Part shown: positions 1 to 64,000 of the stretch, piece by piece
How the letters are laid out: each line of letters opens with the position of its first letter
Numbering within the stretch: the stretch's first letter is position 1
Origin: Acidimicrobiales bacterium
GTDB lineage: Bacteria; Actinomycetota; Acidimicrobiia; Acidimicrobiales; Bin134
DNA length: 64,000 nt
Assembly (NCBI GenBank): GCA_965208505.1
Contig: OZ242339.1
Location: 621,040-685,039 of the forward strand
Direction: 5' to 3'
Notes under the pieces: generated by a model
Told to the model about the DNA's origin: nothing
Database searches by the model: none
The model's input: only the letters and a program-made list of their open reading frames with translations
Program-made: the position numbers and the translations under genes

Positions 1-33
1 AGGAGTCAGCGCTTCTGACCTGTCTGTTTGGCT

Positions 34-1326
34 TCAGTCCCAGGCCACCTGGAGTTCGGTGGGTCCGCGGAAGGTGATGTTGGGGAAGTAGTTCAGTTCT
101 TGGTCGTCCACCAGGCGCAGTGACGGAACTCGCTCGGTTAGGGCTTCGATCACCAGCTGGGTCTCGAACTTCGCGAATTTGGCCCCTAGGCAGTAGTGGA
201 CGCCTTTGCCGAAGGAGATGTGGCGGTTGGCGTTGGGGCGGTGGATGTCGAAGTCGTCGGGGTCGTCCCAGATGTTGTCTTGGCGGTTGGCCGAGGCGAA
301 GTTCATGAGGATGGATGTGCCGGCGGGGATGTCATAGCCGGCGATTTCGGTGTCTTGAGTGGTGATGCGGCGCCAGGAGATCTGGCTGGAGTTGAACCGG
401 AGAACCTCTTCGATGGCGTTGGGGATGAGCGATGGATCGGCGCAGACCTCGGCCCAGACATCCCTGCGGGGAAGCAAGCACAGCAGGGAATTGCAGATCA
501 GCGCGGTGACCGCTTCGTGGCCGGCGAATGAAAGGCCGTAGACCACCGACTCCACCTCCCGGTAGGACATGTCGTCGGGGTTGGCTTCGTGGGCGTCGAT
601 GAGCTCGGAGGCGAAGTCGTCGCCCCGGTTGTCCCGTTTGGAGGCGGTGAATTCGCGACAGTAGCGCCAGTAGGCCAGCATCTGTTCGGCGATGTCGGCT
701 TGCTCGGCGGGGGTGGGCTTGCCCCAGGAGAAGGCCTTGCGGTCGCCGCACCAGTGCTTGAGTGTCTCGTCGTCGCCTTCGGGAAAGCCGATGAAGCGGA
801 AGACCGTCTCGCCGGGCAGGGGGAAGGCGAACGCTTTGACGAATTCTGCGGGCGGTCCGGCTTTGAGCATGGCGTCGATGAGCTGGTTGCTGCGGCGGCG
901 GATGTAGGGCTCGAGAGTTTTGATCCGCTTGTTGGAGAACCCGGCTCGGGTGTAAACCCGGATGCGGCCGTGGTCAGGCTCGGAGCGGTTGGACATGACC
1001 GCCACTGGGTTGAAGTCCTCGGCTGAGAGGATGGCTTGAGCCTCAGGGGCGAGGGGGAAGACCGGGTCCTGCACGTTCACCGATGCGAACGTCTCGTGGT
1101 CGGTGAAGATCTGCTCGATGTCTTCCATGCGGGTCACTACCAGGTAGCCGAGCGTCTCGGCGTAGAACACGCCGTGCTCGTCGCGCAGCGCGGCGGCGAT
1201 GGCGTAGGGGTCGGTGAGGTAGTCGGGGTTGAGGGGGCTCCAGGTGGCGTGTAGGGGGCAGTCCGTCGGGGGCGGGCAGGTCGGTGCGCTGCTGTGGTGG
1301 TAGCTGCGTTTTTCGTCGTCTGACAT
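34..1326 (-). CDS. Cytochrome P450 (CYP116-like heme domain, no fused reductase)
   Basis: Heme motif FGKGVHYCLG, ExxR (EEVLR), I-helix AGHEAVT, C-terminal NITFRGP. Confidence 0.93.
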   Translation of the reverse strand: MSDDEKRSYHHSSAPTCPPPTDCPLHATWSPLNPDYLTDPYAIAAALRDEHGVFYAETLGYLVVTRMEDIEQIFTDHETFASVNVQDPVFPLAPEAQAILSAEDFNPVAVMSNRSEPDHGRIRVYTRAGFSNKRIKTLEPYIRRRSNQLIDAMLKAGPPAEFVKAFAFPLPGETVFRFIGFPEGDDETLKHWCGDRKAFSWGKPTPAEQADIAEQMLAYWRYCREFTASKRDNRGDDFASELIDAHEANPDDMSYREVESVVYGLSFAGHEAVTALICNSLLCLLPRRDVWAEVCADPSLIPNAIEEVLRFNSSQISWRRITTQDTEIAGYDIPAGTSILMNFASANRQDNIWDDPDDFDIHRPNANRHISFGKGVHYCLGAKFAKFETQLVIEALTERVPSLRLVDDQELNYFPNITFRGPTELQVAWD

Positions 1327-1347
1327 GGCCGAGCGCTCTGCGTGTGG

Positions 1348-2166
1348 TTAGTCGAAGCCCAGCTCGAACGAGCCGAGCGGGCCGAAGTCGAAGCGGAACT
1401 CGTCGCCGGGGCGGATGTCGATGGGGCGGGTGAACGAGCCGGCCAGGATGGTCTGGCCGGTTTCGAGGGTGAGGCCTTGTTCGTGGTAGCGGCGGGCTAG
1501 CCAGGCGATTCCCGCCGCGGGGTGGTCGAGCACGCCGGCGGCGATCCCCGTCTCCTCGATGTTGCCGTTTCGGTAGCCCAGTGCACCGATCCACCGCAGG
1601 TCGATCTCGCGGGGGCCCACCGGGTTCGCCCCGCACACGATGCCGGCGTCGGCGGCGTTGTCGGAGATGGTGTCGATAACGGTGCGGGTGCGGCCGGTCT
1701 CGGGGTCGGTTCGAAAGGAGCGGGCGGCGATGAGCTCGACCGCGGGGCGCACGTAGTCGGTCGCATCGAGCACATCGACAATCGAGAGGTCGGCGCCGGC
1801 GAGGTCGGCGGCGAGCACGAAGGCGAGCTCGATCTCCAGTTTGGGGTCGCAAAAGCGAGAGGCCCGAATGGTGGAGTCGGGCGGGAAGACCATGTCTCGG
1901 GTCAAGAACCCCGAGTCAGGGGTGGCGATGTTCATGGCCGCCTGCATGGCCCGCGATGTGAGCCCGATCTTGTGGCCTACCAACTGCTCATCCCGTTGGA
2001 TCTTGCGTTGAAGCCAGGCGGCTTGCACTTGATAGGCCTCGTCGATGGTCATGTCGGGGTAGACCGAGGTTGTCTGGCGGACCTGGGTGGCGGTGCCCTC
2101 GGCCCGATCGAGCAGGGCAGCCTCGGCCTCGATCTGGTCGCGAGTGAGCGGCGCCGAGCTGGTCAT
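1348..2166 (-). CDS. hpaH: 2-oxo-hept-4-ene-1,7-dioate hydratase
   Basis: GHKIGLTSRAMQ, EIELAF, DTISDNAA, ILAGSFTRP motifs; hpa gene context. Confidence 0.9.
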   Translation of the reverse strand: MTSSAPLTRDQIEAEAALLDRAEGTATQVRQTTSVYPDMTIDEAYQVQAAWLQRKIQRDEQLVGHKIGLTSRAMQAAMNIATPDSGFLTRDMVFPPDSTIRASRFCDPKLEIELAFVLAADLAGADLSIVDVLDATDYVRPAVELIAARSFRTDPETGRTRTVIDTISDNAADAGIVCGANPVGPREIDLRWIGALGYRNGNIEETGIAAGVLDHPAAGIAWLARRYHEQGLTLETGQTILAGSFTRPIDIRPGDEFRFDFGPLGSFELGFD

Positions 2167-2660
2167 GAGGCGGCTTCCTCGACGTCGTCGACGGTTGCCT
2201 CCAGTTGGGCCAAGTCGTGGAGCTCGTGCAGAAGATGGGCAAGGCGTTCGGAGCCGAACTCGGCCTCGATGGCGTTGTACCTCTGTTCCGACTCGGGGGC
2301 AATGGTGCTGACCAGTTCAGCACCCTTTGAGCTGAGGGTGATGAGCGACCGGCGCTGGTCCGAGCTGTGGGGGTGGCGATTGATCAGCCCGTCGTTTTCC
2401 AGCTTGGCCAAGATCCGGGACAGGCTGGGGGCTAGCAAGATCGCCCGCTCGGCCAGCTCGCTGACCTCGAGCGGATCGGAGGCGGCGATCAGGGAGCGGA
2501 GCACTCGCCACTGCTGTTCGGTCAGCCCGTAGTCGGCCAGCATGGGTCGGAACAATCGCATAGTGGCCTCCCGGGCCCGAAGTAGCGTGATGGGAAGCGA
2601 CTCAGAGAACGGCCGCATGGCCGGCGAAGCGTGTCCGGGTACCGAGGAGAGGCGGCTCAT
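2163..2660 (-). CDS. hpaR: MarR-family homoprotocatechuate regulator HpaR
   Basis: C-terminal part of ORF 2163..3329: SLPITLLRAREATMRLFRPMLADYGLTEQQWRVLR; ATG at 2660 overlaps upstream TGA (ATGA). Confidence 0.88.
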   Translation of the reverse strand: MSRLSSVPGHASPAMRPFSESLPITLLRAREATMRLFRPMLADYGLTEQQWRVLRSLIAASDPLEVSELAERAILLAPSLSRILAKLENDGLINRHPHSSDQRRSLITLSSKGAELVSTIAPESEQRYNAIEAEFGSERLAHLLHELHDLAQLEATVDDVEEAAS

Positions 2661-3556
2661 TGGGGAAGCGGGGGGTTTGGGGCCGTGTCTGGTGGTCCGG
2701 GCGGGAACTCGTCGGCGATGGTGTTGCGCAGCGTGCCGATCTCGGGGACGCACACCTCGACCACGTCGCCGGGTTCCAGCCAGATGGGAGGGTCGAAGTG
2801 GGCGCCGGCTCCGGTCGGCGTCCCGGTGAAGATCACATCGCCGGGGCACAGGGTGGTGAAGGTGGACAGGTAGTGGATCTGATAGGCGATGGAGTACTTC
2901 ATGGTGGCGGAGGTGTCGTCTTGGCGCAGTTCCCCGTTGACTCGGGTGGTGAGGCGGAGCTGCTCGAGATCGCCGAATTCGTCGATGGGCACCAGCCACG
3001 GGCCAAGCGCCCCCGACGCTTCCCAATTCTTGCCTTGAGTGACGTTGAACTTGGCGTGGCGTGCCCAGTCTCGGATGGTGCCCTCGTTGCCCAAGGTGAG
3101 GCCGGCGATGTGGCGGCGGGCCTCGGAGACGGGGATCCGGCGCCCGGCCTTCCCGATCACCGCCACGATCTCCCCTTCGTAGTCCAGTTGGCGGCTTTCC
3201 GGCGGGCGGACCAGCGGGCGCTGGTGCCCGGTGAAGGAGTCGGGAAACCGGATGAACACCGACGGATAGGCGGCGTCGGCCTGGTCGGCGTATTCGGCGG
3301 CCCTCCCGCCGTAGTTCACGCCGACGCACAGGATCTTTCCCGGCCAGGGGATGAGCCGTTCAAATGTGATGTCGTCCGCGGCGTGGTCTCCGGTGTCTCC
3401 GGCGTGGGAACGGGCCTCGTCGATCCGGCCGGCGGCAATCAGCTCTTTGAGGTCGGCGATGTCGGGCATCCGGAGGCCAAGATCGACGACCCCTTCGCTT
3501 CCCATCACACCGAAGGTGGCTTGGCCGTTGATCGAATATGACAGGAGACGGGTCAT
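2657..3556 (-). CDS. Fumarylacetoacetate hydrolase family protein (HpaG-like isomerase/decarboxylase)
   Basis: KILCVGVNY, LDYEGEI, GKNW, PGDVIFTGTP motifs. Confidence 0.88.
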   Translation of the reverse strand: MTRLLSYSINGQATFGVMGSEGVVDLGLRMPDIADLKELIAAGRIDEARSHAGDTGDHAADDITFERLIPWPGKILCVGVNYGGRAAEYADQADAAYPSVFIRFPDSFTGHQRPLVRPPESRQLDYEGEIVAVIGKAGRRIPVSEARRHIAGLTLGNEGTIRDWARHAKFNVTQGKNWEASGALGPWLVPIDEFGDLEQLRLTTRVNGELRQDDTSATMKYSIAYQIHYLSTFTTLCPGDVIFTGTPTGAGAHFDPPIWLEPGDVVEVCVPEIGTLRNTIADEFPPGPPDTAPNPPLPQ

Positions 3557-3598
3557 CAGGCTCCGATCTGGACCGGCGGCCCAATTGCGACGCGCGAG

Positions 3599-3618
3599 AT
3601 AGTGAACATGTTAACCAT
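3599..3618. promoter_or_regulatory. Palindromic operator, probably bound by HpaR
   Basis: ATAGTGAACATGTTAACCAT, near-palindrome with perfect AACATGTT core, AT-rich, between the divergent hpa arms. Confidence 0.6.
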
Positions 3619-3666
3619 TTGGATAGGATGGGGACAACACCGGCCATCCGTTGCGGGGACAGGCTC

Positions 3667-4053
3667 ATGCCTCACATCATCATCGAGCATTCAGCGAACG
3701 TGGGTGAGCACCACGACATCGACGCTTTAGTTGCCGCGGTGCATTCTGCTGCTCTGGAGAACGGGCTGCCCTCGCTGCCCTCGTTGCGGACTCGCGCGGT
3801 GTCTCGACAGCACTTCCGCATCTCTACCGGTGATCCCGGTTTTGGTTTCGTGGCCATTACCTGCCGCATTGCACCAGGTCGCGGCGCTGAAGCAAAGCAG
3901 TCGTTTCTCAAGCAAGTGCTTGATGCCGCAGAAGGCCAGGTGATGTCAGAGGGCTGTCCGCTGCATATCGCCTGGTCGATAGAGGTCACCGAGGTTGATC
4001 CCAAATTCAGAATCAATCGCAACCATGTCCGCGATGCATTGGGTGGCATCTGA
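3667..4053 (+). CDS. hpaF: 5-carboxymethyl-2-hydroxymuconate isomerase
   Basis: Starts MPHIIIEHSAN (tautomerase Pro-1), LRTRA; directly upstream of hpaE. Confidence 0.85.
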   Translation: MPHIIIEHSANVGEHHDIDALVAAVHSAALENGLPSLPSLRTRAVSRQHFRISTGDPGFGFVAITCRIAPGRGAEAKQSFLKQVLDAAEGQVMSEGCPLHIAWSIEVTEVDPKFRINRNHVRDALGGI

Positions 4054-5582
4054 TGTCCGGACCTGACCACACGTTTCAGGAGAACGTCGAGGCGGCACAA
4101 CGACATCTCGGCCGGTTCTCGGAGGCACCCTTGCCCCACATGATCGGGACCGACACCCCGATGTCGGTTTCGGGAAAGACCTTCGCCAACACATCCCCGA
4201 TCGACGGCCAGCCCCTTGGCGCGGTCGCGGCAGGAGACGCTGGCGACATCGACGCCGCCGCGCGGGCCGCGGTGGAGGCCTTCGGCTCATGGAGTACCAC
4301 TCCGGGGACCGAGCGCAAACGGATCCTCCACCGGGTCGCCGACCAGATTGAGGAGCGAGCCCACCAGATCGCGGTTACCGAGTGCGTGGACACCGGTCAG
4401 ACCATTCGCTTCATGTCTTCAGCCGCACTTCGAGGTGCGGAGAACTTCCGATTCTTCGCCGACCAAGCGCCCAGCGCGGCCGACGGGCTGTCGCTGCCGT
4501 CGGCCGATCACATCAACTACACGACCCGCCATCCCATCGGTCCAGTGGGCGTCATCACCCCGTGGAACACCCCTTTCATGCTGTCCACCTGGAAGATCGC
4601 CCCCGCGCTGGCTGCCGGTTGCACCGTGGTCCACAAACCGGCCGAATGGAGCCCCCTTACTGCTCATCTGTTGGCCGAGGCGGCGCTCGAGGCAGGATTG
4701 CCTCCCGGCGCCTTGAACGTGGTGCACGGGATGGGCGAAACCGCGGGCAAGGGCCTCACCGAGCATCCGGCCATCAAGGCCATCGCCTTCGTGGGGGAAT
4801 CGGCAACCGGCTCGCTCATCCAGGCCCAGGGGGCTCCCACACTGAAGCGGTTGCACTTCGAGCTTGGGGGCAAGAACCCGGTGATCGTCTTCGACGATGC
4901 CGACCTCGAACGGGCTCTGGACGCAGTGATATTCATGATCTACAGCCTCAACGGCGAGCGGTGCACAAGCTCGTCGCGGGTGTTGATCCAAGAGTCGATC
5001 TATGACCAGTTCACCTCCCGGATCGCCGACAAGATCAGCAGCGTGCCGGTCGGACATCCCCTCGACCCCGCCGCAGCAGTCGGCCCCCTCATCCATCCCC
5101 GCCACCATCAAAAAGTGTGCAGTTACCTGGATATCGCAGTTGCCGACGGAGCCACTGTTATTGAGGGCACGCCCTGGGAGGAAGCGCCCGCTGGAGGAAA
5201 CTGGGTGGCGCCCATGCTGTTCACCGGCGCACGCTCCCACATGCGCGTCGCCCAGGAGGAGATCTTCGGCCCGGTGCTCACCGCCATCCCGTTCTCTAAT
5301 GAGGCCGATGCTGTGAAAATCGCCAATGACGTGCCCTACGGCTTGGCCGGCTACATCTGGACCCGCGATGTCGGCCGAGCCCATCGGGTGGCCAATGCGC
5401 TCGACGCGGGCATGATCTGGGTGAACAGCCAGAACGTCCGCCATCTCCCCACCCCGTTCGGCGGGACCAAGGCATCGGGGGTTGGCCGCGACGGGGGCGA
5501 TTGGAGCTTTGACTTCTACATGGAGACCAAGAACATCTCCGTGGCCCTGGACACGCACACCATCCCCAAATTGGGGGGTTGA
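4053..5582 (+). CDS. hpaE: 5-carboxymethyl-2-hydroxymuconate semialdehyde dehydrogenase
   Basis: ITPWNTPFMLSTWK, ELGGKNP, SLNGERCT, NSQNVRHLPTPFGG. Confidence 0.93.
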   Translation: MSGPDHTFQENVEAAQRHLGRFSEAPLPHMIGTDTPMSVSGKTFANTSPIDGQPLGAVAAGDAGDIDAAARAAVEAFGSWSTTPGTERKRILHRVADQIEERAHQIAVTECVDTGQTIRFMSSAALRGAENFRFFADQAPSAADGLSLPSADHINYTTRHPIGPVGVITPWNTPFMLSTWKIAPALAAGCTVVHKPAEWSPLTAHLLAEAALEAGLPPGALNVVHGMGETAGKGLTEHPAIKAIAFVGESATGSLIQAQGAPTLKRLHFELGGKNPVIVFDDADLERALDAVIFMIYSLNGERCTSSSRVLIQESIYDQFTSRIADKISSVPVGHPLDPAAAVGPLIHPRHHQKVCSYLDIAVADGATVIEGTPWEEAPAGGNWVAPMLFTGARSHMRVAQEEIFGPVLTAIPFSNEADAVKIANDVPYGLAGYIWTRDVGRAHRVANALDAGMIWVNSQNVRHLPTPFGGTKASGVGRDGGDWSFDFYMETKNISVALDTHTIPKLGG

Positions 5583-5587
5583 CGAGC

Positions 5588-5980
5588 ATGAGCCTCTACT
5601 ACGTGCAGAAGTTCCTGTATCAGCTCAACCGCGACCAGGCAGTGCAGGACGCCTACCGCGACGATCCCCGCGGAGTGCTGGCCGGCTTCGAGTTGACCGA
5701 CCAGGAGATCGGCGCTCTTGTCGCCCCCGACATCGGCCTTCTGTTCGTGTTGGGGGTGAACGGCCAGATCCTCATGCACTTCGCCGCCTTCCACCAGATC
5801 AGCTGGGCCGATTATCTCCAGCGGATGCGAGACGGCATCGCCGAGCACGGGCCCGTGAGGGAAGGGGTCTACGCGATGACAGGCTACGAGGGTGTGGATG
5901 CCCACGCCGCCGCCATCGGCCAAACAACCAGGGCGGTCCGCGGCGCTGGCAGCCCCGGAGCAGAAAGTATGCAGAAGTGA
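5588..5980 (+). CDS. Aromatic ring-opening dioxygenase small subunit (LigA-like)
   Basis: MSLYYVQKFLYQLNRD...FELTDQE...LGVNGQILMH; overlaps the LigB-like start. Confidence 0.75.
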   Translation: MSLYYVQKFLYQLNRDQAVQDAYRDDPRGVLAGFELTDQEIGALVAPDIGLLFVLGVNGQILMHFAAFHQISWADYLQRMRDGIAEHGPVREGVYAMTGYEGVDAHAAAIGQTTRAVRGAGSPGAESMQK

Positions 5981-6825
5981 CCCTGGTCTACGCAGGGGCG
6001 GCCAGCCACGCCCCTGGGATCACCGGGCGGGCTGAACAGGCCGACGTCGAAGTACGCGACGCCTTCTACACCGCCTACGACGACATGAGATCGGCCATTG
6101 AGGCCAGCGGTGCCGAAGCGATGATCGTGGTCGCCGCCGAGCACTTCGCCAACTTCTTCATGGACAACATGCCCAGCTTCGCCCTGGGAATGGCCGATTT
6201 CTACGACGGCCCCATCGAAGACCCGTCCTGGCTGGGAATCGACCGGTTCCGGGCGCCGGGCGACCGGGAACTGTCGCAGCGGCTCATCTCCGAGGTCATG
6301 CAGACCGTAGACGTGGCCTACGCCGAGGAGTGGAAATTCGACCACGGCATCGCCGTGCCCCTGCACTTCCTCACTCCCCGTTTCGACATGCCGATAGTCC
6401 CGGCCAACATCAACTGCCAGGGCCCTCCGCTGACACCGCTTCACCGTGCATGGGCCTTCGGCGAAGCCCTCCGGCGAGCGGCCGACTCAGTGCCCGAGAA
6501 GATCGCCCTGGTCGGAACCGGCGGCATCTCCCACTGGCCGGCCACTCCTGATTCCGGCAAGATCAACGAGGCTTGGGACCGCGAGTTCCTGGATCGGTGG
6601 CAGCGAAACGACCGCGGGTCGCTGCTCGGCTACGACGACGAGTCGGTGTACGCGCAAGCCGGTCAGGGCGGTTTCGAGATACGCACTTTCGTCGCGGTCA
6701 GCGCCGCAGCCGGAGGCGCTACCGGCACCGTCCACTTCTACGCCCCGATCCCGATCTTCGCGGTCGGCTGCACCGTGGCCTCCTACGACCTGCCGCCCAG
6801 CGATCCGGCGCCCAAATCGCCCTGA
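5977..6825 (+). CDS. Class III extradiol dioxygenase catalytic subunit (LigB-like)
   Basis: SHAP, EHFANFF, FDHG, GTGGISHWP, GGFEIRT; GTG at 5977 overlaps upstream TGA. Confidence 0.88.
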   Translation: MTLVYAGAASHAPGITGRAEQADVEVRDAFYTAYDDMRSAIEASGAEAMIVVAAEHFANFFMDNMPSFALGMADFYDGPIEDPSWLGIDRFRAPGDRELSQRLISEVMQTVDVAYAEEWKFDHGIAVPLHFLTPRFDMPIVPANINCQGPPLTPLHRAWAFGEALRRAADSVPEKIALVGTGGISHWPATPDSGKINEAWDREFLDRWQRNDRGSLLGYDDESVYAQAGQGGFEIRTFVAVSAAAGGATGTVHFYAPIPIFAVGCTVASYDLPPSDPAPKSP

Positions 6826-6833
6826 GGGGCGGC

Positions 6834-7733
6834 TCACAAGTCGGCCAGGGGGGACCGGTCTGTGCCGTCGAGGGTGATGGCGCCGTCGGGCAGCACCGAG
6901 ACTTCGTGCCAGAGGCGGAGCTGGATCTGGCCTCCGAGCTCGCCGACCATCGCCAAGAACGAGTCGAAGATGGCCAGGTGCGTCGGGTGGGAGCGGGACC
7001 ATGCCTCCAGTGAGGCCAAATCCCGGAACCACCCCACGAAGCTGGTGGATTCCAAGTCCTCGCCGTCGAGGGTCTGCTCTTGGAGGAAACGGCTGGACAG
7101 ACATCCGGTGCCTGGATTTCTGGACAGGAACTCGATGCCTGCGGCCAAGTTGGGGGCCACTTGCTCAAAGTACAGGCGGCGCTCTTTGTCGCCGCAGTGG
7201 CGCCAGATCTGCCCTGACCGGATGAGGCACAGGTTGGCGGGCAGGGGCGACGCCGCTTCGGCGGCGAGATCTGAGCCGGCGCTGGCCGGGATCCGGTCGC
7301 GGGCCGCGCCCCAGTACTCGTGGACATCGGTGGGCTGTACCGGGCTGAGATTCCGCACTCCCGGGGTTGCCTCCCCGGTGGAGTGCAGCGTCTCCCACCG
7401 GTCTGCGGGAATGGTCGCGGCCTCTTCTAGCACCCCGGGCAAAGACATCGCTGCTTTGACGTCGGCGCGCTCCCGCCAGCGGCGGTAGGCGCCGGGGTCT
7501 TTCCAGTAGCCGAGAAACACCGCAGTGGGAACCTCCTCGTTTGCTACTCGGGCCCGCTCCAGGTGCGAGGGCGTGTCGTCGCCGGTGGTGAGCGCCACCC
7601 GCATCTGCGACGCCGCGGAGGCCGAATCCGGGTTTCGGGCGAACAACATGGAGTAGACGGTCGCTTCAGGGAGTCCGACCGCGGTCCAAGCGGGCGCCTG
7701 CGGGGTGTGGCCTTCTGGTCGGTTGGCGGTCAT
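6834..7733 (-). CDS. oxd: Heme-dependent aldoxime dehydratase (phenylacetaldoxime dehydratase family)
   Basis: HEYWGAARDR, LIRSGQ, HPTHLAIF and LRLWHEVSV match the Oxd Arg/Ser/His/His catalytic motifs. Confidence 0.85.
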   Translation of the reverse strand: MTANRPEGHTPQAPAWTAVGLPEATVYSMLFARNPDSASAASQMRVALTTGDDTPSHLERARVANEEVPTAVFLGYWKDPGAYRRWRERADVKAAMSLPGVLEEAATIPADRWETLHSTGEATPGVRNLSPVQPTDVHEYWGAARDRIPASAGSDLAAEAASPLPANLCLIRSGQIWRHCGDKERRLYFEQVAPNLAAGIEFLSRNPGTGCLSSRFLQEQTLDGEDLESTSFVGWFRDLASLEAWSRSHPTHLAIFDSFLAMVGELGGQIQLRLWHEVSVLPDGAITLDGTDRSPLADL

Positions 7734-8497
7734 CGGCCCTCCTTGGCTCTGCCTTTGCGGCTGTTGGGATCGGCAGCGGTTGTCTCAGTCTCGCCGAGAT
7801 AGGCCGCCTGGAGCCGCTCCGGCTGGCTGCGCACCTCGCCGGCCCGGCCCTGGAGCACGATCGCTCCTTTTGCCAGCACGGCGGCTTGGTGGCCGAACGC
7901 CAGGGCGCGGTCGGCAAACTGCTCGACAAGCAGCACCCCGATCCCGTCAGCGGCCATGTCGGCGACCGCGGCCAGCATCCGATCGACGATGGCGGGGGCC
8001 AATCCCAACGACAGCTCGTCGATCAGCAGCACGCGGGGCCGCTGCAATACCGCCCGCCCCAGCACGACCATCTGCTGCTCGCCCCCCGACAGGCTTGCCG
8101 CTTTGACTGCGGCGCGGCTCCGCAACTCGGGAAACAGGTCGAATGCCTGACGCGGCCGGCGCGCGGCGACGAGGAAGTTCTCCTCCACGGTGAGGCTGGG
8201 GAACACCGTCCGGCCCTGCTGGACATAGGACATCCCGAGAGCCACCCGCCGCCGCCGGGAGAACCGGGTGATGTCGATACCGCCGAAGAGCACCCGGCCC
8301 CTGCTGGGGGGGACAACGCCGCTGATGCCGTCCAACAGAGTGGACTTGCCCATGCCGTTCGCGCCCAACAGCACCGTCACCTCTCCAGCTTGCACAGCCA
8401 AGTCCACTCCCCGGACGACCGGCTGGCCCAACCGGTCGACTTGCAGCTCCTCGACACTGAGAACCGCTTGGGGGGCCGGGGCTGCTGGCAGGGTCAC
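7730..8497 (-). CDS. Branched-chain-type ABC transporter ATPase (LivF-like)
   Basis: GANGMGKST, LSGGEQQ, LLIDE; GTG at 8497 overlaps upstream stop. Confidence 0.9.
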   Translation of the reverse strand: MTLPAAPAPQAVLSVEELQVDRLGQPVVRGVDLAVQAGEVTVLLGANGMGKSTLLDGISGVVPPSRGRVLFGGIDITRFSRRRRVALGMSYVQQGRTVFPSLTVEENFLVAARRPRQAFDLFPELRSRAAVKAASLSGGEQQMVVLGRAVLQRPRVLLIDELSLGLAPAIVDRMLAAVADMAADGIGVLLVEQFADRALAFGHQAAVLAKGAIVLQGRAGEVRSQPERLQAAYLGETETTAADPNSRKGRAKEGR

Positions 8498-10227
8498 GAT
8501 GCCTTCCCCAGATAGGCGGCCACCACTTCGGGATTGGACAGGACTTCCGAAGGGGTGCCGGATGCTATGACCCGGCCGAAGTCCAGCACGATCGCGGTGT
8601 CGCACAGCGAGGCCACCACGTCCAAGTCGTGCTCGATCAACAACACCGCGGTGCCCAGGGTGGTCGGGACCTGGGCGAGGGCGTCGACGAATCGATCCCT
8701 TTCGTGTCCGGCCAGCCCGGCGACGGGCTCGTCCAGCAGTACGGCTTTGGGACGGGAGACGACCGCGCCGCACACCTCCAAGACCCGCCGAGAACCCACA
8801 TCCAAAGCGGCGACCGGAGTAGAGGCGGGCGGAAGGGAGAACCACGAGACCGCCTCTTCGACCGGCAGCCCGGAGCCGGAACCGGCGAGGTCCAGATAGC
8901 CGCCCACGGTCAGGTCTCGGGGGGTGAGGCCCTGCTGGAAGGTCCGCCGCATGCCCATCCGGGCCCGTTTGCGGGGTGGCAGCGAGGAAATGTCGGTCCC
9001 GTCGAGCGAAACCTGCCCCTGGTTGCTGGCGAGAAAGCCGCTCACGATGTCGACCAACGTCGACTTGCCGGCGCCGTTGGGGCCGATCACGCCGACGAAC
9101 CGCCCCTCGGCCACCGTCAAGCTGACATCGTCGAGGGCCTTCACCGCGCCGTAGGACACAGAGATGTTCTGGATGTCGAGCATTGGGCCGTCCCCGCGAA
9201 GCCGCGACAGCCGGCACGCCGGGAGGGGGCTGGCGGCCGTGCTGCGGTCGGGTGTTTCGCGGGGACGGCCCAGCCGGCTGACGAAGGCTCGCAGGGCGGC
9301 CGACAAGCCGTCCTCGCCCTGGCTCAGCGCCAATACGCCTCCGACGGCGAAGATCATGGGGGCGATGTCTTGGGGAAGCCCGAGATCGCTGAGGAAATTG
9401 GGGATCAGGCGGCCGAAAAGCCCGGCAAGCAAAGCACCCTCGAAGTGGCCGGCGCCGAACATGAGCGCCGACGTCAATATGGTCATGGACTCGATCGGCT
9501 GGAAGCTCGCCACGCTCACGATCCCGTGGAGCGCGACCAAAAGGGCGCCTCCGAGCCCGGCGATGGCCGCGCTGACTGCGAAAGCAGACAGCTTGGTCCT
9601 AACCACGCTGCGGCCCATGGCCGCGGTGGCCCGCTCGCTGCGCCGAACCGAGAACCACCACCTCCCGGTACGGGAGCGGCGCAGCACGGCCACCGCCAAG
9701 CCGACAAGCCCGAGCAGCGCCGCGCAGAAAAGGAAGAACCCGGATTCGCTGCTGGCGAAGCCCGGGGGGCGCACCCTGTTGCCCTCGATCAGGCCGGGGA
9801 AGCCGTCGGCGAACACGACCCGGGCCACTGCCGCGCTGAACACCAGAGTGAACACGGCCAAGTTGAGCCCGCGGAGTCGCAACGCGGGGATCCCCACCAA
9901 TATCCCCGCGGCGAACGGGACAAGAGCGGCCAGCGGCAGCATGGCCAGATAGGGAAGCGACGTCTTCAGGTTCAGCCATCCGACCGTCCATGCCCCCATT
10001 CCCGCGAACGACATCTGGCACAACGACAGCAGCCCGGCATTGTCGTAGATCACCCCGACGCTCACCGCCACCACTGCTGTGATGAGCGCGCTGGTCAGCA
10101 AGAACAGCCAGAACGGATTCGCCGACCCTGCTATCGCGACGGCAGCGGCCACATACAGGGCCGCGGCGACCAGGTCGCCGCGCCGGATGCCGAGGGGCGC
10201 AGACCAGGCGAAGTCAGCGCGCCGCAT
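8494..10227 (-). CDS. ABC permease-ATPase fusion (LivM/LivG-like)
   Basis: Hydrophobic N-terminal half (PALRLRG) plus GPNGAGKST and LLDEP. Confidence 0.9.
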   Translation of the reverse strand: MRRADFAWSAPLGIRRGDLVAAALYVAAAVAIAGSANPFWLFLLTSALITAVVAVSVGVIYDNAGLLSLCQMSFAGMGAWTVGWLNLKTSLPYLAMLPLAALVPFAAGILVGIPALRLRGLNLAVFTLVFSAAVARVVFADGFPGLIEGNRVRPPGFASSESGFFLFCAALLGLVGLAVAVLRRSRTGRWWFSVRRSERATAAMGRSVVRTKLSAFAVSAAIAGLGGALLVALHGIVSVASFQPIESMTILTSALMFGAGHFEGALLAGLFGRLIPNFLSDLGLPQDIAPMIFAVGGVLALSQGEDGLSAALRAFVSRLGRPRETPDRSTAASPLPACRLSRLRGDGPMLDIQNISVSYGAVKALDDVSLTVAEGRFVGVIGPNGAGKSTLVDIVSGFLASNQGQVSLDGTDISSLPPRKRARMGMRRTFQQGLTPRDLTVGGYLDLAGSGSGLPVEEAVSWFSLPPASTPVAALDVGSRRVLEVCGAVVSRPKAVLLDEPVAGLAGHERDRFVDALAQVPTTLGTAVLLIEHDLDVVASLCDTAIVLDFGRVIASGTPSEVLSNPEVVAAYLGKAS

Positions 10228-11071
10228 CCCACACCTCGTGGCGCTGGGTCCACAACAACACGGCCAGCGCGATCAAGAATGGGACCGCCCCCCGGTATTC
10301 GGCCCAAGTCGGCCGGTACGAAGACACCGCTTCGACGACTCCGACCAGCACGCCGCCCACCAGCGCCAAAGACAGGTTCCTAAACGCCCCTATCAGCGCA
10401 GCGGCCATGGCGGGGAAGATGAGAAAGCCCAAGCTGGAGAAACTCCCCGGCAAGTTCGAGGCCACCACGATCATTCCCACCGCTGACACCAGGCCGGTGA
10501 ACCCCCACACCAGCGCGGTCCGGGCGAACAGCGGAACGCCGAGCAATTCGGCCACCACCGGCAGCTCGGAGATGGCTCTGACCTGTGTGCCCACCCGGGT
10601 GGACGACAGCACCCATCCCATCACCAAGACGGTGGCCGAAGCCACGAGCAAAACGATCACCGTCCCAGCAGTCACGACCACCCCGCCCACGGTGATGGAC
10701 GCGCTGGGAAAGATCACCGGCACGCTGCGGGGAGTGTCGCTGAAAAAGCGGAACCCCACAGCGAACAGCCCCACGGTGACTGCGATCATGGCGCCGGTGC
10801 GGACCGCCCCGTCGGCCTCGCCGAACAGCCGGGCGAACATCAGCCCCACTGCCACAGAGATCACCGCCGACAGGGCCACTCCAGCCGCCGCCGCGGGAAG
10901 GAAATCCCAGCCGCGGTCGTACATGACAGCGGCGAAGTACGCGCCGAACGCGCCCACGACGGCTTGGCTGAAGTTCACCACACCGGCCATGCGATGGAGC
11001 ACGACGATGCTCACCCCGAAGATCGCGTAGGCGCCGCCCGCCGCGAGCCCGGCTACCACCAAGGTGAGCAT
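10214..11071 (-). CDS. ABC permease (LivH-like)
   Basis: GVVNFSQ motif, multiple TM segments. Confidence 0.88.
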   Translation of the reverse strand: MLTLVVAGLAAGGAYAIFGVSIVVLHRMAGVVNFSQAVVGAFGAYFAAVMYDRGWDFLPAAAAGVALSAVISVAVGLMFARLFGEADGAVRTGAMIAVTVGLFAVGFRFFSDTPRSVPVIFPSASITVGGVVVTAGTVIVLLVASATVLVMGWVLSSTRVGTQVRAISELPVVAELLGVPLFARTALVWGFTGLVSAVGMIVVASNLPGSFSSLGFLIFPAMAAALIGAFRNLSLALVGGVLVGVVEAVSSYRPTWAEYRGAVPFLIALAVLLWTQRHEVWDAAR

Positions 11072-11090
11072 CCGCCGCCTCCAGGCTGCC

Positions 11091-12410
11091 TCAGCCGGGG
11101 AGGATGACCCAGTCGTCGGCCACGGTCACCCACTCACCGTCTCTCAGCTCGACGAACTTCGATGCCTGGTTGGGAGCGTGGGTCTCGCCCGGGCCGAAGG
11201 TGTAGGGCGTGCCCAGCAGGGGAGTCTCATAGGGCTCCAGGGCTCGCATCGCCTCGCCAACCGATTCTCTGGTGATCTCCCCGTCGATGCCCCGCAACGC
11301 CTCGACGAAGATGGTGGCTGCTATGTAGCCGCCTTGGGCGAACGACGTGAGCGGCACTCCGGTGTCGGTCATGAGCGACCGCCAGTCGTCCAACACGGGA
11401 GAGTCCGACCCGTACGGCTCGAATTCCGAGTTGGCCCGCAGCCCATTGCCGGCGCTTCCGAGCTGAGAGGCGATCGAGTCGGTGTAATACGAGGTGAGGC
11501 CGATCCAGATGATGTCGGACAGGCCCTGGGACTCGATGGCCCGGCCCACCGCTAGGGCGTGGGGCTCGACGCCGTCGATCACCACCGCGTCGCACCCGGC
11601 GTCGCGGGCTTGCAGCATGAGCGGCGTGGGATCGTCTTCCAGCGTAGCGGCTCCGACCCTCAAGGTGAGGGTCTTGCCGGTGAGCGCTTCCCAGCGCTCC
11701 ACTGCCGCGTCGAATGCCGGCGCCAAATCGGGTATGACGAAGAGGTTGACGTTGCAGACGTCTTCCAGCCCGAGGGTCTCGGACGCGTAGTAGAGGGACA
11801 CGGTGATCCCGGCATACGGACCGGTGTTGACCGGGGAGATATTCGACGACAAAAAGCAAAGCGGGTCCACTCCCGTGCCCTGGATCGCATGCACGCCCTT
11901 TTCGGCATAGAAGGCCGAGTTGACCGCGCACTCCAGCGTGCTGGCCGAGCCGACCATGGCGACAACATCGTCCTGCTCCACCAGTTTGCGGCCCGCGGTG
12001 GCCGCGCCTTCGGGAGTGCCCGCGTCGTCTTCGATGATCAGCTGGATCGGACGACCGTCGATTCCGCCGCTGGCGTTCACCCGGTCGAATACCGCCTTTG
12101 CCGCCACGGACGCCTCTGGAAACAGTGCGCCGCCGGTGAGCGAACTCACATTTCCCACCTTGATGGGCTCGCCGGTCGCCTCAACAGGAGTGTCAGCGGG
12201 CTCCTCAGTCGCCGCGGGCTCCCCAGTCGCCGCTGGTGCCTCAGTGGCCGCTGGCGCTTCGGTAGCAGCGGGCGCGTCGGCGGCGGCAGCGGCCGGCTGT
12301 TCAGCGGCGGCCGCATCGGGGTCGTCATCGTCGTTGCCGCAGGCCGACGCCACCAGCACAAGAGCCAGCAGCGTTGCCAGCAGCACGAGCAGCTTTGAAC
12401 GGTTCTTCAT
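11091..12410 (-). CDS. ABC substrate-binding lipoprotein (LivJ/K-like)
   Basis: Lipobox ASAC, ATEAP low-complexity linker, VNASGGIDGRPI. Confidence 0.9.
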   Translation of the reverse strand: MKNRSKLLVLLATLLALVLVASACGNDDDDPDAAAAEQPAAAAADAPAATEAPAATEAPAATGEPAATEEPADTPVEATGEPIKVGNVSSLTGGALFPEASVAAKAVFDRVNASGGIDGRPIQLIIEDDAGTPEGAATAGRKLVEQDDVVAMVGSASTLECAVNSAFYAEKGVHAIQGTGVDPLCFLSSNISPVNTGPYAGITVSLYYASETLGLEDVCNVNLFVIPDLAPAFDAAVERWEALTGKTLTLRVGAATLEDDPTPLMLQARDAGCDAVVIDGVEPHALAVGRAIESQGLSDIIWIGLTSYYTDSIASQLGSAGNGLRANSEFEPYGSDSPVLDDWRSLMTDTGVPLTSFAQGGYIAATIFVEALRGIDGEITRESVGEAMRALEPYETPLLGTPYTFGPGETHAPNQASKFVELRDGEWVTVADDWVILPG

Positions 12411-13486
12411 GGGTTCCTCCCGGAGTCGGTTGAGTTGGATTGGCTTTGTTCTTCGAGGTCTCCGCTGTCGTGGCCGGCCCGTGCGGGGCCGGGTGCGTCG
12501 TCGTTGGCTCCGACCATCTCCACAGCGGGTTGCGGCCGCCTGTCCAGCAGCAGCCGAGTGACATCAGGGCGCGAGTAGTGGCCGCTTGGATCAGCTGCGG
12601 CTTTGGCCAAGGGGATCAGCGACAAGTCAATCTCGGCATAGACGATCCCCTCGGTGTGCTCATCGATCAGATTGGAGATGACCTGGCCGTCGGGTGCGAA
12701 CACGCGGCTGCACCCCCCGCCCCCGCCCCCCAGCAGCGCGGCCTGCTCGTCGGTCTGGGCGAACAACTCCATTCCCGCAGGCCCCGTCACTGTGGTGGCC
12801 GCGAGCACAAACGACGATCCCTCGACCGCGTAGACCTGGGTGGCCGCCATGTTGACCTCTTCGCCCAGCGCATAGGCCCCGCCCCTGTAGAGGCAAAACG
12901 AAGGCCAAGAGGCAACATGGACCTGCTCGCCCTGGCTGTACATCGCGAACTTGGTGAGCGGCTGGAGGTGTTCCCAGCAGTTGAGCGCCCCGAGCCGTCC
13001 GATTCCCTCGACTTCGCCGACATGCAAGTGGCTGCCGTCCCCCTCGCCGAACAGCGCCCGCTCCACATGAGTGGGCTTGAGCTTGCGTCGGGTGAACAGG
13101 ACATCCCCGGTCGCGCCGAACCCGAACTGGGCCATATAGAGCGACCCGTATTCCCTCTCGCTGGCCCCGACAACCACGTTGATCTCGTTGTCTGCCGCCG
13201 CCTTGGCCAGACGGTCGAACCCAGGGCTGCCGACCACGAGGGAGTTCTCGTGATACCGGGGAACGAATTGCATGCCCCACGCCTGCGGGCCCAACCACAA
13301 GAAGTGGGGATACCCGGGAATCCAGATCTCCGGGAAAGCCAGAAGCCTGGCTCCGTTGGCGGCAGCCTCCGAGATCAGAGCCACCGCCTTTTCGACTCCA
13401 GCGTCGGCGTCGAGCCAACAGGGCTCAGACTGCACAGCGGCGGCAACAAACGGCTCGGGAGTGGTCATGGGTTGTTCCTCCGACAT
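12407..13486 (-). CDS. nit: Nitrilase (branch 1)
   Basis: E-K-C triad: FPEIWIPGYP, RRKLKPTHVER, LNCWEH; also DPSGHYSRPDV. Start could be 13468, 13486 or 13510. Confidence 0.92.
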   Translation of the reverse strand: MSEEQPMTTPEPFVAAAVQSEPCWLDADAGVEKAVALISEAAANGARLLAFPEIWIPGYPHFLWLGPQAWGMQFVPRYHENSLVVGSPGFDRLAKAAADNEINVVVGASEREYGSLYMAQFGFGATGDVLFTRRKLKPTHVERALFGEGDGSHLHVGEVEGIGRLGALNCWEHLQPLTKFAMYSQGEQVHVASWPSFCLYRGGAYALGEEVNMAATQVYAVEGSSFVLAATTVTGPAGMELFAQTDEQAALLGGGGGGCSRVFAPDGQVISNLIDEHTEGIVYAEIDLSLIPLAKAAADPSGHYSRPDVTRLLLDRRPQPAVEMVGANDDAPGPARAGHDSGDLEEQSQSNSTDSGRNP

Positions 13487-13638
13487 CGACGGCCCACGCG
13501 AGAAATGCAAGCGAAGTCATTGCCCCTCATAGCGTTGAAGGTAAGACTTGGTCCCTCCTGGTTGCTTCCCTGCCAGCGTGTAGTCTCTTGTCTCTCAGCG
13601 CACCCTTCGACCGAAGCGGAGGGCAGGGGACACAGATC

Positions 13639-14583
13639 GTGAGCATTTCGGCCAACACCGAAGAGGTAAACCCTCGAGAGCGATTCGACTTCTGGCACGA
13701 GGTGATCTGTACCGCCTACGTCCGCCTGGAAGCCGAGACACTGCCGTCGGAGAATCCATTTCACGCTGAGATCGCAATAGCTGAGATGGGCCCGCTCACG
13801 CTAAGCCGGGTTCGGTCCGAACCCCATGCGGTGCAGCGCTCCCCGGCACTAATCGGCGCAGAACCCCGAGACGAAGTGCTCGTCTCCGTCCAACTTCGCG
13901 GTGAAGCCGTCGTGCAACAGGACGACCGCCAAGCGATCCTGCGACCCGGCGATTTCGCGATGTACGACACCACCCGCCCCTACGACCTCATCATGAAAGA
14001 GCAGTTCGAGATGCTGGTGCTGCAATTCGACCGCCAATTTCTGACCGAGCGCTGTCCTTCCCCCGAGCACCTGACCGCCATCCGGATGGCCAACGACAGC
14101 AAGGTGACCGCCCCCGTGTCCTCTTTCCTGCGGTCGCTGGAGCCAATCGCCCTCGGCGAGGACAACGCAGTCTCCCGCCAACTCGCAAACAGCGCATTAG
14201 ACCTCTTGGGGGTGGCAATCGCCGACCAAATCGGCAGCGATAGCTCAAGGGCAAAGCACACGCAGCATTTCCTCAGAGCGTGCACCTACATCAACGCATA
14301 CGCATCCGACCCAGACCTCACACCCGCGAAGATCGCCTCAGCAGTGGGGATATCAGCCCGCTACCTCCACGCGATATTCAAAGAACACGGCATGACGGTC
14401 AACCGCTACCTGATCAAGCGGCGCCTCGCCCGATGCCACGACGACCTCTTGAGCCCCAACGCAGCATCACGCACAATCACCGAGATCGCCCACATGAACG
14501 GATTCAAGACTTCAGCTCACTTCTCCCGCAGCTTTTCTGAGGCCTATGGCGCAACTCCCAGCGAGATCAGGAAAAAGGCCTGA
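13639..14583 (+). CDS. AraC-family activator (NitR/FeaR-like)
   Basis: ERFDFWHEVIC, PGDFAMYD, C-terminal TITEIAHMNGF..SAHFSRSF; divergent from the nitrilase. Confidence 0.9.
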   Translation: MSISANTEEVNPRERFDFWHEVICTAYVRLEAETLPSENPFHAEIAIAEMGPLTLSRVRSEPHAVQRSPALIGAEPRDEVLVSVQLRGEAVVQQDDRQAILRPGDFAMYDTTRPYDLIMKEQFEMLVLQFDRQFLTERCPSPEHLTAIRMANDSKVTAPVSSFLRSLEPIALGEDNAVSRQLANSALDLLGVAIADQIGSDSSRAKHTQHFLRACTYINAYASDPDLTPAKIASAVGISARYLHAIFKEHGMTVNRYLIKRRLARCHDDLLSPNAASRTITEIAHMNGFKTSAHFSRSFSEAYGATPSEIRKKA

Positions 14584-14641
14584 GGGACAGGCGTTGAGAG
14601 ATCGACGTCAGACCTAGCGTGGGGAGGTCTGGCCGAGTCCT

Positions 14642-15061
14642 TTAGGGGCGCACGGCGAATGCTCGTCGGCGTTGGGGGCCGTAGCGGTATATCCGGAAGT
14701 CGGCGTCGAAGGCGAGTGCGTCGACTATTGACAGGCGCCCCATGATCGCCCAGCTGATGAGATCGGTCAGCGAGAACGCTTGGTCGCCGAATGCCTCCAC
14801 AGCGGAGTTAGCGGCGTCGAGGTCGGCGTTGGTGGCGCACTCGACGCGGGCGACGGCCGAGACGGCTTCGACAACCCGGTTGGCGGTGAGGAAGTCGGTG
14901 CGGGCATTCACAAGATTCCACAGCTCTCCAAGGACTAAGTCGCTGGTCACCAGGGAACTGGCGTGCTCTGTTAGCAGCGACTGGGCGACTCCGCGGTCGG
15001 CGTCGCTGTCGTCAGCGGCGGCATACCAGATGCTGGTATCCACGAATACCGGCGCCGTCAC
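14642..15061 (-). CDS. vapC: PIN-domain VapC toxin
   Basis: VFVDTSIWYA, FSLTDLISWAIM, ALAFDADF. Confidence 0.85.
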   Translation of the reverse strand: MTAPVFVDTSIWYAAADDSDADRGVAQSLLTEHASSLVTSDLVLGELWNLVNARTDFLTANRVVEAVSAVARVECATNADLDAANSAVEAFGDQAFSLTDLISWAIMGRLSIVDALAFDADFRIYRYGPQRRRAFAVRP

Positions 15062-15234
15062 TACTGTCCCTTGGCTGAGAGTTGCTTGACGATGGACTCG
15101 CTGATCATTGCCTGCTTGCCCTCGGCTATCTTCGACCCCCCGCTGTCGAAGAGTCCGAAAACCGAGCGCGGGTCGACATAGGGTGCGACCTGGTCGAGGT
15201 CGCGGGCCACTTGCCGCCCAATGCACTCCGACAT
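15061..15234 (-). CDS. Small antitoxin-like ORF (57 aa), possibly 5'-truncated
   Basis: My translation: MSECIGRQVARDLDQVAPYVDPRSVFGLFDSGGSKIAEGKQAMISESIVKQLSAKGQ; stop overlaps the vapC GTG; shorter than any ORF in the track. Confidence 0.6.
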   Translation of the reverse strand: MSECIGRQVARDLDQVAPYVDPRSVFGLFDSGGSKIAEGKQAMISESIVKQLSAKGQ

Positions 15235-15246
15235 TGAGGTGCCCTT

Positions 15247-16518
15247 CTATACCAGTGTCGAGAGGTTTTCGTTGGGGGCGGGGCCGGGGTTTACTTTTTT
15301 ACCGGGGGTCCAGGCTACGGGGAGGTGCTTGACGCCGCCGATGAAGTTGGAGCGCAGCCATTCGGGCTCGCCGACGCGGTGGATGTCGGGCATGCGGTCG
15401 ATGATCTCCTGGAAGATCAGCCTCATCTCCATCTTGGCCAGATTGGCGCCTAGGCAATAGTGGGCCCCGCCGCCCCCGAAGGCGATCTGGTCGTTGGGGG
15501 TGCGGTTCACGTCGAAGGTGAACGGGTCTTCGAACACCTCTTCGTCCCGGTTGGCCGAGATGTGCCACATGACCACCTTGTCGCCCTCGTCGATGTGCTG
15601 GCCCCTGATCTCGGTGTCGGTGGTGGCTGTGCGGCGGAAGTGCAGCACCGGTGTGGACCACCGGAGAAGCTCGTCGATATGGGTGTCGGTCACCCCGTCG
15701 GGGGAGCTCTTGACAATCTCGAACTGCCCGGGGTGGTCCATCAGCGCCAGCATTCCCTGTGCGGTGGCGTTGCGAGTGGTCTCGTTGCCGGCCACGGTGA
15801 GCAGCAGCATGAACATGTCGAACTCAAGCTCGGTCAGCCGGTCGCCGTCGATCTCGGCGTTGATGAGCTTGGTGACGATGTCGTCGCGGGGGTTTTGCGC
15901 CCGGTCTTTGGCCAGCTGGTTGGTGTAGGCGTACAGCTCAGCGCCAGCAGCCACGCCGTCTTCGGCGCCGCCGGCGTACTCGGGATCGTCGACGCCGATC
16001 AAGCGGTTGGACCAGTCGAACAGCATCATGCGGTCTTCTTGGGGCACCCCCATGATCTCGGCGATGGCCTGGAGCGGGAGCTCGGAGGCGACGTCAACCA
16101 CGAAGTCGGCTTCGCCCTTCTCGATCACGTTGTCCACGATCAAAATGGCCCGGTGGCGGAGGTATTGCTCGATCAGGCCGATCATGCGGGGGGTGAAGCC
16201 CTTGTTCACCAGTCGCCGGTAGCGGGTGTGCTTGGGCGGATCGGTGGTGAGCATCATCACTCCCCGGGAGTCAGGTCCACCGTTGTCGCGGGTGCCGGGG
16301 TCGGGGATGGAGGTGCCCCCCAGCTCCGAGGAGAAGCGCTCGGTGTCGCGGTTCACCTCCACCAGGTCGTCATGTTTGACCACGTTCCAAAACGCCGTTC
16401 CTTCGGGGTCTTGGTGGAGGAAGACGGGGGCTTGGTCCCGCAGCACCTTGAACATCTCGTGATGCTCTTGGCGCACGAATCGGTCGGGGTCGAGCAGGTT
16501 GACTTCGGTTAGCTTCAC
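15247..16518 (-). CDS. Cytochrome P450 (CYP125/124/142-like, steroid or branched-lipid oxidase)
   Basis: AGNETTRN, DELLR, FGGGGAHYCLG, LRSNFIGGVK; GTG start after AAGGA. Confidence 0.9.
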   Translation of the reverse strand: MKLTEVNLLDPDRFVRQEHHEMFKVLRDQAPVFLHQDPEGTAFWNVVKHDDLVEVNRDTERFSSELGGTSIPDPGTRDNGGPDSRGVMMLTTDPPKHTRYRRLVNKGFTPRMIGLIEQYLRHRAILIVDNVIEKGEADFVVDVASELPLQAIAEIMGVPQEDRMMLFDWSNRLIGVDDPEYAGGAEDGVAAGAELYAYTNQLAKDRAQNPRDDIVTKLINAEIDGDRLTELEFDMFMLLLTVAGNETTRNATAQGMLALMDHPGQFEIVKSSPDGVTDTHIDELLRWSTPVLHFRRTATTDTEIRGQHIDEGDKVVMWHISANRDEEVFEDPFTFDVNRTPNDQIAFGGGGAHYCLGANLAKMEMRLIFQEIIDRMPDIHRVGEPEWLRSNFIGGVKHLPVAWTPGKKVNPGPAPNENLSTLV

Positions 16519-16627
16519 GACGGCTGTCCTTTGCTGCGATCGTTTGGCGGGTGTCGGCCAGTGTATGGGATCGTCCGATGCGACAAGATACCGAGGTGCG
16601 AAGCGACCGGGAACCAGTGAGGTGGCG

Positions 16628-19051
16628 ATGACCGCGGGGATCGACCAGGGCGGCGAACGGGCCGAGGGCGCGAGCGTGAACGAGGCTGTCCATATGCAGG
16701 CTTCCATCTTGTCCGGTATCCGGGTGGTGGACTTCTCAACCGGGGTGCCCGGCCCCTATGCCACCAAGCTGCTGGCCGATGCCGGGGCCGACGTCATCAA
16801 GGTGGAGGGGCCTGGCGGCGACCCGGTGCGCCGCTGGTCGGCCACTCGGGCCGAGTTCGAGGGTGACAGTGCGCTGTTCCAGTTGCTCAACGCCTCCAAG
16901 CGGGGCATCGTCGGTGTGCCGGGAGACGATGAGGTCGAGGAGCTGGCGGCTACTGCCGATGTCGTGGTGGAGTCGTTCCCCGCCGGGTCGGGGATCGGGC
17001 GGTCCTGGGCGCAGCGCCATCCCCATCTGGTGGTGCTGTCGGTAACGCCCTATGGACAAGACGGGCCGTTGGCCCAGCACCCGTCCACCGAGTACACCGT
17101 GCAGGCCCAGTGCGGGGCCATTGCCTGTCGGGGGCGGCCTGACCAGCCCCCGATCCACGCCGGAGGGGGCATTGCGGAGTGGACGGCTGGGGCCTACGCC
17201 GGTCCCCCGGTCCTCTCCGCGCTGCTGCGGGCCCGGCGCACCGGGCGCGGCGAGCACATCGACCTTGCGGTGGCCGATGTTATGGGCATCGCCGCCACCA
17301 CGTTCACCGACCTGGCCCACTCCATGCGGGGAGGCGGCCATGAATTCGACCGGGTGGCCCGGTCGGTGGAGGCGCCGTCGATCGAGCCCGCCCTCGACGG
17401 CTGGGTGGGGTTCAACACCAATACCGCGCTTCAGTACCAGGGGTTCGTGCTGATGATCGAGCGGCCCGACCTCATCGACACCGAGTGGAGCCAGATAGGG
17501 GAGCGAGCCACCCGCCTTGACGAGTGGAATGCCATGGTCCACCCGTGGACCTCCCGCCACTCTGTGGCCGAGATCGTCAAGGCGGCCTCCGATCTGCGGG
17601 TGCCGGTGGCCGAGGTGAACGACGGCCGCTCGGTGCTCGACAACGAGCAGTTCGCGGCCCGGGGCGTGTTCGTTAGCAACCCCGGCGGGTTTCTCCAGCC
17701 CCGGCCGCCGTATCTGATGGACGACGGCGGCGAGCGTCGACCGGCCATGCCCGCGCCCCGGTTGGGCGAGCACACCGGCACTGTGGAATCTCGCCCCCAG
17801 CCCGTGCCGTCGTCTCCCGACGCCGATCCTGATCTGCCGCTGGCCGGCATCAAGGTGGTGGACCTCACCAGTTGGTGGGCCGGGCCGTCGGCCACCGGAA
17901 CGCTGGCCATGCTGGGCGCCGATGTGGTTCACATCGAGTCCACTGGCCACCCCGACGGGATGCGCATGACCGGGTTCATGTTCGGCACCGAGGACTGGTG
18001 GGAGTGGGGTTCGATGTTCGTGGCCATCAACCACAACAAGCGGGACCTGACGCTCGACTTGGACACCGAGGCGGGCATGGACCTGCTGTGGCGGCTCATC
18101 GAAGAGGCCGACGTGGTGGTGGAGAACTTCTCCCCCCGGGTGGTGGAGAAATGGGGCTTGAGCTCAGAGGCCGTCTCGGCTCGCAACCCCCGGGCGGTGT
18201 TCACCCGCATGCCCGCCTTCGGGCTGAGCGGGCCGTGGCGGGATCGGGTGGGGTTCGCCCAGACCATGGAGCAGCTCACCGGCATGGCCTGGGTCACCGG
18301 GCACCCCTACGACCAGCCCCGCATCATGCGAGGCCCGTGCGACCCCATTGCCGGGATGCACGGTGCATATGCCGCGATATTGGGCTTGGCGGTGCGGGAG
18401 CGAACCGGGCGAGGGGTGTTCGTGGAGTCCACGATGGTGGAAGCCGCGCTCAACTGCTCGGCTGAGCAGATCGTTGAGTACACCGCCTACGGCAACTTGA
18501 TGGAGCGGGCCGGCAACCGTAGCCCTTACGCTGCACCACAGGGGCTGTATCCCTGCCGGGGCCACGAGCAGTGGCTGGCGCTGGCCGTGGCCACCGACGA
18601 GCAGTGGCAGGCGCTGGTGGAGGTGCTGGGGTCGCCCGAGTGGGCCGACCGGCCGGAGTACGCCACCGACGACGGCCGCCGGGCGGGCCACGACCCCATC
18701 GACGAGGGGCTACATGCCTGGGCTGCCGAACAAGATCTGGATGAGGCCGTAGCCCGGCTGGTGGGAGGGGACGTTCCTGCCGCCCCGGCGTGGGATCCCC
18801 GCCTCCAGCACGAGAATCCCCAACACGCCCATCGGGGCCTGTTCGAGATGGTCGAGCATCCCGCGGTGGGCACCCACCCCATGCCGGGGATGCCCTATCG
18901 GTTCGCCTCGGTGGACCGCTGGATCACCTCACCGTCGCCCACCCTGGGCCAGCACAACCACGAGATTCTGGGCGAGCTGGGCCTGTCGGGCGACGAGATT
19001 GCTGCCCTCGAGGCCAATGGCGTCATCGGCACCCGTCCCGAAGGGCTTTGA
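16628..19051 (+). CDS. Two-domain CaiB/BaiF family III CoA transferase
   Basis: Two copies of L(S/A)GI(R/K)VVD...(A/L)GADV; ADVVVENFSP. Confidence 0.9.
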   Translation: MTAGIDQGGERAEGASVNEAVHMQASILSGIRVVDFSTGVPGPYATKLLADAGADVIKVEGPGGDPVRRWSATRAEFEGDSALFQLLNASKRGIVGVPGDDEVEELAATADVVVESFPAGSGIGRSWAQRHPHLVVLSVTPYGQDGPLAQHPSTEYTVQAQCGAIACRGRPDQPPIHAGGGIAEWTAGAYAGPPVLSALLRARRTGRGEHIDLAVADVMGIAATTFTDLAHSMRGGGHEFDRVARSVEAPSIEPALDGWVGFNTNTALQYQGFVLMIERPDLIDTEWSQIGERATRLDEWNAMVHPWTSRHSVAEIVKAASDLRVPVAEVNDGRSVLDNEQFAARGVFVSNPGGFLQPRPPYLMDDGGERRPAMPAPRLGEHTGTVESRPQPVPSSPDADPDLPLAGIKVVDLTSWWAGPSATGTLAMLGADVVHIESTGHPDGMRMTGFMFGTEDWWEWGSMFVAINHNKRDLTLDLDTEAGMDLLWRLIEEADVVVENFSPRVVEKWGLSSEAVSARNPRAVFTRMPAFGLSGPWRDRVGFAQTMEQLTGMAWVTGHPYDQPRIMRGPCDPIAGMHGAYAAILGLAVRERTGRGVFVESTMVEAALNCSAEQIVEYTAYGNLMERAGNRSPYAAPQGLYPCRGHEQWLALAVATDEQWQALVEVLGSPEWADRPEYATDDGRRAGHDPIDEGLHAWAAEQDLDEAVARLVGGDVPAAPAWDPRLQHENPQHAHRGLFEMVEHPAVGTHPMPGMPYRFASVDRWITSPSPTLGQHNHEILGELGLSGDEIAALEANGVIGTRPEGL

Positions 19052-19143
19052 TCCTGGCCTGCTCCGCCGGCCGCAGGGAAAGCGCTGCCTTCGACCACTC
19101 TGAATGTAGCCGTCTGTGGACATCAGGGCTGTTGTAAACGTTT

Positions 19144-19177
19144 CTATTCAAAATTGTTGTTATTGTATTTTGAATAG
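19144..19177. promoter_or_regulatory. Inverted-repeat operator of hipBA
   Basis: CTATTCAAAAT-N12-ATTTTGAATAG, perfect 11-bp arms just upstream of hipB. Confidence 0.65.
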
Positions 19178-19196
19178 GAACATATACAGTGATGTC

Positions 19197-19562
19197 ATGC
19201 GCAGACACTCCCAACTCCGGTCGCCCGGCCAAATCGGACGCATTCTCCGCGAGCGCCGCGCGGAGTTAGGATTTTCCCAGGACGAAGTCGCTCGTCGGGC
19301 CGGGGTATCGCGTCCATGGCTGAGCGCGGTGGAGAACGGCAAGACGTCTTCGCAGATCAATGAACTGTTACGCCTTGCCGATGCCCTGGGACTCGCCTGG
19401 GAACTGGCTCCTCGGAGGATGACCTCGATCGAGCAGGCAGAAGCCCAGCGCAGGGCCGCGTTCGCCCAAGCTGGGGCAGCGGTGGCGAAGAAGACCCGTT
19501 TACGCAGGCGACAACGACGGTCTGAGCAATACACCGCACCTGAAGGGATGCCCATTGGGTGA
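19197..19562 (+). CDS. hipB: HipB-like XRE antitoxin
   Basis: LGFSQDEVARRAGVSRPWLSAVENGK HTH; overlaps hipA start. Confidence 0.85.
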   Translation: MRRHSQLRSPGQIGRILRERRAELGFSQDEVARRAGVSRPWLSAVENGKTSSQINELLRLADALGLAWELAPRRMTSIEQAEAQRRAAFAQAGAAVAKKTRLRRRQRRSEQYTAPEGMPIG

Positions 19563-21042
19563 AAGCGATGAATTGGCCGTGCTCTTGCACGACGTGGAGA
19601 TCGGACGACTATTTCGCGCCATAGACGGTGCTGGGTTTGCCTACAACAGCAATTATATGGATGAGGGAGAGGTCCCGCTGTCGCTGTCTATGCCGCTACG
19701 CGGCGAACCGCCCAGCACGGCAAGGGCAACTGCCTGGATGAAGGGACTGTTGCCCGACAATCCCGACACTCGGGAGATCATGCGCCGCGAGACGGGGGCG
19801 CGCTCGTCGGAACCGTTCGACCTGCTGGCAACCCGAGCAGGGCACGACTGCGCGGGAGCGGTCCAGTTCTGCCACCCCGAGGAGATCAGCAGCCTTAGCG
19901 GGCGGAGGCGGGCGGTGGCATGGCTGTCGAGTGGTGACATGGCAGAGATTATGGACCTGCTTGTAGCCGGACGTGCGCTCCCCAATAGCCTGCCGGGAAC
20001 CAGGGAGTTCACTTTGGCGGGATTCCAGTCGAAGATCGCTCTTTGCTGGGACGCTGAGAAGGGTTGGGGGATGCCGCTGCGGGGACAGCCGAGCACCCAC
20101 ATCCTGAAGCCGACCATCCCTCGGGCTTATCTGCCCGACCAGGCCGTCGTGGAGCACCTGACCCAGAGGGCCGCAGACGCACTGGGCATCGCGTCGGCAT
20201 TCACCGAGATCGAGGAATTCGGAGACATCGTCGCGATCGTCGTCACCCGGCTCGACCGCCGACAGTCCGAGGACGGTGTCGCCCGTCTCCACCAGGAGGA
20301 CATGTGCCAGGCGATGGGTTTGCCGCCCGAACTGCGACGCGAGGCGGCCAATGGCCCGAGTCCTCAGCAGATTGCCGACCTCATCTGGGCCAACAGCCGA
20401 CAAGCCAACCATGATGTGGAGCAGTTCTTTATGGCGCTTGCCTACAACTGGGTGATCGTCGGTACTGATGCCCACGCCAAGAACTACGGGATGCTGCTGG
20501 ACGATGCTGGTGCGGCACTGGCCCCGATGTACGACATGTGTGCATGGCTGCCATTCGAGCGGGACGGCTTCAATGACTGGGATTCTGTGGAGATGATGAT
20601 GCGCATCGGCCACAACTTCACGGTCGGCGCGGCGTCGGGAGAACAGGCGTGGGCCAAAATGGGCGAGCGGATGGGACTGGATGGAGACGAAGCCGTGGAC
20701 ATCGTTCTAGAAATCGCCGAGGACGTGGCCGCGGCGTTCGATGGGGCAGCCCAACAACTCCCTTCGGAGTTCCGCCGGCTGGCCACCGTTCAGCGGCTGT
20801 TGGACCGAGTGGAGGACAGGGGCCGGCAGTGCGGATTGCAGGTAGGTGAGGGCGGCACGGACGCGGGACCAGGCGAATGGAGAGATGAGGATCGCAGCAA
20901 CCTGACGGAATCGACTGTATCACCGGCTTCGCCAACCGCGCTGAGCGAGTGTGGGCGTATCGCGGAGCACTCTGGAGAGCCTTGCCGCTTGCTGCAAGGC
21001 CATGAAGGGGCTTGCAGCAGCACGAGCCGAGCGGGTTGGTGA
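19555..21042 (+). CDS. hipA: HipA kinase toxin
   Basis: LLPDN, LAGFQSKIAL, THILKP, RLHQEDMCQ, GTDAHAKNY, LAPMYD. Confidence 0.93.
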   Translation: MGESDELAVLLHDVEIGRLFRAIDGAGFAYNSNYMDEGEVPLSLSMPLRGEPPSTARATAWMKGLLPDNPDTREIMRRETGARSSEPFDLLATRAGHDCAGAVQFCHPEEISSLSGRRRAVAWLSSGDMAEIMDLLVAGRALPNSLPGTREFTLAGFQSKIALCWDAEKGWGMPLRGQPSTHILKPTIPRAYLPDQAVVEHLTQRAADALGIASAFTEIEEFGDIVAIVVTRLDRRQSEDGVARLHQEDMCQAMGLPPELRREAANGPSPQQIADLIWANSRQANHDVEQFFMALAYNWVIVGTDAHAKNYGMLLDDAGAALAPMYDMCAWLPFERDGFNDWDSVEMMMRIGHNFTVGAASGEQAWAKMGERMGLDGDEAVDIVLEIAEDVAAAFDGAAQQLPSEFRRLATVQRLLDRVEDRGRQCGLQVGEGGTDAGPGEWRDEDRSNLTESTVSPASPTALSECGRIAEHSGEPCRLLQGHEGACSSTSRAGW

Positions 21043-21114
21043 GCGCGGGTCGTTCAATATGGCCGTCAATGCGGTCAACACACCATAGGGAGGTATTAGT
21101 GGGAAGATGACGCG

Positions 21115-22053
21115 ATGCGAGCAGTGCGATGTGTCGACGGCCGGCCTACGACGGTTGAGGTAGCGCCCCCCGAAGGCGAGGGAGTGCGCATCAAGATGGC
21201 CTCGGCGGGGGTGTGCGGCTCCGATCTGCACATGCTCGAGTTGGGTATGCTCAACACCTTCACCATTGGCCACGAGTTCGCCGGCTGGCTGGACGACGGC
21301 CGCCCGGTGGCCATCGAGCCCATCCACGGCTGCGGTGCCTGCGATATCTGCCTGGCCGGCGACTACAACCGCTGCCCGATCACCCTGACCGACATCGCCG
21401 GCATCTCCCGCGACGGGGGAATGGCCGACGAAGTGCTCATGTGGCCCGAGGCCATTGTGCCTCTGCCGTCGGGGGCGGACGCCCGGGACGCATGCCTGGT
21501 GGAGCCGCTGGGCATCGCGGTACACGGCTTCCGCTTGGCCGGATTGCGGGGCGACATGCGGGTGGCCGTCATCGGCGGCGGCGCCGTAGGCCAGACCGCT
21601 CTGGCCGTGTCCCGCTTGGCCGGGTGCGAGACCGCAATCTCAGCCCGCCACGACGCCCAAAAGGAGGCCGCCGAGCGCCTAGGGGCCGCTCCGCTGACCG
21701 ATGAGCCCTACGACATCGTCGTAGAGGCCGCTGGTACCGCCTCAGCTCTGGCCGACGCGGCCAAGAAGTGCCGCCCCGGTGGAAAGATCGTCATCCTGGG
21801 GTCTTACTGGGATCCTGTCGAGATGCCCGGGATAGAGCTGAGCATGAAGGAGATCACCGTGGTCCCCTCCTCCATGTACGGCCGCTACGGCCCCACCCGC
21901 GACATGGATGTTGCCGCCGCCGCCCTGGCCCAGCTTCCAGAGCTCCCCGACGCCGTAATCACCCACCGCTTCCCCCTAGACGCCCCCGCCGAAGCCTTCG
22001 CCACCGCCGCCAACCGCGCCTCCGGCGCTATCAAGGTGGTGCTTGAGCCGTAG
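21115..22053 (+). CDS. Zinc-dependent alcohol dehydrogenase (MDR family)
   Basis: GVCGSDLH, GHEF, CGACDIC...C, GGGAVG. Confidence 0.92.
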   Translation: MRAVRCVDGRPTTVEVAPPEGEGVRIKMASAGVCGSDLHMLELGMLNTFTIGHEFAGWLDDGRPVAIEPIHGCGACDICLAGDYNRCPITLTDIAGISRDGGMADEVLMWPEAIVPLPSGADARDACLVEPLGIAVHGFRLAGLRGDMRVAVIGGGAVGQTALAVSRLAGCETAISARHDAQKEAAERLGAAPLTDEPYDIVVEAAGTASALADAAKKCRPGGKIVILGSYWDPVEMPGIELSMKEITVVPSSMYGRYGPTRDMDVAAAALAQLPELPDAVITHRFPLDAPAEAFATAANRASGAIKVVLEP

Positions 22054-22233
22054 CGCAGGTAAAAAAGGGGTGTTCGCGGTGCCGAACAGATTCGCCGCGA
22101 GATGGGTGGGACACTCCACCGCCGATCCAATCGTGGGCTGAACGGCCACCCAGCCGCCGGAAATCGGCCCTTGAGACCTCTAGCCCGGTCTTCTGCACTC
22201 GGTAGGGCAGACCGAGCGGGCCGAGAGAGTCGC

Positions 22234-24189
22234 TCAGCTGCCGGTGGCGAACTTCCCGGCGGGCGCGTCGGCCCGGCCGTCGCTGTTGCGGCCCCAGCAT
22301 TGGGCCGCGCCGTCAGCTCTGATCCCGCACGAGTACCGGGACCCGGCGGAGATGAGGGTGAACTTCCCGGCGGGCGCGTCGGTCTGGCCAAATGCGTTGT
22401 TTCCCCAGCATTGGGCGGTGCTGTCGGGTCTGATCCCGCACGAATGGAGCCCACCGGCGGAGATGGCGGTGAATTGTCCGGTGGGCGCGTCGGCTTGGCC
22501 GTCGCTGTTGTAGCCCCAGCATCTGATGGTGCCGTCGGTTCTGATCCCGCACGAATGAAAATCTCCGGCGGAGATGGCGGTGAATTGTCCGTCGGGCGCG
22601 TTGGTCTGGCCAAATGCGTTGTTTCCCCAGCATTGGGCCGCGCCGTCGGCTCTGATCCCGCACGAGTGAACATCACCGGCGGAGATGGCGGTGAATTGTC
22701 CGTCGGGCGCGTCGGCCCAGCCGTGGCTGTTGTTTCCCCAGCATTGGGCCGCGCTGTCGGGTCTGATCCCGCACGAATGGCTCCCGCCGGCGGAGATGGC
22801 GGTGAAGCTCCCGGCGGGCGCGTCGGCCCGGCCCTCGCCGTTGTAGCCCCAGCATTGGGCGGTGCTGTCGGTTCTGATCCCGCACGAGTGATGAGCACCG
22901 GCGGAGATGGCGGTGAATTGTCCGGTGGGCGCGTCGGCCTCGCCGACGCTGTTGTAGCCCCAGCATTGGGCGGTGCTGTCGGTTCTGATCCCGCACGAGT
23001 GAACATCACCGGCGGAGATGGCGGTGAATTGTCCGTCGGGCGCGTCGGCCTGGCCAAATCCGTTGTGGCCCCAGCATCGGATGGTGCTGTCGGTTCTGAT
23101 CCCGCACGAGTGAAGATCACCGGCGGAGATGGCGGTGAATTGTCCGGCGGGCGCGTCGGCCTGGCCGCCGCTGCTGTTTCCCCAGCATTGGGCGGTGCTG
23201 TCGGTTCTGATCCCGCACGAGTGAACATCACCGGCGGAGATGGCGGTGAATTGTCCGTCGGGCGCGTCGGCCTGGCCAAATCCGTTGTTTCCCCAGCATT
23301 GGGCGGTGCTGTCGGTTCTGATCCCGCATGTGTGCCAGGACCCGGCGGAGATGGCGGTGAAGCTCCCGGCGGGCGCGTCGGCCCGGCCCCAGCATTGGGC
23401 GGTGCTGTCGGTTCTGATCCCGCACGAGTGATGAGCACCGGCGGAGATGGCGGTGAATTGTCCGGTGGGCGCGTCGGCCTCGCCGACGCTGTTGTAGCCC
23501 CAGCATCGGATGGTGCTGTCGGTTCTGATCCCGCACGAATGGCTCCCGCCGGCGGAGATGGCGGTAAATTTTCCGGCGGGCGCGTCGGCCCGGCCCTCGC
23601 CGTTGAAGCCCCAGCATTGGGCGGTGCTGTCGGTTCTGATCCCGCACGAATGGCTCCAGCCGGCGGAGATGGCGGTGAATTGTCCGGCGGGCGCGTCGGC
23701 CTGGCCGCTCTCGTTGTCACCCCAGCATTGGGCGGTGCCGTCGGTTCTGATTCCGCATGAGTGATCAAACCCGGCGGAGATTGCCGTGGTGGTGTTGGCG
23801 GGTTGTTCGGTGTCCGCGGTTTGCTGGCACCCGCCGGGGACTAGGCGGGTGTCGATGTCGAACAGGCAGCGATAGGTGTTTAGCAGCGATTCCTGGGCGG
23901 CTATCAGCTCGTCGCGCTGTTCTTGCTTGGCGGCGCTGGGTTCGCCGTTAAACGGGGCGGGGCCTTCGGCGGGGCGAGCTGGTGCTCCGCCCGAGCAGCC
24001 GCCCGCCACCGCGGCGGTGTCGATGTCGAACAGGCAGCGATAGGTGTTTAGCAGCGATTCCTGGGCGGCTATCAGCTCGTCTCTGGCCTCGAGGTCGGCT
24101 GTGGTCTGCGCTCTGGCGGGCCCCGCCGCGACCAAAGCCGCCGACGCTGCCAAACACATGGAAACAACGACACGGGCCAAGCTGCTCAC
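22234..24189 (-). CDS. Secreted RCC1/BLIP-II-type repeat protein (14 repeats of 37 aa)
   Basis: Signal peptide ending ARA-Q; repeat FTAISAGxxHSCGIRxDxxxxCWGxNxxGxADAP. Confidence 0.88.
   Translation of the reverse strand: MSSLARVVVSMCLAASAALVAAGPARAQTTADLEARDELIAAQESLLNTYRCLFDIDTAAVAGGCSGGAPARPAEGPAPFNGEPSAAKQEQRDELIAAQESLLNTYRCLFDIDTRLVPGGCQQTADTEQPANTTTAISAGFDHSCGIRTDGTAQCWGDNESGQADAPAGQFTAISAGWSHSCGIRTDSTAQCWGFNGEGRADAPAGKFTAISAGGSHSCGIRTDSTIRCWGYNSVGEADAPTGQFTAISAGAHHSCGIRTDSTAQCWGRADAPAGSFTAISAGSWHTCGIRTDSTAQCWGNNGFGQADAPDGQFTAISAGDVHSCGIRTDSTAQCWGNSSGGQADAPAGQFTAISAGDLHSCGIRTDSTIRCWGHNGFGQADAPDGQFTAISAGDVHSCGIRTDSTAQCWGYNSVGEADAPTGQFTAISAGAHHSCGIRTDSTAQCWGYNGEGRADAPAGSFTAISAGGSHSCGIRPDSAAQCWGNNSHGWADAPDGQFTAISAGDVHSCGIRADGAAQCWGNNAFGQTNAPDGQFTAISAGDFHSCGIRTDGTIRCWGYNSDGQADAPTGQFTAISAGGLHSCGIRPDSTAQCWGNNAFGQTDAPAGKFTLISAGSRYSCGIRADGAAQCWGRNSDGRADAPAGKFATGS
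22250..23790. repeat. Coding tandem array of 111-bp units (14 copies, one with a 15-bp deletion); ends approximate
   Basis: Recurring ccccagcattgggc...tctgatcccgcacga...ccggcggagatggcggtgaa. Confidence 0.95.
23848..24081. repeat. Perfect 66-bp direct repeat (23848-23913 and 24016-24081)
   Basis: Encodes DELIAAQESLLNTYRCLFDIDT twice in the N-terminus of the RCC1 protein. Confidence 0.9.
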
Positions 24190-24245
24190 AGGCTGCCCAC
24201 CTTAACCTGAACCTGACCCCAACACACCCCACCGGTGGATTCAGG

Positions 24246-25025
24246 CTAAGTATCAAAGACCCACCCAGCGTGAAAAGTGCACGCTGAGAGCTTGATTTGT
24301 TTGACGGTGATTTTGGCGTCGGAGCGGTCGAGGGAGATGCGGGCGGCAGCGGGGTCGTCCTTATAGGGGCAGTCGATGGTGGGGCCGTCGGCGGCGAAGG
24401 CGTCGAGAGGGGCATCTTCGAGGGAGGCGAAGATGCCGGTGGGGATTTCAAGGAGTTGGTACTTGGTGGGGACGGCGGTGCGGTCGGGGCGGAATGCTCG
24501 GAGCATGATGATGGCGTCTACTGCGGATCGATATTGGCGGAAGAGCTCCAAGGTGTGGTCTCGCCTGGTCCTGGCATTTCGAACATCTTGGATCCATGCG
24601 GCTTCGGTGAGTTTGGAGATGTGCGCGGTGGTTTCGGACAACCTTTGGGCGGCGGTGGACTTCAGGGACAGTTTCCGCCCTTCACCATCATTGGATTGGA
24701 CCATCATGTCCACGAAGCGCTGGGTGGCGGATCCTGGTTCGTCAACTGTCCAGCCGACTGCTTCGCAGGCGTTGCGGAATGCGACTTCGAAGCCGACTAG
24801 GCCGAGAGGCTCAGTGGTGGTTCCATGATGAACCGAGATGGTGAGGCCGAAGTACTCGATCCAGCCAGGTGTCCGCCCCAGCCAGGTATCTGAGGCCTCG
24901 GCTTGGAGAGGGGAAGACAGTGAGTCGACGATCCTGCTGACGAACCTGACACCCATCGGGGTGAGGGCTTCAATGCTTGCCTTTAGACCGGCCTGGTCGA
25001 TGGATTGGTCGTATGGCTGGTTCAC
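24246..25025 (-). CDS. Type II restriction endonuclease, SmaI-like
   Basis: Colinear similarity to R.SmaI as I recall it (HH..T.PL...FE.AF, KLSLKS.AA..HISK, MLRAF, YQLLEIP, C..H..W.F); GTG overlaps the MTase stop. Confidence 0.72.
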   Translation of the reverse strand: MNQPYDQSIDQAGLKASIEALTPMGVRFVSRIVDSLSSPLQAEASDTWLGRTPGWIEYFGLTISVHHGTTTEPLGLVGFEVAFRNACEAVGWTVDEPGSATQRFVDMMVQSNDGEGRKLSLKSTAAQRLSETTAHISKLTEAAWIQDVRNARTRRDHTLELFRQYRSAVDAIIMLRAFRPDRTAVPTKYQLLEIPTGIFASLEDAPLDAFAADGPTIDCPYKDDPAAARISLDRSDAKITVKQIKLSACTFHAGWVFDT

Positions 25026-25972
25026 TCGGCAACTCGGCGCTCGATTAGATCGGCGTAGGTGGGGTTCAACTCGATTCCTGCCCAGTTTCGGCCGAGTTCC
25101 TGGGCGGCAAGCAGGGTGGTGCCAGAGCCGGCGTAGGGATCGAGGACGGTGTCGCCCGGCTGGCTCGTGATCTGGATGCAGCGGCGAGCCAGAGTAATCG
25201 GCATGACGGCTGGGTGGTCTTCGACGCCGCCAGCGTGTCTTTTTCGGGGTTCGGTGTTGATGTCCCACATGGTTCGGAGCCGGCGGCCGTTGGGGCCTTT
25301 TACCGCGGCTGTGTCGTAGTAGTAGTCCTGGTTCTTGGAGAGCAAGAACACCGTCTCATGAGATTTCGTTGGGCGGTCGGAGACAGACTCGGGGTGGGCG
25401 TTGGGCTTGTACCAGATGACTTCTGAGCGCAGCCACCAGCCCGCATCCTGGAGGGCGAATGCCAGTCGCCACGGAACGCCGATCAGGTCTTTCGGCTTCA
25501 AGCCCTCTGGAGTGGGAGGCCGAACCGCCATAGCCCGAGCCCGATTCTTGCGGTCAGGCGCCCGATATCTGCGATTTCCCGAGGTATAGGAGTCGCCCAC
25601 GTTCAGCCACACCGTGCCATCATCGGTCAGCACCCGGCGCACTTGGTCGAACGCCATGACGATGCTCTTGACGTATTCCCCCAAGGCATCGTCGCGCCCG
25701 ATCTGCCCCTCGGCTGAGTAATCCCGCAGCGACCAGTAAGGCGGCGATGTCACCACCGTCTGCACGCACCCATCTGGGAGCAATCCCAAGGCTTCGATCG
25801 CTGGGCCGCACACCAACAGGGGGCCACTCAGCTCATCCAGTGGACCATCAACCCCCACATCCAGTCGAGCATGCAGAGCTGGCGGGAGATTTGACGGAAT
25901 GGCAGCGGATTCGTTCCCAGCAAGAGGAATCTGGTGACCCTCAGTGCCCTCGGAGTTGCCTACTGAGCCCAC
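25022..25972 (-). CDS. Beta-class N4-cytosine DNA methyltransferase (M.SmaI/M.Cfr9I-like)
   Basis: VTSPPYW precedes LDPYAGSGTT; KPKDLIGVPWRLAFALQ. Confidence 0.9.
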   Translation of the reverse strand: MGSVGNSEGTEGHQIPLAGNESAAIPSNLPPALHARLDVGVDGPLDELSGPLLVCGPAIEALGLLPDGCVQTVVTSPPYWSLRDYSAEGQIGRDDALGEYVKSIVMAFDQVRRVLTDDGTVWLNVGDSYTSGNRRYRAPDRKNRARAMAVRPPTPEGLKPKDLIGVPWRLAFALQDAGWWLRSEVIWYKPNAHPESVSDRPTKSHETVFLLSKNQDYYYDTAAVKGPNGRRLRTMWDINTEPRKRHAGGVEDHPAVMPITLARRCIQITSQPGDTVLDPYAGSGTTLLAAQELGRNWAGIELNPTYADLIERRVAE

Positions 25973-26152
25973 AACACGACCCTACTTCCGCGCAGTGACA
26001 AATTCGGGGAACCCAGGCAGCCATCGAGTAGCTGTCCGCAGGGGTGCGGAAGCCCCGGCTCCCGTCCTAGTCGACCCTCTCTGTGTGGGTCCTCGGCCTG
26101 GCACTCCGGGGTGCGAAAGGGCTAGGGCAGGGCAGCGTGGCCCCGAGCGGAT

Positions 26153-26168
26153 ATAGCGAGTATGCTAT
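26153..26168. promoter_or_regulatory. Short palindromic TA operator candidate
   Basis: ATAGC-N6-GCTAT overlapping the toxin start codon. Confidence 0.45.
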
Positions 26169-26517
26169 GTCAGAGTGGGAGGTAGAGCTTGAGCCGGAAG
26201 TCCGGGATTGGTACTGGGCCCTTGATGAGGAGTTCCAGGGAAGGGTCGATTTCCGTATTGATCAGCTGGCGGACAAAGGATCGCTGTTGGGTGAGCCGCT
26301 TTCTCGGCAGCTTCATGGGAAGTTGCGGGAATTGCGCTTTTATCTGGATGGTCGGCCGACTCGGATCACTTACTGGATCGCGCCAGGTCGCAGGATCATC
26401 TTGTTGACTGTGTTCGCGAAGAGTCGACGCCGGGAACGCCGTCAGATTGAGCGGGCGAAGAGGGCGATGGAACGCTGCATGGCAGAAGGGCACAGGGTGG
26501 AGGATGACGATGGGTGA
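26167..26517 (+). CDS. RelE/ParE-superfamily toxin (Gp49/HigB-like)
   Basis: LGEPLSRQLHGKLRELRF, RITYW, IILLTVFAK. Confidence 0.85.
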   Translation: MSEWEVELEPEVRDWYWALDEEFQGRVDFRIDQLADKGSLLGEPLSRQLHGKLRELRFYLDGRPTRITYWIAPGRRIILLTVFAKSRRRERRQIERAKRAMERCMAEGHRVEDDDG

Positions 26518-26857
26518 GCGGGCTTCGTGGAAGGACGTGAGGGGCCTGAGGTCGGAAGAGGCAGATAGGGCCTATGAGGACGAGGCCCGGATCAGCGAGT
26601 TCCAGGGGTTGGTCTACCGGCTGCGCACCGAGGCGGGATTGACCCAGGTGGAGCTGGCTGAGCGCATGGGAACCACCCAGTCGGCGGTAGCGCGGATGGA
26701 AGGGGGCGGGACTCGGCCGACGCTGGAGACTTTGGAAAAGCTGGCTGTGGCAGTAGACCAAGAGCTGGTAGTGGGCTTTGGCGAAGACCTGAGCCGGAAC
26801 CGCTCGATTGCCAAACTGGTGAGCGATGGCTACGCGGTCATTCGCCCGGTTGCATGA
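26504..26857 (+). CDS. XRE HTH antitoxin (HigA-like)
   Basis: AGLTQVELAERMGTTQSAVARMEGG. Confidence 0.85.
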   Translation: MTMGERASWKDVRGLRSEEADRAYEDEARISEFQGLVYRLRTEAGLTQVELAERMGTTQSAVARMEGGGTRPTLETLEKLAVAVDQELVVGFGEDLSRNRSIAKLVSDGYAVIRPVA

Positions 26858-26881
26858 GGAGCAGCGGTATCTTCCGAGGCA

Positions 26882-26916
26882 GGGTTCAACTCGATTCCTA
26901 CTCAGTTGCGGCTGAG
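26882..26916 (-). pseudogene. Relic of a DNA methyltransferase 3' end
   Basis: 18-bp exact and 31/35-bp match to 25062-25096; reads LSRN*VGIELNP versus LGRNWAGIELNP. Confidence 0.6.
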
Positions 26917-26929
26917 GGTTGAGTTGAGG

Positions 26930-28189
26930 TCATGCTGGGGTCCAGAGGGTGCTGATGGGGCGCATGTGGAGTCGGTCGCCGAGGGTGGCCGCGTGTGCTC
27001 CGGTGTGGAGGAGGACGCCGGTTTGGAAGGTGCCGGGGTTGGTGCTGTCGAGTTTTTCGCGGAGCCAGCGGAGGTTGTCGAGGTGTTTGAGGGCGGGGGA
27101 GGTGGTGGCCTTGACCTCGACGGCGACCACACTACCGTTCCTTGCTTCGAGCACAAGGTCGATCTCGCGCCCTTGGCGGTCGCGATAGTGCGAGAGGGTG
27201 CAGCGAGTGGGCAGGGCCTCAAGTTGGCGGGCGATCTCGTTGAAGGCGAATGTCTCCAGAAGCGGCCCCGTTGCGGGGTGGGTGGGGGAGGCCAGCGCGT
27301 CGGCGTTGGCGCCCACAAGGCTGGCGGCAAGGCCCGAGTCGGTGATGTGGAACTTGGGACGGCGACCGGCTTTGGGCCAGAGGCTTCGCGACCATGCGGG
27401 TAGCTCTTGGATGAGAAACACGGTTTGGAGCCACTCAAGGTACGACACGATGGTGGGAGGGCTCACCTTCAGGTCTCGCGCCGCGTCTGAGACATTGATC
27501 TGGTGGCTGGTCAAAGCTGCCGTCCACTGGAGCAGAAGAGGCAGCGAGGCGGCCTTGCGGATGTCGGCCAGCGCAGTGATGTCCCGCTGGGCCACCGTCT
27601 CGATGTAGTCGTCGAACCAGTCGTAGCGGTCTTCAGGGTCGGCACTTATGGCCTCCGGGTAACCGCCTTGGGTGACGAGGGCAAGATATTGGGCCTTGGT
27701 TAGCGGTGAAGCGGGTGTCGGGCCTGGTTCTCCCTCAAACCATCCCGTGATGGGCGTGGGGCGGACACCCGACAGCTCAGCCTGCGACAGCGGCCCCAAA
27801 CGAAGAATCCGCACACGACCGGCAAGCGACTCGCTGATGTTGGGCACGGTAAGGAAGTTGGTCGATCCGGTGAGCAGAAAGCGACCGGGTGTGGGGTCGC
27901 TGTCCACTAGCTGCTTGATGGCTCGGACGACTCGGTCTCCGCCGAGTTGAACCTCATCGATAACCAGGGGTTTCTCAAAGTGCGACAGGTAGTCGATAGG
28001 GTCGTCCAAAACCGCCTGGCGGTGCACCTCGTCATCCAAGGAGATGTAGGCGCCGCCGCTTTCCTCAGCCACCACTTGGGCAAGCGTGGTCTTTCCGCAT
28101 TGTCGGGCACCGTGGAGCATGACCACTCGTGAGCGCTCCAGCGCCCGCTCAAGGCGGGGTCGAAGATGACGGGCGATGAGGCTCATCAC
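26930..28189 (-). CDS. AAA+ ATPase with C-terminal DUF4143 (PD-(D/E)xK-like) domain
   Basis: GARQCGKTT, IDEVQ, FLLTGS, ESLAGR, EIDLV...VEVKA. Confidence 0.88.
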   Translation of the reverse strand: MMSLIARHLRPRLERALERSRVVMLHGARQCGKTTLAQVVAEESGGAYISLDDEVHRQAVLDDPIDYLSHFEKPLVIDEVQLGGDRVVRAIKQLVDSDPTPGRFLLTGSTNFLTVPNISESLAGRVRILRLGPLSQAELSGVRPTPITGWFEGEPGPTPASPLTKAQYLALVTQGGYPEAISADPEDRYDWFDDYIETVAQRDITALADIRKAASLPLLLQWTAALTSHQINVSDAARDLKVSPPTIVSYLEWLQTVFLIQELPAWSRSLWPKAGRRPKFHITDSGLAASLVGANADALASPTHPATGPLLETFAFNEIARQLEALPTRCTLSHYRDRQGREIDLVLEARNGSVVAVEVKATTSPALKHLDNLRWLREKLDSTNPGTFQTGVLLHTGAHAATLGDRLHMRPISTLWTPA

Positions 28190-28222
28190 CTGATGATAAC
28201 ATTAATTCGAAAGTTGCCCAGA

Positions 28223-28276
28223 AGATAATTTAATAATCGTCTTCTAGATAATTAGAATAACGTCCATGAGATAGTT
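28223..28276. repeat. Degenerate AT-rich 23-bp-period repeats in the ATPase promoter region
   Basis: AGATA(A/G)TT at 28223, 28246 and 28269. Confidence 0.55.
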
Positions 28277-28320
28277 GCAAAACAGATGTTTCTGCGACAC
28301 GCCACTAGGGTCGGTGGGTG

Positions 28321-28794
28321 ATGGGGCAGCAGGAGGGTTTGGCAGGACTCACCGGGGCTGAGGTGGTGTCTTTGTTGGGATTGGCACCGCTGCCGGAGGA
28401 GGGGGGAATGTGGCGGGAGGTTTGGCGGGATGAGCGGAGCACGGCCATCTATTTCTTGCTTCAGCCGGGGGACTTCTCGGCTATGCATCGGTTGGATGGG
28501 CCGGAGCTGTGGCACCACTACTGCGGGGCGGGGGTGGAGATGCTGTTACTGGGGCCAGATGGAGCGGTGGATAGGCCGGTGCTGGGTGTTGACCTAGCGG
28601 CGGGGGAGCGGCCTTGTGTGGTGGTCCCGGCTCATACCTGGATGGGGGCTTCGACTCGGGGTGAGTGGTCGCTGGTGGGGACCACGATGGCGCCGCCCTA
28701 TCACCACGAAGGCTTCGAGCTTGGTGACGCCGACCAGCTCATCGAGCAATATCCAGCGGCGGCAGCGGAGATTGCTGGACTGGTGCGGTCGTGA
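28321..28794 (+). CDS. Cupin_5 (DUF985) protein
   Basis: LPEEGGMWRE, STAIYFLL, ELWHHY, TMAP. Confidence 0.85.
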   Translation: MGQQEGLAGLTGAEVVSLLGLAPLPEEGGMWREVWRDERSTAIYFLLQPGDFSAMHRLDGPELWHHYCGAGVEMLLLGPDGAVDRPVLGVDLAAGERPCVVVPAHTWMGASTRGEWSLVGTTMAPPYHHEGFELGDADQLIEQYPAAAAEIAGLVRS

Positions 28795-29546
28795 CCGCAT
28801 CGCCTGCTGACTTGTTGGACCTCACCGGCAAGGTAGTGGTGGTCACCGGTGCGGGCGGAGGTATTGGGGCAGGCATCGTTCGGCGCATGGCCGCGGCCGG
28901 GGCCTCGGTGGTGGCCCACACTCGGTCGTCGGCGGTTGACCTGAGTGGGGGAGAGGCGATTGAGGTGCGTGCCGACCTCACTGCTGAAGATGGCCCTGCG
29001 ACGGTAGTGGGCGCTGCCCGAGAGCACTTCGGCCGCATCGACGCGCTGGTCAACAACGCGGGGATCCAGCCGGTGGCTCCGTTCACCGAGCTCGACGACC
29101 AGCAGTGGGGCGAGATGATCGACACCAACCTCACCGCGGTGCATCGGTTGACCCGGGCGGCGGCCTCGGCCATGGCGGACCAGGGGACCGGCGGATCCAT
29201 CGTCCACGTCGCCTCGATTGAGGCTCAGCACCCCACTCCGGTTCACGGCCACTACGCCACCGCCAAGGCTGGTCTGGTGATGCACGCCAAAGCCGCCGCT
29301 CTGGCCTGGGGCCCGTATGGCATCAGGGTCAACTCGGTGTCGCCGGGGCTGATCGACCGCCCGGGATTGGCCGATGACTGGCCTGAGGGCGTGGGGCGCT
29401 GGATGGCCGCCGTCCCGCTGGGGAGGATGGGTACCCCCGAAGATGTCGGCGACGCCTGTGTGTTCTTGTGCTCCGATCTGGCCCGATGGATCACTGGCGC
29501 CGACCTGGTGGTGGACGGCGGCGTTCTCACGAACCCCACCTGGTGA
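28791..29546 (+). CDS. SDR oxidoreductase
   Basis: TGAGGGIG, NNAG, YATAK. Confidence 0.92.
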   Translation: MTASPADLLDLTGKVVVVTGAGGGIGAGIVRRMAAAGASVVAHTRSSAVDLSGGEAIEVRADLTAEDGPATVVGAAREHFGRIDALVNNAGIQPVAPFTELDDQQWGEMIDTNLTAVHRLTRAAASAMADQGTGGSIVHVASIEAQHPTPVHGHYATAKAGLVMHAKAAALAWGPYGIRVNSVSPGLIDRPGLADDWPEGVGRWMAAVPLGRMGTPEDVGDACVFLCSDLARWITGADLVVDGGVLTNPTW

Positions 29547-29583
29547 CTGCTCTATTCCGCATTCCCCAGAACTTTGTTGCTAC

Positions 29584-29604
29584 GACTAATAGGAATAGTT
29601 AGTC
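29584..29604. promoter_or_regulatory. Operator candidate upstream of phd-vapC
   Basis: GACTAA-N9-TTAGTC inverted repeat followed by further TAGTC/TAAGTC copies. Confidence 0.45.
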
Positions 29605-29661
29605 TAGTCATCGAACTAAGTCATATCTGTGAGCACAGAATACCAGGCAGGAGGATCAATC

Positions 29662-29907
29662 ATGACCGCGATGGTCAATGTTCATGAGGCGAAGACCCAT
29701 TTGTCGAGGCTGTTGGAACGAGCCCATAGCGGCGAAGAGATCATTTTGGCCAAAGCGGGCAAGCCCTATGCCCGGCTTATGCCATTGGCACCTCGCGAGC
29801 GTCGGCGTTTAGGGCAGCTAGCCGGCCTTGAGTTGGGTCCTGAGTTCTTCGAGCCCCTGCCAGAAGAGGAGCTTGCGGCGTGGGAGGGTGCGTACTCAGG
29901 TGAGTGA
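29662..29907 (+). CDS. Phd/YefM antitoxin
   Basis: VNVHEAKTHLSRLL, GEEIILAKAGKPYARL. Confidence 0.9.
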   Translation: MTAMVNVHEAKTHLSRLLERAHSGEEIILAKAGKPYARLMPLAPRERRRLGQLAGLELGPEFFEPLPEEELAAWEGAYSGE

Positions 29908-30289
29908 CCTGTTGCTGGATACCCATGCACTTCTTTGGTGCTGGTCGGATAATCCAGTGCTACCGCATTCAGTCAGAGATGCCGTCACCGATCCCGACAA
30001 CGACGTCTTCGTTAGCGCGGCGAGCGCGTGGGAAGTGGCCACCAAGTTTCGGCTCGGCCGGCTGCCTGAATATGAAGGCGCTGTGTTGCGGTTCAACGAG
30101 TTCTTGATAGACGCATCGATGCGGCATCTGCCGGTCACCTACCAGCACGGACTGCGCGCTGGCAGCTATACAGCCCATCACTGGAACCCGTTCGACCGGA
30201 TACTGGCAGCCCAAGCGGAGTTGGAATCGCTTGTGTTGGTGACCAGAGATGCCGCGTTCCAAGAGTTCCCCGTCCAGGTTCTTTGGTGA
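29900..30289 (+). CDS. vapC: PIN-domain VapC toxin
   Basis: LLLDTHALLW, VSAASAWE, NPFDRILAAQA, LVTRD. Confidence 0.9.
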   Translation: MSDLLLDTHALLWCWSDNPVLPHSVRDAVTDPDNDVFVSAASAWEVATKFRLGRLPEYEGAVLRFNEFLIDASMRHLPVTYQHGLRAGSYTAHHWNPFDRILAAQAELESLVLVTRDAAFQEFPVQVLW

Positions 30290-30293
30290 ACGC

Positions 30294-31304
30294 ATGTCTC
30301 CAGCGATGACGACGAAAACCATTGGGGTAGTAGGTACAGGGGTAATCGGGTCTGGGTGGGCGGTGCGGGTGCTGGCCCGGGGGTACGACGTGGCGGCCTG
30401 GGATCCGGCTGATTGCGGCGAAGTGCGGTTACGGGCGGCGATTGAGCGGGCTTGGCCGGCGGCGACGGAACTGGGGCTGTTCCCTGAGGCCGATCCGGGA
30501 CGGGTGCGGTGGGTCGAATCCCCTGAGGAAGCGGCAGCGTCCGCCGACTGGGTGCAGGAAAGCGCCCCAGAGGACGAAGAACTCAAGCGTTCCCTACTAC
30601 GCCGCCTCGACGATGCCGCCCCGCCCCACACGGTGATCGCCAGCAGCTCGTCGGGGCTTTTGCCCACCCGCTTGGCCCAGGGCTGCGCCCACCCTGAGCG
30701 ACTGCTCATCGGCCATCCGTTCAACCCGGTGTATCTGCTGCCGCTGGTGGAAGTGGTGGCCGGAGAGGCCACCAGCCCCGACGCGGTGGCCGCGGCGGTG
30801 GAGCACTACGACGATCTGGTCATGCACCCGCTGGTGGTGCGCACCGAGATTGAGGGCTACCTGTCCGACCGCCTCCAAGAGGCCCTGTGGCGCGAGGTGC
30901 TGCACTTGGTGAACGACGGGGTGGCCACCACCGCCGAACTGGACGACGCGGTGGTTTATGGCCCCGGACTGCGCTGGGCGGCCATGGGGGCCAGCCTCAC
31001 GTTTCATCTGGCCGGAGGCGACGGGGGGATGCGCCATATGCTCAAGCAGTTCGGCCCCGCGCTGAAGCTGCCCTGGACCCACATGGAGGCCCCCGAGCTC
31101 ACCGATGAGCTAGTCGAGGCCATGGCCTCCGGCTCCGAATCCCAGGCGGCCGGGCGCTCGGTGGTTGAGTTGGAGCGCCAGCGGGACCAGAGTCTTTTGG
31201 GGGTGATGCGGGCGCTGAGCGAAACCGGGATTGGTGCCGGCCAGTTGATCACCGAAAGAGATGCCCGAATCCAGGCCGCGAACCGGGCAGCCGACGACTG
31301 CTAG
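30294..31304 (+). CDS. L-carnitine dehydrogenase-like 3-hydroxyacyl-CoA dehydrogenase
   Basis: GTGVIGSGW, QESAPE, HPFNPVYLLPLVE, DRLQEALWRE, QFGPALKLPWT. Confidence 0.8.
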   Translation: MSPAMTTKTIGVVGTGVIGSGWAVRVLARGYDVAAWDPADCGEVRLRAAIERAWPAATELGLFPEADPGRVRWVESPEEAAASADWVQESAPEDEELKRSLLRRLDDAAPPHTVIASSSSGLLPTRLAQGCAHPERLLIGHPFNPVYLLPLVEVVAGEATSPDAVAAAVEHYDDLVMHPLVVRTEIEGYLSDRLQEALWREVLHLVNDGVATTAELDDAVVYGPGLRWAAMGASLTFHLAGGDGGMRHMLKQFGPALKLPWTHMEAPELTDELVEAMASGSESQAAGRSVVELERQRDQSLLGVMRALSETGIGAGQLITERDARIQAANRAADDC

Positions 31305-32854
31305 CTCCCGACGGCGGCCTTCTCCCGAAGGCGATACTCGGGCACCAGTGTGGCCAGCACCACAGCCAGCACGGTCACGGGGATAGCCCACCAATAGAGG
31401 TCGGCGATTGCGTTGGCGAAGGACTCCACGATGCCGTCGCGAACCCCGGCGGGCTCAATGGCGCCGATTTGGGTGGGCACCGCGATGAGGGCCTCGATGT
31501 CGAGCTGATCGCCCCCCGGCACCACTCGCGGGAGGTAGTGATCGAGCCGGGCGATGAAGATCACTCCCAGCGCCGCCGACCCGAATGTCTGGCCCAGCGA
31601 GCGGAAGAAGTTAGACGCCGAGGTGGCCGCTCCTAGATCGGCGTGGGGGACGATGTTCTGCACTGCCACCAGCAGCACCTGCATGATGGCTCCCACCCCG
31701 CAGCCGATCGTGAACAGGTAGGCCATGGCCGTCCAGGTGGTCGTCTCCGCACTCATGGTTGACATCAGCCACATCCCCGCGGTGAGCACACAAGCCCCGA
31801 AGATCGGCACGGCCTTGTACCGGCCGGTGCGGGTGAGGACCTGTCCGCTGCTCACTGAGGTGATCAGCATCCCCAGGGTCATGGGAACCAGCAGCAGCCC
31901 CGACCGGGTGGCGTTCACGTCGGTAACCACTTGGAGGAACAGCGGCCCGAAAATGCCGGCGCTGATCATGGCGGCCCCGGCGATGAACTGGATCACACAG
32001 GAGATGTTGAACAGTCGAAGCCGGAACAGCCGGGGCGGGAGTATGGCCTCGGCCACCCGCCGCTGATGGACGATGAACAGGGCTAGCCCGCCGACCCCGC
32101 CCATCAGCAGCCCAACTGATGGAGCCGACATCCAAGCCCATGAGTCGCCGCCCAACTCCAAGGCCAAGATGAGGGCGATGACCCACATCAGCAGCAGACC
32201 GGCGCCGGTGTAGTCCACCCGGGCCTCCCGGCGGGTGTATGCCAGTTCCAGGTGGGTGACCGACATCACCAAGGCGAACCCTCCGAGGGGCAGCACCATG
32301 AAAAAGATCCATCGCCAGTGGGCGTAGTCCACCAGCAAACCCCCGGCCAGCGGCCCCAAGATGGTGGCCAACGCGAAGATCCCGCCCATGTAGCCCTGGT
32401 ACCGCCCCCGCTCTCGGGGCGACACCACATCGGCCAGGATGGCCATGGAAAGAGTGAACAGCCCGCCGGCGCCCAGCCCCTGGACTGCCCGGAACACGAC
32501 CAGCATGGTCATGCTCGAGGACACGCCGGCCAACACCGACCCGGCCATGAAGATGGCGATGGCGGTTTGGTAGAGGCCCTTGCGGCCCCAGAGGTCCGAC
32601 AACTTCCCCCACAACGGCGTCGACGAGGTTGACGCAATGAAGTAGGACGTGAATACCCAGGTGTACAGATCCCGCTGACCCAGGTCTCCAATGATCGTGG
32701 GGAGGGCGGTGGACACCACCGTGCCCTCGATGGCCGCCATCATCTGAGCCAGCATCAGCGTTAGAATGATGACGAGTACTTGGCGTTTGGGCAGGTTGCC
32801 GCCCTCCGAAGGGGTACTATCACTTATCGAGATAGATTTATCAAAACTATTCAT
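31301..32854 (-). CDS. MFS DHA2 (EmrB/QacA) transporter
   Basis: WGKLSDLWGRK, RERGRYQG, 14-TM pattern. Confidence 0.9.
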   Translation of the reverse strand: MNSFDKSISISDSTPSEGGNLPKRQVLVIILTLMLAQMMAAIEGTVVSTALPTIIGDLGQRDLYTWVFTSYFIASTSSTPLWGKLSDLWGRKGLYQTAIAIFMAGSVLAGVSSSMTMLVVFRAVQGLGAGGLFTLSMAILADVVSPRERGRYQGYMGGIFALATILGPLAGGLLVDYAHWRWIFFMVLPLGGFALVMSVTHLELAYTRREARVDYTGAGLLLMWVIALILALELGGDSWAWMSAPSVGLLMGGVGGLALFIVHQRRVAEAILPPRLFRLRLFNISCVIQFIAGAAMISAGIFGPLFLQVVTDVNATRSGLLLVPMTLGMLITSVSSGQVLTRTGRYKAVPIFGACVLTAGMWLMSTMSAETTTWTAMAYLFTIGCGVGAIMQVLLVAVQNIVPHADLGAATSASNFFRSLGQTFGSAALGVIFIARLDHYLPRVVPGGDQLDIEALIAVPTQIGAIEPAGVRDGIVESFANAIADLYWWAIPVTVLAVVLATLVPEYRLREKAAVGS

Positions 32855-33003
32855 ATAGGATATCGTGACGGGCGCTATTCGAGCGCCTAACTTTTTATAC
32901 TGAAAGCAGGCGGATCACTAAGCAATTGCTTGGTGTTTCGGCTGTGGAAGCAATAGCAAAACGGAAAGTGCCCCCGGACTCGAACGGGAGGCGATGGGTG
33001 GAG

Positions 33004-33300
33004 ATGGCAATGGAGCCTCGTCCTTGGTGGATGGAAAATGCGAACTGCAAGGGGAAGAGCGAACTGTTCTTCCCCCCGGCCGGGGAGCGCCCCTCGGCAC
33101 GTGAGCGGCGGGAGAATGCGGCTCGTCGCATCTGCGGCGAGTGCGTGGTGATTCGGGCGTGCCGGAGTTGGGCTCGCGACCAGCGCGAGCTCGGCTTCTG
33201 GGGCGGCGAGTCGGAGATCGAGCGGGCAGAGGCGGGCTTCGCCCCCTCCACTCCGGTCATCGGTCTGCGGCGCCACCGCACCGAGCGGGAATCGGCCTGA
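33004..33300 (+). CDS. WhiB-family Fe-S transcriptional regulator
   Basis: C..LFF..CGECVVIRAC..GFWGG. Confidence 0.88.
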   Translation: MAMEPRPWWMENANCKGKSELFFPPAGERPSARERRENAARRICGECVVIRACRSWARDQRELGFWGGESEIERAEAGFAPSTPVIGLRRHRTERESA

Positions 33301-33349
33301 GCCGACTGCACTGATCCGGCGCCGGATGCAACCGGCGCCGTCAACCCCC

Positions 33350-34252
33350 TCATCCCACGACGCGTCGGACAAAGGCCGCGATGGCCTCGGTTCCCTCGAT
33401 CGCCTCGGGATAGTTGGGGTACATGATCTGAAAGTCGTGGATCATTCCCGGCCAAATGCGGAGATCCACCTCGACTCCTGCTGACTCCAGTGCGGCGGCG
33501 AATTCGGTGGCGTCGTCCAGCAACACCTCATGGTCTCCGGCGTGGACCAGCATCGGGGGCATGCCCTCCCACTCGCCGAAGAGCGGCGAGGCCAGCGGAT
33601 CATGGGGATCGTGGCCGTCCAGATACCAACTTGCGGCGGTCACCGCGTCGTCGTGGCCGAACATCACGTCCAGCTCGTCGCGCTCGGTATGGCTGGTCGA
33701 GGAGTTGGTCAGATCGACCCACGGCGACAAACACACCCCTGCGCCCGGCAGCGGCAATCCCTGGTTGCGGGCCCCGAGCATGACGGCGCCCACTAGCCCT
33801 CCTCCAGCGGAGTCGCCGATGAATGCGATGCGGGCCGGGTCGATCCCGGTGTCCAGCATCCAGCGGTAGGCGGCCAGGCAGTCGTCAACGGCGGCCGGGA
33901 AGGGATTTTCCGGGGCCAGTCGGTAGTCGATCAAGAGCACCCGGGCCGGTATCAACGAGGCCAGATGGGACCCGAAGCCCTGGTGCGAGATGATGGAGCC
34001 CACCCGGTAGCCCCCGCCGTGGAAGAACAGCAGCGCTGGCAGGTTGTCCGGATCATGGTCTTGGGGGTGGAGCCATGCGGCACCGGGCACACCGGGGATC
34101 TCCACGTCTTCTTTGACCACCCCGTCGGCCAGCGGCGTGGCGGCGGAGTTGGCATCCAGTCGGGCGCGGCGCTCGGCGGGCGTCTCGGAGGGGTCGGGTT
34201 TTGGCGCGGACGCCAGCATGGACCGCACAGCTTCGAATTCTGGGCTTGGCAT
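33350..34252 (-). CDS. HSL-family alpha/beta esterase
   Basis: HGGG, GDSAG, DYRLAPE, HDF. Confidence 0.92.
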   Translation of the reverse strand: MPSPEFEAVRSMLASAPKPDPSETPAERRARLDANSAATPLADGVVKEDVEIPGVPGAAWLHPQDHDPDNLPALLFFHGGGYRVGSIISHQGFGSHLASLIPARVLLIDYRLAPENPFPAAVDDCLAAYRWMLDTGIDPARIAFIGDSAGGGLVGAVMLGARNQGLPLPGAGVCLSPWVDLTNSSTSHTERDELDVMFGHDDAVTAASWYLDGHDPHDPLASPLFGEWEGMPPMLVHAGDHEVLLDDATEFAAALESAGVEVDLRIWPGMIHDFQIMYPNYPEAIEGTEAIAAFVRRVVG

Positions 34253-34361
34253 TCCCGGAGACTAACGCCTGCCCAGCGGGCCCACGGGACTTGGAAGCGG
34301 ACCTTCGGTGGTGCGCCACGGGTTCTTGGCCGAGCCGGGGCGGCGGTAGCCTTAGCGGGCG

Positions 34362-35216
34362 ATGACCGGCGAACTGCGACTGCTCACCATCCACGCCCAT
34401 CCCGACGACGAGGCGTCCAAGGGGTCGGCGACGGTGGCCATGTACGCAGACCAGGGTGTGTCGGCCTCGCTGGTGTGCTGCACCGGCGGGGAAGAGGGAG
34501 ACATCTTGAACCCGGCCATGGACCACCCTGAGATTCGAGACAATCTCAACCAAGTCCGCCGGGACGAGTTGGTGGAGGCCGCCGATGTGCTTGGCTATCG
34601 AAGCCTCCACTGGCTGGGCTATCGCGACTCGGGGATGCCCAAGAGCAACGCCAACGCCGATTCTCGCAGCTTCGCCCAGGCCCCTCTGGAAGAAGCCGTC
34701 GGCCGTCTGGTGGCCATCATCCGAGCCGAGCGCCCCCACGTCGTAGTTACCTATGGGGAGGACCAGCAGGGCTACCGCCACCCCGACCATCTGCGGGTGG
34801 CTGAGATCAGCGGCCCGGCGTTCGATGCCGCTAGCGACCCCGATGCCTTTCCCGAGACGGGAGAGATGTGGCAGCCGCTGAAGATGTACTACGTGACCTG
34901 GTCCCGGAACCGGATCACTGCCCTTCACGAGAAGTTTGGCGAGCTGGACCTGGAGTCCCCCTATGACGAGCGCTGGTTCAGCCGGCCGTCCAACGACGAC
35001 GCCATCACCACCCGCATCCAGTGCGCCGCCTACTTCGACCGGCGGTCCAAGGCGTTGCTGGCCCATCGTACCCAAGTCGATCCCGACTCCAAGTTCTGGT
35101 TCGGCCTGCCCGACCACCACATGGCCGATGCCTATCCGTGGGAGGACTACGTGCTGGCCCGCAGCCTGGTCGACACCGAGTTGCCAGAAACCGACCTGTT
35201 TGCAGGAATCGCCTAA
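34362..35216 (+). CDS. mca: Mycothiol S-conjugate amidase
   Basis: HAHPDDEASKG, ILNPAM, HPDH, ALLAHRTQVDP, ETDLFAGI. Confidence 0.85.
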   Translation: MTGELRLLTIHAHPDDEASKGSATVAMYADQGVSASLVCCTGGEEGDILNPAMDHPEIRDNLNQVRRDELVEAADVLGYRSLHWLGYRDSGMPKSNANADSRSFAQAPLEEAVGRLVAIIRAERPHVVVTYGEDQQGYRHPDHLRVAEISGPAFDAASDPDAFPETGEMWQPLKMYYVTWSRNRITALHEKFGELDLESPYDERWFSRPSNDDAITTRIQCAAYFDRRSKALLAHRTQVDPDSKFWFGLPDHHMADAYPWEDYVLARSLVDTELPETDLFAGIA

Positions 35217-35220
35217 AACG

Positions 35221-35616
35221 ATGAGCCGGGCCCGGTATCTGAGCGATGAGTGGTTCGGGTTGAACCTCGAGTTGGCCTCTGGGTGGCCGGAGCGGCCGGG
35301 GGTGGACTGCTCGGCCAACTTCGAGGTGACCGGTGCCCCCGACGGCAAGGTCCGCTACCACGCGGTCTTCTGCAACGGCCGCTTGGTGGAGATGGCCTCG
35401 GGCAAGTTGGCCGACGCCGACGTCAGCGTGGTTTACAAGTACGCCGATGCCTGCGCTGAAGTGGCCGCGGGCGAGCACCCCGATCTGGCCTACATGTCGG
35501 GACGGATGAAGCTGGAAGGCGACTATGCCCGCTGGGTATACGGGCTGCGCCCACTGCTGGACTCAGCAGAATACGGTGCCTACCGGTCGGCGCTGGCCGA
35601 TATCACTGACTTCTAG
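35221..35616 (+). CDS. SCP2 sterol-binding domain protein
   Basis: YLSDEW N-terminus, AYMSGRMKLEGD. Confidence 0.75.
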   Translation: MSRARYLSDEWFGLNLELASGWPERPGVDCSANFEVTGAPDGKVRYHAVFCNGRLVEMASGKLADADVSVVYKYADACAEVAAGEHPDLAYMSGRMKLEGDYARWVYGLRPLLDSAEYGAYRSALADITDF

Positions 35617-35622
35617 GGGTGC

Positions 35623-36468
35623 TCAGCCCCGGCGCTGGGCGTCGCGGAGGTTGGCGTAGGACAGCATTGTTGCGCCGGAGCGCTCGACCGCGGTGCTCAG
35701 AACCGGGTCGTGAGCCACCAGCAGGTACTGCTCCACCCGGCTGAGCCAGCCCGGGTCCATTTCTCGCAATTCCGGGGTGTCGATGGCGGGAGACACCACC
35801 AACTCTGTCACGCCCGGGGCCAGGCTCTCCACCGCGTCTTCCAGGGTCCGCCGAGCGGGCCGCCCGCGGATCTGCACCAGGTGGTCGGGGGACAGCACAC
35901 CGGCGTCGGCGGCCAGGCGGCGGAACGGAAAACCGGCCCGATGCTCCTGATCGCTTCCCCCGAGGCGCATCGGCAGCCCCATTTCCACCGCCAGTTCCAG
36001 ATACACGTCGAAAAACTCGGGTCGCATAAGCAGCGTGTCCAAGTGCGGGCTCAGATGGGTCAGCTCGATGCCCCATTGGCCGGCCCGCTCAATCTGGGCT
36101 CGGCACTCCCGGTGGACCTCGTCGAGGTCGCTGTGCTCCCAGGAGTCGGAAGGGGTGCGGGGGAAGCCGCCGTCGCCGTCAAGCAGCGACGGCGCTTGGG
36201 TGATCGGGCCCCATCGGTAGTTGTCGAACTCGGCGTTGAGAGTGAGATCGACGCCGACCGGCATGTGAGCGAAACGCTCAGCTGCGTCACGGGACCACGG
36301 GCAGGGCACCATCAGACTTGCGGCGGTGGCCACTCCGATGTCCAGGCATTCGGCGATGGCCGCGTTGGCCGCGTGCGACTGTCCAAGGTTGTCGCAGGTG
36401 ATGATCAGGCCTCGGCCGCTAGTGGCTCCGCCCAGGCGTTCCAGTAGTTCGCTCACAAGTACAGCCAA
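35623..36468 (-). CDS. YdjC/ChbG-family deacetylase-like protein
   Basis: LIITCDNLG, ASLMVPCPW, THLSPH. Confidence 0.8.
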   Translation of the reverse strand: MAVLVSELLERLGGATSGRGLIITCDNLGQSHAANAAIAECLDIGVATAASLMVPCPWSRDAAERFAHMPVGVDLTLNAEFDNYRWGPITQAPSLLDGDGGFPRTPSDSWEHSDLDEVHRECRAQIERAGQWGIELTHLSPHLDTLLMRPEFFDVYLELAVEMGLPMRLGGSDQEHRAGFPFRRLAADAGVLSPDHLVQIRGRPARRTLEDAVESLAPGVTELVVSPAIDTPELREMDPGWLSRVEQYLLVAHDPVLSTAVERSGATMLSYANLRDAQRRG

Positions 36469-36486
36469 ACTACCGTGCCGGGGCGG

Positions 36487-37038
36487 TCACTGAAGCACTT
36501 TGTCGGCGCTGCCGCAGGCGCTCCACAGGCCCAACTCCTGGTCCCGGGCACCGGCTGCGGCCGCGTAGAAGGCATCGGCGTGGATGGAATTGGGCTCGAT
36601 GATCAGGGCCTCGGCGTACCCGTTGGCGGCGATCTCAAGGTTCACGAACAAGCCGTCGGCAGCTCGGTGCAGGTAGGCCAACAGCCGGTCGTAGCGGTCG
36701 CGGGGCTCGATGTCGCGGGTCAGTCGCACCCCGGTGCCTTCCGGCAGAAGCGACCTCGTGAAAGCGGTCGCCTCGTCGCCGTAACACTCGACCGGCAAGA
36801 AGCCGCCGGTGGCCTCGGGAGTGTCGATGCCGATAAGGCGCACCCGTTCGGTCCGGCCGGCCGTCTCCACCACCACCGTGTCGCCGTCGACCACCTCCAC
36901 TACGGTCGCGGCGGCCCCGGTGATTGCCCCGACCGGCTCAGGCGATGTGCCGGATTGATTGGACAGAGTTCCGGAGCAGCCGGCGAGGACGAGAATCAGC
37001 AGTCCGCCGGCGGCTTCACGCAGCGCGGGGAACATCAT
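36487..37038 (-). CDS. Thermonuclease (SNase) lipoprotein
   Basis: Lipobox LAGC, VVDGDT, VRLIGIDTPE, DRYDRLLAY, GLW. Confidence 0.88.
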   Translation of the reverse strand: MMFPALREAAGGLLILVLAGCSGTLSNQSGTSPEPVGAITGAAATVVEVVDGDTVVVETAGRTERVRLIGIDTPEATGGFLPVECYGDEATAFTRSLLPEGTGVRLTRDIEPRDRYDRLLAYLHRAADGLFVNLEIAANGYAEALIIEPNSIHADAFYAAAAGARDQELGLWSACGSADKVLQ

Positions 37039-37271
37039 CGGATGACGCGGGCAAGGGTTGGGTCGTAGGGGAGTGGCCCTGTAAAGCGGCTCGGGCCTGG
37101 GCCAGGCCCCGGCGCCCAATCTCCTTGGTGCGCTCATCGATCCGCCAGTCTGGCGGTGCCTCCAAAAGGGTGAGCTGTTGCTCCATATCACCAGTATCCC
37201 GGTGAGAGTGACAGTTTGGGCACCGATGGGGGGAATTGTCCAGAAAACCCCTCTGATGTGGGGAAAGACCT

Positions 37272-37634
37272 CTACGACCCTTGGCTGCTGCCCCTCATGC
37301 TGCGGTACACCTCCAGCAGAGCGGCTTTCTGCTCATCGGAGAGGTTGGCGTCGGCTCGGATGGTTGCCTCGGTTTCGGAGGCGGCGCTGGCACCCTCGCC
37401 GTTGGCGGCGTCGATGCCGGCGGCCTGGGCCAAAAGGGTCTCGGCCGACAGGTTCAGCGCTGTGGCCAGCGACTTGATCACCCGTACTGATGGCTGGTGC
37501 AGTCCTCGCTCCAGCTGGCTTAGGTAGGGGTTGGACACCTGGGCCAGGTCGGACAGCTCTCGCAGGGTGAGCTGGGCAAGCTTTCGCTGGCTGCGCAGGT
37601 AGTTCCCGAATGCCTCAACGGCGGCTTGGTCCAT
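37272..37634 (-). CDS. XRE regulator, Rv0474/MLDSR-like
   Basis: VSNPYLSQLERGL.QPS; C-terminal IRAD..LSDEQK.ALLEVYRS. Confidence 0.8.
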   Translation of the reverse strand: MDQAAVEAFGNYLRSQRKLAQLTLRELSDLAQVSNPYLSQLERGLHQPSVRVIKSLATALNLSAETLLAQAAGIDAANGEGASAASETEATIRADANLSDEQKAALLEVYRSMRGSSQGS

Positions 37635-37643
37635 TTTCAGTCC

Positions 37644-38552
37644 TCAGATGTCGTACTCGTAGAATCCCTTGCCGGTCTTGCGGCCCAGATGCCCGGCGGC
37701 CACCATCCGCCGCAGCAGCGGCGGCGGAGCGTTGTGGGAGCCCTTGAACTCCTCGTAGAGCACCTCGGCCACCGCCTCGATGGTGTCCAGTCCGATCAGG
37801 TCGCACAGCGTCAGCGGGCCCATGGGGTGGCCGCAGCCGTACATCATCCCGCTGTCGATGTCGGCCGCGCTCACCTTGCCCTCGTCGTACATCCGGATGG
37901 AATCGAGCAGGTAGGGGACCAGTAGCCGGTTCACCACGAACCCGGCTCGGTCGCGACAGCGGATGACCCGCTTGCCCAGAACTTCCACTGCGAAGCGGTC
38001 GACCCGGTCGATGGTTTCCAAAGAGGTGCCCAAAGAGCGCACCAGCTCCACCAAGGGTTGTATCGGGGCCGGGTTGAAGAAGTGCATGCCGAGCACCATG
38101 TCCGACCGGCTGGTGATGGAACCCAGGGTGATGATGGGAATGGAAGAGGTGTTGGTGGCCAAGATGGCATTCGGGGCCATCACCTTGTCCATGGCCCGAA
38201 ACACCGACAGCTTCTCTTCCAGCGACTCGATGACAGCCTCGATCGCCAAGTCTCGGTCGGCCAGGTCTCCCATGTCAGTGCTGAAGCTGAGCGAGTCCAA
38301 GGCCAGGTCTCGAGTTGCCGCCGGTACCTTGTTGCGGGAGACCGCCTTGTTCAGGGAATTCTCGATCGAATTCCGGGCGATGCTGACTGCGCTGTCGTCC
38401 ACCTCGATCACCAGGGTGTCCAAGCCGGCTCGGGCGCACACTTCAGCGATGCCCGATCCCATTATCCCGCCGCCGATCACTGCGACCTTGTTGATCGGCT
38501 CTGCTGGCGATTCGAACTCTTGTGGCGGCAGTGCGCCAGCTTCCGTGCTCAT
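37644..38552 (-). CDS. hbd: 3-hydroxybutyryl-CoA dehydrogenase
   Basis: GGGIMGSG, ATNTSS, GMHFFNP, HPMGPL, GRKTGKGFY. Confidence 0.88.
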   Translation of the reverse strand: MSTEAGALPPQEFESPAEPINKVAVIGGGIMGSGIAEVCARAGLDTLVIEVDDSAVSIARNSIENSLNKAVSRNKVPAATRDLALDSLSFSTDMGDLADRDLAIEAVIESLEEKLSVFRAMDKVMAPNAILATNTSSIPIITLGSITSRSDMVLGMHFFNPAPIQPLVELVRSLGTSLETIDRVDRFAVEVLGKRVIRCRDRAGFVVNRLLVPYLLDSIRMYDEGKVSAADIDSGMMYGCGHPMGPLTLCDLIGLDTIEAVAEVLYEEFKGSHNAPPPLLRRMVAAGHLGRKTGKGFYEYDI

Positions 38553-38625
38553 TGTTCCCTCCCACCGCCGGAATTCGGCGGCCCCTACTTGCGTGTTCAA
38601 TATAGTACGCAAATGATAGAAAAAT

Positions 38626-38658
38626 AAAACGGGGCCGGTCAGCGACCGGCCCCGTTTT
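38626..38658. terminator. Intrinsic terminator hairpin downstream of the phasin-like gene
   Basis: AAAACGGGGCCGGTC-AGC-GACCGGCCCCGTTTT, perfect 15-bp stem. Confidence 0.85.
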
Positions 38659-38681
38659 GCAGGAAAGAGCTGAGGGGGGAT

Positions 38682-38993
38682 TCAGCTCTTCTTGGCTACT
38701 GGCTTGGCCGAGGCCGCGTCTTTGGCGGACGCTGCGGCCAGCAAGTTCTGGGCGAACTCCTTCTGGGTGTTGAGCAGTTCCTGGGCGAACCCGAAGCTGA
38801 CGTTCATCAGCTCCTTGGGATCGGGCAGGGAGTCAAGGCCGGGCACGGATTCGATCTTCAGGCTCTCAGGGGTGATGCTGCCGACCGTATCGGTGAAGGT
38901 GCGGACACCTTCGACGATGGCGGTCTGGCCCATCTTGAGGGCGGTCAGAACCTGTTCTTGCACGGCTTCAGTTATTTCTTTGACGTCGGTCAT
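38682..38993 (-). CDS. Phasin-like PHA granule protein
   Basis: 103 aa, amphipathic helices (FGFAQELLNTQKEFAQNLL), Ala/Lys tail, directly after phaC. Confidence 0.6.
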   Translation of the reverse strand: MTDVKEITEAVQEQVLTALKMGQTAIVEGVRTFTDTVGSITPESLKIESVPGLDSLPDPKELMNVSFGFAQELLNTQKEFAQNLLAAASAKDAASAKPVAKKS

Positions 38994-39071
38994 GGTGCAT
39001 ACTTTACCTAGCAAAAGCTTGATCGGCAATTCAAAGGGGGGTTTTTCGGAGAAATTTCCGAAGGAATTTGA

Positions 39072-40835
39072 TCAGGCGGAGCCAGTGTCGCCGGGGCGCA
39101 TCTTCACGTAGATGCCCGGGGCGTCCTCCATCGGCGCAAAGGCCTTGGCGCCGAGTTGCTTGGGAGCTTTGACCTTCTTGCCAGCCCGCTCGCCGATCCA
39201 TTTGGCCCAGTCATCCCACCAGGTTTGCTGGTGCTGTTCGGCGCCCTCCAGCCATTCCTCGGGCGACCCCGCGATCTGGTCGTTGGTCCAGTGGCGGGCC
39301 TTGGGGCTGGGCGGGTTGACTATGCCGGCGATGTGCCCGGAGGTGCTGAGCACGAAGCGGTTGTGACCGCCCAGCAGGGTGGCGGTGCGGTAGGCCGCCG
39401 TCCACGGCACAATGTGGTCGTCGATAGCCGACAGCACATAGCTGTCCTGCTTGACGTCGGCGGGATGCAGCGCGATCCCGTCTACCTCGAAGGCGTCTTT
39501 GGCGAACTCGTTGTGGAGGTAGCACCGGCGCAGGTAGCTGCTGTGCATGCGGGCCGGCATCCGGGTGCTGTCGTTGTTCCAGGCCAGCAGGTCGAACGCT
39601 GGAGGATCCTCGCCCAGCAGCCAGTTGTTCACCACATACTGGAAGATCAGGTCGTTGGCCCGGATAGCGTCGAAAGTGCGGGCCATCTCGCTGGCCTCCA
39701 AATACCCCTGGTCGGCCATCTTGCGCTCGAGTCCGGCCACGGTGGGCTCGTCGGTGAACGCTCCCAGCACACCTGGGTCGGAGAAGTCGGTCAGGGTGTT
39801 CAGAAACGTGGCGGTGTGGATCGGCTGGTCGCCGGTGGCCGCTCCTAGGGCCATGGCGATGGCGCTGAGCGTGCCCCCCAGACACACGTTGACGGTGTTG
39901 ACCTTCTCCTGGCCGGTGATCTCCTTTACCACCCGCAGGGCGTCGAGGGGCCCCTGGCGCAGGTAGTCCTCGAAGCTGGTGTCGCGCATCGACCCGTCGG
40001 GGTTGCGATAGCTGATGGTGAAGCAGGTGTGGCCGTGCTTCACCGCCCACTCGATCAGGCTCTTCTGCGGGGCAAGGTCCATGATGTAGTACTTGTTGAT
40101 CCACGGCGGGCAAAACAGCATCGGAATCTGGTAGGCCTGCTCGGTCTGAGGCTCGTACTGCATGACTTCGATCAGGTCGCTGCGGTACACCACCTTGCCG
40201 GGGGTCAAGGCCATGTTCAGCCCCGGTTCGAACCCCGAGTCGTCCACCTTCGACGGCCACCCGTCGTTGTAGCGCAGGTCGTGGAGCATGTTTGTGGCGC
40301 CCTTCACCACGCTGGCCCCGCCGGTGGCAGCCGCTTTGGCCAGGGCATCGGGGTTGGTGAGCAGCAAGTTGGTGGGAGCGAGGGCGTCGAAGGCGAAGGA
40401 TGCAGCGAACTTGGCCTTGCGGTCCTCGGCTTCATCTAGGTCGGCCGCGTCGATGAGGTCGTCGGCCAGGTTCCTGGTCAGCAGATAAGTCTGCTGGAGG
40501 CCGAAGAAATAAGGATTGTCCTGCCATGCCTTTGAGGACCAGCGGTGGTCTTTGGGCTGGGGCTGGATGGGTGCGGGGGCATCGGAATCGGCAGTGTTGG
40601 CCGCCTTGGCCATGGTGGCCGCCCCCACCTTCATCGCGCCGGCGGCCGCCTTCAGCAATGCCGTGCCCACCCCCACCGGGTTGGCCGCAGCCTTCATGCC
40701 CGCGTTGACCAAGGTGCGGGCGAAATAGACCGGGTCGAGCGTGTCGATGATCTGGTCGCCCACCCAATTGGGGTCGAGGACGTCTGACTCGCCGGCGGTG
40801 GCCCCGATAGTCCCTGTTTCAACCTTCTCGCTCAC
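39072..40835 (-). CDS. phaC: Polyhydroxyalkanoate synthase (class I/II type)
   Basis: TPGKVV, PPWINKYYIMDL, VCLGG, DHIVPW, SGHIAGIVNPP, APGIYV. Confidence 0.95.
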   Translation of the reverse strand: MSEKVETGTIGATAGESDVLDPNWVGDQIIDTLDPVYFARTLVNAGMKAAANPVGVGTALLKAAAGAMKVGAATMAKAANTADSDAPAPIQPQPKDHRWSSKAWQDNPYFFGLQQTYLLTRNLADDLIDAADLDEAEDRKAKFAASFAFDALAPTNLLLTNPDALAKAAATGGASVVKGATNMLHDLRYNDGWPSKVDDSGFEPGLNMALTPGKVVYRSDLIEVMQYEPQTEQAYQIPMLFCPPWINKYYIMDLAPQKSLIEWAVKHGHTCFTISYRNPDGSMRDTSFEDYLRQGPLDALRVVKEITGQEKVNTVNVCLGGTLSAIAMALGAATGDQPIHTATFLNTLTDFSDPGVLGAFTDEPTVAGLERKMADQGYLEASEMARTFDAIRANDLIFQYVVNNWLLGEDPPAFDLLAWNNDSTRMPARMHSSYLRRCYLHNEFAKDAFEVDGIALHPADVKQDSYVLSAIDDHIVPWTAAYRTATLLGGHNRFVLSTSGHIAGIVNPPSPKARHWTNDQIAGSPEEWLEGAEQHQQTWWDDWAKWIGERAGKKVKAPKQLGAKAFAPMEDAPGIYVKMRPGDTGSA

Positions 40836-40883
40836 GGCTGGGAACTTTATCAAGCAAACTTGGCGGAACCCTCACCCAGAAGT

Positions 40884-41053
40884 CCTAGTGGTGTGTCTTG
40901 GGTTTAGCGCCGGGGATTGCGACGGCAGCGGCGTTCCTCGCAAGGCGCACCGACGAAGCCATACTCAGAGCGTACGGCAAGGAGGAGCAACGCAGCGAGG
41001 GGCGTCGATGCCTAGCAGGACACGCGCGAGTAAACCCAAGACACACCACTAGG
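40884..41053. mobile_element. 170-bp MITE-like element
   Basis: Perfect 23-bp terminal inverted repeats CCTAGTGGTGTGTCTTGGGTTTA / TAAACCCAAGACACACCACTAGG, CTAG at both ends, no transposase. Confidence 0.8.
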
Positions 41054-41061
41054 GTTGCCGC

Positions 41062-42042
41062 ATGATTTTGCGACGTGACGGGATGACCGTTCCCCTGTTC
41101 GGCCCCATTGACGAGCAGGCTGCGAAGATGGCCGAGCTGGTCGAGCTGGGATACACCGACGTGTGGTCGTCGGAGTCCAATTCCCACGACGCCTTCACCC
41201 CGCTGGTGCTGGCCTCGCAGTGGGCGCCAACGCTGCGCTTGGGCACCGCCATCGTCCCGGCCTATACCCGGGGTCCGGCGCTCGTGGCCCAGTCGGCAGC
41301 CACGCTTGCCTCGCTGGCCCCGGGCCGGTTCCTGTTGGGAGTGGGCAGCTCCTCGGATGTGATCGTAGAGCGGTGGAACTCCATCCCCTTCGATGCCCCC
41401 TACCAGCGGGTGCGCGACCTGGTTCGCTTCTTGAAGCCTGCACTGGCCGGTGAAAAGGTGAGCGGCGACTACGGCACCTTCTCGGTACGGGGATTCCGGC
41501 TGGGGTTGGTTCCGCCCGAGCCGCCCCCCATTTTGGTGGCTGCCCTGCGCTCCCAGATGCTGACGCTGGCCGGGAAGGAGGCCGACGGCGCCATCATCAA
41601 TTGGCTGTCGGCCGACGACACCGCCCGAGTGAGCGAGATCGTCAATGCCCAGGGGTCCAACAAGGAGATCGTGGCCCGCATCTTCGTGTGCCCCAATCCC
41701 GACCGGGAGACGGTGATGGCCCAAGGGCGGCGGGCGGTGGCCGGCTACCTGAACGTGCCCGTCTACCGGGCGTTTCACGAATGGCTGGGCCGTGGCGAAC
41801 TGCTGGCCGAGCACTGGGAGCGGTGGGCGTCTGGCGACCGGGCCGGGTCGCTGGAGGCCATCCCCGAGCAGGTGGTGGACGATCTGATCGTGAACGGCAC
41901 CCCCGAGGAATGCCGCAAGCACATCGACCGCTATTTCGACAACGGCGCCACCACCTCGTCGCTGTTGGTGATGCCCCTGGGCGGGATCGACCCCTGGGAG
42001 GCGGTCAGGTCGCTAGCGCCGCGGCCTGCTGGAGGTGGCTGA
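41062..42042 (+). CDS. LLM-class (probably F420-dependent) oxidoreductase
   Basis: GYTDVWSSE, RLGTAIVP, GRFLLGVG, ADG. Confidence 0.85.
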   Translation: MILRRDGMTVPLFGPIDEQAAKMAELVELGYTDVWSSESNSHDAFTPLVLASQWAPTLRLGTAIVPAYTRGPALVAQSAATLASLAPGRFLLGVGSSSDVIVERWNSIPFDAPYQRVRDLVRFLKPALAGEKVSGDYGTFSVRGFRLGLVPPEPPPILVAALRSQMLTLAGKEADGAIINWLSADDTARVSEIVNAQGSNKEIVARIFVCPNPDRETVMAQGRRAVAGYLNVPVYRAFHEWLGRGELLAEHWERWASGDRAGSLEAIPEQVVDDLIVNGTPEECRKHIDRYFDNGATTSSLLVMPLGGIDPWEAVRSLAPRPAGGG

Positions 42043-43084
42043 CATAGTCGGCCAGGCGGTAGCCGGCGGCCGCCCCGCTGGTGGAGGGCATGACATACAC
42101 CGGGCAACCCGCTAGATCTTGAGGTTGCAGTCCGGCTTTGGCCTTTCGGTCTACTGCGGCCCGCCAGCCAGCGAGGCCCACAAAGCACACCGCCGAGGGC
42201 TTGAGCCACTCTGCCAGCCACCTCAGCCGGTCTAGGCCCCGGCGGTACTCGTCAGCGGCGAGCTCGTCGGCTCGGGGAGTGGCGCGTTTGACCAGATCGG
42301 TCATGCCCACGCCGTGGTCGATTAGCGCCCGCCGGGGATCACGGTCGGTGCTCACCAGCCCAGCAGCCAGCGCCGCGGGCCAGAACCGGTTGCCCGGCCG
42401 GGCGAATCCCGCTCCGGCATCGGCCGCGTACACGCTGGGATTCAAGCCGCAGATCAGCAAGCGCATCGCCGGTCCCACGGTGTCGGGCAGCGTGCGGGCC
42501 CGGCGGCCCTTGATGATGAGGGTGGCTACCTTGGGGGGCCGGTCCAACCGCTCCAGGGAGTCGAGGGTGAACCCGGCGCCCTCCATCAGGGGTGCGATCC
42601 AGTCTTGTGGCCACTGGGAGAAGCGGCGGCCGGGGAAGTCGTCGTCGGCGAACGGCTCGAAATCGGCATCTCCCCCGAAGATGTGGATTTCCACCGGCCC
42701 GCCCGGAGCCAGGGCCCGGTGCAGGTCGGCCAGCGCCAGCGGCATGTGGCGGCGGTCGACGTGTACGTAGCTGCGAGACGCCCACGCCCCGGCCAGCGAC
42801 CCTGCGGCCAGGGGCAGCGCGGCCAGATCGGCCCGGCACAGCAGGGCATTGGGCGCTTGCTCGGGGACCATCTCCAGCATGGATCGGGCCGCGTCGATGG
42901 CCAATGCCGGGCCGGGAAGCGCTGCGGTGTGCCAGCCGGGGCCGCAGCCCAGATCGGCGGTGATCCCGTCGGGGCGGTCGAGGGCGGCAAAGGCCTCGAC
43001 CGCCGAGGTGGACTTGGGCTGGCGCTCAGCCCGCCATTCGTCCGCCCGGTCTTCGTAGACGCTGACGGTGTGGTGATCGGCCAT
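42005..43084 (-). CDS. SAM-methyltransferase / Mug-type uracil-DNA glycosylase fusion
   Basis: N-terminal DLGCGPG; C-terminal ICGLNPS, PGNRFW, TDLVKRAT, MPSTSG. Confidence 0.82.
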   Translation of the reverse strand: MADHHTVSVYEDRADEWRAERQPKSTSAVEAFAALDRPDGITADLGCGPGWHTAALPGPALAIDAARSMLEMVPEQAPNALLCRADLAALPLAAGSLAGAWASRSYVHVDRRHMPLALADLHRALAPGGPVEIHIFGGDADFEPFADDDFPGRRFSQWPQDWIAPLMEGAGFTLDSLERLDRPPKVATLIIKGRRARTLPDTVGPAMRLLICGLNPSVYAADAGAGFARPGNRFWPAALAAGLVSTDRDPRRALIDHGVGMTDLVKRATPRADELAADEYRRGLDRLRWLAEWLKPSAVCFVGLAGWRAAVDRKAKAGLQPQDLAGCPVYVMPSTSGAAAGYRLADYVSHLQQAAALAT

Positions 43085-43093
43085 CGCCCACCT

Positions 43094-43777
43094 TCAGCGA
43101 AGCGGCCAGATCTTCTTGAACACCCGGGCGATCACTGCACCCACCAGGGCGCCGACCACCACGTCGGAGGCATGGTGGATGCGCACATGGACTCTGCTGG
43201 CCGCCACCACGGAGGCAGCGGCCCAGAAGGGCCAGCGGCGGCGACGGGAATCCGACAAAAGTGTGGCTGCCACCACTGCGGCACTGGCGTGGCCGCTGGG
43301 AAAACTGCTGGTCAGCGGCTGGCGCAACCGGTGGGGGTGGTCGTGTTCAACCAGCGGGCGGGAGCGGTTGAAGGCTGATTTGATCGGGCCGTTGACCAGC
43401 GCCGACTCCACCGCCAAGGCGACCGACACCCGCAGGGCCCGGCGCCGGCCCCGCTTTGATGTGGCCCCGGCCCAGGCCAGGGCGTGCCACAGGATGCTGA
43501 AGTTGCCCAGCTCAGAGGCGGTATAGAACACCCGGTCAGCCACCGGATTTCCCCGCAAGCGGGCAAAGAGCTGCTCGACGGCCTCATCCAGAGCCTCAGC
43601 GGCAGCAGAGGCGCCATCGGGGATGTCCTCGTCATCGAGCGCCTCTTCGTCCGGCGCCTCGTGGTCGTGAGCATCGCCGAAGAATGCAACATCGTCGAGA
43701 TCCTCGTCCTCGAGGTCCTCCAGCGAGTCGGCCGCGTCGGGAGCTTCTTCTGGGCGCTCAGCCTCGTCAGCGGTCAT
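43094..43777 (-). CDS. PAP2-family phosphatase
   Basis: [26 protein letters not shown]. Confidence 0.88.
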
Positions 43778-44679
43778 TCGCGATCTGCCCGGATCGTCTT
43801 GTAGGCCACCCCCACCTCATGGTTGGCGTCGTCCAGCACCTTGTAGCCGGTTTCGTCGCGGACTCGATCGAAGTTCTCGGCCACGTCCTCCACGGTGAGG
43901 TTGTGGTTGTAGTAGCCCGGGGTTCGGCCGATGAAGAATCGGGCCACCGTGCCGCCAGCCGCCGAGTACACCTCACCGGAGACCGGGCAGTCCTCGTGGG
44001 CCAAAAAGCACACCACCGGGGTGACCAGCTCCGGGTTCATGGCCTCTTTGATCTCTTCGCCGAAGATGGCCTCGGTCATGCGGGTGGTGGCCACCGGCGC
44101 AATGCAGTTGGCTTTGATGTTGTACTTGGCGCCTTCCAGGGCCAGGGTGTTGGTGAGCCCGACCAGCCCCATCTTGGCCGCGCTGTAGTTGGACTGGCCG
44201 AAGTTGCCTAGCACACCGGCATTGGAGGTGGCGCACACGATGCGGCCATATCCCTGCTCGCGCATCTGGACGAAGGCCGGCCGGGTCACATTGAACGCCC
44301 CCCGAAGATGGACGGCGAGCACAGGGTGGAGCTGCTCGTCCTCCAGCTTGTGGAAAGTCCTGTCTCTCAGGATGCCGGCGTTGTTGATGACGACATCCAC
44401 CCGCCCGAATGCTTCGAGAGCGGTGGCGGTTATGGCCGCTCCGCCCTCAGTGGTGGCTACCGAGCTGGTGTCGGCCACTGCCTCGCCACCCCCGTTGTTG
44501 ATCTCATTGGCCACCTTCTGGGCCGGGCCCTCGCTGGCTCCGGTGCCGTCGGCCGCTCCGCCCAAGTCGTTGATCACCAACCGGGCTCCCCGTCGGGCCA
44601 GCTCCAAGGCGTATAGCCGTCCCAGTCCGCCGCCAGCACCCGTGACTATCGCCACCCGGTTGTCGAAACTCAATGTCAT
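43774..44679 (-). CDS. SDR, MFE-2-type hydroxyacyl-CoA dehydrogenase
   Basis: [35 protein letters not shown]. Confidence 0.88.
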
Positions 44680-44707
44680 GGGCAGAAGATTACGGCTATT
44701 GGCGGCT

Positions 44708-45916
44708 TTAGCGGTAAGCGCCGGGGGTGGTGAGGGGTTTGCGGCGCCAGCGGCGGGGCGTGGTGATGATGGATCGGGGATAGTCCTCGAAGAGCCAGCG
44801 GGCAAAGTTTCGCCGGGTCCAGGGAGTGAGTCCGGCAATTCGGACGGCGCCCCGGGCGCCGGGACGGGTGGCCAGCACCCGCCCGAGACGGCGGGCCATG
44901 CGATGGTCGGCGAACAGCTCTTGGCGCACGAAACGACGGTAGTGGGCCATCACCTGCTCGGCGTCTGATCCGCCGGCCAACACCGAGTGGGCCGCGCCGA
45001 TTCCGGTGAGCAGGGCCTGGGCGATGCCCTCACCGCTCATTGGGTCGGTGGCGGCCGCGGCGTCGCCGGTGAACATGGTTCGACGAGAGGTGAGCGGGAC
45101 CTTGTCGATACGGGCGGGAATGGGCCAGGCCCGGTGAGCCGTCTCGGGGGTGGCGTCATTGCCGAGTACTGCCCGGATATGGTCCCGCTCTTGGAGGCCT
45201 CGCCAGAGCTTGCCCATGTCGCCCACCGCTACCGGGCCGCCGCGGCGCACGCCGAAGCCCACATTGGCCCGGCCATCGGGCAGCGGGAACGACCAGACGT
45301 ATCCGGGCAGGATCTCCTCTTCGAACCAAACCCACAGGGCCTGGCTGGCTGAGGGGGCCACCCCCGACCAGTACTGGCGGAACGCGTGCCAATCCCCCCG
45401 GTAGCCGTCGGGTGCCAAACCCAGGAACTTGCGGGTCGGCGACCACATCCCGTCAGCGGCGATGGCGTATCGGGCATGCACTGTCCCGATGCTGTCCACC
45501 TCCAATTCCACCTCTTTGTCGCCTTCGACGGCTCCCTGGCAACCGGCGCCCTCAACCAGCTCCGCGCCCTCGGCCTTGGCCTGCTCCACCAAAGCGTTGT
45601 CCAGTTCTGCCCGGGGGACCACCGCGGCGAACTGACCGCCCTTGCGTGGAAGGGGGAATTCCACGGTGCGTCCTGAGGGAGAGCGGATGCAGATGTCCTC
45701 CACCGGCATCCACGTCGAGATGGGCGTCGGGTCCAGCCCCAGGCCTTCGAGGAGCCTCAGCGCACCGGCAGTCAGGCCGTCGCCGCACGCTTTGGGGCGG
45801 GGAAAGCGAGCCTTGTCGACTATCACCACCCGCTGGCCGCCCCGAGCCAGAGTGATGGCCGCCGCGCAGCCGGCCGGCCCGGCCCCGATGATCGCCGCGT
45901 CCCAGTCGCCGCTCAT
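44708..45916 (-). CDS. Geranylgeranyl reductase family FAD oxidoreductase (MenJ-like)
   Basis: [30 protein letters not shown]. Confidence 0.85.
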
Positions 45917-45929
45917 CGGCTTGACGGTC

Positions 45930-47909
45930 TCATGCGTCCTGCCCTGCCGCCTGCTCGGGATCGAGGACCGGTGATTGGCCGGTTTGAGCCTCGGGATCCT
46001 GAGCCGGTACTTCTCCGGGCCCAGCCTCGGGCGGAACAGTCTCTTCGGGCTCTACCTCTTCCCCGGGCGGCGCAATTGTGCAGAGGTCTGCCCTGTTGTC
46101 TTCGTCGACGTCAGCCGGCGCATGGGTGTCGGTGCAATCCTCAGGGGCGACGCACTCCACGGGCAGGCCGTCTGCGTCCAAATCCACCTCGCCATCGCCA
46201 TCGGCGTCCATCGGCAGCACCGACGACGTACACACTCCCTGGCAGTTAATGCCCTCCCGGGGTTGATAGAGCGCGGTCACCGAGTCTCGCAGCACGGTAC
46301 CGTCGGAGTAGGTCCGACTGCGTTCGGTGGTCCTCAAGGTGCAGTACCTCCGCGGGGTGTCGTAGCGATTGGTCCATTCCACCTCGGCATAGGCAGTGGA
46401 ATAGACGCTGACGGTGACGCTGCCCTCGGTCACCGTGGGCCACAAAAGCACCGCGTAGGGGTTGGGGTTGCGGAACTTGAAGTCGGGCTTGGGCCAGGAG
46501 ATGGTGGCATCCACACCCTCGCGGTAGCGGGAGATGTCGATGCTGTGCGCCTGGTATTCGGGGAACTCCATCCCGGCGTTGAAGGTGGCGGTGAACAGGG
46601 TGGTGATGAACTGGGAGATGCCCCCGCCCACATCTGAGGAATACACGCCGTCGTAGATCACCCCGGCGTCCACGAACCCCTTATCCTCGGTGCGCTCACC
46701 CACGTAATCGTTGACCGAGAAGGTCTCACCCGGATAGACCACCGCCCCCTGGATCAGGTCGGCGATACGGTGGATGTTGGAGACCCGGTCTTGGCCCGGC
46801 GTGTAGTAGGTAGTGAAGCGCCCGGTTAGCTCCACGATCCCCCGTTCCTCCAGCCAGCTCTGGTCGTTCATCTCATCTGACTCCCGCAGTTCCAACTCCA
46901 CGGCGGGCTGCGCGGTGTCCAAGGCGGCCAGCACCTCTTGAGCCGCGGTCAGCTGGCAGCAGATGTACGACGGGACTTCGCTGACCAGCACCGGCACATC
47001 GTCTTGGATGGTGAGCACCGGCTCGGATGCCACGGTGGCCACCTCGATGAACAGTTCGGCCAGATCTTCTGTTATCTGCTGTTGGTCGACGCCATAGGAC
47101 CACTGGTTGTTCTCGGAATGAAGCGTTAGCCAGGTGCGAAGCTGGGCCGGCTGCACTCGCTTGGTGACCTCCTCCACGGTCACCAGGATTCCCTGGCCGG
47201 TGCGCTGGTTGATCCAGTCCACCGTTTGCAGCATCGACTCTTCGCCTGCCTCGGGTGGAATCAGGCGAACTTCGGCCTCGACCCTCAAGGGATCGTCGCC
47301 CCGGACAGCGGACTCCAGCAGTCGGGGGAGCGCCGGGGCCAGGTCGGCAATCTCCCCGGGCACACCGGGCTCCACTTGGAATATGCCGTTCTCCAGCACG
47401 ATGTGCGGGTCGACCGGGGCGCGATGCAGATCAGCCTCCAGGCGGGCCACCCGGCTGGCGTCGGCCGACATGGTGAACAGCAGCTCTGACCGAGAGCTCT
47501 CAAAGAACGAGGCCGTCCAGCCAATGGGATTGCCCGTCCCGCTGTCCAATTCCATGATCGCAGCCACAGTGCCCTCCACGTCCACCGCCAGCCCCGTCTC
47601 TGCGGCAGTGACGGTGATGGTCTGGCTTGGGGTGGCGATCTCCACTGGCGTCTGCTGGAAGCGCACGGCCAGATCGACGACCACCGCGGTCACGTCTTCC
47701 TCGCTCAATCCGCCGATGTCGATGCCGACGTCGGTGATGATCGGGCTCTCGATCTTCAATCCTCGGGGGGTCTTGTCGCCGCTTCCGGAGAAGTCAATCA
47801 GCCAGATCAGCAGCCAAACGACGAGGATCAGCACCGGTACGACCATGAGTGCCCAGACCCAAAGCGGGAGGGGAGGGCGGCGCAGGCGAAGTGGTGGTGA
47901 GCGATCCAT
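45930..47909 (-). CDS. VanW-domain membrane-anchored protein
   Basis: N-terminal TM; RVSNI, PGETFSVN, GGGISQF.TTLF, HS..I.RY..G.DAT. Confidence 0.85.
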   Translation of the reverse strand: MDRSPPLRLRRPPLPLWVWALMVVPVLILVVWLLIWLIDFSGSGDKTPRGLKIESPIITDVGIDIGGLSEEDVTAVVVDLAVRFQQTPVEIATPSQTITVTAAETGLAVDVEGTVAAIMELDSGTGNPIGWTASFFESSRSELLFTMSADASRVARLEADLHRAPVDPHIVLENGIFQVEPGVPGEIADLAPALPRLLESAVRGDDPLRVEAEVRLIPPEAGEESMLQTVDWINQRTGQGILVTVEEVTKRVQPAQLRTWLTLHSENNQWSYGVDQQQITEDLAELFIEVATVASEPVLTIQDDVPVLVSEVPSYICCQLTAAQEVLAALDTAQPAVELELRESDEMNDQSWLEERGIVELTGRFTTYYTPGQDRVSNIHRIADLIQGAVVYPGETFSVNDYVGERTEDKGFVDAGVIYDGVYSSDVGGGISQFITTLFTATFNAGMEFPEYQAHSIDISRYREGVDATISWPKPDFKFRNPNPYAVLLWPTVTEGSVTVSVYSTAYAEVEWTNRYDTPRRYCTLRTTERSRTYSDGTVLRDSVTALYQPREGINCQGVCTSSVLPMDADGDGEVDLDADGLPVECVAPEDCTDTHAPADVDEDNRADLCTIAPPGEEVEPEETVPPEAGPGEVPAQDPEAQTGQSPVLDPEQAAGQDA

Positions 47910-47979
47910 TTGGATTACCGGATCGTAGTTGGATCGCCATTCCCATCAGGGTCGGGCTGGGGGGCGAACATGGTTGAGC

Positions 47980-48639
47980 CTAAAAGAGCTTGGCCTGGTC
48001 GGGTTCGATGCCCCTGAGCAGGTCGTAGTCGATCTCGACGCAATCAATGTCCCGATCAGCGCCCAGGGCCCGAGCTTGGGGACGGACAACCTGGGCGGCG
48101 AGCAGGCCCCGCACCGGAGCCAGGGCTGGATCTTGGTTCAAGAACTGGAGGTAACGGGTGAGTTGCTCCACTCCGGCGATTTCTCCGCGCCGCTTCACCT
48201 CCACCGCGATGGCGTTCCCTTCGGCGTCGCGGCACAGCAGATCCACCGGGCCGATATCGGTGGGGAATTCCCGTCTCACCAGCCGGAATCCGTCGCCCAG
48301 CACTTGGGGAGAGGCGGCTAGCAGTTCTTGCAGATGGGCCTCCACTCCGTCTTTGTCCAAGCCGGGATCGTGGCCCAGCTCATGGTCGGTGTCGGAGATC
48401 AGTTCGTGGATGGTGATGGTCAGCTTCTCGCCGGCTGGGTTAACCACCGTCCAAACGCCGTCTTCCTCCGACAGCCGGTTAGGAGCGTTCATCCAGTTCA
48501 GCGGCTTGTACGCCCCACCGTCGGCGTGGATGGCCACACAGCCGTCGGCCTTGATCATTATGAGCCGTACTGCCTCGGGCAGGTGCGCGGCCAGCCGGCC
48601 GTCGTAGTCAACTGAACATCGGGCGATTACCAGTCTCAC
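47980..48639 (-). CDS. nucS: Mismatch endonuclease NucS/EndoMS
   Basis: [40 protein letters not shown]. Confidence 0.95.
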
Positions 48640-48675
48640 TGCGGCTCTCAATCTACGAGGAGACGGCGGTGCGTA

Positions 48676-49404
48676 TCACCGAGCGACAACGGCAGAGGCG
48701 AATTCGGGGTGGCAGATCACGAAATCGGAGACGTAGGTGTCGGATTGATTGAACCGTAGCTCGGTCCCGCTGAGATGGGAGACATGCAGACCGGCAGCAG
48801 CGGCTACCGCCGCAGGGGCGCACAAGTCCCATTCGTGCAGACCCGATGCATGGGCGTACACCTCGGCTTCGCCGCGTATTACTGCGGCGGCCTTGGCCCC
48901 CGCCGAGCCCAACTGGACGATGGAGGCACCGATGTCATCGGCAATGCGGCGAGAAAGGCGGCCGGGTCGGCTCCTGCTGGTGATGACCCGGGGCGGGTCG
49001 GCTGCCGCTGGTGCGGATGGGGCCGGCTCGGTAGCCAGCGTCATGCCCTGGGCGGGCAGGGCCACCGCCGCGGCCGAGGGCTGGTTGTCGATAACCAGGG
49101 CCACGTGGACGGCCCAGTCGATGCGTCCGGGGATGGAGAACTCTCGGGTGCCGTCCAAAGGGTCCACGATCCACACTCGGTCGTGCTCGAGTCGTCGACG
49201 GTTGTCCATCGACTCCTCGGAAAGCACGAGGTCGTCGGGTCGGTGCCGATGGATGGCATTGGCGATGAAATCGTGGGCGGCAGCATCGCCTCGGGCCCCC
49301 ACGGCAAATGGGGCCAGCCGCTGCCCGCTCAGCTCGGCCCGCAAGTCAACCAGCAGCTCACCCGCTTCGGTTGCCAGATGAGCGGCCAGTTGGTGGTCGT
49401 TCAC
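48676..49404 (-). CDS. cysQ: 3'(2'),5'-bisphosphate nucleotidase (copy 1)
   Basis: LSEE, WIVDPLDGTREF, GSAGAK, EWDLCAP. Confidence 0.85.
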   Translation of the reverse strand: MNDHQLAAHLATEAGELLVDLRAELSGQRLAPFAVGARGDAAAHDFIANAIHRHRPDDLVLSEESMDNRRRLEHDRVWIVDPLDGTREFSIPGRIDWAVHVALVIDNQPSAAAVALPAQGMTLATEPAPSAPAAADPPRVITSRSRPGRLSRRIADDIGASIVQLGSAGAKAAAVIRGEAEVYAHASGLHEWDLCAPAAVAAAAGLHVSHLSGTELRFNQSDTYVSDFVICHPEFASAVVAR

Positions 49405-50186
49405 GGCAGCGGCGAGATGTCGAGCAAGTCCACGACTTGGTCGCGCAGTCCGGAGGCAACGGCGATGAAACCGTCCATCAGCGGGTCGGCCCGGTTGAAG
49501 GTCACATCGGCGCCGTCGGTCCCGAATACCCGTCCGCCTCCAGCTAGAACCAGCGCGGCCCCGCCGGCCACATCCCACTCGTTCTTGGGGACCAGCGTCC
49601 AGGTGGCGTCGGCCAGTCCGGCGCCCACCAGGCTCAGCTTGTAGGCCACCGAGCCCATGTTGCGCACTGCGATCGGCGTGGAGAAGAACCGCTCCCACTC
49701 GCCTCGCTTCACCTCGCTGCGCGAGGCCAGAACCAGCGCGCCTCGAATATCTGTGCTGTCTGTCGTGCCGGCGGGCTGACCGTTGCACTCCACTCCGGTT
49801 TCGTCTGATCCGATTATGAGGTGGCCGTTGGGCGGGCTCATGACGCCCCCGGCCACCGGCACGCCGTCTTCCACCAGCCCGACCGAGACACACCATTCGG
49901 GAATGCCGTCGATGAACTCGCGGGTGCCGTCGATGGGATCCACCACCCATACTCTCCGCCGTTCCAGTCGACTGGCGGCGTCGGTGGTCTCCTCAGACAG
50001 CCAGCCCTCGCCGCTGCCCCTCAGCATCTTGGCCAGCACCTCGTTCACCGCGGTGTCGGCAGCGGTCAGCGGGTCGCCGCCGTCCTTCAATTCGGCCTCG
50101 ACCTCCCCAGGGGTGAAGCGCTCCAACACCTCAGCGGCCGCGGCCAGCGCGTCGGCAATCCGGTCGAGATCGTCGGAGCGCGACAC
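49401..50186 (-). CDS. cysQ: 3'(2'),5'-bisphosphate nucleotidase / IMPase family (copy 2)
   Basis: LSEE, WVVDPIDGTREF, GSVAYK, EWDVA. Confidence 0.8.
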   Translation of the reverse strand: MSRSDDLDRIADALAAAAEVLERFTPGEVEAELKDGGDPLTAADTAVNEVLAKMLRGSGEGWLSEETTDAASRLERRRVWVVDPIDGTREFIDGIPEWCVSVGLVEDGVPVAGGVMSPPNGHLIIGSDETGVECNGQPAGTTDSTDIRGALVLASRSEVKRGEWERFFSTPIAVRNMGSVAYKLSLVGAGLADATWTLVPKNEWDVAGGAALVLAGGGRVFGTDGADVTFNRADPLMDGFIAVASGLRDQVVDLLDISPLP

Positions 50187-50187
50187 C

Positions 50188-51915
50188 TCAGTCGCCGATC
50201 GAGTCGAGGTACCCCTCGGCCTCCAGATGATCCATGATGGTCTGGGCCGATTCATCTGGGTCCTGATCCACGGTGGGCAGAACGATGTCGGCGTCGATGG
50301 GCTCCTCGTAGGGATCGGAGATGCCGGTGAACTCCTTGATGATGCCGGCCCGGGCCTTGGCATACAGACCCTTGCGGTCCCGCTCCTCGCACACCTCCAG
50401 CGGCGTGGACACGTGTACCAGCACGTAGCCGCCGTTGGCTGAGATGGCCTCCCGATTGCGGCGACGGGGTTCGGCGTAGGGGGCGATCGGCGCGCAGATG
50501 GCGATGCCGCCGTGCTTGGTGATCTCCGAGGCCACATAGCCGATGCGGGTGATGTTGATGTCGCGGTGCTCCTTGGAGAACCCCAGCTCTGACGACAGGT
50601 TGGTGCGCACGATGTCGCCGTCCAGCAGGGTGACCGGCCGTCCGCCCCGCTCCAGCAGCTTGGACATGAGCGCGTTGGCGATTGTGGACTTACCTGAGCC
50701 GCTTAGCCCGGTGAAGAACACGGTGAAGCCCTGCTTGGACTTCTGGGGGTGGGTGCGGCGCAGCTCGGCAACCACCTCGGGATAGCTGAACCATTCGGGA
50801 ATCTCGGCGCCTGACGCCAGCCGGTCGCGCAATTCGGTGCCGCTGATGCTGAGGGTGGCTGTTCCCTCGCCCACCTCATCGATCGGGTGGTAGCTGTCGC
50901 TGTCGGGGACGTACACCATCATCTTGAACGGCACCATGGTCACGCCCAGCTCGTCGGTGTAGTCCTTCAACATGTCTTGGGCGTCGTAGGGGCCGTAGAA
51001 GGGCGTGCCCGAGGCGTCGGATCCCGGTCCGGCGTGGTCGCGGCCCACAATGAAGTGGGAGACGCCGTGGTTTTTGCGGATGATGGCGTGCCACACGGCC
51101 TCCCGTGGACCGCCCATGCGCATGGCCAGCGGCAGCATGGCCAGCATGGCCGAGTCCGCGGGGTAGCGCTTGATGATGTGCTGGTACACCCGGCCTCGGG
51201 TGTAGTGGTCCACGTCGCCGGGCTTGGTCATGCCCACCACGGGGTGGATAAGCAGGTTGGCGTCGGCCTCCACCGCGGCCCTTCTGGTCAGCTCCACATG
51301 GGCCCGGTGCATCGGGTTGCGGGTTTGGAAGGCCACCACCCGGCTCCATCCCGCCGCATCGAACGCGGCCCGCAGCTGGCCCGGGGTGCTCCGCAGTTCG
51401 GTGAAGTCGTAGTGGACGGGGAGTTGCAAACCCTGCACAGATCCGCCGAGATAAACCGGGGCGGTGCTCCGCATCAGGTGGCCGACACCGGGGTGATCGG
51501 GGTCGGAGCTGGCGAACACCGCCTCGGCTTCTGCGGCGGTGTCGGGCCGCCACGCGTCGCTCACCGTGAGCACAGCCAGCATGACCCCTTCCACGTCTCG
51601 CAGCGCCAGCCGACCGGCGGCCTGGGCCGCCTCGGCCGTCTTGGCATCCACATCCAGGGTTATGGGCATCGGCCACAGTGTCCCGTCGGCCAGCCGCATT
51701 TCGGAGCACACCCGGTCGTAGTCGCTTTGTCCCATGAAGCCGCGCAGCGGGGAGAAGCCTCCGTTCAACAACAGCTCCAGATCGCACAAGTGGCGGGGCT
51801 GGAGGGTGAACGACGGCAGGTCGCGCGACGCCTCTTTGAGTTCTTCGGCGGTGGCGCTGTCGACCATCAGGTCGACCAGTTCGCCGCCGTGGGGTTGGAT
51901 CAGATTTGAAACCAC
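50188..51915 (-). CDS. sat: Bifunctional sulfate adenylyltransferase / adenylylsulfate kinase
   Basis: FQTRNPMHRAH, VGRDHAG, TGLSGSGKST, LDGD, FTGISDPYE. Confidence 0.95.
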   Translation of the reverse strand: MVSNLIQPHGGELVDLMVDSATAEELKEASRDLPSFTLQPRHLCDLELLLNGGFSPLRGFMGQSDYDRVCSEMRLADGTLWPMPITLDVDAKTAEAAQAAGRLALRDVEGVMLAVLTVSDAWRPDTAAEAEAVFASSDPDHPGVGHLMRSTAPVYLGGSVQGLQLPVHYDFTELRSTPGQLRAAFDAAGWSRVVAFQTRNPMHRAHVELTRRAAVEADANLLIHPVVGMTKPGDVDHYTRGRVYQHIIKRYPADSAMLAMLPLAMRMGGPREAVWHAIIRKNHGVSHFIVGRDHAGPGSDASGTPFYGPYDAQDMLKDYTDELGVTMVPFKMMVYVPDSDSYHPIDEVGEGTATLSISGTELRDRLASGAEIPEWFSYPEVVAELRRTHPQKSKQGFTVFFTGLSGSGKSTIANALMSKLLERGGRPVTLLDGDIVRTNLSSELGFSKEHRDINITRIGYVASEITKHGGIAICAPIAPYAEPRRRNREAISANGGYVLVHVSTPLEVCEERDRKGLYAKARAGIIKEFTGISDPYEEPIDADIVLPTVDQDPDESAQTIMDHLEAEGYLDSIGD

Positions 51916-52009
51916 GGAGGTATTTCATATCGCAGGCTGGACTCGATTAAGCCATCGAGCCGTCAATCCACCCCATCAATTCACAGACGGACCCCTAGCA
52001 TCTCGATGG

Positions 52010-53767
52010 ATGGATGGCGACGCGGTGCTCACCGTCGCGGTATTGGCGGTAATGGGTGCCGGGCTCATCAGCAACCGGCTCTCACCCGCCGCGGGGGTGC
52101 TGGGTGCTGTCGGCGGGCTGTTCTTGCTCAGGGTGATCGACTTCGACGCGGCCTTCAGCGGGTTCGCCAACCCCGCTCCCTTCACCATTGGAGCTCTGTA
52201 CGTGGTGGCTGGCGCGGTGACCAAGACCAACGCGCTTCAGCCTCTGGTGGCTCGGATGCTGGACCGGGGGTCTCAGACCCGGGTTGCGCTGTTCCGGCTG
52301 TTGGCACCGGCTAGCGCGGCGTCGGCATTTTTGGCCAACACCCCCATCGTGGCCATGCTGGTGCCTGCGGTGCGGGGCTGGACCGAGCGCTACGGCCGGT
52401 CTGCCTCCCGGTTCCTGATCCCGCTCTCGTACGCCACCATCTTGGGCGGGGCCGTCACCGCCATCGGAACCAGCACCAACCTGGTATTGGGCGGCCTGCT
52501 GCAATCTGTGGGCCAAGACGAACTGGAAATGTTTGAGCTGGCCCGCTTTGGCCTTCCCCTAGCCGGCGCCGGGTTGGTGCTGATCGTGCTTGCTGCTCCT
52601 TGGCTGTTGCCCGATAGGAGAGATCCCGCGGCGTCTGGGGTGGGCCGTTCCTATCTGGTGTCCATGTACGTGGTCGAGAGAGGGGCATTTGACGGGCAGT
52701 CGGTGGAGGCCGGGGGACTGCGCCATCTCCAAGGTGTGTTCTTGGTGGAGGTGGAGCGGCAGGGAACCGTCATAGCCCCCGTTGCCCCCACTTTCGTGCT
52801 CCGGGGCGGCGACCGGCTCACGTTCGCCGGAAGGGTGGACTTGGTACTTGACCTCCAAGCCATGTCTGGGCTGATCTCGGCTGAGGATCCCCACCTGGAA
52901 GCGGTGGACTCCGACGACCACACCTTCTTCGAGGCTGTGGTGGGAGCGGCGTCACCCCTCAGCGGGCGCACGCTGGCCGAGGCCGGTTTCCGCGGCCGCT
53001 ATCAGGCCGCCGTGGTGGGCATCCACCGCTCCGGTGCCACGGTGGAGGCCAAGTTCGGCCAGGTGAGGCTGCGTACTGGCGACACTCTGCTGGTGCTGGC
53101 CGCCGACGGTTTCGATGAGCGGTGGAGCAACCACAACGACTTCTTGTTGGTGTCCCGTCTGGGCGGGTCGCCGCCGCGGGCCACCCGACGGGCCCCGGTG
53201 GCGCTGCTGGCGATTGTGGCGCTGGTGGTGCTGCCCGCGTCGGGGGTGCTTAGCGTGTTGGAGGCGTCGCTGATCGCTGCGGGCGCGGTGGTTCTGGGCG
53301 GGGTGCTGACGCCACGAGAAGCCCGAGAGTCGGTGGACTTCAGCGTGCTCATCACCATCGGAGCAGCGTTTGGGCTGGGGGCGGCATTGGATGAAGCCGG
53401 TTTGGCCACCGACCTGGCCGACGGCATCGTCACCGGCTTCGACTTCTTGGGCGGTACCGGGGTGGTGCTGGGCATCGTGATCGCCACCATGCTCCTCACC
53501 GAGCTCATCACCAACGTGGCCGCAGTGGCGCTGGTGTTCCCGGTGGCGCTGGAGGCGGCCGCTCAGTCCGGCTTGGACCCCCGCACCCTGGCGCTCGGGG
53601 TGGCCGTTGCCGCCTCGGCGTCTTTCTTGACCCCCATTGGCTACCAGACCAACACCATGGTCTACGGACCGGGTCGCTACCGCTTCACCGACTACCTCCG
53701 CCTCGGAGTGCCCATGTCGATCCTTACTCTGGCCCTGCTCACCACCCTGGTGGCCGCTGCCGCCTGA
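52010..53767 (+). CDS. SLC13 anion (probably sulfate) permease with TrkA-C domains
   Basis: IGTSTNL, FLTPIGYQTN.MVYGPG.Y.F.DY. Confidence 0.88.
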   Translation: MDGDAVLTVAVLAVMGAGLISNRLSPAAGVLGAVGGLFLLRVIDFDAAFSGFANPAPFTIGALYVVAGAVTKTNALQPLVARMLDRGSQTRVALFRLLAPASAASAFLANTPIVAMLVPAVRGWTERYGRSASRFLIPLSYATILGGAVTAIGTSTNLVLGGLLQSVGQDELEMFELARFGLPLAGAGLVLIVLAAPWLLPDRRDPAASGVGRSYLVSMYVVERGAFDGQSVEAGGLRHLQGVFLVEVERQGTVIAPVAPTFVLRGGDRLTFAGRVDLVLDLQAMSGLISAEDPHLEAVDSDDHTFFEAVVGAASPLSGRTLAEAGFRGRYQAAVVGIHRSGATVEAKFGQVRLRTGDTLLVLAADGFDERWSNHNDFLLVSRLGGSPPRATRRAPVALLAIVALVVLPASGVLSVLEASLIAAGAVVLGGVLTPREARESVDFSVLITIGAAFGLGAALDEAGLATDLADGIVTGFDFLGGTGVVLGIVIATMLLTELITNVAAVALVFPVALEAAAQSGLDPRTLALGVAVAASASFLTPIGYQTNTMVYGPGRYRFTDYLRLGVPMSILTLALLTTLVAAAA

Positions 53768-53778
53768 CCTCGGCGGAT

Positions 53779-54867
53779 CTACAGCACCCCGGAGGCCATT
53801 ACGGCGGCGTGGGCCAGCATGGCGTCCACTCGGCGGGCGATGTCGTGTACGTCGCCGGCGGTGGACATGCCCCCGGTCATGCCCTTCAGGCGCCGGGCGT
53901 AGGCCCCTTCAACGATGCATGCCTGCTTCCACCAGCTGAACACGGCGTAGTAGCCGAGATCGGACAGATCGAAGCCCGACTGGGCCGCGTAGCGTTCGGC
54001 CACCTCATCTCGGCGGACGAAGCAGTCGCGCAATGTTGGCGGATCGGTGAGGAAGCTCATCTCGTCACCGGGGTCGGCCCAGTACTGAAGCGACCAGGCG
54101 AAGTCGGCTATTGGGTTGCCGGTGGTACACAGCTCCCAGTCCAAAACCGCGGCGATCCTCCACTGGTCGTCGAGCACCGTGTTGTCGAACCGGTAGTCGC
54201 CGTGGGCCAACGCCGGGGGAGCAACTTCGGCTGGCTTGGACGCGCTCAGCCGCTCATGCAGTTCGATGAGCAAGGGCACTTCCCTCACGCCTGCGGCTTC
54301 CACCTGACGGCGCCACCGCTTCAACTGGCGGCCGACGTAGTCCTCCCGGCGGCCCAGGTCGCCCAACCCCACGTCGTCGAGGTCGAGGGTGTGAAACGCG
54401 ATCTGCACATCGAGCAGGCTCTGGGTGGCGACCTCGGCCTGTTCTTTGGTCATGTCAGCTGCGGAGTCCTGATCGCGGAGGATCAAGCCCTCAACAAAGT
54501 CCATCACGTAGAAGTCGGCACCGTTGATGGAGTGGTCGTCGCAGAACGCCACCATCTCAGGCACCGGCACATCGCTGGCCTCGCCCAACGCGGCCATGAT
54601 GCGCCACTCCCGGCCCATGTCGTGGGCGGTGGCCAGTGCCGATCCCACTGGAGGACGGCGCAGCGCCCACTGCCGACCGCCGGCATCGGCCAACCGGAAG
54701 GTGAGGTTGGACCCGCCAGCCGCGATCAGGTCGAAGGCGAACGGGGGCTCGCTGTCGGCGACGTTGTCGGCCAGCCAGCCGGTTACCGGTTCAACGTCGA
54801 TGCCGGGAATATCGGTGCTCGAGGACTCCACCGCCTCAGTCTGGTATTCCGCTACGGTCAGTGCCAT
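53779..54867 (-). CDS. Phosphotransferase family protein (APH/ACAD10-like)
   Basis: GGSNLTF, LRRPP, HGDYRFDN, VLDWEL; start may instead be GTG at 54831. Confidence 0.88.
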   Translation of the reverse strand: MALTVAEYQTEAVESSSTDIPGIDVEPVTGWLADNVADSEPPFAFDLIAAGGSNLTFRLADAGGRQWALRRPPVGSALATAHDMGREWRIMAALGEASDVPVPEMVAFCDDHSINGADFYVMDFVEGLILRDQDSAADMTKEQAEVATQSLLDVQIAFHTLDLDDVGLGDLGRREDYVGRQLKRWRRQVEAAGVREVPLLIELHERLSASKPAEVAPPALAHGDYRFDNTVLDDQWRIAAVLDWELCTTGNPIADFAWSLQYWADPGDEMSFLTDPPTLRDCFVRRDEVAERYAAQSGFDLSDLGYYAVFSWWKQACIVEGAYARRLKGMTGGMSTAGDVHDIARRVDAMLAHAAVMASGVL

Positions 54868-55432
54868 GTCTCCGACTGCACTGCTGACCCGTCCCGATTC
54901 CACTCAATTTGAGGCCGATGACCTCGGCATTGCCCTGGGTTCGATGGACACGCCCATCGGGCAGCTGAACGTGGCCGCCACATCGCTGGGGTTGGTGAGG
55001 ATCGGCTTCGGCTACATGGAAGCGATACAGGACATGGTGTCTGAACTGGACGAACTGCCCTTCTCGATGGGCCAAGGCGACCCCGACTGGCTGGAAGAGC
55101 CCATCTCCCAGCTCCACCAGTATTTCGAAGGCCGCCGCCAGCGATTCGACCTGGAGTTGGACTGGCGGCTGAGCCACGGGTTCTATCGTCGGGTACTCCA
55201 CACCCTGATTGGGGTGGACTACGGCACCACGGTGTCCTACGGAGAGTTGGCCCGCATGGCCGGTTCCTCCAGGGCGGCTCGAGCAGTGGGAACGGCCATG
55301 TCCACCAACCCCTTCCCGCTGATCGTGCCCTGTCACCGGGTGGTGAGAAGCGACGGCTCGGTCGGAGAGTACGGAGGCCGACCCGAGGTCAAGACCTGGC
55401 TGATAGAGCACGAGCGCTCCCACCGCGGCTGA
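54866..55432 (+). CDS. ogt: Methylated-DNA-protein-cysteine methyltransferase
   Basis: ARAVG, NPFPLIVPCHRVV; start uncertain. Confidence 0.9.
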   Translation: MSPTALLTRPDSTQFEADDLGIALGSMDTPIGQLNVAATSLGLVRIGFGYMEAIQDMVSELDELPFSMGQGDPDWLEEPISQLHQYFEGRRQRFDLELDWRLSHGFYRRVLHTLIGVDYGTTVSYGELARMAGSSRAARAVGTAMSTNPFPLIVPCHRVVRSDGSVGEYGGRPEVKTWLIEHERSHRG

Positions 55433-56211
55433 TGGCTCGTCTCAGCAAGCTGGACCGGTCGGTGGCAGGGCGCGTGGCCTTGGTTACCGGCGCGGCCTCG
55501 GGTATGGGCCGGGCTACCGCCTGGCTGCTGGCCGACGAGGGGGCCAAGGTGGCCGCGCTGGACATCGAGAGCGAGGGGCTGAACGAGACGGTTGATGCCA
55601 TCACTGGCGCGGGCGGCACCGCACTGGCGGTGGTGTGCGATATGGCCGATTCCGAGGCCATCGATCGGTCGGTGGCCCAATTGCGGGCCGAACTGGGGCC
55701 GGTGGACATCCTGATCAACAACGCGGGCATTGCCGCCGGCGCCCCGGTGGACGCCGCAGAATACGAGGATGTGTGGGCCGCGGTGCTCGAGGTGAACTTG
55801 GCCGCCCAGATGCGCTTGGTGCGGGCCTGTCTAGACGACCTGAAGCGCAACGGCGACGGCCGTATCGTCAACGTGGCCTCCACTGAGGGAATCATGGCCA
55901 CCCCCAATAACTCGCCCTACACGGTGAGCAAGCACGGGGCGGTGGGGCTCACCCGGGCGCTGGCCGTGGAGCTGGGCCAATATGGGGTGACCGCCAATGC
56001 GGTGTGCCCCGGTCCTATCCGTACCGCCATGACCGGCAACATCCCCGAGGAGGCCAAGGAGAAATATGCCCGTCGCCGAGTGCCGCTCCGCCGTTACGGC
56101 GATCCCGAGGAAGTAGCCCAAATCACCCTGTCGCTGGTGCTGCCCGCCGCCTCATTCATCAATGGCGCCGTGGTGCTGGTAGACGGCGGCCTCCACGCCA
56201 AGTCGAACTAG
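55432..56211 (+). CDS. SDR oxidoreductase
   Basis: TGAASGMG, NNAG, YTVSK. Confidence 0.92.
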   Translation: MARLSKLDRSVAGRVALVTGAASGMGRATAWLLADEGAKVAALDIESEGLNETVDAITGAGGTALAVVCDMADSEAIDRSVAQLRAELGPVDILINNAGIAAGAPVDAAEYEDVWAAVLEVNLAAQMRLVRACLDDLKRNGDGRIVNVASTEGIMATPNNSPYTVSKHGAVGLTRALAVELGQYGVTANAVCPGPIRTAMTGNIPEEAKEKYARRRVPLRRYGDPEEVAQITLSLVLPAASFINGAVVLVDGGLHAKSN

Positions 56212-56237
56212 CCAGCTGTCGTTGAGGCTTATTGGGA

Positions 56238-56504
56238 TCAGGCGATCTTGCGCCCTTTCCTGCTCCAGAAGACGGCTTGGAGTTCGAAATCGTCGAACTC
56301 GTCCAAGCCTTCCTCTTCCTCGGTGTCCCAAAAGGAATGGGTCTCCACGAACGCGGTGTATTCGGCCAGCGGCTTGGGTTCGGGCAGGTCGGGGACGTTG
56401 CGGAATCGGCCGAACAGATCGGTGGAGACCCCGGACGCGCGCAGCAAGTAAACGCCGAGCAAATGCACGACGAGGAAGGCCCCTACTGCGATACCCAGTG
56501 TCAT
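56238..56504 (-). CDS. Small hypothetical membrane protein
   Basis: 88 aa, N-terminal TM segment, acidic tail; fills an intergenic gap. Confidence 0.55.
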   Translation of the reverse strand: MTLGIAVGAFLVVHLLGVYLLRASGVSTDLFGRFRNVPDLPEPKPLAEYTAFVETHSFWDTEEEEGLDEFDDFELQAVFWSRKGRKIA

Positions 56505-56719
56505 GCTTGAAAAGGCACTATAGATATGAACAGCCCTGCGTACAACTGGTTCACAGGGAAATCCACAAACCCCGGCTTCCCTACCTGTAACCTTTGCTGC
56601 CCTGACTACCCCAAAAGGTTATTGGCAAACCTCTGAGCAGGTAGTATATGAATCGACGTTGTCCCGGCATGTGAACGATGGTGTCCGCAGTTCGGGGACC
56701 GGCATGAGGCGGTCCTAGT

Positions 56720-57547
56720 GTGAAGTCTGTGCCCGGTACACGCATTGTCACGGTTGATTCGCCCGAGTCGGGTATCGCTCTGATCACCATGTCGCGCCCC
56801 GAGCGGCTCAATGCCCTGAGTCCCGAGCTCATTGCCGAACTGCACCAAGCCCTCGAGGATGTGGAGCGGGACCGCTCTCATCGGGCGGTGGTTCTCACCG
56901 GCGAAGGCCGGGGGTTCTGCTCCGGTGCCGACCTCAAGGCCGGGGGCGAACAGGAGCTCGACGAGCCGTCCGACCGGAGCCGGGTGGGGGCCATCTACGA
57001 CTTGCAGTTGGACCTGGCCAATCTCATGCTCAAGATCTACGAGCTTCGGGCGCCGGTGATCGCCGCGGTGAACGGTCCCGCCGTCGGCGGGGGCTTCGCC
57101 ATCGCCCTGCACTGCGATGTGCGAGTTGCGGCAGAATCGGCCCGGTTTGGCTCAGTGTTCATCAAGGTGGGGCTGTCGTCGCTGGACGTGGGCAACAGCT
57201 ACCTGCTGCCCCGGCTGATCGGGGCCAGCCGAGCTCGGGAGCTGATGCTCACCGGGCGGATTTTCGACGCCGCCGAGGCCGATCGCATCGGGCTGGTGTC
57301 CCGGGTGGTGCCCGACGGCCAGGTGGTGGAGGCGGCTATCGAGGTGGCCCGGCAGATCGCGGCCAACAACGAGTACGGGGTGTGGATGACCAAGCTGGGG
57401 GCCAACGCCACTTTGGACGCCCCCAGCCTGCGCCATGCCATGGAGTTGGAGAATCGCACTCAGGTGCTGGGCACATTCACCGGGAACATGGCCGAGGCCT
57501 CCGAGGCATTCCGGGAGGGCCGCGAGCCCCGCTGGAACCCGCTGTAG
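56720..57547 (+). CDS. Enoyl-CoA hydratase/isomerase
   Basis: RPERLNAL, FCSGADL, IAAVNGPAVGGG. Confidence 0.92.
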   Translation: MKSVPGTRIVTVDSPESGIALITMSRPERLNALSPELIAELHQALEDVERDRSHRAVVLTGEGRGFCSGADLKAGGEQELDEPSDRSRVGAIYDLQLDLANLMLKIYELRAPVIAAVNGPAVGGGFAIALHCDVRVAAESARFGSVFIKVGLSSLDVGNSYLLPRLIGASRARELMLTGRIFDAAEADRIGLVSRVVPDGQVVEAAIEVARQIAANNEYGVWMTKLGANATLDAPSLRHAMELENRTQVLGTFTGNMAEASEAFREGREPRWNPL

Positions 57548-57559
57548 GCTGCCGAATCG

Positions 57560-58333
57560 ATGTTGGAGATCGAAAACCACGGTCGGGTGCGACTGCTTAC
57601 GCTAAATCGGCCCGACGCCCTCAACGCCTTTAGCGAGGCCCTGTACGACGCCACCGCCCAAGCGCTGATCGACGCCGCCGCCGACCCCGATGTGGCGGTG
57701 GTGGTGCTCACCGGGAACGGGCGGGCGTTCTGCGCCGGCACCGACTTGGTGGAGATGGGCGCTCGCAATCCCGGCGGGGGCGGCATCGAGTCCGGCGTTT
57801 ACGGATTCGCCGGAATGCTCGACCAGATGGACTCGTTCCCCAAGCCGTTCATCTGCGCGGTGAACGGTTTGGCCATCGGAGTGGGGACCACCATGCTGGG
57901 GTTCGCCGATCTATCCTTCATGTCTTCTGAAGCCCGGCTGCGGTGCCCGTTCTCCAGTTTGGGGGTGGCCCCCGAAGCGGCCAGCAGCTACACCTTCCCG
58001 CTGCTGCTGGGCCGCCAGCAGGCCATGTGGACCCTGCTCAGCTCCGAGTGGATCAGCGCCGAGGAGGCCAAGGAGATGGGCCTGGTGTGGAAGGTGTGCC
58101 CGCCCGACGAGCTGATGGAGACGACGATGGCCCACGCCCAGAAGCTGGCCGCGCTGCCGGTGTCGTCGCTAGTGGAGTCCAAGGCGCTCATCACCCACGG
58201 CTGGCACGACGGGGTGGCCGCGGCCCGCGAGCGGGAGAACGCCGCCTTCAGCCGTTTGATGGGGGCGCCGGCCAATGTCGAGGCCATCGCCGCCTTCATG
58301 GAAAAGCGCCCACCAGACTTCACCGGCCTATAG
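57560..58333 (+). CDS. Enoyl-CoA hydratase/isomerase
   Basis: LNRPDALNA, FCAGTDL, PEAASS. Confidence 0.92.
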   Translation: MLEIENHGRVRLLTLNRPDALNAFSEALYDATAQALIDAAADPDVAVVVLTGNGRAFCAGTDLVEMGARNPGGGGIESGVYGFAGMLDQMDSFPKPFICAVNGLAIGVGTTMLGFADLSFMSSEARLRCPFSSLGVAPEAASSYTFPLLLGRQQAMWTLLSSEWISAEEAKEMGLVWKVCPPDELMETTMAHAQKLAALPVSSLVESKALITHGWHDGVAAARERENAAFSRLMGAPANVEAIAAFMEKRPPDFTGL

Positions 58334-58401
58334 CCACAGTTTCGGCCTGTCACCAGCCTGCGCCTACCATCCTCCAAGCACTCACGCCGACTGGAGGACG
58401 C

Positions 58402-59967
58402 ATGGCTGAGACCGACGTGCTGGGGTTCTGGAAGATCGCCGAGGCCGATCCCGAGCGCCTGGCGGTAGTCGACCCCGATTACAACGAGATCACCTACGGA
58501 GAGCTGGCCGAGCTGACCAACCGCATCGTCCACGGCCTGCGGGCCGCCGGTCTTTCCACCGGCGACCAGGTGACCACGGTGCTGCCCAACGGGATCGAGC
58601 AGGTGGCCGTTTCGATGGCCGCCTACCAGGGGGGTTACTACCTCACCACCGTGAACTGGCACCTGGCCGGCCCCGAGATCGCCTACATCGTCAACGACAG
58701 CGAGACCAAGGCATTCATCGTCCACGAGGACTTCGCCGATCAGGCCCTCAGAGTGTTGGAGGACAGCGACGTGCCCGCTGCCAACCGGTTCTCAGTGGGC
58801 GGCATCGACGGCTTCCGCCCCCTGTCAGAGTTGGTCGACGCCCAACCTGCCACCCGGCCCGACGGCCTGACCACCGGCTCGTTCATGTTCTACACGTCGG
58901 GCACGACCGGGCGGCCCAAGGGAGTGCGGCGGGCGCTCCCCGGCGTTCACCCCGACGAATCAGCCGCCGGATCCGGTGGGCTGTTCATGCTGCTGGGCAT
59001 CATGCCCCACTCCGACAACGTCCACATCACCCAAGCTCCGCTGTACCACACAGCGGTGAACATCTGGTGTACGACCTCGCTGCACATGGGACATCCCGCA
59101 GTGGTGATGGGGCGCTGGAATGCCGAGGGGGCGTTGGAGCGCATCGACCGCTACAAGGTCACCCAAAGCCACATGGTCCCCACCATGTTCCACCGCCTGC
59201 TCCAACTCCCCGATGCGGTGAAGGAGCGCTACGACGTGTCGTCGCTGCGGCGGATGATTCACGCCGCCGCCCCCTGCCCCATCGAGACCAAGCAGAAGAT
59301 GCTCGACTGGTGGGGCGACTGCATCTGGGAGTACTACGCGGCCACCGAGGGGGGCGGTACCTACATACCGCCCGAGGAGTGGCGCCAGTACCCCGGCACG
59401 GTGGGCCGCCCCTGGCCGGGATCGGAGGTCATCGTGGTGGACGACGACGGCAACCGCCTGCCGCCCGGCGCCAGCGGCACCATCTACATGAAGATGCCCA
59501 CCGGTCAGACCTTCGAGTACTACAAGGACAAGGAGAAGACCGACAAGGCCCGCCTGGACGAGGAGTTCTTCACCGTGGGTGACGTGGGCTACTTCAACGA
59601 CGACGGCTATTTGTTCCTCAACGACCGGGCCAACGACATGATCATCGTGGGGGGTATGAACATCTATCCCGCGGAGATCGAGGGGGCGCTGCTCCAGAGC
59701 CCGCTGGTGGGCGATGCCGCAGTGTTCGGGATCCCCAACGAGGACACCGGCGAGGAGATCAAAGCGGTGATCGAGCCGGCTGCCGGGGTGGCTGCCGACG
59801 ATGACACCCGGGGAGCCATCATGGAGCTCCTCCGCGACCAGATCGCCAAGCAGAAGTGGCCCCGCTCCATCGACTTCACCGACGAGATGCCCCGCGACCC
59901 CAACGGCAAGCTCTACAAGCGACGGCTGCGCGACCCCTATTGGGAAGGCAAGACCCGAGCCATCTAG
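58402..59967 (+). CDS. Acyl-CoA synthetase (FadD-like)
   Basis: YTSGTTGRPKG, YAATE, GDVGY, NGKLYK; GGAGG RBS. Confidence 0.92.
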   Translation: MAETDVLGFWKIAEADPERLAVVDPDYNEITYGELAELTNRIVHGLRAAGLSTGDQVTTVLPNGIEQVAVSMAAYQGGYYLTTVNWHLAGPEIAYIVNDSETKAFIVHEDFADQALRVLEDSDVPAANRFSVGGIDGFRPLSELVDAQPATRPDGLTTGSFMFYTSGTTGRPKGVRRALPGVHPDESAAGSGGLFMLLGIMPHSDNVHITQAPLYHTAVNIWCTTSLHMGHPAVVMGRWNAEGALERIDRYKVTQSHMVPTMFHRLLQLPDAVKERYDVSSLRRMIHAAAPCPIETKQKMLDWWGDCIWEYYAATEGGGTYIPPEEWRQYPGTVGRPWPGSEVIVVDDDGNRLPPGASGTIYMKMPTGQTFEYYKDKEKTDKARLDEEFFTVGDVGYFNDDGYLFLNDRANDMIIVGGMNIYPAEIEGALLQSPLVGDAAVFGIPNEDTGEEIKAVIEPAAGVAADDDTRGAIMELLRDQIAKQKWPRSIDFTDEMPRDPNGKLYKRRLRDPYWEGKTRAI

Positions 59968-60001
59968 GCGGTGGACGGGTTGATCAGTTGGGCCGGATGA
60001 G

Positions 60002-61600
60002 ATGAGGGCCCGCCTGTTCAATCCCGAGTTGGTGGAGGCGGAGGAACTCGCCCCCCGCCAGGTCCACATAATCATGATCGCCCTGATGACCGGAATGTTC
60101 CTGGCCGCGCTGGACAACTCGGTGCTGGCCACCGCGGTGCCCACCATCGCCGGCGAGCTGGGCGGCCAAGACCAAGTGGCCTGGGTCATCACCTCTTATC
60201 TGCTCACCGGCACCATTGCCACCCCGCTGATCGGCAAGCTCAGCGACATCTACGGCCGCAAGCTGGTCTTCCAGATCACCATCGGCTTCTTCATCATCAC
60301 CTCGGCGCTGGCCGGCCTGTCGCAGACCATGTTGCAGCTCGTGTTGTTCCGGGCATTGCAGGGGTTGGCCGGCGGCGGCCTTTTGGCCCTGCCCATGGCC
60401 ATCGTGGGCGACATCGTCGCCCCCAACGAGCGGGGGCGCTACCAGGGGTATATCGCGGGCACCTTCGGCACGGCCAGCGTAGCCGGTCCGCTCATTGGCG
60501 GGTTCTTCGTCGACCACTTGAGCTGGCGCTGGGTGTTCTATGTGAACGTCCCCGTGGGCCTGATCTCGATGGCGGCCATTGCGGTGCTGTTCAACGTGCG
60601 GCTCGACGTGGTGTCCCGCCCCATCGACTGGCTGGGCGCCGGGCTGCTCGTCGCCGGATTCACCCCGCTGCTGATCGCTCTCAGCCTGGGGGGCAACCAG
60701 CTGGCTTGGTCGTCACCGACGATGGTCCTCATATTCATCATTTCAGCCGTCTTGCTACCAGCGTTCTTCTGGTGGGAGACCCGAGCCGAGGATCCGATCC
60801 TTCCGCCCCGGCTGTACTCCAACGACGTAGTGCGCTGGTCGATGGTGGTCATGATGCTCATCGGGCTGGTCATGTTCGGGGCCACCCTGTTCATCCCGGT
60901 GTTCTTGCAGGTGGTGTCGGGGGTGAGCGCAACCGGTTCGGGGCTCAACATGATGCCCATGTTCATCGGCATCATCTTCACGTCGGTCGTATCGGGGCGA
61001 CTGCTCACCCTGTTCGGTCGCTACAAGGAGTTCTTGGTGCTGGGCACCGCGTTGATGACCGCCGGGATGGCGCTCTTGGCGCTGTTCTTGGACCAGGGCA
61101 TCACCCAGGTTCAGGTGGGGCTCATGGTGTTCGTCATCGGCCTGGGACTGGGCATGACCATGCCGGTGCTGGTGCTGGTGGTGCAGAACGCCAGCCCCCA
61201 TCGCGACATCGGCATGGTGAGCGCGGCCACCAACTTTGTGCGGTCGCTGGGCGGCACCATAGGGGCGGCGGTCATGGGCGCCATCTACGCCGCCGGGCTC
61301 AACTCATCCCTGGAGTCCAAGGTGACGCCTGACCAGTTGGCCACGCTACCCGATCCCGAGAAGCTGTTGGGCAGCCCCCAGCAGATCCGGGCCATCCAGG
61401 ATCCCTCCATTGTCGACGCCGTGCTGGAGTCGTTCTCGGTAGGGGTGCAGCGCTGCTTCACGGTGGGAGCACCGGTTATCGCCCTGGGCATTCTGGCCGC
61501 TCTGTTGATCCGACAGATCCCGCTGCGCCAACAGATCCGCTCCGAGGAGGAGCGCGCCGAGGCCGCCGCCAATCGGGAAACGCCGTCTTCTGTCCTGTGA
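60002..61600 (+). CDS. MFS DHA2 (EmrB/QacA) transporter
   Basis: [27 protein letters not shown]. Confidence 0.9.
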
Positions 61601-63054
61601 GCAAGGCGCTGATGCTCCAGGGGACGGCTTCGGGCGTCGGCAAGTCTCTGCTCACTGCTGGGCTGTGCCGCCTGCTGGCCCGCTCGGGTGTCCGCGTTGC
61701 CCCGTTCAAACCGCAGAACATGAGCAACGCCTCGGCTGCTTGTCCTTCGGGAGGCGAGATCGGCCGGGCCCAGGCCTTGCAGGCATTTGCCAGTGGTTTG
61801 GAGCCGACGGTGGATATGAACCCGGTACTCCTCAAACCCGAAGCCGACCGACAGGCCCAGTTGGTGGTCTCCGGGCAGGTTCGGGGGACGTTGTTGGCCA
61901 ACCGGTTTCGCGAGGATCGAGCCGAGTTGTTGCCTGAGGTGCTGGCCGCCTTCGACCGTTTGAGCCAAGAACACGAGTTTGTGTTGATCGAAGGGGCAGG
62001 ATCACCGGCGGAGCCCAACTTGAGGGAAGGCGACATCGCCAACATGGGATTCGCCCAGGCGGCGAAGGTACCGGTTTGGCTGATCGGCGACATTGACCGC
62101 GGGGGCGTGTTCGCGTCCTTGCTCGGCACGATGGACGCGCTCGACCCGCCTGATCGCCAATTGGTGGAGGCCCTGGTGATCAATCGCTTTCGGGGCGATG
62201 CATCTTTGCTGGGCGACGCGTGCGACTGGCTGGTAGAGCGAACACAACGACCGCTGCTGGGCTGTGTGCCATATCTTCACGACCTGGCGCTGCCCGAAGA
62301 AGACGCGCCGTATTCCTTTCTAGGGGGACGAGGCAGACATCACAGCGACGAGGCCTCTTCTAAGTTGAGGGTAGGGGGAGTCTTCTACCCGAGGGCCAGC
62401 AACACCTCCGACTTGGATCCGATTGCAGACGATCCCAGAATCGATTTCTGCTGGTTGGCCGATCCCGATTCTCTATCTGGACTCGACTTGGCGGTACTGC
62501 CTGGCTCCAAGGCGGTGGCCGGCGATTTGTCGTGGCTTCGCCAGAACGGCTGGGTGGAGGCGCTAGAGCGCCATGTGCGCTACGGCGGTCGGGTCCTCGG
62601 CCTGTGCGGGGGATTGCAGATGCTCGGCCAGCGTATTCTCGACCCTCTTGGCATCGAGGGGCCCGCAAATACCGACGGGCTGGGTTGGCTGCCGGTGGAA
62701 GCCGAGCTAAAGCAGGAAAAGCTCGTCCGCACCGTCTCCGGGCAGGCCCGGTGGCCAGATAAGTGTGAATTCGCCGGGTATGAGATTCGCCACGGCGAGA
62801 GCCCGCAAGATCCGATGCTCTATCCCTTCGCCGCCCGGTCGGAGGACGGCCGGGTGATGGGAACCTATGTGCACGGGCTCTTCGACCTAGCCAAATATCG
62901 CCACGCAGTGCTGGAGGAGTGGCTGGGATGGAAGGCAGACCCCGGTGAGGACCAGCAGGGCCGTTGGTTGCGCGACTTGGACCGGCTGGCCGACTCCCTA
63001 CGCGAGAGCCTTGATCTCCGTATGCTTGAGGAGCAGGTTGGAAGGCTGTCCTGA
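61597..63054 (+). CDS. cobQ: Cobyric acid synthase
   Basis: [43 protein letters not shown]. Confidence 0.95.
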
Positions 63055-63073
63055 CTGCTCTGGCCACATCTGG

Positions 63074-64000
63074 CTACTTGATGGCCACCGGGTTGACCGG
63101 TGATCCCAGGCCGCCGACGAACGGCTGCGGCGAAGCCTCCAGGAAGAAGTCGTATTGGCCGTCAGCTGCGCAGTCGGCGGCCAACTCCTCGAGGTCCCAG
63201 TTCTGGCCCTGGGTGAGGCCCATGTCCACCAGGTTGAGGCAGTGGATGGCGATGATCGCCCCCTCAAAGGCCGGGTCAAAGGGCAGCACTTCGAACACGA
63301 TGTTGTCAGTGGCCACCGCGGCGATGTTGTGGTCGTAGAACCACTCGCAGGCCGTCACCCCGATGCCGGCGGAGCGCACAACCCCCAGTTCGGGAATGGG
63401 CTCGCCGTAGTAGTTGTCGAGGTCGCCGGCCTTGGCGTAGGCGAACAGCCCGGTGCGCACCAGGATGATGTCGCCGGTGCGGATCTCCACCCCTTGGGCC
63501 TCGGCCGCGTTGGTGAGGTCGTCGTAGCCGATGGCGTAGCCCGGCTCCAGCACGTCCACCCCGTGGAGCTTGGCAATGTCCAGCAGCACGCCTCGCCCGG
63601 TGAGGCTCTTGACCTGCTCGATTCCGCACACCGACGCCCCCCACTCGGTGATGGTGGAGGCGTCGTGGCCGTTGTAGAGCTTGCCCCGGTACATGGCGTG
63701 GCACAGCCCGTCCCAGTGGGTGGCGCATTGCAGGCCCATGGTGACCACGTCGTCGCTGGTGTGGAACATGTCGGGGTCGCCCATCATGGAGGCGTTGAGC
63801 GAAACCATGGTCTTCAGCGGGTTGACCCGGCCGGGGATGACGCCGGTCTGGAGCCCGTCTTTGTGCAGGGGATAGGCCAGAGAGATGCGCTTGCCGGTGC
63901 GGATGCACTGCGCGGCCTCCTTCACCACCTCATCGGTGAGGAAGTTGAGCGTGCCGATCTGATCGTCTTCTCCCCATCGTCCCCAGTTGTTGATCCGGGC
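63074..64000 (-). CDS. Cyclase-family metal-dependent hydrolase (5' end outside the window)
   Basis: NNWGRWGEDDQIGTLN, THWDGLCH, GRGVLLD, GSPVNPVAIK; frame open to the window edge. Confidence 0.88.
   Translation of the reverse strand, partial: ARINNWGRWGEDDQIGTLNFLTDEVVKEAAQCIRTGKRISLAYPLHKDGLQTGVIPGRVNPLKTMVSLNASMMGDPDMFHTSDDVVTMGLQCATHWDGLCHAMYRGKLYNGHDASTITEWGASVCGIEQVKSLTGRGVLLDIAKLHGVDVLEPGYAIGYDDLTNAAEAQGVEIRTGDIILVRTGLFAYAKAGDLDNYYGEPIPELGVVRSAGIGVTACEWFYDHNIAAVATDNIVFEVLPFDPAFEGAIIAIHCLNLVDMGLTQGQNWDLEELAADCAADGQYDFFLEASPQPFVGGLGSPVNPVAIK

Follow-up and report, generated by a model that had tools for sequence, protein, structure and literature searches.

Gene content and boundaries of the island

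We analyzed a 64,000-nt stretch of an Acidimicrobiales genome (hereafter the window; GCA_965208505.1, contig OZ242339.1, 621,040 to 685,039). Between positions 34 and 14583, matches to Pfam and NCBIfam profiles identify 15 genes in four closely packed transcription units. The upper block consists of a gene for an AraC-family regulator that is divergent from an operon (the nit operon) in which a nitrilase gene comes first, the four genes of a Liv-type ABC importer follow and an aldoxime dehydratase (Oxd) gene comes last. The lower block consists of an HpaF-HpaE-LigA-LigB unit and a FAH-HpaR-HpaH-P450 unit, the latter ending in the P450 gene. Four of the five junctions in the nit operon are overlaps (4, 14, 4 and 4 nt) and the remaining one is a 19-nt gap; the two hpa units have overlaps of 1, 4, 4, 4 and 4 nt and a single 21-nt gap, all according to gene coordinates. 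Every gene named in an earlier note on this DNA is present in the window, and its description of a dense nit operon divergent from an AraC gene is borne out. The hpaRHFE block that it reported needs amending, as its genes are all there but are split over two divergent units rather than forming one. Neither HpaI nor HpaBC was found within the island.

When the window was compared by blastn with five congeners, the sole aligned stretch ran from 14, 25 or 34 to 14598 or 14607. Similarity begins at the stop codon of the P450 gene and ends ~15 nt beyond that of the AraC gene, with unrelated DNA on both flanks. The bounds drawn in the earlier note, 34-14583, thus delimit a discrete cassette.

Enzymes, importer and regulator of the upper block

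The Oxd gene (6834..7733, minus strand; PF13816, E 3.5e-59) codes for a short form of the enzyme, 299 aa in length. OxdB is both its top PDB sequence match (7f2y, E 1.9e-54) and the top fold match (TM 0.89) of its AF2 model (pLDDT 85.5), and residues H249/H252, H276 and R145/R147 are invariant in our alignment (A1). The nitrilase (12407..13510, minus strand; PF00795, E 8.2e-47) matches the solved nitrilases 22sf, 6zby and 8uxu with E values of about 1e-101 and carries all of the triad motifs, FPE, RRKLKPT and NCWEH. Alignment with congeners suggests that its real start is probably the ATG at 13486 or at 13468. Among PDB sequence matches, both enzymes are equally distant from characterised aryl-acting and alkyl-acting enzymes, so their sequences give no specificity.

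The importer genes (7730-12410, minus strand) encode a LivF/UrtE-like ATPase with a GTG start (7730..8497; PF00005; 175 bits for UrtE and 149 bits for LivF, both under cut-off), a LivM-like permease fused to a LivG-like ATPase (8494..10227; PF02653, PF00005 and PF12399), a LivH-like permease (10214..11071; PF02653, E 8.6e-18) and a substrate-binding lipoprotein of the Peripla_BP_6 type (11091..12410; PF13458, E 1.3e-50). The lipoprotein carries the lipobox LVASAC ahead of a linker rich in Pro, Ala and Thr, and its mature domain shows 97% identity in congeners and 81-88% in other families. In a fold search it resembled binders of amino acids and of aromatic acids equally well. The regulator (13588..14583, plus strand; PF14525 and PF12833) is FeaR-like, FeaR being its top NCBIfam model at 157 bits, with a cut-off of 199.

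Enzymes and regulator of the lower block

Three genes of the lower block pass the cut-offs of their NCBIfam equivalogs. These code for the 2-oxo-hept-4-ene-1,7-dioate hydratase HpaH (1348..2166, minus strand; TIGR02312, 364.4 bits, cut-off 351.5), the MarR-type homoprotocatechuate-degradation regulator HpaR (2163..2660, minus strand; TIGR02337, 153.4 bits, cut-off 121.2, and a MarR Pfam match), for which the chosen start aligns 165 of 165 residues in relatives, and the 5-carboxymethyl-2-hydroxymuconate semialdehyde dehydrogenase HpaE (4053..5582, plus strand; TIGR02299, 771.5 bits, cut-off 638). HpaF, the 5-carboxymethyl-2-hydroxymuconate isomerase (CHMI; 3667..4053, plus strand), begins with MPHIIIEHS and is recognized by Pfam (PF02962, E 7.7e-22), its equivalog score of 45 bits lying under the cut-off of 215. 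The FAH-family protein (2657..3556, minus strand; PF01557, E 5.3e-66) is HpaG-like, with 160 bits to the HpaG C-terminal model TIGR02303 (cut-off 276), and is a candidate OPET decarboxylase/isomerase.

Ring cleavage is predicted to be carried out by a class III extradiol dioxygenase made up of a LigA-type small subunit (5579..5980, plus strand; PF07746, E 2.6e-10), whose gene shares 4 nt with the end of the HpaE gene and another 4 nt with the beginning of the LigB gene, and a LigB-type catalytic subunit (5977..6825, plus strand; PF02900, E 4.3e-32; PRK13364, 133 bits, under cut-off). No HpaD model among the NCBIfam profiles matches LigB. In a HMMER alignment to the LigB structure 1b4u_B it retains SH..., ...EH, DHG, GTGGISH and E, and homoprotocatechuate is its predicted substrate.

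The remaining gene codes for a stand-alone, CYP116-like cytochrome P450 (34..1326, minus strand; PF00067, E 5.9e-27) with the heme-Cys motif FGKGVHYCLG. Its top PDB matches are 5gwe/5xjn (E 1e-84), followed by 6gii/6laa, which are CYP116B46 (according to the part of PMC7260179 available), and then 6ro8 (P450 RhF). An orthologue lies within the hpa block at 12 of 14 loci that lack Oxd, and the P450 is a member of the lower block.

The 110-nt divergent promoter region between the FAH and HpaF genes contains a near-palindrome, TGAACATGTTAA (3603..3614), that is kept across the window and six aligned congeners and is weaker in locus L011. It is the sole match at up to 2 mismatches in window positions 1-15000 and is a candidate HpaR operator.

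Distribution and linkage of the two blocks

We sampled 401 genomes from the order and 401 from the phylum, and searched genomes of the genus for both Oxd and LigB. Oxd is rare, occurring in 8/401 and 3/401 genomes of the order and phylum, respectively. Within the genus, 8 genomes have both Oxd and LigB, whereas the 29 others searched for both have neither. Together with the restriction of blastn alignment to the island, this co-occurrence shows that the genes are associated beyond chance. The two blocks are nonetheless separable evolutionary modules: of the 41 genomes with LigB among the 401 from the order, 37 have the P450 and hpa/LigAB genes but lack Oxd.

This separability bears on the possibility that the two blocks share a package but have no metabolic connection. 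The upper one would then scavenge nitrogen from aldoximes or nitriles of any kind, perhaps aliphatic ones, and the lower one would degrade hydroxyphenylacetates from other sources. We regard this as rather unlikely, yet several findings point towards it. The regulators are separate (AraC versus HpaR), and a search for a 10-mer operator common to both blocks found none. Streptomyces and others carry AraC-Oxd-Nit without hpa genes; hpa genes were found at only 1 of the 29 distant loci L067-L095 and, at ≥38% identity, at 0 of 5 loci in the phylum sample. In addition, the top NCBIfam model for Oxd is ‘aliphatic aldoxime dehydratase’, albeit at 156 bits, far under the 600-bit cut-off, and a different cassette occupies the island's chromosomal slot in genome G010 (see below).

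Against a chance packaging stands the linkage of the blocks in the Oxd subclade to which the island belongs (SH-aLRT 97 in a quick tree). All 23 loci in this subclade have the AraC, Nit and ABC genes, and 21 of them have at least one hpa orthologue (at least 50% identity) within 10 kb, despite rearrangement into four gene orders (layouts) in sponge-associated Acidimicrobiia of three families. Two of these layouts, C and D, moreover place the P450 gene straight after the ABC genes and in the same orientation. The two halves of the island, whose linkage in relatives had been proposed as a check, are therefore linked wherever this Oxd clade was found with few exceptions, while the lower half also exists by itself.

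A further argument against unrelated blocks comes from an unrelated Solirubrobacter metagenome-assembled genome (L067, CALMNS010000009.1), in which genes for an extradiol dioxygenase, Oxd and Nit are overlapping reading frames. Their neighbors encode HpaB (TIGR02309, 591 bits against a cut-off of 480), HpaE (694 bits against 638), a reductase resembling HpaC, and FAH. As in the island, Oxd-Nit is joined to a 4-hydroxyphenylacetate/homoprotocatechuate pathway, but with HpaBC, whose HpaB is non-homologous, in place of the P450, a VOC-type dioxygenase in place of LigAB, a GntR regulator, no ABC importer among the annotated genes and an Oxd that is 38% identical. This locus, for which we found no published description, is an independent analogue of the pairing, reached by other means.

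Predicted pathway and comparison with known systems

Our combined findings favor, with a probability of roughly 60%, a single route from an arylacetaldoxime or arylacetonitrile through (4-hydroxy)phenylacetate and homoprotocatechuate to meta-cleavage, in which the P450 replaces the missing HpaB. The Liv-type importer and its lipoprotein would bring in the oxime and/or nitrile, most likely a tyrosine-derived 4-hydroxyphenyl compound, under control of the FeaR-like AraC regulator. Oxd would dehydrate the oxime to the nitrile, which the nitrilase would convert to arylacetic acid and ammonia. The acid would then enter a self-contained, HpaR-regulated module that is widespread in Acidimicrobiales. 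There a hydroxylation or O-demethylation by the P450, in place of HpaBC, may yield homoprotocatechuate (3,4-dihydroxyphenylacetate), after which LigAB would cleave the ring and HpaE, HpaF, the FAH protein and HpaH would process the product. The gene for the last, aldolase step lies elsewhere in the genome. Profile searches of genome G000 found no HpaB above cut-off, which leaves the P450 as the sole remaining candidate for the catechol-forming step. They also found PaaA and PaaC to be absent, ruling out a paa route for the acid; the lack of another evident arylacetate route in G000 argues against unrelated blocks. The earlier note's proposal that a tyrosine-derived oxime or nitrile is broken down here thus fits the gene context best in its aryl (hydroxyphenylacet-) form, tempered by the separability of the blocks and their separate regulators.

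The upper block resembles clusters of Bacillus sp. OxB-1 and Bradyrhizobium, in which AraC/NitR, nitrilase and Oxd genes also lie side by side. In OxB-1 the AraC-nit-oxd genes convert Z-phenylacetaldoxime to phenylacetate and are induced by aldoxime (PMC4342420; PMC8955678, in part), and among solved structures its phenylacetaldoxime dehydratase, OxdB, comes closest to the island Oxd in both sequence and fold. The island enzyme is, however, shorter (299 versus about 350 aa) and 34% identical, four importer genes lie between nit and oxd, and Oxd-Nit is joined to ring cleavage, a link absent from the OxB-1 and Bradyrhizobium papers (the available portion of PMC8955678 contains neither ‘transporter’ nor ‘homoprotocatechuate’). 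Rhodococcus and Pseudomonas clusters likewise couple Oxd to nitrile hydrolysis (PMC8955678, same portion), but through nitrile hydratase and amidase instead of a nitrilase. The lower block shares HpaE, HpaH, HpaR, HpaF and an HpaG-like FAH protein with the hpa/hpc pathway of E. coli and Burkholderia xenovorans LB400 (PMC3053370, in part). It differs in having a CYP116-like P450 rather than the HpaBC hydroxylase, a two-subunit LigAB rather than an HpaD-type ring cleaver, and HpaI outside the cluster. The combined architecture, of which the earlier note knew no description, is real, and we found none in the literature.

An amidase is found only in the layout-D relatives, where it is an extra, arylacetamide-type enzyme that scores best against indoleacetamide hydrolase (IaaH; 436 bits, cut-off 532). 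As an accessory gene it speaks for the arylacetate route favored above. It could also hint that the upper block instead turns indole-3-acetaldoxime and indole-3-acetonitrile into indole-3-acetate (IAA), and the accessible part of PMC8955678 considers such Oxd/nitrilase pathways to IAA in plant-associated bacteria. We consider this highly improbable, since the amidase is missing from this window and the linked lower pathway is of the homoprotocatechuate rather than the indole/IAA type.

The natural substrates might also be bromotyrosine-derived oximes or nitriles of the host sponge (psammaplin, bastadin or aeroplysinin type), either detoxified or fed on, as the earlier note suggested should the bacterium be a sponge symbiont. 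We think this improbable as well. Aeroplysinin-1 is not an aromatic phenylacetonitrile, which counts against it, as do the lack of a dehalogenase or O-demethylase among the annotated island genes, unless the P450 acts as one, and the origin of the carriers, going by their record titles, from several isolate series. Bromotyrosine alkaloids are, furthermore, reported to be independent of microbiome architecture (PMC8547014, in part). Nonetheless, the host lineage is indeed sponge-associated, judging from the names of its relatives (Candidatus Poriferisocius, Poriferisodalis and Aldehydirespirator) and, in agreement, from the available parts of PMC11706023 and PMC12263773. The rarity of Oxd elsewhere would also suit bromotyrosine substrates, as would a nitrile-converting activity of unknown origin, specific for aeroplysinin-1, in Aplysina (PMC3766881, in part).

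Insertion site

The site is empty in three close relatives (G001, G021 and G022), where 2.1-2.6 kb separate the flanking genes, compared to 16.2 kb here. In G001 and G022, blastn joins window position -538/-534 directly to 15188/15189. The segment missing from these congeners thus covers 1..15188 and starts ~537 nt before the window, for a total of ~15.7 kb; a 3-nt ACC microhomology was all that was seen at the junction. Taken together, the island is a compact, movable 14.6-kb cassette that probably takes a sponge-symbiont actinobacterium from uptake of a tyrosine-type oxime or nitrile through hydroxyphenylacetic acid to ring breakage.

A PIN-domain gene (14642..15226, minus strand; PF01850, E 1.3e-07), within which the empty-site junction at 15188 falls, rides with the island in the inserted segment here and lies outside the conserved cassette. 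In G010 the same chromosomal slot holds another uptake and catabolism cassette, making opportunistic assembly of cargo possible.

Gene content of the island

The island (window 34-14583) lies in a 4.0-Mb genome that consists of one contig with ~65% G+C, of which the window spans positions 621040-685039. Its genes were mapped using Pfam and NCBIfam scans together with start-codon checks. One minus-strand unit encodes a cytochrome P450, here called P450a (34-1326; Pfam, heme domain), HpaH (1348-2166; TIGR02312, 364 bits against a cut-off of 351.5), HpaR (2163-2660; TIGR02337, 153 against 121 bits) and an HpaG-like FAH protein (2657-3556; Pfam FAA_hydrolase). A divergent plus-strand unit encodes HpaF/CHMI (3667-4053; Pfam CHMI), HpaE (4053-5582; TIGR02299, 771 against 638 bits), LigA (5579-5980; PF07746) and LigB (5977-6825; PF02900). 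Converging on the latter, with 8 nt between them, is the minus-strand nit operon, which carries genes for the aldoxime dehydratase Oxd (6834-7733; PF13816), four ABC importer components assigned from the Pfam and NCBIfam scans (a LivF-like ATPase, 7730-8497; a LivM-LivG fusion, 8494-10227; a LivH-like permease, 10214-11071; and a Peripla_BP_6 lipoprotein, 11091-12410) and a nitrilase (12407-13510; PF00795). The gene for an AraC regulator (13588-14583, plus strand) is divergent from that of the nitrilase. The majority of gene junctions in the island overlap, by 1-14 nt. This map and the overlapping junctions thus bear out the earlier note, which had described a packed operon neighboured by hpa, LigAB, P450 and AraC genes. 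The hpa genes it named are present, but as two divergent units rather than a single one, and HpaI and HpaBC fall outside the island.

Oxd is predicted to be a heme-dependent dehydratase converting aldoximes to nitriles, matched by both family model and fold. It scores 201 bits against PF13816 (curated cut-off 25; E 3.5e-59) and only 156 bits against the NCBIfam OxdA equivalog with its cut-off of 600, and is therefore not an OxdA equivalog. The nearest PDB sequence is the phenylacetaldoxime dehydratase OxdB (7f2y; E 1.9e-54). The protein is of the short form (299 aa), and its AF2 model (pLDDT 85.5, pTM 0.86) matched OxdB in Foldseek at a TMq of 0.89, OxdRE at 0.81 and OxdA at 0.80 (TM 0.80-0.84 for the last two), with the next fold at 0.30. 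The motifs SHPTHL, LWHEV, IRSGQ and ARDR line up with those of OxdB and OxdRE and, following the OxdRE and OxdA literature, presumably supply the proximal heme His, the distal catalytic His and the pocket Ser/Arg. Residues H249, H252, H276, R145 and R147 are invariant across 21 aligned sequences. Judged from such sequence features, the enzymes of the island look functional.

The product of gene 12407-13510 appears to be a true nitrilase of branch 1 of the CN-hydrolase superfamily, matching PF00795 (CN_hydrolase) at 160 bits and carrying the Glu-Lys-Cys triad motifs FPE, KLKPT and NCWEH. Its best PDB matches, which have differing specificities, score alike (E 1e-103 to 1e-101), so that with several solved nitrilases about equally near, the substrate class cannot be read from the sequence. 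The binding lipoprotein matched PDB sequences weakly (best 4kv7, E 3.7e-15), and its AF2 model (pLDDT 80) yielded no ligand class from fold, binders of Leu/Ile/Val and of 4-hydroxybenzoate/coumarate/vanillate matching it equally (TMq 0.62-0.69). No protein of the island is better conserved than this one (window 11091-12410). Over the mature domain, identity reaches 97% among members of the genus, 81-88% with other families and 59-64% with Dactylosporangium and Streptomyces, whereas Oxd identity between families is only 62-67%.

Among the ring-cleavage genes, HpaE, HpaH and HpaR reach NCBIfam equivalog level, whereas HpaF (45 bits, cut-off 215) and the FAH protein, tested against the HpaG equivalog (160 bits, cut-off 276), match at Pfam level. 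No HpaD model, representing homoprotocatechuate 2,3-dioxygenase, was found among the LigB matches. The LigAB pair fills the HpaD position and is translationally coupled to HpaE. When LigB was aligned with 1b4u_B, using what we take to be the iron-ligand numbering of that structure, the metal-binding and catalytic residues were found to be kept (His/His/Glu and GTGGISH), and LigA and LigB are together predicted to form a class III (LigAB) extradiol dioxygenase. Elsewhere in the genome there are four HpcH/HpaI-family genes, all outside the island; no HpaB_N match above cut-off (22 bits against 35) and no PaaA or PaaC was found anywhere in it.

The P450a heme domain resembles those of CYP116B46 (6gii, 6laa) and P450 RhF (6ro8), at E 3e-73 to 5e-68. 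A fused phthalate-dioxygenase-reductase domain, the defining feature of CYP116B, is missing from this 430-aa protein, which has the heme domain only and is, by sequence, a free-standing CYP116-like P450. Its top PDB matches, 5gwe and 5xjn, were both deposited merely as 'Cytochrome P450'. We had assumed 5gwe to be CreJ. That identification was dropped, since PMC10879549, in its accessible text, handles 5gwe as a vitamin-D-ligand receptor.

Island boundaries and insertion site

Oxd was found in 7 of 36 other genomes of the genus, all of which retain the whole island up to their contig limits, and LigB orthologues in 8 of 40 genus genomes, the same eight as carry Oxd. When five congeners were compared by blastn with the window plus 15 kb upstream, the aligned part extended only from window 14/25/34 to 14598/14607, i.e., from the P450a stop to ~15 nt beyond the AraC stop. 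The island flanks in congeners are unrelated, representing four different contexts, and the 10 flank ORFs scanned in three of them (G018, G034 and G007) were ordinary genes, with no integrase or transposase. In three close congeners without the island, the flanking proteins are 87-96% identical and spaced 2.1-2.6 kb apart, versus 16.2 kb in the source genome. In the congeners G001 and G022, window position -538/-534 is joined straight to 15188/15189. The source genome therefore has ~15.7 kb extra, made up of the island, ~570 bp and a PIN-domain gene. Only 3-nt microhomology was found at the insertion junction, and no 10-nt direct or inverted repeats.

In the congener G010 the same slot holds a different 13.7-kb uptake and catabolism cassette (L132:1932-15539) with an M20 peptidase, a class-III aminotransferase and an SBP_bac_8/BPD_transp_1-type ABC importer with a TOBE-domain ATPase, together with TetR, GNAT, a DprA-like protein and a PIN gene; in G019 it holds 7.3 kb of other cargo (L133:1669-8912). 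Genes of toxin-antitoxin type surround the island, namely the PIN-domain gene (14642-15226, minus strand) within the inserted segment and, 5 kb beyond it, a HipA kinase gene (19555-21042, plus strand). An 850-aa ORF at 16499-19051 (plus strand) has two CoA_transf_3 stretches and could represent either a fusion or two separate genes for family III CoA-transferases; a 432-aa ORF without a family match overlaps it on the opposite strand.

Linkage and separability of the two modules

A quick IQ-TREE analysis of 77 Oxd sequences, with two rows left out as short or broken, placed the Oxds of sponge Acidimicrobiia (n = 50) in one clade. Within it is a 23-row subclade (SH-aLRT 97) in which every row is an AraC+Nit+ABC locus; in 23/23, oxd is clustered with a gene for nitrile hydrolysis and one for an AraC/NitR regulator. 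At least one hpa orthologue lies within 10 kb in 21 of these 23 loci, the exceptions being L024 and L030. Four gene orders occur across three named families: that of the window (layout A); one with the hpa block inverted and a second AraC gene and an NMO-family gene in between (B); LigBA-HpaE | AraC | Nit-Oxd-ABC-P450 (C); and HpaE-HpaF | FAH ... AraC | Nit-Oxd-ABC-P450 with an IaaH-like amidase (D). One layout-D relative (L063) has a DDE transposase within the island. In its Oxd subclade the upper module (AraC-Nit-ABC-Oxd) is found preferentially with the lower one (P450a with the hpa/LigAB block). The 25-row sister set of lone Oxds is without any such neighbours, with no nitrilase nearby.

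The two modules were also followed in an even sample of 401 Acidimicrobiales genomes from 215 genera. Oxd is present in 8 of these genomes (3 genera) and LigB orthologues (66-87% identity) in 41 (~10%), from 21 genera. Both occur in only four, the source genome, G007, G018 and G375, the last with a broken Oxd. We fetched 14 of the 38 LigB loci from outside the genus, choosing those on long contigs. P450a orthologues lie inside a P450-HpaH-HpaR-FAH | HpaF-HpaE-LigA-LigB block in 12 of the 14, and no nit, ABC or AraC orthologue was found in any. This assigns the P450 to the lower-pathway module, which is widespread; AraC-Nit-ABC-Oxd is an upper, accessory module. The sole Oxd trace in these loci is the broken copy of G375, which adjoins the hpa block in locus L126. 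This copy (L126 ~9848-10339; G375:C6:675848-676339) has 163 aa matched and one in-frame TAG. The neighbouring hpa block is intact, which gives the appearance of an upper module decaying while the lower one is retained.

The claim that the two halves form one island therefore stands for the subclade, where they are linked in 21/23 loci, but across the order they behave as separable modules. This bears on the main rival explanation, that two unrelated modules are merely packaged together. Each module has a regulator of its own, a conserved near-palindrome (3603-3614) is confined to the hpa divergent promoter, and no common operator was found, the AraC|nit and hpa promoter regions sharing not a single 10-mer. 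More distant loci speak to both sides. Streptomyces loci contain AraC-Oxd-Nit only, and of 29 distant Oxd loci 28 lack the hpa link. The one carrier is L067, from a Solirubrobacter MAG, whose Oxd is 38% identical to that of the window. Here the genes for an extradiol dioxygenase of the VOC type, for Oxd and for Nit overlap in their reading frames, next to those for HpaB (TIGR02309, 591 against 480 bits), a reductase resembling HpaC, HpaE (694 against 638 bits), an amidase and FAH. This is the same oxd-nit/hpa pairing built from non-homologous parts, and is the strongest independent support for it. In the phylum sample, Oxd is confined to 3 of 401 genomes, and hpa genes at ≥38% identity were found in 0 of 5 loci fetched from it. 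Weighing these findings, we consider the packaging of two unrelated modules less likely than a shared pathway.

Proposed pathway and host

The best-supported reading, to which we assign a probability of about 0.6, is a chain from import through Oxd, nitrilase, P450 and LigAB to the hpa enzymes. An arylacetaldoxime or nitrile would be imported; Oxd would form the nitrile; and the nitrilase would yield (4-hydroxy)phenylacetate and ammonia. The P450 would then form homoprotocatechuate, LigAB would open the ring, and HpaE, HpaF, FAH and HpaH would process the product, with an aldolase encoded elsewhere completing the pathway. To the observed gene identities, packing, boundaries and linkage, this chain adds a presumed substrate, a presumed role for the P450, a presumed LigAB substrate and presumed co-regulation of the units. 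A search for sequencing runs listed none of RNA that contains the stretch.

The earlier note proposed bromotyrosine substrates should the host be a sponge symbiont. The nearest Oxd loci are those of Candidatus Poriferisocius, placed by tree in the family Ca. Hopanoidivoransaceae, and farther ones those of Ca. Poriferisodalis and Ca. Aldehydirespirator, genera reportedly named by Nguyen et al. 2023. The species name 'catecholifindens' suggests that catechol cleavage had already been noticed in the naming study. In their accessible text, PMC12263773 states that species of these genera were named from sponge MAGs and PMC11706023 includes sponge-symbiotic lineages in Poriferisodalaceae and Aldehydirespiratoraceae, so the relatives' genera provide indirect evidence that the host is a sponge symbiont. 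No sign of halogen chemistry was found among the island genes. That the island is a horizontally shared cassette of sponge-symbiont Acidimicrobiia for eating host tyrosine oximes or nitriles, possibly brominated defence metabolites, we regard as quite improbable. If true, the symbiont would gain nitrogen (as ammonia) and carbon from host compounds, toxic nitriles would be cleared from the holobiont, and the CYP116-like P450 would represent a new type of enzyme, acting as a hydroxyphenylacetate 3-hydroxylase, an O-demethylase or an oxidative dehalogenase and supplying a homoprotocatechuate dioxygenase of the LigAB type.

P450 genes (such as those at window 15247-16707, minus strand, and L017:9177-10508, minus strand) are very numerous in the genus, with 19-27 matches at E ≤1e-40 to P450b, a second P450 outside the island, in each of five congeners. 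Three P450 genes are found within 21 kb here. P450-GPP34 fusions are specific to sponge symbionts according to the accessible text of PMC11706023; no GPP34 Pfam match was found in P450b.

The hpa pathway is well known, and the aldoxime-nitrile pathway has been studied chiefly in soil and plant-associated bacteria; to our knowledge, as so far described it stops at the carboxylic acid. An AraC-nit-oxd trio converting phenylacetaldoxime to phenylacetate has been described (PMC4342420; likewise PMC8955678, in its accessible text). In agreement with the supposition that the combined architecture is undescribed, a literature search, within the texts accessible to it, returned no account of it, nor of an ABC importer inside a nit-oxd operon, a nit-oxd operon joined to a ring-cleavage pathway, or an hpa pathway that runs through a P450 and LigAB. 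The search found nothing on nitrilase in sponge Acidimicrobiia; in the text accessible, nothing relevant to the island linked aldoxime dehydratase with sponges or nitrilase with homoprotocatechuate, and Poriferisocius appeared in coral work only. What is new is the joining of the aldoxime-nitrile pathway to an importer and a complete-looking aromatic ring-cleavage route, and the occurrence of such a cassette, discrete and moving between chromosomal contexts, in uncultured sponge symbionts. If our pathway reading holds, it would point to aryl oximes or nitriles as a currency or hazard within sponges, offer concrete genes for testing on sponge nitriles and oximes, and suggest a variant homoprotocatechuate pathway that depends on a P450 and uses LigAB. 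The short-form Oxd and nitrilase may also interest cyanide-free nitrile chemistry.

Additional gene neighbourhoods

The lone Oxds are 55-63% identical to that of the window and mostly from Ca. Poriferisodalis. In one such region (L046:4909-13259), Oxd lies directly 3' of a 1180-aa POR+DUF6537 protein, whose architecture we take to resemble indolepyruvate/arylpyruvate:ferredoxin oxidoreductase, with an MFS transporter before it and two PLP enzymes after Oxd. In L137:9532-17422 (G483), a distant Oxd is within 7 kb of aldehyde dehydrogenase, VOC dioxygenase, FAH and P450 matches, which at 25-33% identity fall short of what we would accept as hpa linkage.

A second AraC gene with an NMO-family gene (PF03060, 'nitronate monooxygenase' family) recurs (L016:10536-12655 in G026, L025:10958-13108, L063:6667-7743, L135:3465-4466). 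The pair is absent from the window; in one congener and 5/5 layout-B loci it separates Oxd from the hpa block. NMO-family copies are also found in four layout-D loci (40% identical) and, in a distant actinobacterium, next to AraC-Nit-Oxd and an amidase (44%); for the L025 copy the nearest NCBIfam model is FabK, scoring far below cut-off. This repeated occurrence is a hint that nitro/nitronate substrates, or related N-oxygenated ones, play a part. An amidase accompanies the island in four layout-D loci (L029:5576-7087, L036, L063 and L065), its best model being indoleacetamide hydrolase at 436 bits (cut-off 532).
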